A DNA stretch of 32,000 nucleotides. Source: Planctomycetales bacterium (GTDB lineage Bacteria; 4484-113; JAFGCY01). Position 1 is the stretch's first letter; every line of letters begins with the position of its first letter. The stretch is taken from the NCBI GenBank assembly GCA_022646745.1, contig CP060262.1, positions 600,001 to 632,000 on the forward strand. Reading direction: 5' to 3'. The notes under the pieces are model-generated. The model saw only the letters and a list, made by a program, of their open reading frames with translations. It was not told the DNA's origin and searched no databases. Below, one piece after another: positions 1 through 32,000 of this stretch. The position numbers were made by a program, and so were the translations under genes.

Positions 1-1062
1 CCTGAGCGGGTTGCTCTGCACGCGGAACTGGCCCACGATCGTGCTGGAATGGCTCACCGCATACTCCAGTGCGGCACTGTAGCTGTGGGCGTCCCGGTGC
101 TCGATGTTCTGCCAGTCCGGCGTACCAATGAAGATGTAGTCCGCATTCAGGTAGGCCCGCATATGGTCCGTCAGCTGGGTCTGGTACAGCGCGCCGAGCG
201 AGAAGTCCATCCCGCCGCTGCCGAGCGCCGAGGAGCTGTCCCCGGTAGGCAGCTTGACTGTGCCTCGGACGGCCAGCGCTTCACTGCCATCCTCATTCTC
301 GCTGAGGCGGTGCTTGTAGCCGAGCCGGATGTCACCGATGCCGAAGCTGTCACCTTCGTCATTGAACACCGCACCATCGCGGGTCACGATCACATACTGG
401 TAGAGCTGGTTCGGGTAGTCGTCGCGCAGGCCGCGTGGCAGGCCGAAGAACTTGTGCCAGTCCGTGATCAGTCCGTCGAAGGTACCGGCACTGCGGTAGC
501 GGATCGGCACATTCACCATGAACTCGCCATTGCCCGTGCCCTCGCGGTACTCACCGCTGAACTGGTACTCCTCGAAGTCAAAGGAAGCGATGATGCCGCT
601 GTCCAGCTCACGGATCATGCTGTTGGCCATGTCCAGCTTGAAGCTGAAGCTGCGCCGGCCCTTGCCCAGGAGCGATGCGCGCTCCGGGATCGGGGTGAGG
701 AAGATCGCGTTCGTCGGATGCATGTTGATGATGCCCATCGGGCCGAAGAACTCGATTTCGAGGCATTCATTGCAGGAGGAGCAGCTGCTGCAGGAATCAC
801 AGCCGCAATCGCTGCAGCTTTCGGAGCAATCGCAGGAGGAGTGGTCCGAAGCAGCACCTTCCACATCCACCGGCATTGCTACTTCAGTGGAGTCGGATTC
901 AGTGCGGGGGGCTGGATCAGGCGCGGTGTCCCGTTCGACGGCGCCGAGCTGCTTGGCGTTTCCCGGGTTGGCGATGCCGTCACGCGCTGAGTCGGCCTGC
1001 GCCTCCGTGCACGCAAGAAAAAAGCAGGCAGCGAGCCCCGCTATCCCGATGGCCTTCCTCAC
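1..1062 (-). CDS. Secreted / outer-membrane protein, DUF3187-like beta-barrel candidate (partial; C-terminus lies left of the window)
   Basis: This ORF is not in the supplied track because its stop is outside the window. I checked every plus-strand triplet from 1-3 onward and found no tta/cta/tca up to 1170, so the minus frame is open from position 1. A GTG at 1062 gives MRKAIGIAGLAACFFLACTEAQADSARDG (signal peptide), then ...CDCSESCSDCGCDSCSSCSSCNEC..FFGPMGIINMHPTNAIFLTP..FDGLITDWHKFFGLPRGLRDDYPN..GIGDIRLGYKHRL..PDWQNIEHRDAHSYSAALEYAVSHSSTIVGQFRVQSNPLR. An in-frame ATG at 1143 is an alternative start but would overlap the upstream gene. The DUF3187 assignment is from memory of the family pattern. 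Confidence 0.6.
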   Translation of the reverse strand, partial: MRKAIGIAGLAACFFLACTEAQADSARDGIANPGNAKQLGAVERDTAPDPAPRTESDSTEVAMPVDVEGAASDHSSCDCSESCSDCGCDSCSSCSSCNECLEIEFFGPMGIINMHPTNAIFLTPIPERASLLGKGRRSFSFKLDMANSMIRELDSGIIASFDFEEYQFSGEYREGTGNGEFMVNVPIRYRSAGTFDGLITDWHKFFGLPRGLRDDYPNQLYQYVIVTRDGAVFNDEGDSFGIGDIRLGYKHRLSENEDGSEALAVRGTVKLPTGDSSSALGSGGMDFSLGALYQTQLTDHMRAYLNADYIFIGTPDWQNIEHRDAHSYSAALEYAVSHSSTIVGQFRVQSNPLR

Positions 1063-1087
1063 CGTTTGATTATACAGCTGGCCCGGC

Positions 1088-1348
1088 TCAGCGCCCGAGG
1101 CTGCGGCGGATGCTGTCCTGAACGCGGTCGGACTGGCCGGCATGCTCCAGCCGGGTGATGGTGGCGATGTTCACATATGTATGCCCGCCGCGGAACTGGC
1201 CGGCCTGGCGCATCGCGGTGTTGCTCGGCTCGACGGCGATGAAGTCGTCATACACTTCGGTGATGCGCACGCCGTTGTAGTGCACGCCGTCATTGCCCGT
1301 GATGTTGAGCTCAACACCCTCGTTCATCAGTCTTTCGCAGAGTTTCAT
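1088..1348 (-). CDS. Small hypothetical protein (86 aa), no family recognised
   Basis: ORF track entry MKLCERLMNEGVELNITGNDGVHYNGVRITEVYDDFIAVEP... A GGAGG at 1358-1362 (minus) lies 9 nt upstream of the ATG. The gene starts 21 nt after the DUF1643 stop, which suggests co-transcription. Confidence 0.6.
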   Translation of the reverse strand: MKLCERLMNEGVELNITGNDGVHYNGVRITEVYDDFIAVEPSNTAMRQAGQFRGGHTYVNIATITRLEHAGQSDRVQDSIRRSLGR

Positions 1349-1369
1349 TGCCTGTGTCCTCCAGCGGAA

Positions 1370-1888
1370 TTATAGACCGGCCAGCGCGCTGAGATCAAAG
1401 GGCTGCGGCCGCAGTTCGGCGGACAGGTAGAGCGGGTGCTTCGGTTCCCCGCTGCCGTTGACAGCGAGTGCCGTGGCCGCGATCCCGCCATCCAGCAGCA
1501 GCCTGGCGACATCACGGCTGCGGGAATTCAGCCGCGCATGGTTGCCCCAGGCCACCACTACCACCCCGGCGCGTGATGCAATCTCCATTATCCAGCGGTC
1601 GTTGTCAGCGCCGACCGGCTCCTCGGGGTCCTTCAGGCCCTTCGGGTCAGTGGAGCGCCAGCCGAACACGTTGGTGGTGATCATCCCGCCCATCCCCCAG
1701 TCCCAGGCGAAACCGCGGCAGCGCCGGTTGGTCGGGTCATCCTTGGTGGCGGTCGCCGTCGAGGGGTTCAGGCAGATGAAGTTGGCAAAGGGCTTGCCTT
1801 CGTCCCAGATGCGCTCCAGCGTGTAGCGGTATCGCTCGCAGGGCGAGAACACGGCATCCGTGCGGCATTCTTCGAGGGAGGGGATCAC
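1370..1888 (-). CDS. DUF1643 domain-containing protein
   Basis: 172 aa with a GTG start. Family-typical blocks are present: FSPCERYRYTLERIW, FICLNPSTA, DPTNRRCRGFA, GGMITTNVFGWRSTDPKGL, GADNDRWI, VVVAWGNHA and EPKHPLYL. Confidence 0.8.
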   Translation of the reverse strand: MIPSLEECRTDAVFSPCERYRYTLERIWDEGKPFANFICLNPSTATATKDDPTNRRCRGFAWDWGMGGMITTNVFGWRSTDPKGLKDPEEPVGADNDRWIMEIASRAGVVVVAWGNHARLNSRSRDVARLLLDGGIAATALAVNGSGEPKHPLYLSAELRPQPFDLSALAGL

Positions 1889-1919
1889 AGAGATATTGTA
1901 GGCGCGGGAAGCGGATGCT

Positions 1920-1928
1920 TGTTACAAT
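1920..1928 (+). promoter_or_regulatory. Candidate extended -10 promoter (TGT-TACAAT) for the plus-strand lipoprotein gene
   Basis: tgttacaat at 1920-1928 lies 31 nt upstream of the ATG at 1959, with GGGGAG as a Shine-Dalgarno between them. No convincing -35 element was found. Confidence 0.3.
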
Positions 1929-1958
1929 CAGCTTGCTACTGGCACTGGGGAGAAGCCG

Positions 1959-2552
1959 ATGTCGAAACTGTTCCTGATTGCATTGCTATCTGTCGTCTGC
2001 ATGCTCATGTGTACCTGCGGAGCTGGATCCGGAATTGACAACCCAACGGCTGGCTCAAACCCGGAGATCGTGCTGCTGCCGGAGATCAACCGGATGGTGC
2101 CGGCACCGGAGGTTGAGGTTCTGGTTGATACTGCCAATCCACTGCCACCCAGCGAAAGATATCCGACCAATGTCAGCTATCAGCAAGGACCATACATGGT
2201 ATCCATGGCATCTACAGTGCTGGATAATGGCACATACAGGATCCAGTTCGGAATTATCAACAATTCGGATGAAACGCAGAGCATTTTCAGCAGTGGTTTT
2301 CCATTCCCAGATCTATATCTTCGGAATGACAGTGGTGTGGACCTTGTTTATTATTTTCTGGACAGACCATTGCAGCGCACTACCAGTAGATTTCTCCAAC
2401 CAATTGAAATCAAGCTGGAACCGGCTGAATCAACCTTGTGGGAAGCATTTGTCGAGCCCCACCATATAACTGGCAATCCTCAGGATTACTATCTCAAACT
2501 GCACTGGGCAATTCCACCCTGGCCGGACATGTATGTCGCTCTGGATGATTAG
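1959..2552 (+). CDS. Secreted / probable lipoprotein, possibly a BsuPI-like (proteinase-inhibitor-type) beta-sandwich
   Basis: 197 aa. The N-terminus MSKLFLIALLSVVCMLMCTCGAG is hydrophobic with Cys residues. The body YRIQFGIINNSDETQSIFSSGFPFPDLYLRNDSGVDLVYYF...IKLEPAESTLWEAFV resembles the BsuPI pattern, but this is a weak recall-based call. It is the only plus-strand gene, and GC is clearly lower here (42-45% in lines 2221-2400). Confidence 0.6.
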   Translation: MSKLFLIALLSVVCMLMCTCGAGSGIDNPTAGSNPEIVLLPEINRMVPAPEVEVLVDTANPLPPSERYPTNVSYQQGPYMVSMASTVLDNGTYRIQFGIINNSDETQSIFSSGFPFPDLYLRNDSGVDLVYYFLDRPLQRTTSRFLQPIEIKLEPAESTLWEAFVEPHHITGNPQDYYLKLHWAIPPWPDMYVALDD

Positions 2553-2563
2553 CGGGGGCTTCC

Positions 2564-4858
2564 CTATGGCTTCGGTTGCCAGAAGCTGTAGACGGTCTCC
2601 AGCCGGTCCGGTTCGTAGTCCAGGTTCTGTGAAGACCAGAACACCCCGAGGTTGCCATCCACATCGAGCGTGTTGACTTCCATCCGGCAGCGGTCAAACC
2701 CGGCCGGCCCCGGCAACTGCATCACGTTCCAGAAACCATTGAGGTAACCCGGCACGGGGTAGATCGCACTGGCCAGCCAGGCATTGGCGTTCAGGTCATC
2801 ACTCCAGCTGATGTAGGGAATATCGCCGATGAAGTCCATGCTGAGGTTCTTGGGTTCCTGGTCGTTCAGGTTCACCACTATCCCCCCGGTCCAGTCCGTA
2901 TTGACAGCCGGCATGCTGCCGGTACCTGACAACAGGTAGGCAACCGCGCCGACGCCTTCAAGGTTTCCCCAGGCGCAGGCAATGGCAGGCAGGCCGTTTC
3001 GTTCATGCATGTCAACACCGGCGGAGTTGCCATAGGAAGAGGAGGAAATATCGAGCACACGGTGGCTGTCCCAGTCGGCTGGAACGCTGGGAGATGGGCT
3101 GTGCGCCAGGCTGAGGTGCAGCTCGGTATTCGTCTGCATCACGACACCCGGTACGCCGTTGAAGTCTGCAATGTCGAAATCCCAGACGGGATCAGCTGGC
3201 AAGGTGCCGGCAATGCTGTAGCTCCAGTCATCCTGGGCTGGCTCCGCCACACTGCTATAGGCGTAGACTACGCTGCCCCCTGGGTAGTCGTCGTTGGCAA
3301 ACACCAGCCCGAGGCCGCCGTTGATCTGCTTCATCACTACCGCGTCAGCATCGCAGTCATCTATATAGACATAATATTCATTGGAGAAGTCCGTAAATGT
3401 TGTCGGCTGGGCTTTGGTGCTGGAAACCACAAAGACCTTGCGGTCAGTCCCTATCCCACTACGGGACTCGAAACTGAATGCGATCCAGGGCTTGCCATTC
3501 ACCTCGACCAGGGACATCCTTGCATCTACCTTGTAGGTGTTCGCCAGCTCGACATCCGTCCAGCCCGAGGGCTGGGCTGCATCGGCATATGCATAGTGCA
3601 GCCTCTGCGGCTGCTCCAGCCAGTAGGCGATCGCCGGCACACCGTTGATCACGGCAGCACTGGCGCGGGTCTCGCCAGTGAATGGATGGAGGGCCACACT
3701 GAGGTAGTCCCAGTCCGCCAGGCAGCCATTCACCGGCTGCCTGGGGGCTGAAGGCCCCTCCGCGCCGATGGCAAGCACGTTGTACTCGTGGGCGGCGAAA
3801 TCCCCCGGGTCATCATCGTAGCTGAATTCGAAGCTGGCAATCGGAACCGTCGCGATCTTGACGGAATCCCGGTAGAGGTCCACTTCCGTTGCCTCCTTGA
3901 AGTACACGCCGGCGATGTGCACATGGTCCCCGAATGCCCGCTCGGATGCGTAGAATTCCGCCACTGCCGGAAGCTGCCTCGCACCTTCGTCAGCATTGCT
4001 GTACTGCACTGACTGCTCAAGGTTGGCCGTGCTCTGGACCCGGTAGACATAGTGCTGGGCATAGACGCATGGTTTGGCAGGCGGGTTGTCGGCCCGGTGC
4101 TCGAAGTAGGTGCTGTCCGCACCACTCAGGTCGGCCAGCAGTCCGTAGGCGGAGTCATCCTCGCCGGCCAGCTTGTAGTACAGGCGGTAGCCCGTCGCCC
4201 CGCTGGCCTGGTCCCAGCTGATCTCCACCCGGTCTGCGAATTTCGCATCAGTCGCATCCAGGTTTGCCGGTGGCAGCAGTGCCCCATTGCCAATCAGGGT
4301 CAGGTTCTCGACCACCGTGCTGCGTCCGTCGTACACCAGCACTCCGATGTAGAGGTTGCCAGCCGGGCTGAAGTAGTCAGCAGCGGCACCGCCGAACAGT
4401 TCCACGACCTGCCCGCCGGCTTCCAGCGGCATTTCCTTGACATGCCAGCTGCCACTTGCGAAGTCGGCAATCAGCACGTACATAGGGCCGCCGGAGAAGT
4501 GCGAGAGGTTTGCCGTGAGCGAAGCGACCTGCAGGTCCGCAGCCAGTCCCGGGAAGCGCCAATAGGCCCAGCGGACCTCCTGTGCAGGTGCGGTGAGGGT
4601 CACGAAGCTCTGCATGTCCTTCGCTTCAGTCGAGGCATGCCACAGCCCGCCATCTACCGTCAGGTTCAGTCCGACACTGGAGCTGCGCGGGGCATCCGGC
4701 AGTTCAACGGGGAACTGCGGTAGCGGGATGCCCGGCTGCTGCTGTGCAGAAGCGGCCAGCAGCTGCGTTCCGGCCGCATGCTCGCTGCGGGAACCTGAAC
4801 AGGCGGACAGCAGGCAGCAGAGTGCCGGCAGGAGGAGGAGAAGACGGATGCGTGCCAT
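2564..4858 (-). CDS. Large lipoprotein with FN3-like domains and a C-terminal beta-propeller-like repeat region
   Basis: 764 aa. The N-terminus MARIRLLLLLPALCCLLSAC carries the lipobox LSAC. GGAG lies 6 nt upstream of the ATG. FN3-like blocks include VEISWDQASGATGYRLYYKL and YNVLAIGAEGPS. About six repeats of the type x-NG-xP-xIAf (VEVNGKPWIAFSF, QINGGLGLVFAN, DFNGVPGVVMQT, ERNGLPAIACAW, FIGDIPYISWSD, DVDGNLGVFWSS) suggest propeller blades. Confidence 0.8.
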   Translation of the reverse strand: MARIRLLLLLPALCCLLSACSGSRSEHAAGTQLLAASAQQQPGIPLPQFPVELPDAPRSSSVGLNLTVDGGLWHASTEAKDMQSFVTLTAPAQEVRWAYWRFPGLAADLQVASLTANLSHFSGGPMYVLIADFASGSWHVKEMPLEAGGQVVELFGGAAADYFSPAGNLYIGVLVYDGRSTVVENLTLIGNGALLPPANLDATDAKFADRVEISWDQASGATGYRLYYKLAGEDDSAYGLLADLSGADSTYFEHRADNPPAKPCVYAQHYVYRVQSTANLEQSVQYSNADEGARQLPAVAEFYASERAFGDHVHIAGVYFKEATEVDLYRDSVKIATVPIASFEFSYDDDPGDFAAHEYNVLAIGAEGPSAPRQPVNGCLADWDYLSVALHPFTGETRASAAVINGVPAIAYWLEQPQRLHYAYADAAQPSGWTDVELANTYKVDARMSLVEVNGKPWIAFSFESRSGIGTDRKVFVVSSTKAQPTTFTDFSNEYYVYIDDCDADAVVMKQINGGLGLVFANDDYPGGSVVYAYSSVAEPAQDDWSYSIAGTLPADPVWDFDIADFNGVPGVVMQTNTELHLSLAHSPSPSVPADWDSHRVLDISSSSYGNSAGVDMHERNGLPAIACAWGNLEGVGAVAYLLSGTGSMPAVNTDWTGGIVVNLNDQEPKNLSMDFIGDIPYISWSDDLNANAWLASAIYPVPGYLNGFWNVMQLPGPAGFDRCRMEVNTLDVDGNLGVFWSSQNLDYEPDRLETVYSFWQPKP

Positions 4859-4887
4859 TTGTTTCTCCGGTCTGGTTACCTGCCTAG

Positions 4888-4893
4888 ATTATA
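4888..4893 (-). promoter_or_regulatory. Candidate -10 box (TATAAT) for the 2564..4858 lipoprotein gene
   Basis: The minus strand reads gcaaTATAATctaggcaggtaaccagaccGGAGaaacaaATG. No good -35 element at 17 nt spacing. Confidence 0.35.
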
Positions 4894-4965
4894 TTGCAGC
4901 GCAGGGGCCGGTGAAGTAACTTCCGGGAATCTGGATCCGGCTGGTTTCGGGATAAACCCTGAAAG

Positions 4966-5613
4966 CTACAACTCTGTCCGGTTGTCAAGTGCGCTCTGCA
5001 GGGTCGCGCTGTCCGTGTAGTCCAGCTGGCTGCCGGAGGGCAGCCCGCGGGCCAGGCGCGTGACGCGGATCCGCGCCAGCGATTCACTGCTGCCAGCTGC
5101 GGCCCTGCGTTCATGCAGTTCGTCCAGCTCCTGGCGGATGTACAGCGCGGTGGCCTCCCCCTCCGGGCTGGCGTTCGTTGCCAGGATCAGCTCGCTGACA
5201 ACTCCGTCCCCTACCCGCGCCAGCAGCTCACTGATCCGCAGGTCCTCGGGCAGCACGCCGGACAGCGGTGAGATCGCCCCGCCCAGCACGTGGTACAGCC
5301 CGTGGTAGCCGCCACCCTTCTCGAGCGCAATGCTGTCGAGTGGGGACTCCACCACGCAGATGATGCTGCGGTCGCGCGCGTTGTCATCGCAGACCCGGCA
5401 GGGCCGGTTGTCCTGCGAGAGGCAGCCGCAGTGCGGGCAGTGCGTCACCCTGGCAACGGCATCATTCAGCGCGTCAGCCAGCGCGGCGATCTCCGCCGGG
5501 TTCTTGTCGATGATCGCGAGCGCCATCCGCTCGGCCGCACGCGGGCCGATGCCGGGCAGGCGGGACAGGCGGTGGATCAGTTCACTGAGGGCTTCGGGCA
5601 GGCTGGCCATCAC
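4966..5613 (-). CDS. recR: Recombination protein RecR
   Basis: Helix-hairpin-helix motif LSRLPGIGPRAAERMA, C4 zinc finger CPHCGCLSQDNRPCRVC, Toprim block RSIICVVESPLD...GLYHVLGG...ELILATNASPEGEATALYI. The start overlaps the ybaB stop by 4 nt. Confidence 0.95.
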   Translation of the reverse strand: MMASLPEALSELIHRLSRLPGIGPRAAERMALAIIDKNPAEIAALADALNDAVARVTHCPHCGCLSQDNRPCRVCDDNARDRSIICVVESPLDSIALEKGGGYHGLYHVLGGAISPLSGVLPEDLRISELLARVGDGVVSELILATNASPEGEATALYIRQELDELHERRAAAGSSESLARIRVTRLARGLPSGSQLDYTDSATLQSALDNRTEL

Positions 5614-5945
5614 ATCCCGAACATGCCGCCGATGCCCGTGGGCATGCTGGCGGACTGCACGGCTTCCATCACCTCATTGTTGCGCGCCTCAGCGGCGCTC
5701 AGTGCACTCTGCGCAGCGGCAAACACCAGGTCCTCGAGGGTTTCGACATCCTCTGGGTCGACCGCTTCCTTCTTGATCTTCACGCTAACGAGCTGCTTGT
5801 GGCCATTGACCACCACGCTCACCAGCCCGCCGCCGCTGGAGCCCTCGATATGCTCGGCAGCCAGCTGCTCGCTGGCGCGGTCCATGTCTTCCTGCATCTT
5901 TGCCTGGAGGCGCTGGGCCTCCTTCAGCATCTTCTTCATGTTCAT
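5610..5945 (-). CDS. ybaB: Nucleoid-associated protein YbaB/EbfC
   Basis: 111 aa. MKKMLKEAQRLQAKMQE...EGSSGGGLVSVVVNGHKQLVSVKI..EAVDPEDVETLEDLV.AA is the typical YbaB pattern. The gene is coupled to recR. Confidence 0.95.
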   Translation of the reverse strand: MNMKKMLKEAQRLQAKMQEDMDRASEQLAAEHIEGSSGGGLVSVVVNGHKQLVSVKIKKEAVDPEDVETLEDLVFAAAQSALSAAEARNNEVMEAVQSASMPTGIGGMFGM

Positions 5946-5978
5946 GGGGGGTACTACCTCGCAACAATTGTAACTGAG

Positions 5979-6419
5979 TCAGGGACGCTCCCTTTCCTCG
6001 ATCGTACCCCGCTCGTCACACCACAAAAGCTTGCGGTCGGTCAGTACGGAGATCTCAAAGCCTTCCCCGTCCTTCGTCACCACGACGCTTCCGACTGTCC
6101 CCATCTTGCCTGGCAGCCGGTCCTGCTCATCCAGCTCGCCGCTGAGAATGTCCTTCTCAAGCAGCTCCTCCAGCGTGGCGTACTTGCCCTCAGTTCGGTG
6201 GTGCCTCAGTTCCGCGGTCTGGATGTCGCCAAGCAGCTCAATGCCCACGCGGTTCTGGCTTTCGTAGCTTTCAGAGACATTGATGCCGGTCATCACGACC
6301 AGGTATCCGATGAAGATGATGGCGGGCAGGATGCAGCAGAAGCGCAGTTTCGGGTCCGTTCCCGGGGGTTTCTTCATCGGTGGCAACTCTGAATTCAGTT
6401 CGGCGTATTGCCTGTCCAT
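5979..6419 (-). CDS. Membrane-anchored pilin-head-like protein (single TM segment, no prepilin cleavage motif)
   Basis: 146 aa. The TM segment LRFCCILPAIIFIGYLVVMTGI is followed by ESQNRVGIELLGDIQTAELRHHRTEGKYATLEELLEKDIL and then beta-type sequence. This has the same layout as the 6492..6923 protein and the four modules of the 8188..9621 protein. AGGAAA lies upstream of the ATG. Confidence 0.65.
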   Translation of the reverse strand: MDRQYAELNSELPPMKKPPGTDPKLRFCCILPAIIFIGYLVVMTGINVSESYESQNRVGIELLGDIQTAELRHHRTEGKYATLEELLEKDILSGELDEQDRLPGKMGTVGSVVVTKDGEGFEISVLTDRKLLWCDERGTIEERERP

Positions 6420-6491
6420 CCGTTTTCCTGGAAGCGTGATTAGCTGCTGGAATCATATCAGCCAGCCATGGCGGTGCATCCTGTGCCAGAC

Positions 6492-6923
6492 CTAGCGGGG
6501 TCGTTCGACATCCAGGAAGCGGCGCGTGTCAGCAGCATCCGTGCTGTATTTCCCGCGCAGGAAGCGCACGGTGATCCTGTAGTCCATCCGGTCCATCGGC
6601 AGTTCGCACTCGGCGCTGATACCCTCCTCCACCTGCGCCTTGCCATCGACTATCGGATAGCTGACCAGCCCGAAGTCCTTCAACTCCTCAAGCGTGCCAT
6701 AGCGGCCATGGGATTCGAAGTAGCCCTCCTCGGCGTACTTCAGGAAGGCTGTGTGCATGTAGGCAGTGTCGCGCAGCGTTGTGTAGCCCTCGCTGCTGAA
6801 CACCTTCACGTAGAGCAGGCCGCCGGCCACTGCCATAATGACGAGCAGGATGCCCACGCGCAGGCCGTAGGGAACAACACGGCGTTCCTCACCGGTGCGG
6901 GGATCGATCACTGTGCCGGACAT
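6492..6923 (-). CDS. Membrane-anchored pilin-head-like protein (paralogue of 5979..6419)
   Basis: I trimmed the start to the ATG at 6923 (MSGTVIDPRTGEERR...) because the track start at 7013 would overlap the pilin gene by 83 nt with low-complexity S/T/R sequence. The TM segment GLRVGILLVIMAVAGGLLYV is followed by LRDTAYMHTAFLKYAEEGYFESHGRYGTLEELKDFGL. Confidence 0.6.
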   Translation of the reverse strand: MSGTVIDPRTGEERRVVPYGLRVGILLVIMAVAGGLLYVKVFSSEGYTTLRDTAYMHTAFLKYAEEGYFESHGRYGTLEELKDFGLVSYPIVDGKAQVEEGISAECELPMDRMDYRITVRFLRGKYSTDAADTRRFLDVERPR

Positions 6924-6930
6924 CGCCGGA

Positions 6931-7998
6931 TCAGAAGGTCTTGTTGAAGTAGACAGCGCCCTCGAAGAGCTGCAGCACGTAGAGCTCGAAGCGGGTGTCG
7001 ATGCCCGCCGCACCCATGTCCGGGATGCCGGTCTGGATGAACTCGGTGCGCTCCGTGGCGTAGCGGTCGGACTGGGCGCTCTCCTGGCTGCCGAAGCCGA
7101 AGATCATGTAGCCCGTCACATTGGTGCCCCACTGGTAGAACTCATTGCGCAGGGTGACCAGGTTGTCCACATCAGGATAGGCGGAAGCGGTGACGATCGG
7201 GATGTAGGCGAAGTCGCCGGGGCTGAAGTAGTCGCCGTCGTCCACGCCCCACTTGCAGTTCTGGCTGAACACCGCCGGGGTGATCGCACCTATCGGCAGC
7301 GCTTCGCTGTCATGACGCAGGACCGTAGTACCGGTGATGCTGTCCGCACCCACGGTGATGCTAGGCCCGGCCGCGCCTGAAGGATCACCCTCAATGCTTG
7401 CCAGCAGGAAGGGGTTGAGTTCAGCGTTGAGGGATACGACATCCTCAAGGTCAATCACATCCGGGGAAGTGGTGAAACCGAATACATTCTGCATCCGGCG
7501 GGTACCGACGCCTGCCGCTCCGCTGAACACATTGACGGGGTACTCGGAAAGGGCATCGTCCACGATCAGGGAGTCGAAGTAGCGCTCGTAGTCCACATTG
7601 CCGGCCACCAGCTGGGTGGCGCGGGCGTTTGCGATCTGCTCATGCACCGGCACCGCGGAGTTGTTGCGGTGGCCGTAGCCGCCGAGGATGCCGTTGGCCA
7701 CGTCCCACTGTGCGGGGTAGTCCAGCGCGCCCTGGGCATACAGCTCGCCGTCACCCAGCGCATGCCATTCCCAGGGGGCCATGATGTCGATCGCGACACC
7801 GGGGTAGTTCCCCTCGTGGTTCTGGGCATAGCTGGCAAGGGCGACTTCAATGTTCGCGCAGTTTCCGCGCACGGCGTTTTCCTTCGCGGTAAGCGAAGCC
7901 TGCCGTACGGTCGGGGCGAGGATGATCACAAGCACGGAGACGATGCCGATAACAACCAGCAGCTCCACGAGTGTAAAGCCCTGCTTTGTGTATCTCAT
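6931..7998 (-). CDS. Type IV pilin / pseudopilin with prepilin-type N-terminal cleavage-methylation motif (355 aa)
   Basis: MRYTKQG|FTLVELLVVIGIVSVLVIILAP has a short leader, Gly at -1, Phe at +1 and Glu at +5. I trimmed the start to the ATG at 7998, which has GAGGGG 5 nt upstream. The track start at 8043 adds 15 non-pilin residues. The upstream intergenic region 8044-8187 is AT-richer than the surroundings. Confidence 0.85.
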   Translation of the reverse strand: MRYTKQGFTLVELLVVIGIVSVLVIILAPTVRQASLTAKENAVRGNCANIEVALASYAQNHEGNYPGVAIDIMAPWEWHALGDGELYAQGALDYPAQWDVANGILGGYGHRNNSAVPVHEQIANARATQLVAGNVDYERYFDSLIVDDALSEYPVNVFSGAAGVGTRRMQNVFGFTTSPDVIDLEDVVSLNAELNPFLLASIEGDPSGAAGPSITVGADSITGTTVLRHDSEALPIGAITPAVFSQNCKWGVDDGDYFSPGDFAYIPIVTASAYPDVDNLVTLRNEFYQWGTNVTGYMIFGFGSQESAQSDRYATERTEFIQTGIPDMGAAGIDTRFELYVLQLFEGAVYFNKTF

Positions 7999-8187
7999 CG
8001 CAACCCCTCGCTGGCGAAACTGAATGTACGTCGCTGCAACCAAGATATATTACACCGTTCCGTAGATTCTATAAACATGGGACATATCCGTGGCATACCG
8101 TCAAATGGTGTGCCCCGTGCCAATAAAGACGCCCTTCCCCGGCTGCGGTTACAGGATTTGCCGGATAGATCCGTTATTTTGCGGCAT

Positions 8188-9621
8188 TCAGCCCTGATCC
8201 GCCTCTTTCAGGGCCTCGCGCAGTTCCCCGGCCTGGTCAATCGTGCGGATCACGTCCCCGGCCTGGCCGGTGAATTCATATGTCTCAGAATCCTCTGCCA
8301 TTTTGAGACTGAGCTGAACGCCGTCCTTCGTACCCTTGTTATCGGATTCCAGCTCATCAAGCTCCAGCAGGCCGTCCTCCTTGAGCTGGCGCAGGCTAGC
8401 GTAGTTCCCGTGGCGGATCAGGTGCGCCTCCTGGGCGTTATGCGCATGGTTCAGTACAGCGGCCACCAGCTCGAGCCTGGCATTGGCCAGCGCCTTGTCC
8501 AGCCCTTCCTCCGGCTCCACCGGGCCTTCCTGGTCGGGCATGAAGCCCTCCATTGCCTTAGGGCCAGGCAGCGGCAGGTAGTTCTCTCCGCCTTCAACCT
8601 CAGGGCTGAAGGCATTGATCTCACCCGCCTGGTCGGTGTACAGCCTTACGCCGCCCAGTTCCGCTATTGCGCTGTAGCCCAGCTTGTCGTCGTCCAGCTT
8701 GAAGCTGAGCACGATGCCTGATGAAGTGGCGGGCAGCTGGCCGCTGAAATCCAGCCGCTCGAAGTATAGTCCGCTTAAGTCCTTCAGCTCGCCGTAGTGC
8801 TGGTAGGCACCCTTGTAACGGGTCTGGGCTGCAACCAGGGCAGCCAATGTATGCTCCACGATGGATTCCACACCTTCTGTGCTGGAATTCATGTAGGGCA
8901 TGATCCGCATCCGCCCGCCGGATTCCTGCACCCAGGCGCAGCTGCCGCCGAAGGCCACCGCGCCGTACCACATATTGCGCTGGGCACTGGACTCCTTGCC
9001 GGCCCGGTGCAGTAGCAGCACGCCCTGCGCCGGGCGGGCCACCTGGTAGCCGAGGCTAGTGTAGATCGGGCGGAACTCCTCCGCCGGCAGGGTGTTGTAG
9101 CGGGTCAGCTCGGCCAGCGATAGGTAGGTCCGGGCCTGCGAATAGGCCGAGTCCTCACTTGTGTTGATTATGTCGAGGATCTCGCGAGCGATCTCATCCA
9201 TTTCCAGCCGGCTGCGGCTGCCGATCTCACCACTGGAATTCACGCTCCAGACGCGGTCCTGCTCCCAGGCCAGCACATCGTATTCGCGGCGGTAGTCATC
9301 CAGCACCTGGAACACCAGCAGGCCGTTTTGCAGCAGCCATTCGCCGTTGGCTTCCATGTTGTAGACCACGCCCTCCTGCTCCAGCACGGCCGGGAACAGG
9401 TTTGCAAGCATCGTGTAGCGTCCCTTCGATTCATTCCACTCCTGCTGGCGCTTGGACAGCTCGCGCAGGAAGAGATGTGCACTCGGGCTGGGCTGTTCGG
9501 AGGCGATGCTCTCCTGTGGCAGCGGCAGCTGCGGCATGTCGGAATCCTGCGCCAGCGCATTGCCTGCCAGAAACAGGCCCGACGTAATAGCAAGCAAGGT
9601 TCTGATGAGGCCAGTCGCCAT
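8188..9621 (-). CDS. Secreted protein composed of four tandem pilin-head-like modules
   Basis: The preferred start at 9621 gives the signal peptide MATGLIRTLLAITSGLFLAGNALAQ. The track start at 9711 would overlap the upstream gene. No clear Shine-Dalgarno is present, so the start is uncertain. Four helices of the type xLxxxxxAQxxYxxxxGxYxxLxxL occur at nt ~9421-9480, ~9090-9150, ~8768-8858 and ~8366-8478, and each is followed by ~80-100 aa of beta-type sequence. Confidence 0.7.
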   Translation of the reverse strand: MATGLIRTLLAITSGLFLAGNALAQDSDMPQLPLPQESIASEQPSPSAHLFLRELSKRQQEWNESKGRYTMLANLFPAVLEQEGVVYNMEANGEWLLQNGLLVFQVLDDYRREYDVLAWEQDRVWSVNSSGEIGSRSRLEMDEIAREILDIINTSEDSAYSQARTYLSLAELTRYNTLPAEEFRPIYTSLGYQVARPAQGVLLLHRAGKESSAQRNMWYGAVAFGGSCAWVQESGGRMRIMPYMNSSTEGVESIVEHTLAALVAAQTRYKGAYQHYGELKDLSGLYFERLDFSGQLPATSSGIVLSFKLDDDKLGYSAIAELGGVRLYTDQAGEINAFSPEVEGGENYLPLPGPKAMEGFMPDQEGPVEPEEGLDKALANARLELVAAVLNHAHNAQEAHLIRHGNYASLRQLKEDGLLELDELESDNKGTKDGVQLSLKMAEDSETYEFTGQAGDVIRTIDQAGELREALKEADQG

Positions 9622-9679
9622 ACTATTCAGACGCCCGGGACCTGCCGGGTGTTGCGCATGGAGCAATGCAGCGGTCGGC

Positions 9680-11593
9680 CTAGACATTTGGATCAAGGTC
9701 CTTAGGGGCAAACTGGTTGTTCTGGAAATACGTGCGGAAGGCGGCCGCCCGGCTGCGGTACTCCCGCTTCAGCTCCGGGTCATCCGTCAGTTCCGTCATG
9801 CGTTCGTACCACTGCGCAAACATCCCGTTGAGCGGGTAGAAGGTCGGCCGCACATGGCTCGGGGTGATCGGTTCCGTGATCGGGATGCGCTCGAGGCCCA
9901 GCTCAAGCCTGCGCAGCTGCTCCGCCGGGTCATCCGCCAGCACGGCCCAGCCGTAGTAGTGGTCGGGGTAGTTATATGGGTCGATTTCAATCGCCTGCTC
10001 GACTTCGCGGCTGGCTGCCGGGCGCGCGGGATTCAGCGTGCCGCGCAGGAACATCGCATTCGCGGCCAGTGGGTTGCAGGCCAGCGCTGCATCGAGGTCC
10101 TCTCGGGCCGCTTCCAGCTCCGCCGGAGGCAGCTGCTGCGGGTCCGGCACGGCGTTCACGCGCAGCGAGGCGCGCTGGTAGCGTGTCATGTGGTTGCGCG
10201 GGTTGTAGCGGATCGCCATGTTAAGCAGGTCGAACTTCACGCGGGCCTGCTCAACATTGCTGACCTGCATGCCGCGCATCTGGTCGAGGATGAATCGCTC
10301 GAAGGTCAGGGATGGAGCCTTGACAAGGCTCAGCAGCACCAGCACTGCACATGCCAGGCCCAGCGGGTCGAGCTTCATGCCTGCCTTTGCCTCATCACTG
10401 GACGGGCGAGCTGCCATTGCGGCATGGCTGCCGATCGCGAGCAGGGCACCGAGGAACACGTTCGTGGCGCTGAAGGTGTAGTCGAAGTCCACGGCAGCAT
10501 GCGCCAGGCTTCCTCCGACTGCCGCGACAATTGCCAGGCACCAGGGCAGCGGCTGGCCACAGCGCAGCACGCGCAGGGCCCACCAGATGAATCCGATGAT
10601 CAATGCAAGCGCCAGCAGCAGACCGGCGACGCCCAGCTCAGCACTGAGCTGCAGCGGCCAGCTGTGCGGGTCCACGCTGTAGTAGATGTAGTCCTTCTGG
10701 TACTGCGGATAGACATAGGCGAAGTTGCCGAGTCCGACACCCTTGAGCGGATGCTCAGCGAACATCTGCCAGGCGCTGTCCCAGAAGCGCAGGCGGCCCT
10801 GGAAGGAATAGCCGGCGAAGTCGGTGACGCGGGACAGCACGCTGCGCACCGGCGGGATGGCCAGCAGGCCGAGGAACATCACAACAAGCGCGCCAGCCCC
10901 GATGCCGAGAGCCCGGCCATAGCCCCTGCGTCCCCCGAGCAGCATTCCAGCTGCGATGAACACGAGTTGCAGCAGCAGGCACAGCCATGCAGCACGTGAA
11001 TATGTCAGCACCAGCACCAGCAGGTTAATGGAGCTGGCAATCAGGCCAAACAGCTGCATCCCCCTTGTGGATGCACGGCTGGCCAGCAGCAGGCCCAGCG
11101 GCCAGCCCAGCAGCAGGAAACCGGCATACGGGTTGTGCAGGCCGAACACGGAAGCCACCTGGTGGTCCGTTCGCCCGCTGCTGATCCACTCAACCAGTCC
11201 AAGCAGCGCGGTTAGCAAAGTGGAACCGCACATCGCAGGCAGCAGCCAGCTGCCCCGCTGCGCTGAATGGCGCAGGGCCGTGTCGGCGATGATCCAGCCG
11301 CAGGGGAAGGCCAGCAGGTAGAGCGAAAGCACCTGGCCCTGGTATACCGAAGGCAGGAACACCAGCAGGATGCATGTCGCCAGCAGGGCCGGCAGCAGCC
11401 AGTTGGGCTTTTCATCCCGCGGGCGCAATAGCAGGCAGAGCGCGGCTGCCAAGGGTAGCAGCAGGTGTGCCACCAGGTAGCCCCAGCCGCTGAAGCCGCC
11501 GGCCAGCAGTGGCAGCACGGCGATTGCGATCAGCCCGAGCGAGACGGCGATGTCAACGCGTCCCGATCCATTGCCAGTGCCGCTGCCATCCAT
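9680..11593 (-). CDS. O-antigen ligase (Wzy_C) family polytopic membrane protein with C-terminal TPR-like region
   Basis: 637 aa with many TM segments. Wzy_C hallmarks are present: LTYSRAAW, GRLRFWDSAWQMFAEHPLKGVGLGNF and DPHSWPLQLSAELGVAG. The C-terminal ~230 aa are helical-repeat-like. The ATG at 11593 shares its A with the TGA of the upstream NuoN-like gene. Confidence 0.85.
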   Translation of the reverse strand: MDGSGTGNGSGRVDIAVSLGLIAIAVLPLLAGGFSGWGYLVAHLLLPLAAALCLLLRPRDEKPNWLLPALLATCILLVFLPSVYQGQVLSLYLLAFPCGWIIADTALRHSAQRGSWLLPAMCGSTLLTALLGLVEWISSGRTDHQVASVFGLHNPYAGFLLLGWPLGLLLASRASTRGMQLFGLIASSINLLVLVLTYSRAAWLCLLLQLVFIAAGMLLGGRRGYGRALGIGAGALVVMFLGLLAIPPVRSVLSRVTDFAGYSFQGRLRFWDSAWQMFAEHPLKGVGLGNFAYVYPQYQKDYIYYSVDPHSWPLQLSAELGVAGLLLALALIIGFIWWALRVLRCGQPLPWCLAIVAAVGGSLAHAAVDFDYTFSATNVFLGALLAIGSHAAMAARPSSDEAKAGMKLDPLGLACAVLVLLSLVKAPSLTFERFILDQMRGMQVSNVEQARVKFDLLNMAIRYNPRNHMTRYQRASLRVNAVPDPQQLPPAELEAAREDLDAALACNPLAANAMFLRGTLNPARPAASREVEQAIEIDPYNYPDHYYGWAVLADDPAEQLRRLELGLERIPITEPITPSHVRPTFYPLNGMFAQWYERMTELTDDPELKREYRSRAAAFRTYFQNNQFAPKDLDPNV

Positions 11594-13221
11594 CAGATCT
11601 GGTAATCCTTCTGCCAGTAGACGAGGAAGTAGGCTTCCTTCACGTAGTCAAACGGCACATTGACGAACACCACGCCCAGGAGCAGGATGAACAGCGCGGG
11701 CACGAGGATCGCAAGCCTGGTGAACAGGATCGGCTCGAACTTACGGTTCTGCTCCAGAGCCGGCGGCAGCACCCACATGCGGTACAGCAGCCGCATGTAG
11801 TAGAACGCGCTCATTGCCGTTGTCAGCAGGGCGAAGATTACAAGCGCAGTGATCATCGCATTGCCGGGCGCGTAGAGCAGCATGCTCTTGAACACGAAGA
11901 ACTTGGCCCAGAAGCCGACGGTCGGCGGCAGGCCGACGAGCGCGATGATGATCACGCTGAAGATCAGCGTCAGCATTGGGTTGCGCCGTACGAGCCCGTT
12001 GTAGCTGTCCATGTGGTCCGTGCCACCGGCACTTTCCACTGCCATCGCGGCGACGAAGATCCCGAGGTTCATGAAGAAGTAGACCAGCACGTAATACAGT
12101 GCCGAGAAGAAGCCCTCTGTCTGCTCCATTTCCGAGGTGGCATGCGCCGCCGCGATCACACCGATCATGATGTAGCCCATGTGGCTGATGCCGGAATAGG
12201 CCATCATGCGCTTGAAGCTTGTCTGTTTCAGCGCCATCACGTTGCCGATCACCATCGAGGCAATCGACATCACCGTCAGGATCGGTATCCAGATCTGCTT
12301 CAGGGAAATGAAGGCGATGAACAGCAGGCGCATCAGCACCGCATAGCCGGCGGTCTTCGGGAAGACGGAGATGAAGGCCGTCACCGGGGTCGGCGCGCCT
12401 TCATAGACATCCGCCACCCAGAGGTGGAAGGGCGCGATGCCCAGCTTGTAGCCGATGGCAACCAGCAGCAGCACGATGGAGAAGATCACCATCGGCATGT
12501 AGGCAAATTTCGGATCGCGCAGGTAGTCCTGGATGTAGTAGAGGTTCGTCTCGTTGGTGGCACCGTAGAGGATGCTCATCGCGAACAGCAGCGCGCCGCT
12601 GGCGGCTGCTCCCGTGATGAAGTACTTCAGGCCGGCTTCCAGGCTGCGCAGGTTCTTCTTGTGGAAGGCCGCCATGATGTAGCCGGTGATCCCACCGAAT
12701 TCGGTCATCACGTAGACCGCCAGCAGGTCGGAGGAACCGACCATCAGGTCATAGGCGATCGTACCGGCCAGCATCAGGATGATGAACTCCACGCGGTACT
12801 TCTTCAGCGGCTTGTAGCCGATCAGCGCGAGGATGATCATGATGTCGCCCCAGTCCATCAGCTGCTTGAACATCAGGGCGTAGGGGTCGATCGTTTCCAG
12901 CCCGCCCCACCAGGTACCGAGGCCGTAGCCGAAGTAGCGGCTGGTGTAGTACATCATGTGGATCGTCATCATCAGGTTGCCAAGCAGCGATATGATGGCG
13001 ACCCAGCAGACAACAAGGAAGTTGTCACGCTTGCTGAAGATCTCAATCAGGCAGATGATGCCCAGTCCGACAAGCAGTGAGATTTCAGGGGAGAGCAGGT
13101 AGTAGGAAGTGTGCCGCCAGGCCCATTCGCCGAACTGCTGCACGGGTACGCCCGCAAGGTAGGAAATGCGGCCCCAGATGACGTAGAGCATTTCCAGCAG
13201 CTGGGATGAGACGGGATCCAT
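11593..13221 (-). CDS. nuoN: NADH-quinone oxidoreductase subunit N-type (ND2/NuoN family) proton-pumping membrane subunit
   Basis: 542 aa and polytopic. It carries the NuoN/ND2 signature LGIAPFHLWVADVYEGAPTPVTAFISVFPKTAGYAVLMRLL, plus LKYFITGAAASGALLF and SGISHMGYIMIG. No other nuo genes flank it. The start could instead be the ATG 30 nt downstream (Met11). Confidence 0.8.
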   Translation of the reverse strand: MDPVSSQLLEMLYVIWGRISYLAGVPVQQFGEWAWRHTSYYLLSPEISLLVGLGIICLIEIFSKRDNFLVVCWVAIISLLGNLMMTIHMMYYTSRYFGYGLGTWWGGLETIDPYALMFKQLMDWGDIMIILALIGYKPLKKYRVEFIILMLAGTIAYDLMVGSSDLLAVYVMTEFGGITGYIMAAFHKKNLRSLEAGLKYFITGAAASGALLFAMSILYGATNETNLYYIQDYLRDPKFAYMPMVIFSIVLLLVAIGYKLGIAPFHLWVADVYEGAPTPVTAFISVFPKTAGYAVLMRLLFIAFISLKQIWIPILTVMSIASMVIGNVMALKQTSFKRMMAYSGISHMGYIMIGVIAAAHATSEMEQTEGFFSALYYVLVYFFMNLGIFVAAMAVESAGGTDHMDSYNGLVRRNPMLTLIFSVIIIALVGLPPTVGFWAKFFVFKSMLLYAPGNAMITALVIFALLTTAMSAFYYMRLLYRMWVLPPALEQNRKFEPILFTRLAILVPALFILLLGVVFVNVPFDYVKEAYFLVYWQKDYQI

Positions 13222-13242
13222 GCGGACTCTATATATAGCATA

Positions 13243-13267
13243 AAGCGGAGGGCAATGCCCTCCGCTT
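13243..13267 (-). terminator. Stem-loop terminator candidate downstream of the PilP-like gene
   Basis: aagcggaggg (13243-13252) pairs perfectly with ccctccgctt (13258-13267), and c13253 pairs with g13257. On the minus strand the stem is followed by TTATGCTATAT, which is only a moderate U-tract. Confidence 0.5.
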
Positions 13268-13291
13268 CAATGTTGATCTGAACTGTTGGAT

Positions 13292-14350
13292 CTATCCGCC
13301 GACGGAACGGGGGATGTAGATCTTGGTACGGCTGATAACGTTGCCCGGGATCGGCACCGAGATGGTGACGGTCACACGAGAGTCGGTAACCTCACTGCAG
13401 CTCACCTGGGCACCGTTGATGCCACGGGAACCGCCTTCCTGCATGGAGAAGCGCGGAGCGTCCTCGGCCAGGCCAAGGCTGAAGTAGGCAGTGGAAACCA
13501 CTCCGATCTGGATCACGCTGTGGCACTGCAGTGCCGCAGCGACCTGCTCCACCGTGCGGGTGGCCTGCAGGGTGGCGAGATACACAAGGATCTCGTTTTC
13601 ATCTGTGCTGCCGCTCCTGGGAGGCTTGAGCTGGTCCGGGATCGCGCTGTCAACGAAGGTCAGCGGATCAACACGGCCGGTCTCGGGGATGAATTCATCC
13701 GGGTTCTCGTCATCCCAGGGAGAGGTCAGGCGGCCTTCGAGGTCCTTCTGCTTGGCACGCAGGATGTCGCGCGGGTCGAGCTCCATGAAGGCATCGACGG
13801 GGTCGAGCTCCTCTGTCTCCTCTACGGCTTCCTCCTCGATCGGGGCGGACTTGTCCATGCCCTCCTCGTCGGCGGCAGCCTCAGCACAGGGGTTCTCCTC
13901 CGCAGCCTCATCGGCAGCGCAAGGGTTCTCCTCGGCGGCTTCCTCAGCAGCGCAGGGATTCTCTTCGGCAGCTTCATCGGCAGCGCAGGGGTTTTCCTCG
14001 GCTGCTTCAGCACAGGGGTTCTCCGCGGCTTCCTCAGCGGCGCAGGGGTTCTCCTCCGCAGCTTCGCCACACGGGTTCTCGGCAGCGGCCTCACCACAGG
14101 GGTTGGCCTCCGCTTCGGCACCCTCGCAGGGATTCGCTTCAGCGCCATCCTCGGCACCGGCCACGGCGGCCTCACCCTCAGGTGCGGCGGACGCCTCGGA
14201 ACCGGCATCGGCAGGCGGGCTGGACTGGCTGCGGCCTGAATACTGCTGTGCCATCTGCTCAGCCGGGTCCGGGCCATTGTTGCATGATCCGGCCAGGAGC
14301 AGGGCTCCAAGGGCCAGGGTAGCAAGGATCTTGTAGTTCATAATTCTCAT
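13292..14350 (-). CDS. PilP-like pilus-assembly lipoprotein with an acidic Cys-containing tandem-repeat linker
   Basis: 352 aa. Lipobox LLLAGSC. The linker holds nine (A/E)NPC repeats. It is followed by GRVDPL (compare the PilP RDPF motif) and a C-terminal beta domain ...QIGVVSTAYFSLGLAEDAPRFSMQEGGSRGINGAQVSCSEVTDSRVTVTISV. The gene sits directly after the PilM-N and PilO-like genes. The assignment rests on architecture and position, not a measured similarity. Confidence 0.55.
   Translation of the reverse strand: MRIMNYKILATLALGALLLAGSCNNGPDPAEQMAQQYSGRSQSSPPADAGSEASAAPEGEAAVAGAEDGAEANPCEGAEAEANPCGEAAAENPCGEAAEENPCAAEEAAENPCAEAAEENPCAADEAAEENPCAAEEAAEENPCAADEAAEENPCAEAAADEEGMDKSAPIEEEAVEETEELDPVDAFMELDPRDILRAKQKDLEGRLTSPWDDENPDEFIPETGRVDPLTFVDSAIPDQLKPPRSGSTDENEILVYLATLQATRTVEQVAAALQCHSVIQIGVVSTAYFSLGLAEDAPRFSMQEGGSRGINGAQVSCSEVTDSRVTVTISVPIPGNVISRTKIYIPRSVGG
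13871..14143 (-). repeat. In-frame imperfect tandem repeat (27-33 bp units) encoding 9 x [A/E-rich]-NPC
   Basis: The protein reads ANPCEGAEAEANPCGEAAAENPCGEAAEENPCAAEEAAENPCAEAAEENPCAADEAAEENPCAAEEAAEENPCAADEAAEENPCAE. The DNA shows recurring gcaggggttctcctc-type units on the plus strand. Confidence 0.85.
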
Positions 14351-14362
14351 CTCACTGTCCTG

Positions 14363-15199
14363 TTAGCAGGAGTAAGCTCCCGGCGGATCCGGCGGAGCGT
14401 CTCCGCTGGCGGCCTTCTCGGGGTTGATGAAGTACACGGTCATGCGGATCGTCCAGGTCTGTCCGCGACGGATGAAGCTGCTGTTGTCCGGGTCGCCATC
14501 AGTCTTGATGCAGTGGATCGTGAACAGCTTGTCAGTCATCTTGCGGCTGGTACCCTGCTGGATGCTGCGCACGAAACGCATCACATCTTCATAGGTGCCA
14601 CCGAACTTCTCCAGCGTGATGTTGTACGGCGTAAGGAAACTGGACTGGCCAGTCTTCAGCACCTCAGTGACCGGGTTACCGTTGCTCTCCGGATAGTAGA
14701 TGATCGGGAAGATATCCGGACCGTTCTCGATGAGGTTTCCGCGGGGAATTGTCTCGAACGGAGTCATCGCCATGTTGATGCTGTACTCGTACTGGTCAAC
14801 GAGGATCTTGGATTCACCCGTGATCTGCAGGTAACCGGACTGCAGCACCAGCGGTGAGAAGGTGTCCTCCCAGAAGGGGATCACATCATCCTGGTTCTGC
14901 AGGAACAGGTAGTCCAGCGTGCCGAGCTTCTGGTTGAGGGCCAGCTTGACGCGCTTGGCGGTCTCCAGCTTGGCACCCTTCTTGCGATAGGTGTCAATCT
15001 GGGTCTGCAGGTTGTTCTTCTTGCCCTCGAGGCCGGCGATCTCGTTGGTCAGCTTGTTCTTGTGGCTGTTCACGAAGACCGCGGCGACGATGATGAGCAC
15101 GAGGAACACCACGCCAAGGACCTGCGGGGTCAACAGCGGCTGCTTCGGTGCATTCTGCTCAGGCGGCGGAGCCGCTCCTCTTCTAGGTGCTGACGACAT
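14363..15199 (-). CDS. PilO-like pilus assembly protein (TM segment + coiled coil + C-terminal globular domain)
   Basis: 278 aa. TM segment LLTPQVLGVVFLVLIIVAAVFV, then the coiled coil KLTNEIAGLEGKKNNLQTQIDTYRKKGAKLETAKRVKLALNQKL, then an alpha/beta region. AGAGGTGA lies 7 nt upstream of the ATG. The gene overlaps the PilM-N stop by 17 nt. The call is by architecture and gene order. Confidence 0.55.
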   Translation of the reverse strand: MSSAPRRGAAPPPEQNAPKQPLLTPQVLGVVFLVLIIVAAVFVNSHKNKLTNEIAGLEGKKNNLQTQIDTYRKKGAKLETAKRVKLALNQKLGTLDYLFLQNQDDVIPFWEDTFSPLVLQSGYLQITGESKILVDQYEYSINMAMTPFETIPRGNLIENGPDIFPIIYYPESNGNPVTEVLKTGQSSFLTPYNITLEKFGGTYEDVMRFVRSIQQGTSRKMTDKLFTIHCIKTDGDPDNSSFIRRGQTWTIRMTVYFINPEKAASGDAPPDPPGAYSC

Positions 15200-17105
15200 C
15201 GTCTATCACCTCTTCAATCTGGATAATATCCTGCACCGCCGCCTCCTGGTTGACGATCTCGTTCTGGAGGTCAGTGGTTACCTCAAACTTCCACTGGATG
15301 GTCGAGGTCTCCGTGAAGTCACGCTGGAAGAAGTCCTCAATGGAAGCACCCGGCTGGAATGAACCGCGGGGCAGCTTGTAATCCTGCATCGGGCGGGTGC
15401 CGGACTGGGCCGGCGCCGCAACGCTGGTAGTGGAGGTACCGGGACCGGGGCTGCTGGAAATGCCGCGGCCGATCGGGCCCGAACTGCCACCGCCGCCGCT
15501 GCCGCCACCACCACCGGCACCGCCGGCGCCACCGGTGTCCGCATTCTCGGAAACGCCGGTGTTGGTGAAGTACGGGCTGCGGTCCAGGTTGATCAGGAAC
15601 TGGTAAATGTCCACACGGTCAACCGCCACACCTTCCATGGTCACCGTGTTGGTGCTGGCTTCGAAGTCAATCTGATCCAGCCACACACGGTCGTTGATGC
15701 GGTTACCGACCTCGTCCATGATTTCTGGCCAGATACGCTGCTCCTTGAAGAGGGAGAAGATCTGGTTGAACTTCGGACGCTGGGCGATGATGTCGTTCTT
15801 GTTCGCATCGAAGTCATCCGCCGCGGGCTTCAGCCTGGCGGCCTCACCCTCGCGCTGCTGGACCTCACCGTTGAGAGTATTGATCTTGCCGTTGAGGTCC
15901 TTGTCGATGCTGTAATACCAGAACCCGATGGCCAGCAGGATCACCACACCGATGGCGGCAATCTGCTTGTTGATGGCCTTCGTGTAGTAGGAAGGCGGCA
16001 TCAGGTTCAGTGATTTCTTCTTGCGGAAATGCTCGAGGCAGAGGCCGGCGGCCACGGGCAGCTTGGAGGCTTCCTGGTTGAGGTGCTCCAGGCTGTAGGT
16101 GCCCTGGCGGTACTGCAGCATCGAGCTGAGGCTCAGGTCAGTCACCTCGAGGCCCGTCTGGTCCTCAAGGTACTTGGCGAGGTTCGGGAAGATCGTGCCA
16201 CTGCCGAACAGCAGCATCTTGCCGACGCGCTCAGTGCGCTGCGCCTGGCTCTCGTAGTAACGGATGGAGCGGATCAGCTCCGACACGAAGCCGCTGAACA
16301 CGGAGAGCAGGGCCTCGCGCAGGCGGTTATCCTCGGTCGGGTCGATCTCATCCTCGGGGATGGTCAGGTCGACGGGGTCGGCCTTGAGGTATTCCTCAGC
16401 CTCCTGGGCACTGACGCCGAGCAGCTGCCCGACCTTGGCCAGGATGTTGTTGTAGCCAAGCTCGACCGGACGGGACAGGCGGAACTGGCCCTTCAGGAAG
16501 AAGGACAGGTCAGTCACCGTGTCACGCATGTCGATCAGGCCGACTGCGGAGGTGTAACCCTCCATGCTGCTTTCGATCAGGTTCCAGGCCGCCAGCGAGG
16601 TGATCTTGATACCTTCGCACTCGATGCCCGCTGAGCGCATGGTTGCGATCAGTGAATCGACGGTGGTGGCACGGGTGGCCACCAGCAGCACTTCCTGCAT
16701 CGCCGGGTTCGCACCCTCACGGGCCGGGAGCACCTTGTAGTCATACACGGTGTCACCCGGGGGGAAGGGTACGTACTGGTTGATCTGCAGGGAGATGGCC
16801 TGCCTGGTCTGGGCAGCGCCCATCTTGGGAAGTTCAATGATGCGGGTGATTGCAGCCTTGCCGGAAAGCGAGATGATGGCGCGACGCGCCACGATGCCGT
16901 TTTCCTTGAGGATCTCCTTGATCCGGTTCCCGAGCTGTCCGGGTTCCGCCACACGTCCGGCGGCGAATACCGAGGACGGGATCTCACCAACCGCGAAGCG
17001 CTCCAGGATCATTTCCTTGCCCTTGCGGCTGATTGCGGTACAACGCAGCTCGTTCGACGTCAGATCAAGGCCTACATCGTATTTCTTTGCAGCTCCTTGA
17101 GCCAT
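15183..17105 (-). CDS. pilMN: PilM-PilN fusion protein (actin-like PilM fused to the PilN TM/periplasmic module) with a Gly-rich C-terminal extension
   Basis: I trimmed the start to the ATG at 17105, which has GGAGG 5 nt upstream. The PilM-like part reads YDVGLDLTSNELRCTAI..ISLSGKAAITRIIELPKM..AISLQINQYVPFPPGDTVYDYKVL..LLFGSGTIFPNLAKYLEDQTGLEV. At nt ~16000-16017 comes LNLMPP (compare the PilN N-terminal INLLP motif), then the TM segment IAAIGVVILLAIGFWYY, a coiled coil and a PilN-like domain. A TGGAGGAGGGGGSGGGGSSG linker and ~90 further aa follow. Confidence 0.85.
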   Translation of the reverse strand: MAQGAAKKYDVGLDLTSNELRCTAISRKGKEMILERFAVGEIPSSVFAAGRVAEPGQLGNRIKEILKENGIVARRAIISLSGKAAITRIIELPKMGAAQTRQAISLQINQYVPFPPGDTVYDYKVLPAREGANPAMQEVLLVATRATTVDSLIATMRSAGIECEGIKITSLAAWNLIESSMEGYTSAVGLIDMRDTVTDLSFFLKGQFRLSRPVELGYNNILAKVGQLLGVSAQEAEEYLKADPVDLTIPEDEIDPTEDNRLREALLSVFSGFVSELIRSIRYYESQAQRTERVGKMLLFGSGTIFPNLAKYLEDQTGLEVTDLSLSSMLQYRQGTYSLEHLNQEASKLPVAAGLCLEHFRKKKSLNLMPPSYYTKAINKQIAAIGVVILLAIGFWYYSIDKDLNGKINTLNGEVQQREGEAARLKPAADDFDANKNDIIAQRPKFNQIFSLFKEQRIWPEIMDEVGNRINDRVWLDQIDFEASTNTVTMEGVAVDRVDIYQFLINLDRSPYFTNTGVSENADTGGAGGAGGGGGSGGGGSSGPIGRGISSSPGPGTSTTSVAAPAQSGTRPMQDYKLPRGSFQPGASIEDFFQRDFTETSTIQWKFEVTTDLQNEIVNQEAAVQDIIQIEEVIDDVVST

Positions 17106-17165
17106 TCTAACCTCCACCGAAGAAACCCGTACTTAGAGACACGGGCGCCCCACTAAATGTTCCGC

Positions 17166-17204
17166 GGGGTCAGGCATGAACATAAACAGTCCAGGCCTGA
17201 CCCC
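17166..17204 (-). repeat. Perfect 10-bp inverted repeat (stem-loop with 19-nt loop) in the pilQ - pilMN intergenic region
   Basis: ggggtcaggc (17166-17175) pairs with gcctgacccc (17195-17204). No U-tract follows on the minus strand, so it does not look like a classical terminator. Confidence 0.5.
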
Positions 17205-17217
17205 TCGGTTTCAGGTT

Positions 17218-19989
<2,772 letters not shown>

Positions 19990-20104
19990 CCAATCGCTCC
20001 TCACGGACAGATTAACAATCCGTGTAATTTCCTGCCCATACCAACAGGGCAGTATCCAACTGTGCAGCGCTAACAGTAGCACGGGGCTACGGTGCAATTT
20101 GGAT

Positions 20105-20133
20105 ATTTTATGCTAGGAAAAATCTCTTGTCAA
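20105..20133 (-). promoter_or_regulatory. Near-consensus sigma70 promoter for the pilQ-pilMN-pilO-pilP operon
   Basis: On the minus strand: TTGACA (20133-20128), a 17-nt spacer (20127-20111), then TAAAAT (20110-20105). This predicts a ~105-110 nt leader before the pilQ ATG at 19989. Confidence 0.6.
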
Positions 20134-20155
20134 TGAACATGAGTACCTATCTTTT

Positions 20156-20179
20156 AAGTTATTCGGAAGTTATTCGGAA
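20156..20179 (-). repeat. Perfect tandem direct repeat, 2 x 11 bp (plus strand aagttattcgg), upstream of the pilQ promoter
   Basis: aagttattcgg occurs at 20156-20166 and again at 20167-20177, followed by aa. The repeat lies 23-46 nt upstream of the -35 hexamer. The 11-bp period equals one helical turn. Confidence 0.7.
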
Positions 20180-20210
20180 AAAACAGACCCCCGGATTAGC
20201 TCCGGGGGTC
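20178..20210 (-). terminator. Rho-independent terminator after the giant GspK-like gene
   Basis: On the minus strand: GACCCCCGGA - gctaa - TCCGGGGGTC (a 10-bp GC-rich stem, 20186-20210), followed by TGTTTTTTCC (T6 from A6 at 20178-20183). It sits 47 nt after the stop at 20257. Confidence 0.85.
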
Positions 20211-20256
20211 CATATTCGGTCTCAATTGAAGTGCTGGTTGATACCAGTCCTTATTA

Positions 20257-23200
20257 CTACTCGGAGTTATCCGAGAACCAGAGGATCTTGTAGCTGGCGC
20301 TGCGTGCCGGGCTGATCAGACCCCTGGAGGCGTCAAGGTCGGAAAGCTGGTCAACGCCACGGTTGTTCGCCAGCGGGCCGGCATCGAGGATGACGGTCTT
20401 CGAGCGGTCACGGGCCAGGGTGGAGGTATCCAGCAGGGCGCTGGAGGTTCCGCCGCTGGCGGTGATCGCCGCGCTGGAGTCCACTCGGTAGACGTAGCTG
20501 CGGCAGGTGATGAACGGGGCGATGTCGTCCAGCCAGTTGGTGCGGACCACGAACTCACCGGCACCTGCATCCCAGTACTCTTCGTAACGGAAGGCGGACG
20601 GGCCGGAGTAACGGCGCAGGCCGGACGAGCGGTCATTGCCGTTGAGCGTTATAGTCGCATCCAGCGTACCGGTGAGCGGGAAGCTCTGGTTGCCGGCTGA
20701 GTCGTCGATCACCTTGTAGAGGTCGAAGATGTTCTGGAACGGCGGGTTCGGGATGAAGGTACCCGCGGTCACGCCGTTGGACTCGAACACGCCGACCTTG
20801 TTGCGGCCGTCCACAACATCCTCAACCCCGGTCAGGGCACCCAGGCTAAAGCTGCCATCGGTACCGACGGTCAGGCCCTGGTTGCCACTGCTGTAGGTGA
20901 AGTAATGGCGGGCGTCGAAGGACCAGCGGGAGTAGTTGTTGCCGCTGTTGTCGGACGGGTACTGGCCGGTGGCCGCCCAGGTACCGAATCCGCCGCCGCC
21001 GGCGTAACGGTTGTTCTCCCAGTTGCTGTTGCTCGCCACGTCGTTGAGGTACTTGGCGTAGTTCTCCTTGCTCTCGTTCACGTTGAAGTTGAAGCCAGGC
21101 TCAGGCACGCCGTCACCATCCACATCGATGCCGATGTTGATGGCCAGCGGCTCCCGCACCACGGCCATGTCACTCGGGGAGTAGAACATGTTCGCTGCGT
21201 CGCCGTTGTCCAGGTTGTAGTAGCTGCCTGCCATGTTGTCCCAGGTGTTGAGCATCTGGGTGTTGGCCTGGCCCAGCGCGCCATCGCGGTTGGCGATGCC
21301 GTACTGGTGCGGGTTGGTACCGTCGAAGGGGCCGATCATCGGCAGGTGGTCCACGCGGAAGTTGCCCAGGTTGAGGGAGGCAGCAGCAGCGTTCGCACTC
21401 TGGGTGTAACCGAAGTTGCCGTCGGCATCAGCCGGGGTCGGCTTGTTCTGGTCGTAGTACAGGGTGCGGTAACGGATCACCTTGCGGGCCAGCACGCGGG
21501 CGGCAGCCTCGGTCATGTGGCTGTCGTTCACCTGATCACGTACGAAGTGGTAGGTCTCGTTCACACCGTTGTTGTCGATGTCATCCACCACGTCATAGTC
21601 ATAGGCACGGTTGGTGATGATCTTGCGGAACAGCGCGGTCAGCACTTCCTCCGAGGCGGTGTTGATGTTCACACGGCCCTCGGTGTAGGTGTCGTAGTAG
21701 TCCTCGATGTTCGCATTGCCGAAGAAGCCCTGGCTGTAGCTGACCTGCCACTGCGGCACGTCCAGCGGGTCCTTGGAGGCGTAGTTGCCGATTGAGCGGA
21801 ATGCCTGGTTGGTATCCACGCCGACGATGTCACCAAACACCTGCAGGTCCGCCTCCATCAGGCGGCCGCCACGGCCCTCGGAGTCCGGCTTGTTGCCGAA
21901 CACCTGGGTGGTGTCATCGCTGAGCGTCAGGTGCGGGTCGGTCCAGATGCGCACCGCGTGCATCGGGCGGCCCTCACGGTCGGTCACCACGCGCGGCGCG
22001 GTGTTGCCGTACTCGATCGGGGTCATGTAGCCGTCCGCGAAGATCGTGTCGTTCACGGTGACCACGCCGCCGCTGTTGTCACTGACGGTCATCTGCACGG
22101 TGTAGGTGCCGGCGCTCGGGACCACGAAGGTCACGGGCTCATCGTTGCCGCCCGGCAGGCGCGGGTCATCCGGGCCGTCGCCGCCGAAGCTGTCGGCATC
22201 GGTGCGGCTGACGCTGCCCTGGCTGGAACCGCTGCTGTCAAGCAGGGCGAGGTTCACGTTGTAACCGCCGTCGGCCAGTCTGCGGCCGCCGCTGACGGCG
22301 TAGTGCACCTGGGCGATGAACGGAGCCACGCCGCTCGGCGGGTTGACGATCAGGTCGCCCCACAGCGGGATGCTCTCGGCGACACGGACCACCGTGGTGT
22401 CGGTCGCCACGTTGCCGCTGTCATCGGTCGAGCGCACCTCGACGCTGTAGGTGCCCGGCGTGTTGTAGACGTTGCCGAAGATGTGGATGCTGCCGTCGCC
22501 GACCGTGACCACATCGTCATACACGGCGTCGCCGTCGTAGTCGATCTCGAGGTCGTAACCCGGGGTGCCGCCGTCGGCGGAGACCCAGAACTCGATGAAC
22601 TCACCGGTGCTGCCGCTCGGCGGGGTGGCCATCACGTGCACGCTGTGCGGCGGCTCGACGACCGTGAAGGTCTTCATGGCGGAGTTGACCACGCCGCTGC
22701 CGTCACTGACTTCGCACCAGACGCGCCAGGCGCCGGCACCGCTGTCAGCGGGCACCCAGAACGCCTCGTCCTGGATGTCCTCGTAGGGCACGAGGATCGG
22801 GCCGGAAATGCTGGCCGAGACCGGCGGGCTGGTGCCTGCGTTGTTGTCCATGTCAACCGGCTGGAAGCCGCCGCCGTTGTCGTACTCGACGAACCAGCGG
22901 TAGCTGTAGGAGTTGAACTCGTTGGCTCCGCCGCTCGGGAAGGCCGTGAAGCGGATCGGGTCACTGTTGCTGGCGACGATGGAATCGATGTAGATGTCCA
23001 CACCGAGGGCACGGCGCTCAGGGCTGGACGAGCCGTTGCGGTCGCCGACGAAGACGGCCTGGCTGTCGAAGCTGAAGCTGCGCTGGCTGGAGGGCAGCAC
23101 ATCGCTGCTCCAGGCCCAGCCGTTGTACACGCCGCGACGGGCGGTGTAGTAGTCGAAGATACCGTTGGGCTGCGGGCGGCCGACGTTCGGGGCGGCCTGC

Positions 23201-26200
23201 GGGAAGCTGGCGCCACGCACGTTCAGCGGGACCTCGGCCCAGTTGTTGAAGCCGTTGTTGACCGCGTACTCGTAGGTACTGGACGGGTTGCCATCCTGCG
23301 GGCTCTCGCTGCCGTCGTTGTTCCACAGCGTGTTGGCGTTGGCATCGGACAGCCAGTTGAAGCTGCTGCCCTCGCCATGCACGGACTGGTGCAGCATCTG
23401 GGTGATGCCTGAGATGTTGCTGGTCACGAACGGTGCGCTGTAGCTGACCCAGTTTGTCAGGCTCGTGGCGAACTGGCTGTCACCGCGCGGCACGTAGAGC
23501 TGGTCGACGGTCTCGTACTGGCGGACGGCATTGTTGGTGCTGCCCGGCAGCGGGTTGTCGGTCAGGGTGGCGAAGGTCTGGTACAGCGCGGTCATCGTCA
23601 CCTTGTGGTCGCGGCTGTTGTTCCACTGCGCCACGTTGAGCGTGCCCAGGTCCGTGTCGTAATCGTCACGTCCCACGCGCACCACCGGCAGGGCGAAGCC
23701 CGCACCGCCGCCGTAGCGCTCGCTGCCGGTCTGGCCGGCGGCGAAGGAGTTCACCCAGTAGCGACCGACGGTGTAGCCAGCGCCGTTGAGCTCGGGGCCA
23801 GCCCCGAAGCTGTGGGTGATCACCGCGTTCTCGACCTCAATGCCGTTCTGGGTTCCATCACCACGCGTGGTGTCGGCGACGAAGAAGATGTCGTCGACCA
23901 CGCTGTCGTTGTCCCAGTCAACCTCGATGAAGCTGGCGGCTGCGCCGGCGGCACTCAGGTCGAACGGGTAGTTCATCTCGATGTGGAACTCGATCGGGGT
24001 GTTGAAGTCGGCGAAGGTGGCATCCGCCCAGGCGTTGCCACTGAAGCCGTTCTCCGTGAAGATCTCGTACTCGTAACCGATGCGGAACTGGTTGGCCGGG
24101 ATGTTGACCGTCCAGATGTCATCCACCACCCACTCGGCGGGCACCGCGTTGATGCTCACCAGGTCACCGATGTTGAACACACCGAGACCGGCGCCGGGGG
24201 CAATCAGCTGGACCGTCAGGTCATTGCCGCCGTTGAAGGCGGTGATGGTCCAGGTGGAGTTGCCGTCCGTCACGTTGGTAAGCACCAGGCCGATCAGGCT
24301 GTTGTTGGCGAAGCGGTTGAGGGTGATGTCCCAGTTGCCGCCGCCATTGTCGGTGAAGGCATTCACGGTCGCGGTCTGCGTGCCGGTGAAGGTGTTGTTC
24401 ACCACGTCGAGGATGCCCGGGCTGTTGGCGGTGCTGCTCACCGTCCAGGTGCCGATCTGCACGCCGTCACGGGTCTGCAGCACGGTGTCGCCCACCATGA
24501 TGCCACCCTGCGCCGGGCCGTTTATGTCACCGACGAAGTCGTAGGGGGCGGCCAGCTGGTCGATCACCTGGTTGACGGAATTGCCATCAACCACGCCGGT
24601 GCGGTTCACGCCGGTGCCGTTCACGAGGCCCGTGCCGAAGCTCGGGTCGCCCGGGTTGCTCAAGCGCAGCTCAGATCCGCTGACGACGTCGAGCACGTTG
24701 GCGGTGGAGCCGTCCGTGATGTTCAGCACCAGGTCGCCGACGCTAACGCCGCGGCTGCCGGCCTGGGCGAAGTTGTTGTTCGTGTCACGCAGCACCGTGC
24801 CGGAGGGCTCGTTGCTGGTGGAGTTGCCACTGGTCACCTGCTCACCGCCACGGGTGCCACTGGTGCCGTTCAGGTCGATCTGCCACTTGCGGCGGGCCAG
24901 AGCGGTGTTGATGCCGCCCACCGCGCTGCGGAAGGCCAGGCCACTGCCGGGCTGCGGGTTGAAGCTGGCACCGCGGGTGTCGATGTCCGGCCAGATGTCG
25001 GCCAGGATGCCGTAGGCACCGTTGCTGTCAACGAAGCGGCTGATGCTGTAGGCATCGCCGATGTTCCACTGCGGGGCGCTCAGGCTGCCGCAGCCGACCT
25101 CGTTCTGCGAGATCACGCTGACAACGCTGGTGGTGGCTCCGGTGTTCAGGTTGGTCACCAGGTCGCCCGGCAGCACGCCGGCGCTGATGAAGCTCGCCGC
25201 ACCATCCGTGAAGGACGGTGTGCCGGCAAGGAAGATGTTGCCGATGAAGCCGCTGGCGAGCACCAGGTTGGTGCCACTCACGTTGGCAAGGTCATGGATC
25301 ATCACCAGCTGGTGGCTGACGGCTGTGCGCCCGCTGACGAGGTCCTTGACCGTCAGGGTGGCGTTGTAGTTGCCGATGCCGTCGCCGGCGTAGTCATGGG
25401 TGATGCCGAGGTTGCTGCCGATCAGCTGGCGTCCACCGGACGGGTTGCTCAGTGAGCTGTAGCTGTAGTCGATCTTGCCGTCGCCCTGGAAGTCCAGGTC
25501 GTACTGCAGGTAGGCAGCATCATTCACGGACAGGCTGCCGATCAGGTCGAAGGTCACGTTGAAGCCGGTCTGGAAGATGTAGCGGCGGTCACTGGTGCCG
25601 CCCGGGGTCTGCACGGTGATGAAGCCGGTGCGGGCGCCGTCCGGCACGCGCACGGTCAGCTCCTGCTGGCCGTAGGGCGAACCGCCGATGTTGAGGATGT
25701 CAACACCGCTCGGGGCCGTCACGCCGGCACCGGTCGCGCTCACACCACCGGCGAAGTGCACGGTGTTGTTGCTGGCAACCGGGTCGAAATTGAAGCCGCG
25801 GATCACGATCGCCTGGCCGTTGGCGGCCACGTCGGGCTCGATCGCCGGGTCGATGGTCGCACTGCCGATGTAGGGTGGGTTCGCACCGCCCGCTGCGCTG
25901 TTGTTGGTGCCGGCCGTGATGCTGGCATTGCCCGGCGGGTTGGCCGCCAGCACCGCCATCGGGGTGCGGGCGATGCCGGAGGTGTCGGGCACACCGCCAG
26001 CGCCGGTGCCGAGGTTGCTGAGCGTCACCTGCGCCACGTCATGCGCGATGAAGGACTGGCCACTGGAGGGCAGCAGGTTGTTGCGGTCGAGCACGAAGCA
26101 GTGCACGAAGTACACGCCCTGCGCATCCGGGATGCCGTCCGCACCGGCTGCACCGGTCTCGTTGTCATAGTTGTCAAGCTGGCTGAACTCGAAGCTCGGG

Positions 26201-29200
26201 CTGGCGTCGTTGGAGCGCATCTGCACCGTGGTGCTGACCGCGCCGCCGCCGGTCGTCAGGCTGTCGAGGTTCACGATCGGGGCCGCCGCGTCGACGGTCT
26301 CCATCGGGATCACGCTGTCCAGCACGTGGTTGCCGGTGCCGTTGTACTTCGGACGGGTCACGACCCAGTAGTAGCCGTAGCCGTCACGGCCGCCGTCCAC
26401 GGAGGCGCTGGCGGTGAAGCCGAGGCGGCTGTCACCGAGCTCACGCAGGGTGATGCTGGCGTTCATCTCCGGCGGGATCGCGGTGCCGGTGCTGCTGGAG
26501 GACTCATCGTCCTTCACGAGCTTGCTGAACACGGTGTCCGTTGCGCCGCCGTTCTCGGTGACTCGCAGGCGCAGCCAGTACTCGGTGTTGTTCGGCAGGC
26601 CGCTCGGGTCGAAGAAGGTGTTCCACTCGGGGCTGCTGCTGCTGCCGGCCACGACCAGCAGGGTGCCGGGCACGAGCTCTGCGGCTGAATAGTCGAATCC
26701 CGGGGGAGTGACGCGGGACGGACGCGGCGGGCTGCCGAGGCCGGGGAAGGTGGCGATCGGTCCGGCGCCGTCGGGACCCTGGTAGGGGCCGCCGACACCG
26801 TTGCCAAGCGTCGCGTCAAGCACGCGCAGTTCCCAGTTGTAGTTCAGGTCGCCACCGGCGGCACTCATCTCGACCTCGACACTGGTGTCGTTGTCGAACA
26901 CGGAGACCTCATGGCTGGCAAGCTGGGCCTGGAAGCCGGCGGCGGTCTCGATCGGGGAGATCACCGCGCTGTCGAAGGCGTAGCCGCCGGTGGGCACCGG
27001 CGGATAGCCGCCGCCGTAGTCCACCGGGAAGGTGCCACCATCAGACGGCGTGGTCTGCACGCGGCCGCCGGCATAGATGTTGCCGGGCAGCGCGGGCGTG
27101 CCGCTCGCGATCGGCAGGCCGCTGGAGTCAACGAAGGTCCGCAGGTCATACATGTGCAGCGTGACCGTGTTGCCCTCCGGGTTGACGCGGATCTGGATCG
27201 GGTTGTTGATCAGCTGGCCCGGCTGCTCCGTCGGCCAGGTGCCGTCGAAGTCATCCGGGTCGTCATCAGGGCCGAGGGTGTCGCGGTACTCCCAGTCGAA
27301 CAGCAGGTAGCTGCCGCCGCCGGTGGTGTCCGCGCCGCCGTAGCTCGAGTAGATGTCATAAGTGTCGCCACCGGTGCGCACCGGCAGGATGTTCACCGCG
27401 AACGGGATCGCGGCCTCGGTGTTGTACTGCAGGAAGACCTTGGTGATGTCATCCGCACGCAGCTCCGGGTCCTCCGGCTCGTTGGCGGCGTCATCCCAGC
27501 GGTAGGCCAGGATGCGGCCGGTGGCGTAGGGGTCGCCCTCGCCGGTCCAGGCCCAGCCGGGCCAGTCAGCCGGAGCCACGCCGGTATCCCAGGCGTTGCC
27601 CTCGTTCGGGCGCCAGTTGCCATCGTCCGTCACCGCACCACCGAGCGGGTACGGGACCTGCTGGTAGCTGAAGTTGCGGCCGAGGCTGCCGACGCCGCCC
27701 AGCGGGGCCAGCAAGCTGGCGAAGGCCGGGTTGTTGGTGAAGTCAGGTCCAAGCACATCCAGGTTGTTGAAGTTGTCATAGGCCTGGATCGTGACGTTGC
27801 CGGTCATGCCGGGGAACACCGGGCTGACTGAGCGGATCTGCTGCGCGGTGAGCGGGATCTGCACGGTGTCGGGGCTCAGCGAACCGGCGTCATACGGGCC
27901 GCCCGCGGAGGGGAACACGCCGGTGCGGTTGGCATGGTTGAAGTACAGCATGTACAGCACAACGTCCTGCGCCGGGTCATCGGCCGTACCGAGGTTGCCG
28001 TCAGGGCCGGTCACGTTGTCGAAGTACCAGCTGACGGGCACCACATCACTGAAGGTGGCGTAGTAGCTCACGATGCCATTCGGGTTGACGGTGTCGTCAC
28101 GGTAGTCCGACGGCGGGTCGGACATCAGGCTGACGCTCATGCTGCTGAACTCGTAGAGCGGGACCTGCAGCAGGTCGGCCGCGCTGTCGAAGGTGCCCGG
28201 GTTGAGCAGGTTGGCAGCGGTGAACACGCCGGGGCCGTGCGGGGTGACGACCGGGTTGGCATTGTTGGTGTTGGCCAGCGTGGCGAAGTCGAAGCCGTCC
28301 GGCGGGTTGTTGTTCGGGCCGAAGTCGAAGCCGCCGCCGAAGATGCCGAAGATGCGCTCGATGAAGAAGAACGCGCCGCCGCCGAACAGGTTGCCGATGC
28401 CCGGGCTGGCCGGGTGGGACGCCATGTTCACGCCGTTCCAGTCGTAGGTGTAGTCATCGGCGGTGAACGGCGTACCGTTGCGGTAGAGCACGATCGAGAG
28501 GCAGCTGTCCAGGCTGAACTCGGGGTTCAGCGCCGGGTAGCCGGCGAAGTTCGTGAAGGCCTCGTCGCTGGTCGGGAACTGGTGGCCGAAGGCGCCGACG
28601 TTGTAGGGGTTGGCCTCACTGTCGCGGTGCGGCACCAGCAGGCCGCCGCCGGTCGGGTCGTAGCGCGGGTCGTCATTGGGTGTCATGTGGTCGGACGCGC
28701 CACTGCGGCCGGTGCGGTCAACCGCCGGCAGGGTGATCTTGCGGAAGTTGGTGCTCGGCAGGTGCTCGCGGATGTAGGCGTACATCTCCTCCGCGCGGTC
28801 GCGGTAGTCCTCGAGCGAGAAGCCGCCGGCGGTGGCGGTGACGTCGTAACGCAGGTCGTTGACATTGTCAGTGTCGCGCATGTCGTCCGGCACGGTGCGG
28901 CGCACCTGGCCGAAGAAGAACGGGTCACCGGCCTCGTAGGCGTTCACCAGGTCGGCATCCGGGCCGACGTCGGTGATGTAGGTGCCGATCACGTTGGTGT
29001 CATAGCTGTGGATCGTCAGGTAGTCCTTCAACCTGTTGAACTTGGCGCGGGTCATGCCGGGCACGTTGAGCAGCTGGTCCAGGCTCGAAAGCGCGAAGGG
29101 CTGCGGCAGCGGCATGTCGTCCTCGTCGCTGGCAGCGAAGTCCCAGAAGATGCTGCCGACGGTGCCGCCCGCGAGATTGATGCCGAGCGCGGTCAGCGGC

Positions 29201-30780
29201 GGGGTGACGTTGGCGACGTCATAGCGGTAGCCGGCGGCGCCGATGGTCGGGTCGATGTTGGGCTCGACGCTGCCATCAGCGTAGCCCGGGTCGATTGCGT
29301 TGAGCGTGTCCTGGCTCGGGTTGAGGTACTCGAGGATGTTGAGTGCCAGCTCCAGGTCGACGCCCGGCAGGCTGGTCAGCATCTCGACACTGTGGCGCGC
29401 GGCCTCGTTGCCCTGGGAGATGCCGTCGCCATCGGTGTCGCCAAGGTAGAAGTGCTGCACGTTCTCGCCCAGGTCAGGCCAGGAATAGCCGTCCGGGGTC
29501 GGGTCAGGGATGCCGGTGGACGGATCAAGCGTACCGAAGTCGATATCGCCGTCATTGGACAGCGTGCCGGCCGGGATGTTCCAGTTCCAGCGCTGGTTGG
29601 TCAGGCGATCCGGGAACAGCGGGTTGTCAATCCACTTGAAGCCGAGCTCGTTGAGCTGCTCGTTGTAGTTGAAGTCGTTGGTTGCCAGGCCCTCGAGGTT
29701 GTAGTCGACGTCAGCGGCCTCCGGCATCAGCACGCGCACCTTCTTGGCGAAGATGTTCAGGTTGATGCGGCCGGCCTCATCGGTCACGTCGGCATAGCTC
29801 TTGAGCAGGTCAGTCGGCACGGGGCCGCGGTCGAGGTCGGTGAACACGCTCTCGTAGATCGCGATGCGCGAGTTGAGCATGTAGTCACGGATGAGGTTTC
29901 CGTTGTCAAGGCTGCGCTCGACGGCGCTTCCGGCCCCGTTCAGACGGGGCTCGTCAGCATTCGGGAAGCCTCCGTTGCCATGCAGCTGGCCTTCCTTGCC
30001 ATCAAACGGATCGCTGCCGGCATCGTTCAGGTCATAGCCGTCGTCAATACCGTCGGCATCGTCATCAACCGCCACCGCGAGGAAGGGATTGAACAGCCAG
30101 ATGGTCTCACCCGTGTTCGGGCTGGTGCCGTTGTAGCGGTTCGTCGAGGACAGCAGCGAGGGCTGGCCGAGGTAGGTCGGCGAATGCATCTGGCTGAAGC
30201 TGAAGTCGAACTCATAGTTGCGGGGGTTGTCATAGACATCCGTCGGCAGCACGGAACGGTCACCACGGGGACTGGTCCAGTAGTCATCACCCGTTCCGAG
30301 GATGTCATCGAGGCCCGCGGCGCCGACGACACCGCTGTCCGGCACCTGGTCACGGCGGAAGCCGCTGACCGGGTCGAGCACGACGATCGCCGTGGCCGGC
30401 TGGTTGGCCGAGCTGTAGTAGTCCGGCAGGGACTTCTGCTGCACCACGAGTGAGATGGCGTCGTTGAGCGCCTTCTGGCTCGCAAGGTCCAGCTTATGTC
30501 CCTTGATCGCCTCGGCGGTGCTGACCGCTTCCGTGTTGAGGCTGGTCAGGACCAGCGTCACCAGCGGGAGCAGGAGCGCCACGAAGATGATCACGGCCAG
30601 CAGCACGACGCCCCGGTGGCCGCGCTTCACAGCGCGTCCGCGGAGCTGCCCACAAGGGGCGTGCTGAGGGGTGTTTCCGCCATTGGATATTCCAGTCATA
30701 TCAGTTCCAGGGGTGAGGTCAGCCGTGGAAGCACTGCCGCTTTCCGGGGACCCACCAACGAGATTTGTGTAAGTGCGCAT
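20257..30780 (-). CDS. Giant (3,507 aa) GspK/PilX-like minor pseudopilin-type protein carrying PKD-like, IPT/TIG-like and Asp-rich Ca-loop-like modules; candidate pilus tip adhesin
   Basis: A single open frame with GAGG just upstream of the ATG. Hydrophobic N-terminal segment RGVVLLAVIIFVALLLPLVTLV (nt 30541-30612). GspK-type motifs: DEAGRINLNIF (nt 29749-29781), LTSLPGVDLELALNILEYL (29323-29379), SLDQLLNVPGMTRAKFNRLKDYLT (29014-29085) and GRVNINTASEEVLTALF (21628-21678). IPT-like region IDPAIEPDVAANGQAIVIRGFNFDP...FITVQTPGG (~25570-25870). PKD-like regions DFQGDGKIDYS...YNATLTVKDLVSGR (~25290-25565) and three more at ~22040-22950 (e.g. YDGDAVYDD...PGTYSVEVRSTDDSGN). Confidence 0.85.
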   Translation of the reverse strand: MRTYTNLVGGSPESGSASTADLTPGTDMTGISNGGNTPQHAPCGQLRGRAVKRGHRGVVLLAVIIFVALLLPLVTLVLTSLNTEAVSTAEAIKGHKLDLASQKALNDAISLVVQQKSLPDYYSSANQPATAIVVLDPVSGFRRDQVPDSGVVGAAGLDDILGTGDDYWTSPRGDRSVLPTDVYDNPRNYEFDFSFSQMHSPTYLGQPSLLSSTNRYNGTSPNTGETIWLFNPFLAVAVDDDADGIDDGYDLNDAGSDPFDGKEGQLHGNGGFPNADEPRLNGAGSAVERSLDNGNLIRDYMLNSRIAIYESVFTDLDRGPVPTDLLKSYADVTDEAGRINLNIFAKKVRVLMPEAADVDYNLEGLATNDFNYNEQLNELGFKWIDNPLFPDRLTNQRWNWNIPAGTLSNDGDIDFGTLDPSTGIPDPTPDGYSWPDLGENVQHFYLGDTDGDGISQGNEAARHSVEMLTSLPGVDLELALNILEYLNPSQDTLNAIDPGYADGSVEPNIDPTIGAAGYRYDVANVTPPLTALGINLAGGTVGSIFWDFAASDEDDMPLPQPFALSSLDQLLNVPGMTRAKFNRLKDYLTIHSYDTNVIGTYITDVGPDADLVNAYEAGDPFFFGQVRRTVPDDMRDTDNVNDLRYDVTATAGGFSLEDYRDRAEEMYAYIREHLPSTNFRKITLPAVDRTGRSGASDHMTPNDDPRYDPTGGGLLVPHRDSEANPYNVGAFGHQFPTSDEAFTNFAGYPALNPEFSLDSCLSIVLYRNGTPFTADDYTYDWNGVNMASHPASPGIGNLFGGGAFFFIERIFGIFGGGFDFGPNNNPPDGFDFATLANTNNANPVVTPHGPGVFTAANLLNPGTFDSAADLLQVPLYEFSSMSVSLMSDPPSDYRDDTVNPNGIVSYYATFSDVVPVSWYFDNVTGPDGNLGTADDPAQDVVLYMLYFNHANRTGVFPSAGGPYDAGSLSPDTVQIPLTAQQIRSVSPVFPGMTGNVTIQAYDNFNNLDVLGPDFTNNPAFASLLAPLGGVGSLGRNFSYQQVPYPLGGAVTDDGNWRPNEGNAWDTGVAPADWPGWAWTGEGDPYATGRILAYRWDDAANEPEDPELRADDITKVFLQYNTEAAIPFAVNILPVRTGGDTYDIYSSYGGADTTGGGSYLLFDWEYRDTLGPDDDPDDFDGTWPTEQPGQLINNPIQIRVNPEGNTVTLHMYDLRTFVDSSGLPIASGTPALPGNIYAGGRVQTTPSDGGTFPVDYGGGYPPVPTGGYAFDSAVISPIETAAGFQAQLASHEVSVFDNDTSVEVEMSAAGGDLNYNWELRVLDATLGNGVGGPYQGPDGAGPIATFPGLGSPPRPSRVTPPGFDYSAAELVPGTLLVVAGSSSSPEWNTFFDPSGLPNNTEYWLRLRVTENGGATDTVFSKLVKDDESSSSTGTAIPPEMNASITLRELGDSRLGFTASASVDGGRDGYGYYWVVTRPKYNGTGNHVLDSVIPMETVDAAAPIVNLDSLTTGGGAVSTTVQMRSNDASPSFEFSQLDNYDNETGAAGADGIPDAQGVYFVHCFVLDRNNLLPSSGQSFIAHDVAQVTLSNLGTGAGGVPDTSGIARTPMAVLAANPPGNASITAGTNNSAAGGANPPYIGSATIDPAIEPDVAANGQAIVIRGFNFDPVASNNTVHFAGGVSATGAGVTAPSGVDILNIGGSPYGQQELTVRVPDGARTGFITVQTPGGTSDRRYIFQTGFNVTFDLIGSLSVNDAAYLQYDLDFQGDGKIDYSYSSLSNPSGGRQLIGSNLGITHDYAGDGIGNYNATLTVKDLVSGRTAVSHQLVMIHDLANVSGTNLVLASGFIGNIFLAGTPSFTDGAASFISAGVLPGDLVTNLNTGATTSVVSVISQNEVGCGSLSAPQWNIGDAYSISRFVDSNGAYGILADIWPDIDTRGASFNPQPGSGLAFRSAVGGINTALARRKWQIDLNGTSGTRGGEQVTSGNSTSNEPSGTVLRDTNNNFAQAGSRGVSVGDLVLNITDGSTANVLDVVSGSELRLSNPGDPSFGTGLVNGTGVNRTGVVDGNSVNQVIDQLAAPYDFVGDINGPAQGGIMVGDTVLQTRDGVQIGTWTVSSTANSPGILDVVNNTFTGTQTATVNAFTDNGGGNWDITLNRFANNSLIGLVLTNVTDGNSTWTITAFNGGNDLTVQLIAPGAGLGVFNIGDLVSINAVPAEWVVDDIWTVNIPANQFRIGYEYEIFTENGFSGNAWADATFADFNTPIEFHIEMNYPFDLSAAGAAASFIEVDWDNDSVVDDIFFVADTTRGDGTQNGIEVENAVITHSFGAGPELNGAGYTVGRYWVNSFAAGQTGSERYGGGAGFALPVVRVGRDDYDTDLGTLNVAQWNNSRDHKVTMTALYQTFATLTDNPLPGSTNNAVRQYETVDQLYVPRGDSQFATSLTNWVSYSAPFVTSNISGITQMLHQSVHGEGSSFNWLSDANANTLWNNDGSESPQDGNPSSTYEYAVNNGFNNWAEVPLNVRGASFPQAAPNVGRPQPNGIFDYYTARRGVYNGWAWSSDVLPSSQRSFSFDSQAVFVGDRNGSSSPERRALGVDIYIDSIVASNSDPIRFTAFPSGGANEFNSYSYRWFVEYDNGGGFQPVDMDNNAGTSPPVSASISGPILVPYEDIQDEAFWVPADSGAGAWRVWCEVSDGSGVVNSAMKTFTVVEPPHSVHVMATPPSGSTGEFIEFWVSADGGTPGYDLEIDYDGDAVYDDVVTVGDGSIHIFGNVYNTPGTYSVEVRSTDDSGNVATDTTVVRVAESIPLWGDLIVNPPSGVAPFIAQVHYAVSGGRRLADGGYNVNLALLDSSGSSQGSVSRTDADSFGGDGPDDPRLPGGNDEPVTFVVPSAGTYTVQMTVSDNSGGVVTVNDTIFADGYMTPIEYGNTAPRVVTDREGRPMHAVRIWTDPHLTLSDDTTQVFGNKPDSEGRGGRLMEADLQVFGDIVGVDTNQAFRSIGNYASKDPLDVPQWQVSYSQGFFGNANIEDYYDTYTEGRVNINTASEEVLTALFRKIITNRAYDYDVVDDIDNNGVNETYHFVRDQVNDSHMTEAAARVLARKVIRYRTLYYDQNKPTPADADGNFGYTQSANAAAASLNLGNFRVDHLPMIGPFDGTNPHQYGIANRDGALGQANTQMLNTWDNMAGSYYNLDNGDAANMFYSPSDMAVVREPLAINIGIDVDGDGVPEPGFNFNVNESKENYAKYLNDVASNSNWENNRYAGGGGFGTWAATGQYPSDNSGNNYSRWSFDARHYFTYSSGNQGLTVGTDGSFSLGALTGVEDVVDGRNKVGVFESNGVTAGTFIPNPPFQNIFDLYKVIDDSAGNQSFPLTGTLDATITLNGNDRSSGLRRYSGPSAFRYEEYWDAGAGEFVVRTNWLDDIAPFITCRSYVYRVDSSAAITASGGTSSALLDTSTLARDRSKTVILDAGPLANNRGVDQLSDLDASRGLISPARSASYKILWFSDNSE

Positions 30781-30860
30781 AAGCCTCGCAGTTTATTATT
30801 CCCAAGAGCCGGGAATCTACACCATATATATAGAAAATTGAGCCTTCACATCCGTGCAGT

Positions 30861-30895
30861 AAAAGTAAAAATGGCCCGGACATTGCCGGGCCATT
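30861..30895 (-). terminator. Rho-independent terminator after the upstream (right-edge) gene
   Basis: aatggcccgg (30870-30879) pairs perfectly with ccgggccatt (30886-30895) around a 6-nt loop. On the minus strand the stem is followed by TTTTACTTTT (30861-30870). Confidence 0.7.
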
Positions 30896-30908
30896 CCTTC
30901 GCTTCAGG

Positions 30909-32000
30909 TCAGTTCGAGACCGGGTTCTTTTCCTGCAGCTTCTCCGAGGGAGTGCTGGCCCGGATGGTCGCACTCGGATCCAACGGATCGCGGAACAGGG
31001 TTCGCACCGCATCGAACACGTTCTGGTCCACGCGGCGCTCCTGGATCCGGCTGTCACGCGGGCTGGTCATCAGCTCGAGGTAGTACGGATAGGCTCCGCT
31101 CTCAACCAGGGGACTGTTGACCGGGACCGTGCGTGTCATCACCAGGTCCTTGTTGACACCGATGTAGTCAGCCTGCTGGTTGTACAGCGGCTGGGTGCGG
31201 GAGGGATCCGAGAAGGGGATCGGGCTGTCGAGGCGGTAGTACACGGTGCTGCCGGTCTTGCCAGCCTTACCACTCTTGTTGCGGCGCTCCTCGATCACAT
31301 CGTTGGGGGTGGACACCACGGTCACACGCACCGCTCGCATGTAGGGCAGCCACCAGCCGGGCACCGGGTCATCCGGGATGCCGTCGCCGTCCGGGATGCC
31401 GTCCGCATCGCCCAGGTCGCCGACGCCGGTCGGGTTCAGGCTGCGCTGGTAGTAACCGGTACCGTGCAGGCGCTCCATGTCGGGACGCAGCTGCGCGATG
31501 CCACCGTCAATCACTTCACCACCGCTGAGGCTGGTGGTCACATAGGCATAGCGGTCGATCGGCGAGTTGTCATTGCGGCCGTCGCCGTTTGAATCGATGT
31601 TGTCGAACACGGCGCTGTTCCAGCCACTGGTCAGCGTGCCGCCGGTCACCTCACCGAGGCCGACACCGGTCGGCGGGGCAACATGGTCACCGGTCAGCTT
31701 CAGCGGGTCGAAGCCCTCGGGATAGCTGTCCTGCAGTTTCCAGCTGAAGCCGCCATACTGGGCACCGGTATCCGGGTCGACGTAGAATCCGTCAGTGCCG
31801 TTGAAGGCCACGTCGATCTGGCGCATCTCCCAGTGGTCCACCAGGGGCTCCATGCCGACCATCGAATTGTCACGCTCATCATTGGCGGCAATCCAGTTGA
31901 TGCTGCCGTCAAGCAGGCTCTGGTAACAGATCTCGACGTTGCCGCCATTCACGCGGGAAAGGTAGACCGGCACCTCATGCAGGTACTCGTACTTCACACG
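30909..32000 (-). CDS. C-terminal part of a secreted Asp-loop-rich protein, possibly a GspJ/PilW-class minor pseudopilin (N-terminus outside the window)
   Basis: The frame stays open to position 32000; the track start at 31997 is just the first in-window GTG. Ca-loop-like motifs DNIDSNGDGRNDNSPID and GDADGIPDGDGIPDD are present. The block LPYMRAVRVTVVS resembles the conserved strand of GspJ/PilW-type proteins. The gene sits immediately upstream of the GspK-like gene, as gspJ does. The functional call is weak. Confidence 0.6.
   Translation of the reverse strand, partial: RVKYEYLHEVPVYLSRVNGGNVEICYQSLLDGSINWIAANDERDNSMVGMEPLVDHWEMRQIDVAFNGTDGFYVDPDTGAQYGGFSWKLQDSYPEGFDPLKLTGDHVAPPTGVGLGEVTGGTLTSGWNSAVFDNIDSNGDGRNDNSPIDRYAYVTTSLSGGEVIDGGIAQLRPDMERLHGTGYYQRSLNPTGVGDLGDADGIPDGDGIPDDPVPGWWLPYMRAVRVTVVSTPNDVIEERRNKSGKAGKTGSTVYYRLDSPIPFSDPSRTQPLYNQQADYIGVNKDLVMTRTVPVNSPLVESGAYPYYLELMTSPRDSRIQERRVDQNVFDAVRTLFRDPLDPSATIRASTPSEKLQEKNPVSN

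Follow-up and report, generated by a model that had tools for sequence, protein, structure and literature searches.

A conserved pilus gene cluster with a giant PilK/GspK-like protein and a stand-alone NuoN-like subunit in an uncultured bacterial lineage

Genes and signals of the locus

Twelve genes, all on the minus strand, span positions 5979-32000 and occupy most of the window (the whole 32,000-nucleotide stretch of DNA that was analysed). HMM searches identified a secretin, a PilM-PilN fusion, a prepilin, a NuoN-type subunit and a Wzy_C protein among their products, confirming the existence of the locus that a preliminary description had proposed. The same searches found no PilB/PilT ATPase, PilC platform or PilD peptidase among the window's proteins, again as described.

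The first gene in the direction of transcription (30909-32000) has its N-terminus beyond the window. Its product (at least 363 aa) is the C-terminal 60% of a protein of ~600 aa and shares 51-54% identity with the C-terminal parts of complete homologues of 604-634 aa. At their N-termini these homologues carry a prepilin motif (RGFTLVE, more generally G|FTL(V/I)E); they match N_methyl, and have N-termini that match the models for Verru_Chthon cassette protein C, HpsC and GspJ, bearing out an earlier call of 'probable minor pseudopilin'; the gene is GspJ/PilW-like. After a terminator-like hairpin (30867-30898, minus strand; 13-bp stem, then a T-run) comes the giant gene (20257-30780), followed by a strong intrinsic-terminator-like hairpin (20183-20213, minus strand; 13-bp stem, 8 of its pairs GC, then TTTTTT) and a near-consensus sigma-70-like promoter (20105-20133, minus strand; TTGACA-17-TAAAAT, 11 of 12 matches).

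Directly behind this promoter lies the gene for a secretin, the PilQ-type outer-membrane channel (17218-20097; PF00263, 3.5e-28). Its likely start, Met37 at 19989, gives 923 aa, the length also called in the close relative L001. Secretin_N is matched at 554-724 with an insert, an N domain carries a Gly-rich insert, and the NCBIfam models for SctC, PilQ, MshL and GspD score alike, so that no single subtype is favoured. The next gene encodes a 644-aa protein (15183-17117) comprising an actin-like cytoplasmic domain (PilM_2 at 16-364, 1.5e-33), a TM segment, a coiled coil and a PilN domain (466-524, 1.5e-8), with a TIGR01175 score of 157.9 bits against a cutoff of 133; the proposed pilM-pilN fusion is thus borne out. 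Of 80 homologues, which apart from truncated entries all score above 300 bits, about 70 are 611-732 aa long, and the fusion is therefore conserved.

Two less recognizable proteins follow. The first, a 278-aa bitopic protein (14363-15199) with a TM segment, a coiled coil and an alpha/beta domain, keeps its place after PilMN in related loci. Its best PDB profile matches are M. xanthus PilO (E=0.089) and PilN (0.88), 3 of 11 family members match Pfam T2SSM (best 1.9e-4), and hhalign aligns it with the PilN portion of the fusion at 97% probability over TM and coiled coil; this weakly suggests a PilO/GspM-like protein, as had been proposed. The second, a 352-aa lipoprotein (13292-14350; lipobox LLAGSC), is PilP-like by position only. 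It carries an acidic (A/E)ENPC repeat linker ahead of a conserved beta-rich C-terminal domain, in which a GRxDPL...IPxEL(R/K)PP motif precedes the beta strands; an AF2 single-sequence model is beta-rich at low confidence, and searches of Pfam and PDB gave no match and no detectable similarity to PilP. This assembly operon had been described as separately promoted and terminated. The upstream terminator and promoter uphold the first part; behind the 352-aa gene, direct reading finds only a hairpin without a U-tract (13243-13270, minus strand; no terminator-scan call), and separate termination is therefore not established. The operon probably continues into the NuoN-like and Wzy_C genes.

At the far end of the locus lie four genes related to pilins or to one another. 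A ~500-aa secreted protein with a signal-peptide-like N-terminus (p507; 8188-9711) is built of repeated modules of ~100 aa and is confined to the closest relatives (L001, L003 and L007). The next gene (6931-8043, start at 7998) encodes a 355-aa prepilin, confirmed as such by N_methyl (6.7e-7) and the motif MRYTKQG|FTLVE; its N-terminus is GspG/ComGC-like (matches to the ComGC and GspG N-termini), its large head is novel, and in relatives the J-like gene is immediately preceded by paralogues of 39-49% identity. Two TM-anchored proteins complete the set: p173 (~143 aa; 6492-7013) and p146 (146 aa; 5979-6419; present in L001 and L007). By blastp p173 matches p507 at 1e-4 and p146 at 0.003, p173 and p146 both align with the modules, and p173 has no match in Pfam or NCBIfam. 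An HMM of module 4, p173 and p146 recovers module 3 of p507 (i-E 3e-7) and modules 1 and 2 weakly. Of the four modules proposed in p507, modules 3 and 4 are thus related to p173 and p146, and the paralogy of this pair stands; the term 'pilin-head-like', applied to modules and pair alike, is a pattern-level reading of what may be such domains.

Conservation and the class of the machine

The arrangement recurs in ~50 related loci from MAGs and metagenomes, with PilMN identity as low as 33%; the MAGs are labelled UBP7, 'Planctomycetales bacterium' or 'bacterium'. The conserved order is H/I/G/G/G/J-like prepilins (the J-like one last), giant K-like protein, secretin, PilMN, PilO-like, PilP-like and NuoN-like. 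In 26 of 26 loci the secretin gene immediately precedes PilMN, as the proposed pilQ-first order implies, and in 20 of 21 the NuoN-like gene lies downstream of PilMN. Giant K-like protein, secretin-first order and PilM-PilN fusion thus form a conserved module, and we conclude that the pilus gene cluster is real and conserved across related loci.

In a sister clade, genes for PilC (NF052606, 238 bits), a prepilin peptidase (A24_N_bact, 2e-29) and a PilT/PilU ATPase (TIGR01420, 417 bits vs a cutoff of 319) lie just upstream, beside the same pseudopilin, K-like, secretin and PilMN genes. This adjacency places the family in the type IVa pilus class, and makes the lack of an ATPase gene in the window a matter of mere operon splitting, which is ordinary.

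The machine could instead be a type II secretion-like system, in which a short periplasmic pseudopilus drives substrates or polysaccharide through the secretin, with the giant K-like protein as its cap and no display on a long surface pilus. The order G/H/I/J/K followed by an L-like and an M-like gene does mirror gsp operons (as compared with the E. coli gsp order), and a PilM-PilN fusion is the architecture of GspL; moreover, the pseudopilin N-termini score best with the GspG, GspH and GspI models, T2SSM is matched by some of the PilO-like proteins (3 of 11), and the J-like N-terminus matches HpsC of a polysaccharide-secretion system. However, the fusion matches PilM_2, PilN and TIGR01175 (above threshold) and no GspL model, the sister-clade ATPase is a bona fide retraction-type PilT/PilU, the sister-clade platform scores higher as PilC than as GspF, no PDZ-bearing GspC turned up, and a 2,400-aa module on the cap would be hard to fit in the periplasm. 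We regard a secretion system as unlikely.

With the type IVa pili of Pseudomonas and Myxococcus (PilMNOPQ, FimU-PilVWX-PilY1) the family shares the secretin, PilM and PilN domains, G|FTLxE prepilins, the J-then-K order of minor pilins and, in sister-clade loci, PilT/PilU, PilC and PilD. It differs in that the secretin gene comes first and not last, PilM is fused to PilN, family models fail to recognize PilO and PilP, minor-pilin and assembly genes are contiguous, a NuoN-like gene stands in the operon, a K-type pilin of ~1,600-3,750 aa is found in place of PilY1, and all the pilins are very large (330-630 aa). The Akkermansia Amuc_1098-1102 cluster (PMC5332112) likewise has a secretin and a long PilM-like protein, and the fusion aligns to 8-480 of the 608-position Amuc_1101 model (Amuc_1101_fam, 118 bits), but scores against Amuc_1101_fam and Amuc_1098_fam are far under their cutoffs (118 vs 650 and 42 vs 750), and neither a giant K-like nor a NuoN-like gene is reported there.

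The NuoN-like subunit and its Wzy_C partner

The gene downstream of the 352-aa lipoprotein encodes a stand-alone antiporter-type membrane subunit of 542 aa (11593-13221; PF00361, 3.2e-67), whose best PDB match is cyanobacterial NdhB. It is followed by a Wzy_C membrane protein of the O-antigen-ligase/oligosaccharyltransferase family with a TPR-like C-terminal region (9680-11593; PF04932, 1.9e-19; best PDB match WaaL 7tpg, 0.0017). Stop and start codon overlap at 11593, in agreement with the coupling proposed earlier. Wzy_C follows the NuoN-like gene in 15 of 15 close-clade loci and in 15 of 18 overall; the pair also occurs without pilus genes (L034, L035, L038), in one such locus beside glycan-synthesis genes.

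Could the NuoN-like protein simply be the organism's complex I NuoN, inherited next to the pilus genes, perhaps along with Wzy_C, and of no use to the filament? Its TIGR01770 score (329.5 bits) is just short of the cutoff of 332.6, all channel residues are intact (invariant TM5 Glu, TM7 Lys, TM8 Lys and TM12 Lys), and YbaB and RecR, which have no plausible pilus role, are likewise syntenic downstream. Yet the lone NuoN-like proteins are ~50 aa longer than nuo-operon NuoN and form a clade apart, their adjacency persists to 33% PilMN identity whereas that of YbaB-RecR and Wzy_C does not, in unrelated settings, away from any nuo genes, they pair with Wzy_C, and the reading frames of the pair overlap. 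An ordinary NuoN is accordingly improbable; the NuoN-like protein belongs to a distinct subfamily outside nuo operons, linked either with the genes for pilus assembly or with those for Wzy_C.

Other antiporter-like subunits of PF00361 that stand apart from complex I include DabB of the DabAB CO2-uptake complexes and MrpD. As in those cases, a single complex I-type ion-channel subunit appears recruited as partner of an unrelated protein; unlike them, the partner here is Wzy_C and/or the pilus assembly genes, and the subunit is of NuoN/NdhB type. The most likely role of the pair would be that of an inner-membrane module putting lipid-linked glycan on pilins or cell-surface acceptors, with the NuoN-like partner as an ion-coupled or scaffolding subunit. 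We propose glycan transfer because of the precedent of pilin O-oligosaccharyltransferases (PglL, TfpO/PilO), Wzy_C-family enzymes whose genes adjoin those of their pilin targets (PMC3643930). The Wzy_C protein shares with these its domain and its place in a pilus locus near pilin genes; the putative enzyme differs in its extra TPR-like C-terminus, its obligate NuoN-like partner and the absence of a detectable PglL-specific domain. In the sister clade the NuoN-like gene is present without Wzy_C, and its role may therefore not be glycosylation.

The giant protein and a proposed working of the machine

[quoted passage not shown] Its N-terminal hydrophobic segment, RG|VVLLAVIIF, lacks Glu+5. Motifs in GspK order comprise DEAGRINLN at 334 and helix-hairpin-helix segments at 465-488 and 560-594 on the N-terminal side, then GRVNINTASEEVL at 3035, ARKVIRYR at 3094 and the C-terminal strands; a PKD domain lies at 2715-2798. 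Matches are to NF037980 GspK (E=4e-5), to PF03934 with a spliced construct (E=0.007) and, by hhalign, to collinear GspK positions (P=0.005 and 3.7e-4). In HMM searches the protein stayed below the thresholds of all GspK/T2SSK families, a phmmer search with its C-terminus among 1.84 billion representatives matched only other giant proteins, and a profile of that C-terminus found no GspK in the PDB. The earlier GspK-like label thus stands on position and weak motifs and lacks a family-level score; position, the N-terminus without Glu+5 and the weak collinear matches weakly suggest a member of the GspK/PilK family.

Homologues of the giant ORF in relatives are 2,300-3,753 aa long, and giant K-like proteins across related loci 1,590-3,753 aa. 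That the ORF is an assembly artefact or decaying pseudogene in a chance neighbourhood of pilus-like genes is an idea that hardly survives, prompted by relative L002, where the gene is split into at least nine pieces: that pattern is consistent with frameshift errors in the assembly, intact ORFs of 3,057-3,753 aa are seen in independent assemblies, a strain 98.3% identical retains the same reading frame, gene order is kept in ~50 loci, and conservation of the intact ORF has already refuted it.

Like the GspK/PilK tip pseudopilins (GspK with its alpha-domain, Thermus ComZ, Caulobacter CpaL; PMC13533445, PMC8179133), the giant protein combines terminal position in the row, lack of Glu+5, a large insertion and the absence of a separate PilY1. 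The insert is ~2,400 aa here vs ~180 aa in GspK, CpaL has ~600 aa in total, and likeness to GspK is limited to short motifs. PilK lacks Glu+5, and in systems that have no PilY1 its homologues with large insertions serve as tip adhesins (PMC13533445); modular pilins occur widely, the largest in a 2021 survey having 860 aa (PMC8179133).

The earlier picture, in which a giant tip pseudopilin is the centre of a divergent type IV filament system unlike the textbook T4aP or T2SS layout, is supported, and we think it fairly probable that these genes make up the structural half of a pilus machine of type IVa class that works as follows. A prepilin row, mostly past the window's end, closes with the GspJ/PilW-like pilin, which with the giant PilK/GspK-family pseudopilin would form a filament-priming and filament-capping complex. 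The N-terminal pilin-like part and C-terminal strands of the giant protein would act as carrier, displaying the ~2,400-aa non-repetitive module, PKD domain included, at the pilus tip as an adhesin in place of a separate PilY1/PilC-type protein; such display would need a protein of ~370 kDa to pass the secretin. The separately promoted operon would supply the outer-membrane secretin and an inner-membrane alignment subcomplex of PilM-PilN fusion, possibly PilO-like protein and presumptive PilP-like lipoprotein, and would run on into the NuoN-like ion-channel subunit and the translationally coupled Wzy_C enzyme. The platform, the prepilin peptidase and the ATPases for extension and retraction, whose genes lie alongside in the sister clade, would in this clade be encoded elsewhere.

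Large inserted modules on tip pilins are a design principle already described (PMC8179133, PMC13533445), of which the giant protein is an extreme case and no new principle. What is unexpected is a stand-alone complex I-type proton-channel subunit inside a pilus assembly operon; the NuoN-like protein is the new element.

Class of the pilus machine

Genes on the minus strand run unbroken from position 32000 down to 5979 by ORF listing and composition, and the listing, together with Pfam and NCBIfam scans, confirms the filament locus and the gene content that a preliminary description had proposed for this region. Its secretin-first gene order, its fusion of PilM with PilN and its lack of PilB/PilT, PilC and PilD were also borne out: the scans detected none of these last in the 32-kb window; both fused domains lie in one polypeptide (PilMN), about 70 of whose 80 homologues are 611-732 aa long, including every one above 300 bits except truncated entries; and in 26 of 26 loci it is the secretin gene that directly precedes the fusion. 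These synteny counts come from tblastn and ORF mapping, with loci of sufficient sequence as denominators. A genome scan with an alignment of PilMN homologues gave 31 loci, in metagenome-assembled genomes labelled 'bacterium', 'UBP7 HKST-UBA03' or 'Planctomycetales/Planctomycetota bacterium'; one protein-search match came from a 'Candidatus Riflebacteria' genome, and another 18 loci came from scanning metagenomes with the N-terminal part of the giant K-like protein as seed. In these relatives the giant K-like protein, the secretin-first order and the PilMN fusion are conserved together. The pilus loci considered below belong to the window's own close clade (50-100% PilMN identity) or to a distant sister clade (about 33%). 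Our literature search returned nothing relevant on PilM-PilN fusions or on pili of Riflebacteria or UBP7.

In the window's clade, no gene for an ATPase, platform or peptidase was found downstream of the locus or in the 10 kb that precede the pilin row. Such genes adjoin the pilin row in the distant clade, where genes for a platform, a prepilin peptidase, a methyltransferase and an ATPase lie just upstream. The T2SSF-domain platform scores best with PilC, at 238 bits for Myxococcus and 221 bits for Thermus, vs 213 with GspF; the peptidase matches A24_N_bact (2e-29) and Peptidase_A24; and the 374-aa ATPase reaches 417 bits with TIGR01420, the PilT/PilU family model (cutoff 319). Two distant-clade loci, L053 and L058, span the whole series, which starts with the ATPase, platform and peptidase genes, takes in the K-like and secretin genes and ends in PilMN. 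Because a PilC-like platform, a peptidase and a PilT/PilU-family ATPase stand beside the same genes, the locus family appears to be of type IVa pilus (T4aP) class with a retraction-type ATPase. Operon splitting is common in T4aP systems, and since ATPase genes adjoin the distant-clade loci but not those of the window's clade, their absence from the window probably reflects such splitting. Genes of 617-629 aa downstream of the locus in some relatives were considered as PilB and rejected, as they encode signal peptides and no Walker motif. The methyltransferase gene, of the SAM-dependent type, lies between pilC or pilT and the peptidase gene (L053 2209-3087, L057 1252-2598), and in one case is fused to a thiamin-pyrophosphokinase-like domain.

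The arrangement departs from the canonical T4aP order pilM-N-O-P-Q in that the secretin comes first. Judged by GspL, GspM and GspC family members, the locus would not qualify as a type II secretion system (T2SS): no GspL or GspC model matched, and the GspM model (T2SSM) matched only 3 of 11 PilO-like relatives, with a best E of 1.9e-4 and none seen reaching the Pfam gathering score. The earlier picture of a divergent filament system carrying a giant tip protein thus stands overall, but is corrected to a T4aP-class machine, and the GspK score of the giant protein falls below threshold. On present sequence comparisons, the locus is best described as a T4aP-class machine in which the secretin leads, PilM is fused to PilN, the pilins are very large and the tip protein is a giant of PilK type.

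Assembly genes and the end of the locus

The secretin ORF (17218-20097, minus strand, 959 aa) carries a secretin domain (PF00263, 3.5e-28, 98.8 bits), and its 79.7 bits with the PilQ model TIGR02515 are far from the cutoff of 284 and no better than its scores with SctC, MshL and GspD. Between the giant gene and the secretin lie a terminator (13-bp stem, 20213-20183) and a promoter (TTGACA-17-TAAAAT, 20133-20105), a placement that fits a secretin start at Met37, giving 923 aa, as called in L001, the locus of a strain 98.3% identical. PilMN (15183-17117, minus strand, 644 aa) matches PilM_2 (PF11104, residues 16-364, 1.5e-33), PilN (PF05137, residues 466-524, 35 bits vs a cutoff of 22.8) and TIGR01175 (157.9 bits vs 133), and so is both PilM and PilN by family score. 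Long stretches of Gly-rich low-complexity sequence recur in these proteins, as an insert within Secretin_N that stretches the Pfam match over residues 554-724, as an insert within the PilN part of the fusion (GGAGGAGGGGGSGGGGSSG), and as C-terminal tails on the distant-clade PilO-like proteins (L022-L033).

The next two proteins, both encoded on the minus strand, have no family match in the Pfam and NCBIfam scans. The PilO-like protein (14363-15199, 278 aa) belongs to a family that combines a TM helix with a coiled coil and an alpha/beta domain; in a profile search of the PDB it came closest, weakly in both cases, to M. xanthus PilO (E=0.089) and PilN (E=0.88), and hhalign matched only its TM helix and coiled coil to the fusion's PilN part (97% probability). 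The PilP-like protein (13292-14350, 352 aa) is so named from position and topology: in its family, an N-terminus of lipoprotein or TM type leads through an acidic linker to a conserved GRxDPL...IPxELRPP motif and then a beta-rich domain. No relatives of this family were detectable, and a profile search against PDB sequences gave only chance-level matches. Single-sequence AlphaFold2 models reached a pLDDT of 45 for the PilP-like C-terminus and 44 for the PilO-like protein. In the window, the PilP-like linker (residues ~80-165) consists of about ten acidic repeats ending in ENPC, which space cysteines regularly; the linkers of its relatives are acidic and free of cysteines. Only a hairpin without a U-tract separates the PilP-like from the NuoN-like gene, the NuoN-like stop overlaps the start of the Wzy_C gene, and the end of the latter overlaps the next ORF, so the assembly operon probably runs on into the NuoN-like and Wzy_C genes.

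Four small or repeat-bearing genes on the minus strand (5979-9711), present in the closest relatives only, close the locus. One is a prepilin gene (6931-8043, 355 aa from its ATG, beginning MRYTKQG/FTLVE). The other three lack family matches in the Pfam and NCBIfam scans: a repeat-module protein of about 500 aa (8188-9711), whose N-terminus resembles a signal peptide and which comprises four segments of roughly 100 aa each, and two small TM-anchored proteins, p173 (6492-7013, 173 aa) and p146 (5979-6419, 146 aa). An HMM built from segment 4, p173 and p146 recovers segment 3 at 3e-7 and segments 1 and 2 faintly. The pattern shared by the three proteins, a helix (...G.Y..L.EL...) followed by strands, may recall the start of a pilin head; no tool returned a result confirming a pilin fold in the segments or small proteins.

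Directly beyond the pilus block come ybaB (5610-5945) and then recR (4966-5613), a pair that occupies the same place in relatives whose PilMN identity goes as low as about 66% (L003-L010), a case of conserved synteny for which no functional link is obvious. Farther out are a minus-strand gene for a 764-aa lipoprotein-like protein without a Pfam match (2564-4858) and an outer-membrane-like gene, also on the minus strand, that runs off the window start (1-1069) and encodes a Cys-rich stretch (SSCDCSESCSDCGCDSCSSCSSCNEC); a DUF1643 protein is also among the remaining genes. The 764-aa protein is 86% identical in L001, with a DNA identity of only 85%, and L001 has two added genes, DUF2442 and HEAT-repeat, between recR and the 764-aa gene (L001 18261-19631, vs window 4859-4965).

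The giant K-like protein and its pilin row

Loci of the close clade have five or six prepilin genes, then a giant ORF of 3,057-3,753 aa and then the secretin, the row comprising in order, by N-terminal similarity, GspH-like, PilV/GspI-like, three GspG-like and J-like members; the K-like protein of the distant clade has 1,590-1,633 aa. The last pilin gene before the giant one runs off the window end, leaving its C-terminal part (30909-32000, minus strand). Its full-length homologues (604-634 aa, 50-54% identity, from L002 and ten metagenomic loci) start with a classical prepilin motif, match N_methyl and have N-termini resembling Verru_Chthon cassette protein C, HpsC and GspJ. The probable minor pseudopilin first noted ahead of the giant gene was therefore rightly recognized, and the cut gene is the J/PilW-type member of the row.

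The giant gene (20257-30780, minus strand, 3,507 aa) directly follows this J-type gene, a position kept in all relatives. The protein opens with a pilin-like hydrophobic segment (RG/VVLLAVIIF) in which Ala replaces Glu at +5, and a missing Glu+5 is a hallmark of apical pilins of the PilK/GspK type (PMC13533445). Its motifs occur in the order of E. coli GspK: DEAGRINLN at 334 corresponds to LRDAQHCFNLN of that protein; two helix-hairpin-helix-like stretches follow (465-488 and 560-594); some 2,440 residues later, GRVNINTASEEVLTALF at 3035 corresponds to LNVNTAS..VLAAMF of XcpX; and ARKVIRYR at 3094 precedes the terminal strands. Scores are below family thresholds, both with the GspK model NF037980 (E=4e-5, 23.3 bits vs a cutoff of 130, residues 556-592), the only Pfam/NCBIfam match besides a PKD domain, and with PF03934 for a spliced construct (E=0.007, 17.1 bits vs 24.2). 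Against a three-sequence GspK profile (hhalign), P values of 0.005 and 3.7e-4 came with low probability at the expected collinear positions, and a profile of the giant C-terminus found no GspK among PDB sequences, only chance-level matches. Although statistical support is weak and its scores do not make it a family member, the giant thus occupies the place of a PilK/GspK tip pilin and would seem to work in the same way.

Searched with phmmer against 1.84 billion representatives, the C-terminal 520 aa gave 25 matches, the near-full-length ones 2,306-3,747 aa long and the shorter ones probably partial sequences; the N-terminal 700 aa returned one fragment, and exact look-ups of the protein and of P0202 found no entry on record. 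Self-comparison detected no internal repeats in the insert. With phmmer, the middle 2,435 aa matched only PKD-like collagenase domains in the PDB, so that, one PKD domain aside, the insert is unlike any PDB sequence. On a 339-kb ENA contig (L002 10001-21206) the giant gene is spread over at least nine consecutive same-strand ORFs, which probably reflects assembly frameshift errors and not decay.

The principle of tip pilins with inserted modules is already in the literature. Modular pilins are widespread, the most extreme in one survey having 860 residues and carrying a single domain in 12 copies (PMC8179133), and in systems that lack PilY1, PilK homologues such as ComZ and CpaL, in which a large insertion precedes the donor C-terminal strand, are tip adhesins (PMC13533445). 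With its roughly 3,500 residues, the giant would extend this principle to a size fourfold that of the largest case in that 2021 survey, and it raises the question of how such cargo gets primed and through the secretin.

A NuoN-like subunit and a Wzy_C protein, probably in the assembly operon

The unexpected element of the locus is a conserved, intact, non-nuo NuoN-like subunit (11593-13221, minus strand, 542 aa), probably within the assembly operon. It matches PF00361 (3e-67, 227 bits), falls just short of the TIGR01770 cutoff (329.5 vs 332.6 bits) and aligns best to cyanobacterial NdhB (228 bits). An exact look-up led to the 98.3%-identical strain, with gene order unchanged. The NuoN-like gene is third downstream of PilMN in 20 of 21 loci, and the Wzy_C gene follows it in 15 of 18, all 15 in the close clade and 0 of 3 in the distant one. 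Full-length homologues that share 45-92% identity with it have 523-563 aa, vs about 446-504 aa for ordinary NuoN proteins, which share only 32-38% identity with the NuoN-like protein; a Glu in TM5 and Lys residues in TM7, TM8 and TM12 are invariant in all the lone homologues examined.

Neither the 32-kb window nor any of the related loci has a nuo gene, and control NuoN proteins sit in nuo operons, such as the nuoC-N operon of L040; L039 has a nuoL-nuoM-sulfatase-nuoN cluster. Elsewhere the NuoN-like gene keeps varied company. In L036, PilMN is followed by two genes, then NuoN-like, Wzy_C/TPR, glycosyltransferase and aminotransferase genes; L034, L035 and L038 have NuoN-like, Wzy_C and a 233-aa protein with no pilus or nuo genes; and in P0143 it stands alone. 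The order NuoN-like, Wzy_C, conserved 233-aa protein recurs on unrelated contigs (L034 10001-18116, L038 8001-12634), and the trio in L034 adjoins genes for Rieske, cytochrome b and multihaem cytochrome proteins. In a crude neighbour-joining tree (midpoint-rooted, no bootstrap), the lone proteins form one clade apart from those of nuo operons, taking in pilus-linked members of both clades as well as members linked to Wzy_C only. Tree and gene contexts together argue for a separate subfamily that has genetic links with Wzy_C, with the pilus assembly operon, or with both.

The Wzy_C protein (9680-11593, minus strand, 637 aa; PF04932, 1.9e-19, 70.4 bits) has a prepilin gene two genes downstream. 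As an IctB bicarbonate transporter it was rejected (59 bits vs a cutoff of 366). To the Wzy_C family belong the pilin O-oligosaccharyltransferases PglL and TfpO, whose genes are often neighbours of those for their targets (PMC3643930), so that pilin or surface glycosylation would be the most economical role here; the window shares with PglL and TfpO the Wzy_C domain and an adjacent pilin gene, but the PglL-specific domain was not found, Wzy_C being the sole Pfam match at E<=0.01. Our literature search found no paper associating the Wzy_C and NuoN families.

Functionally, the NuoN-like protein may be partnered with the pilus machine or with Wzy_C, or it may be just a conserved neighbour. It is tempting to speculate, though we consider it rather unlikely, that an ion-translocating subunit was recruited to envelope machines, coupling an ion gradient to the PilMN/O/P-secretin alignment complex, to Wzy_C glycan transfer, or to both. 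If true, this would provide a type IV filament system with an energy input or gating device of a kind not known before, and would put a complex I module to a new use. In any case, the locus represents a conserved pilus architecture of an uncultured, essentially unstudied lineage, and it defines a complex I-type NuoN subfamily outside nuo operons with every channel residue kept; if its members are functional partners, this would imply a new mechanism, in which a pilus machine or a glycan ligase is coupled to an ion gradient.

Follow-up and report, generated by a model that had tools for sequence, protein, structure and literature searches.

Both the moment at which a type IV filament is initiated and its binding targets are determined by the tip complex. 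K-type pilins that carry large inserts, with the last strand of the pilin sheet supplied in cis or in trans, are documented, and in a recent model the completion of the K-pilin sheet by this last strand, whether in cis or in trans, licenses assembly (PMC13533445). The fold of ComZ from Thermus thermophilus, a K-type tip pilin of ~550 aa, is interrupted within its sheet by one large module, a beta-solenoid, after which the closing strand(s) follow (PMC8179133, PMC13533445). CpaL/TadG of the Caulobacter Tad pilus (~600 aa) has a pilin-like N-domain, a large middle and a strand at its extreme C-terminus that returns to the sheet of the N-domain; the middle of CpaL is partly dispensable for assembly and the C-terminal strand is needed (PMC13533445).

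The window, a stretch of 32,000 nucleotides analysed here in full, encodes on its reverse strand a 3,507-aa protein (20257..30780). The organism belongs to an uncultivated lineage, and the protein is probably the minor pilin that occupies the K position (GspK/PilX type) in its type IV filament machine.

The giant gene and its neighbourhood

The giant open reading frame (20257..30780, minus strand) runs through 3,507 codons uninterrupted and encodes a subunit of ~370 kDa; gene callers in another assembly start it at M28 (nt 30699), a possible alternative that would give 3,480 aa. Independent assemblies (L002, L011 and L013) contain the intact gene, which excludes an assembly artefact. The preliminary description had credited it with a terminator of its own, and a terminator-like hairpin with a 13 bp stem and a T-run does lie 44 nt past the stop codon (20183..20213, minus strand). 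A second terminator-like hairpin separates it from the GspJ-like gene upstream (30867..30898, minus strand).

That upstream gene encodes a GspJ/HpsC-like large minor pilin, of which the 3' part falls in the window and the rest continues past its end (30909..32000, minus strand). The encoded sequence shares 90% identity with aa 258-619 of a 619-aa prepilin at the related locus L013, and this L013 prepilin matches models for Verru_Chthon C, HpsC and T2SS protein J. The order in relatives (five loci: L013, L014, L020, L024 and L027) is GspH-like, PilV/GspI-like, three GspG-like and GspJ/HpsC-like genes followed by the giant, and this H-I-G-G-G-J-giant order independently puts the giant in the K position. 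In L013 the GspI-like pilin has 371 aa.

Downstream of the giant, all on the minus strand, are genes for a 959-aa secretin equidistant from PilQ, GspD and MshL (17218..20097, with a near-consensus promoter at 20133-20105) and for a 644-aa PilM-PilN fusion (15183..17117; PilM_2 E 1.5e-33, PilN E 1.5e-8, Amuc_1101 family E 5e-34). These are followed by two conserved genes (13292..15199) encoding a 278-aa single-TM coiled-coil protein and a 352-aa lipoprotein; both are conserved neighbours in L002-L004 and are PilO/PilP-like by position only, neither protein having a family match, nor a PilO/PilP assignment in Pfam at E <= 1. Further away lies an extra 370-aa prepilin (6931..8043, minus strand; N_methyl E 7e-7), a paralogue of the operon's third GspG-like gene, with 42% identity to that gene's product in L013. 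The window holds no ATPase, platform protein or prepilin peptidase, and no matches to GspC, GspL or GspM; the neighbours are instead the PilM-PilN fusion and the secretin. Pilins of this lineage are 2-4 times oversized.

GspK-like sequence at both ends of the giant

All the motifs quoted in the preliminary description lie at the residues given for them in the 3,507-aa protein. The N-terminal part begins with basic residues, an invariant Gly57, a hydrophobic helix and alpha1 (aa 51-122; 30415..30630, minus strand). In this stretch (..HRG|VVLLAVIIFVALLLPLVTL) Gly57 and the helix positions are invariant in the family and Glu is missing at +5, as in E. coli GspK. Judged by sequence, the N-terminus is GspK-type and resembles a class III signal (Gly at -1, hydrophobic alpha1, no Glu at +5); that the hydrophobic segment stays uncleaved, as the preliminary description had it, is an assumption. 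Aligned with hhalign, aa 51-122 correspond to GspK 1-79 (E 5e-4 with the chimeric construct defined below, 1.2e-3 with the full-length profile). The motif DEAGRINLNIF (aa 334-344; 29749..29781, minus strand) corresponds to 'DAQxCFNLNAL', which in GspK marks the entry to the alpha-domain; D334, E335, G337, R338, N340, L341 and N342 are invariant in the family, and aa 329-385 align colinearly to GspK 94-153 in hhalign (E 0.09). Two helix-hairpin-helix motifs ~100 aa apart follow at aa 468-592 (29005..29379, minus strand), LTSLPGVDLELALNILEYL occupying aa 468-486 and SLDQLLNVPGMTRAKFNRLKDYLT aa 566-589, and the second (aa 556-592) corresponds to the closing part of GspK's first SAM-like subdomain.

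The sequence corresponding to the beginning of GspK's second SAM-like subdomain (Pfam T2SSK) lies at aa 3035-3105 (21466..21678, minus strand; GRVNINTASEEVLTALF ... AARVLARKVIRYR), where GRVNINTASEEVLTALF is aa 3035-3051 and TEAAARVLARKVIRYR is aa 3090-3105. The gap from aa 589 to aa 3035 is 2,445 residues. The Pfam T2SSK match at aa 3035-3105 covers model positions 1-17, and hhalign aligns aa 3036-3058 to GspK 215-249. The protein ends in a strand-rich tail (aa 3415-3507; 20260..20538, minus strand; RSYVYRVDSS.., SKTVILDAG, SYKILWF) that is among the best conserved regions of the family and in which strands are seen in the low-confidence AlphaFold2 model. These residues are candidate closing strands of the pilin sheet; alignment of the last 120 residues to GspK by hhalign does not match the C-terminal pilin strands, and no profile detects them. 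Four DxDxDG loops (aa 239, 447, 3067 and 3219; 0.9 expected from shuffling) are partly conserved and all fall in the GspK-like ends, not inside the insert where the Asp-rich loops had been placed; the DDDADG... loop is present at nt 29998-30066, slightly displaced from the ~30003-30072 first given.

Profile tests of the split

The claim that GspK motifs are split by a large insertion was examined with a construct joining aa 45-600 to aa 3020-3507, from which aa 601-3019 are cut out. The native protein matches NCBIfam T2SS_GspK at E 4e-5 (23.3 bits; aa 556-592 to model 172-208), so that significant GspK similarity is present in the N-part, and homologues match at E 1e-9 to 3e-7. In the construct the N- and C-part matches fuse, as the claim predicted, into a single match at construct positions 512-592 (model 172-230, E 6.3e-6) spanning the junction at 556|557. 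The same model matches 10 of the 11 family constructs (best E 1e-9), and in four divergent members checked singly all matches cross the junction, one extending to model position 277 of 307. The N-part covers the GspK model up to position ~208 and the C-part takes it up from ~209-217, neither end holding a complete GspK domain. Only when 2,419 aa are taken out do the matched end of the first SAM-like subdomain and the matched start of the second adjoin.

Against 13 GspK sequences, hhalign aligns the construct across the junction at 82.5% probability (E 9.8e-6), and the four best matches obtained with all 3,507 columns of the full-length profile fall in GspK order (1-79, 94-153, 180-208 and 215-249). 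An HMM built from the 13 sequences repeats the split mapping with scores too weak to stand alone. Pfam T2SSK_1st and T2SSK match 6 and 7 of the 11 constructs, respectively, T2SSK at 15-17 bits against a cut-off of 24.2 and T2SSK_1st with a best E of 1e-3 against a cut-off of 26.2 bits. GspK scores (native 23.3, constructs 25.9-38.4 bits) are likewise under the curated NF037980 cut-off of 130 bits, and the GspK-model matches are mostly helix-hairpin-helix elements, which resemble ComEA-type HhH too; HHH_3 scores 19.5-25.9 bits in the giant against a threshold of 27 bits and matches 10 of the 11 constructs. Searches of PDB sequences with phmmer and with N-part, C-part, joined-family and full-length profiles gave no GspK match, only PKD, non-significant ComEA and antibody chains. 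At the level of sequence, a GspK-type protein split by ~2,400 residues is supported by the test that the preliminary description had proposed, and neither of the outcomes it named as refuting was seen; its interpretation as a whole is partly supported.

AlphaFold2 modelled the joined construct at pLDDT 33 from the single sequence and at pLDDT 43 (pTM 0.30) from a 22-row alignment, with the SAM-like/HhH helices at pLDDT 60-83 and their packing unreliable. Foldseek against the PDB, with this low-confidence model as the query, returned chance matches only (e.g. ribokinases, E >= 0.4). Because the AlphaFold models are of low confidence, the proposed split fold is supported by sequence comparison and not by structure.

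The insert and its domains

The insert (aa 601-3019, 2,419 aa; 21724..28980, minus strand) is conserved and colinear across the family and mostly free of recognisable domains, PKD and one TIG-like domain being all that sequence methods recognise in it. The two kinds of module named in the preliminary description fared differently. Two PKD-type domains (aa 2715-2905; 22066..22638, minus strand) are found by Pfam in two stretches (E 3.3e-9), the one at aa 2715-2798 with E 3e-9; the region also matches the PKD of ColH in the PDB (E 1.5e-4), and PKD is present in 8 of 11 homologues. The IPT/TIG-like module (aa ~1640-1735; 25576..25863, minus strand) is a weak assignment, made from a weak NCBIfam match at aa 1644-1734, the sequence pattern and a Pfam TIG match (E 1e-4) limited to a single homologue. 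The centre of the insert (aa ~1830-2250; 24031..25293, minus strand) is hypervariable, with ~5 degenerate 'G-D-h-V-x-N-x-T-x-G' repeats, and is the site of nearly all of the 30-120-aa length differences among homologues. The segment aa 600-900 is conserved and has no assigned domain. Residues 2900-3030, left out of the joined construct, show high conservation. An array of similar domains was considered for the insert and rejected, as self-BLAST gave no internal repeats; it is made up of different modules in a fixed, colinear order.

A family of giants

Homologues of similar length, for which the preliminary description had proposed a search, were found in databases: all are giants of 2,300-3,800 aa, and the form is kept in 18 species-level genomes of uncultivated organisms (11 representative clusters) labelled by NCBI as 'bacterium', 'Planctomycetales bacterium' or 'UBP7'. 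Their best conserved regions are the N- and C-parts. No short relatives with adjoining N- and C-parts, as expected of the ancestral state, were found among 1.84 billion representatives, and word-indexed searches gave fragments only (six with the C-part, two with the N-part and one with an alignment). The lineage, which is poorly known, occurs in wastewater and environmental metagenomes, and activated-sludge and bioreactor samples such as SRR6747764 contain the locus.

Alternative explanations

The GspK-like continuation near the C-terminus might instead reflect HhH convergence, with aa 1 to ~900 forming a complete divergent GspK- or pilin-like module and the rest being a C-terminally grafted adhesin that ends in an independent ComEA-like HhH. 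HHH_3, HHH_5 and ComEA-type models do match the constructs, the low-confidence models give no structural tie between the C-part and the N-part, aa 600-900 are conserved and unassigned, and aa 644-707 weakly match GspK 103-175 (hhalign E 0.15). However, aa 600-3019 have no match to GspK model positions 215-307, for which aa 3036-3058 are the only match in 3,507 columns; model positions run consecutively over the junction in all tested members; the NINTA segment lacks the ComEA Gly-hairpin and has the GspK form 'INxNT...LxALF'; and the conservation of the C-terminal tail also disagrees with a graft, which is unlikely. Even if the split is accepted, the exposed function could be DNA capture for natural transformation, the ComEA-like (HhH)2 of the N-part binding DNA by analogy with ComZ (PMC6561018, as cited in PMC8179133). 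The best HHH_3 E of 2e-9 in homologues, the ComEA repeat model in 4 of 11 constructs and the fact that ComEA chains, although non-significant, are the sole HhH-type PDB matches would agree with this. Against it, GspK has an HhH/SAM-like alpha-domain that is not known to bind DNA, a 2,400-residue stretch with PKD, TIG and variable repeats typifies adhesins and not DNA receptors, and the window has no competence genes except an unrelated recR, making DNA capture the least probable of the readings considered.

It is also conceivable, at a low probability, that the giant is not a filament subunit at all and is a membrane-anchored or secreted surface protein sharing the operon, as cargo or accessory of a T2SS-like system with the N-terminus as an uncleaved signal anchor. 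The terminator-like hairpins on both sides suggest a transcription unit of its own, and giant genes adjoining T2SS-like loci have been reported (bioRxiv 10.1101/2023.11.21.568195), although these Omnitrophota giants are unlike the present one in having many TM segments and SecA-like domains. The size of the giant also seems incompatible with passage to a filament tip; the need for a ~370-kDa tip subunit to pass the secretin counts against the K-pilin reading. Nevertheless, the GspK-type N-terminus with its invariant Gly and conserved helix, the matches to GspK itself and not to cargo families, and the constant position immediately behind the J-like pilin gene across 18 species argue for a subunit.

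A possible mechanism for the giant K pilin

The giant has a GspK-type N-terminus and GspK-like sequence up to ~aa 595, where the first SAM-like subdomain ends, then ~2,440 residues of TIG, PKD and unassigned sequence with a hypervariable centre; the GspK-like sequence resumes at aa 3035 with the start of the second SAM-like subdomain. As a K-position pilin it would close its own pilin sheet in cis, as GspK does, with beta-strands from the last ~90 residues. It may cap the filament jointly with the GspI- and GspJ-like pilins of the upstream genes, its insert standing out from the tip as an array that adheres or binds ligands; it may serve as tip adhesin or enzyme scaffold. With the closing strands placed behind the insert, assembly of the tip complex would wait for full synthesis and export of the giant subunit. 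The complete proposal is tentative and held at slightly less than even confidence: a single ~370-kDa tip cap in which a GspK fold is opened between its alpha-subdomains by an inserted adhesin array of ~2,400 residues, with the assembly-licensing strands after the array, so that filament initiation would be coupled mechanically and temporally to export and folding of the giant adhesin, as in a cis PilX-PilY1 fusion.

A natural K subunit with ~2,400 residues before its last strand would be an extreme test of the strand-licensing model. The giant also raises the questions of the maximum tip cargo for the secretin and assembly platform, of whether the GspK alpha-domain tolerates a split and of whether adhesin and cap can share one polypeptide, and its assignment offers a way into the function of a conserved 10-kb gene that otherwise has no annotation.

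Comparison with known systems

GspK/XcpX (PDB 3CI0 chain K, 5VTM chain X; NF037980; PF21687 and PF03934) shares with the giant a Gly followed by a hydrophobic helix without Glu5, the 'D-x-x-G-x-x-N-L-N' entry motif, the closing part of the first SAM-like subdomain and the 'INxNTA..L.ALF' that opens the second, all in the same order, Asp-rich loops, and a gene placed after the H, I and J pilin genes. It differs in its length of ~330 aa; the giant has ~2,440 residues between the SAM-like subdomains and other inserts of 100-330 aa, and scores far under the family cut-offs. The T2SS GspK also neighbours GspC/L/M, whereas the neighbours of the giant are of PilM/PilN type. PilX/PilK with PilY1/PilC of type IVa pili likewise presents a large tip adhesin tied to a K pilin via the last beta-strand of the sheet, but there a separate adhesin donates the strand in trans, whereas the giant would be a single chain, a cis version of the same arrangement; no Pfam or NCBIfam match to the C-terminal beta-propeller of PilY1/Neisseria_PilC was found in the giant or 10 homologues.

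Other large surface proteins are more distant. The Omnitrophota giants resemble the present one as huge, mostly unannotatable surface-protein genes beside genes for type IV filaments and class III signal peptides in an uncultivated lineage, and differ in exceeding 25 kb and in not being described as pilin-like (bioRxiv 10.1101/2023.11.21.568195). Modular pilins (S. sanguinis PilB/PilC; largest in an InterPro survey 860 aa) similarly use a pilin module to display adhesive modules at the tip, but they are far smaller, carry their modules C-terminally on a short linker and have the canonical N_methyl (IPR012902) (PMC8179133), whereas the extra sequence of the giant is internal. With no Pfam match to N_methyl, the giant falls outside the modular-pilin definition (Raynaud et al. 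2021) and within the broad concept only.

Among the inserted pilins, CpaL/TadG belongs to the Tad system and lacks a GspK-like alpha-domain. ComZ, to which no sequence similarity was found, has its insert within the sheet, whereas that of the giant lies between two alpha-subdomains. The earlier view that no protein of such a kind is described goes too far, as the GspK alpha-domain, ComZ, CpaL and modular pilins precede it (PMC13533445, PMC8179133). Since inserted and modular K-type pilins have already been described, the giant is an extreme variant of a known design, and what is new in it is its scale, ~4-6 times larger, and the site of insertion.

Similarity of the giant protein to GspK

The minus-strand open reading frame at 20257-30780 spans 3,507 codons without interruption and is a real gene. 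It is intact in independent assemblies, including a short-read contig (L002) where it encodes 3,480 aa when called from M28, and is open as 3,426-3,431-aa frames in two further assemblies (L011 and L013). A colinear homologue on a 339-kb ENA contig (L001, 10001-21206) is split into at least nine reading frames, either through frameshifts in a long-read assembly or because it is a pseudogene. Several long reading frames antisense to the giant gene (20905-30453, plus strand; largest 839 aa) are most likely stop-poor frames of coding DNA with 62-68% GC, not genes. Terminator-like minus-strand hairpins flank the gene, one after the stop codon (20183-20213), consistent with the terminator named in the preliminary description, and one upstream (30867-30898), so the giant gene may be transcribed separately from the upstream pilin genes and the downstream assembly genes.

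Every motif quoted in the preliminary description was located at the residues claimed: DEAGRINLNIF (aa 334-344), LTSLPGVDLELALNILEYL (aa 468-486), SLDQLLNVPGMTRAKFNRLKDYLT (aa 566-589), GRVNINTASEEVLTALF (aa 3035-3051) and TEAAARVLARKVIRYR (aa 3090-3105). In the reference E. coli K-12 GspK (327 aa), T2SSK_1st covers residues 103-211 and T2SSK residues 216-274; the N-terminal motifs therefore map to the end of the first SAM-like subdomain, and the NINTA motif, with which GspK-like sequence resumes at aa 3035, to the first residues of the second. Pfam matches to the native protein all stayed below threshold: aa 565-589 resemble HHH_3, and aa 3037-3053 correspond to positions 1-17 of the 63-position T2SSK model (PF03934, E 0.027). 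The NCBIfam full-length GspK model (NF037980, 307 positions) matched at E 4e-5, best at aa 556-592 (model 172-208).

Fusing aa 45-600 directly to aa 3020-3507, so that the insert is removed, produced a single GspK-model match (512-592) spanning the junction at 556|557 (model 172-230, E 6.3e-6), in line with the proposed split. With homologues joined equivalently (11 constructs in all), NF037980 matched ten of the 11 (best E 1e-9), T2SSK_1st six and T2SSK seven; in all four divergent members checked one by one the GspK-model match spans the protein's own junction, in one case extending to model position 277. Comparison by hhalign with our own GspK alignment (13 non-redundant sequences from metagenome loci) also spanned the junction of the joined family profile (GspK 180-259, probability 82.5%, E 9.8e-6) and matched its N-terminus to GspK 1-79 (E 5e-4). 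The four best matches of the complete 3,507-column family profile follow the order in GspK, pairing aa 51-122 with GspK 1-79, aa 329-385 with 94-153, aa 562-590 with 180-208 and aa 3036-3058 with 215-249, and GspK 215-327 has no match anywhere in the 2,400-residue interior of this profile. Neither of the refuting outcomes named in the preliminary description was observed: similarity to GspK is significant in the N-terminal part, and no complete GspK domain lies at either end. All GspK-related scores fall far under curated family thresholds; judged by these profiles, the giant protein is a distant GspK homologue and not a member under NCBI or Pfam criteria.

Distribution and conservation of the giant form

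When the joined construct was searched exhaustively with HMMER against 1.84 billion representatives, 32 proteins were recovered, each of them a full-length giant (2,306-3,747 aa) that matches at its two ends or a fragment of such a giant. Among these representatives, neither a canonical-size GspK nor a protein with adjacent N- and C-terminal parts was found. Scanning GTDB species genomes with the N-terminal alignment yielded 18 loci, with open frames of 2,845-3,807 aa wherever the contig permits. The protein is colinear over its full length throughout the family, and its two GspK-like ends are the best-conserved regions (0.5-0.65 column identity). The stretch directly before the NINTA motif (aa 2900-3030, nt 21691-22083; 'GRPMHAVRIWTDP', 'GGRLMEADLQVFGD') is among the family's most conserved and, left out of the joined construct, may be part of the core fold.

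Within the insert (aa 601-3019), two PKD domains occupy aa 2715-2905 (E 3e-9; PDB ColH PKD E 1.5e-4), invariant columns point to an additional PKD-like signature at about aa 1740-1830, and a TIG-like module lies around aa 1640-1735. Of the modules named in the preliminary description, PKD is thus secure, and TIG holds only in part, being significant in one homologue; sequence methods recognised no other known domains in the insert. Self-BLAST found no internal repeats, which rules out a tandem array; instead, differing modules, mostly without assignment, follow one another in a fixed order. Where homologues differ in length by at least 30 residues, the difference almost always falls in a hypervariable centre at about aa 1830-2250 (nt 24031-25293), which holds about five degenerate 'GD-h-V-x-N-x-T-x-G' repeats missed by self-BLAST; the shorter homologues P0040, P0043 and P0044 lack 40-120-aa blocks almost only here. 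This centre may be the ligand-contacting end. The Asp-rich loops, which the preliminary description mostly assigned to the insert, lie elsewhere: all four DxDxDG-type loops (0.9 expected by shuffling) sit in the two ends, at aa 239, 448, 3067 and 3219, with partial conservation only.

Genomic context

Because the window reaches only 1.1 kb beyond the 5' end of the giant gene, upstream context was read from relatives. Six prepilin genes precede the giant gene in all five loci inspected (of 18), and their best available, weak assignments, resting on N-terminal helices, are GspH (E 1.5e-11), PilV/GspI (E 4e-7), three successive GspG (E 3e-7 to 6e-12) and Verru_Chthon-C/HpsC/T2SS-J (E 2e-7 to 2e-4). 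The window's upstream reading frame, truncated by the window edge, shares 90% identity with the C-terminal 362 residues of the J-like protein. This order puts the giant gene in the K slot of an H-I-G-G-G-J-K pilin operon. These pilins are oversized, at 340-620 aa or 2-4 times the usual size (484, 371, 340, 344, 364 and 619 aa at L013 1656-9701), and known pilin models match their N-terminal helices only.

Downstream on the same strand is a 959-aa secretin (17218-20133 including its promoter), whose near-consensus promoter (TTGACA-17-TAAAAT, 20133-20105) lies directly past the giant-gene terminator and whose first ~550 residues match no family except, faintly, STN. It is accompanied by a 644-aa PilM-PilN fusion that matches the Akkermansia Amuc_1101 family (15183-17117, minus strand; E 5e-34), the union of both in one protein giving a GspL-like topology, and by two conserved same-strand genes without family assignment, for a TM/coiled-coil protein and a lipoprotein. 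Straight after the assembly genes, in an order kept in L002, come genes for a NuoN/Mrp-type antiporter-like membrane subunit (542 aa), with no further nuo genes nearby, and a Wzy_C O-antigen-ligase-like protein (637 aa; together 9680-13221, minus strand). A 370-aa prepilin paralogue (6931-8043, minus strand), 42% identical to the third GspG-like gene, is located 9 kb downstream of the assembly genes. A 764-aa lipoprotein (2564-4858) and a 507-aa secreted protein (8188-9711), both minus-strand, match no Pfam or NCBIfam family.

Proposed function and alternatives

Judged by profile matches and gene order, a GspK homologue stands in the K position with its GspK-like sequence parted in two by ~2,440 residues. 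It would be processed at the invariant Gly57 and, alongside the I- and J-like pilins, cap the filament; the insert would extend from the tip as an adhesin whose variable centre is the likely ligand-contacting part, and the terminal strands, last in the chain, would complete the K sheet in cis. Closure of the pilin sheet by these strands is suggested by conservation, by a tail pattern resembling that of GspK (S-x-YF-x-L ... final hydrophobic strand) and by low-confidence predicted strands; profile comparison with GspK did not detect them. AlphaFold2 models of the joined construct reached pLDDT 33 without an alignment and pLDDT 43 (pTM 0.30) with a 22-row alignment. Values of 60-83 were confined to the helix-hairpin-helix elements, the NINTA helix and a portion of the C-terminal tail, and Foldseek against PDB returned chance matches only.

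A complete N-terminal module followed by a C-terminal HhH of unrelated origin is an unlikely source of this pattern. A surface protein or cargo that is not part of the filament is improbable, and the same architecture serving DNA capture is slightly less probable still. That the giant protein is a K-position GspK homologue is very probable, its display at the tip as an adhesin is about an even call, and the split homologue taken together with the tip-cap and adhesin mechanism is favoured with some reserve.

Completion of the K sheet in cis would agree with the model of Ellison et al. (PMC13533445), in which beta-strand addition licenses assembly; these authors already noted large inserts ahead of the donor strand in CpaL, in ComZ and in the competence pilus of V. 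cholerae. Tip pilins with modules or inserts are established (the GspK alpha-domain, ComZ beta-solenoid, CofB, PilB/PilC and CpaL), so the preliminary description's suggestion of an undescribed kind does not hold for modularity as such. Giant genes adjoining T2SS-like loci are on record in Omnitrophota (bioRxiv 10.1101/2023.11.21.568195) and differ in kind from the K-slot giant gene. An InterPro survey from 2021 recorded modular pilins of up to 860 residues (PMC8179133). What appears to be new against the literature searched is the scale (3,500 aa), the position of the insert within a GspK-like core, between its two alpha-subdomains, and the fixation of the giant form across a whole lineage alongside uniformly oversized pilins.
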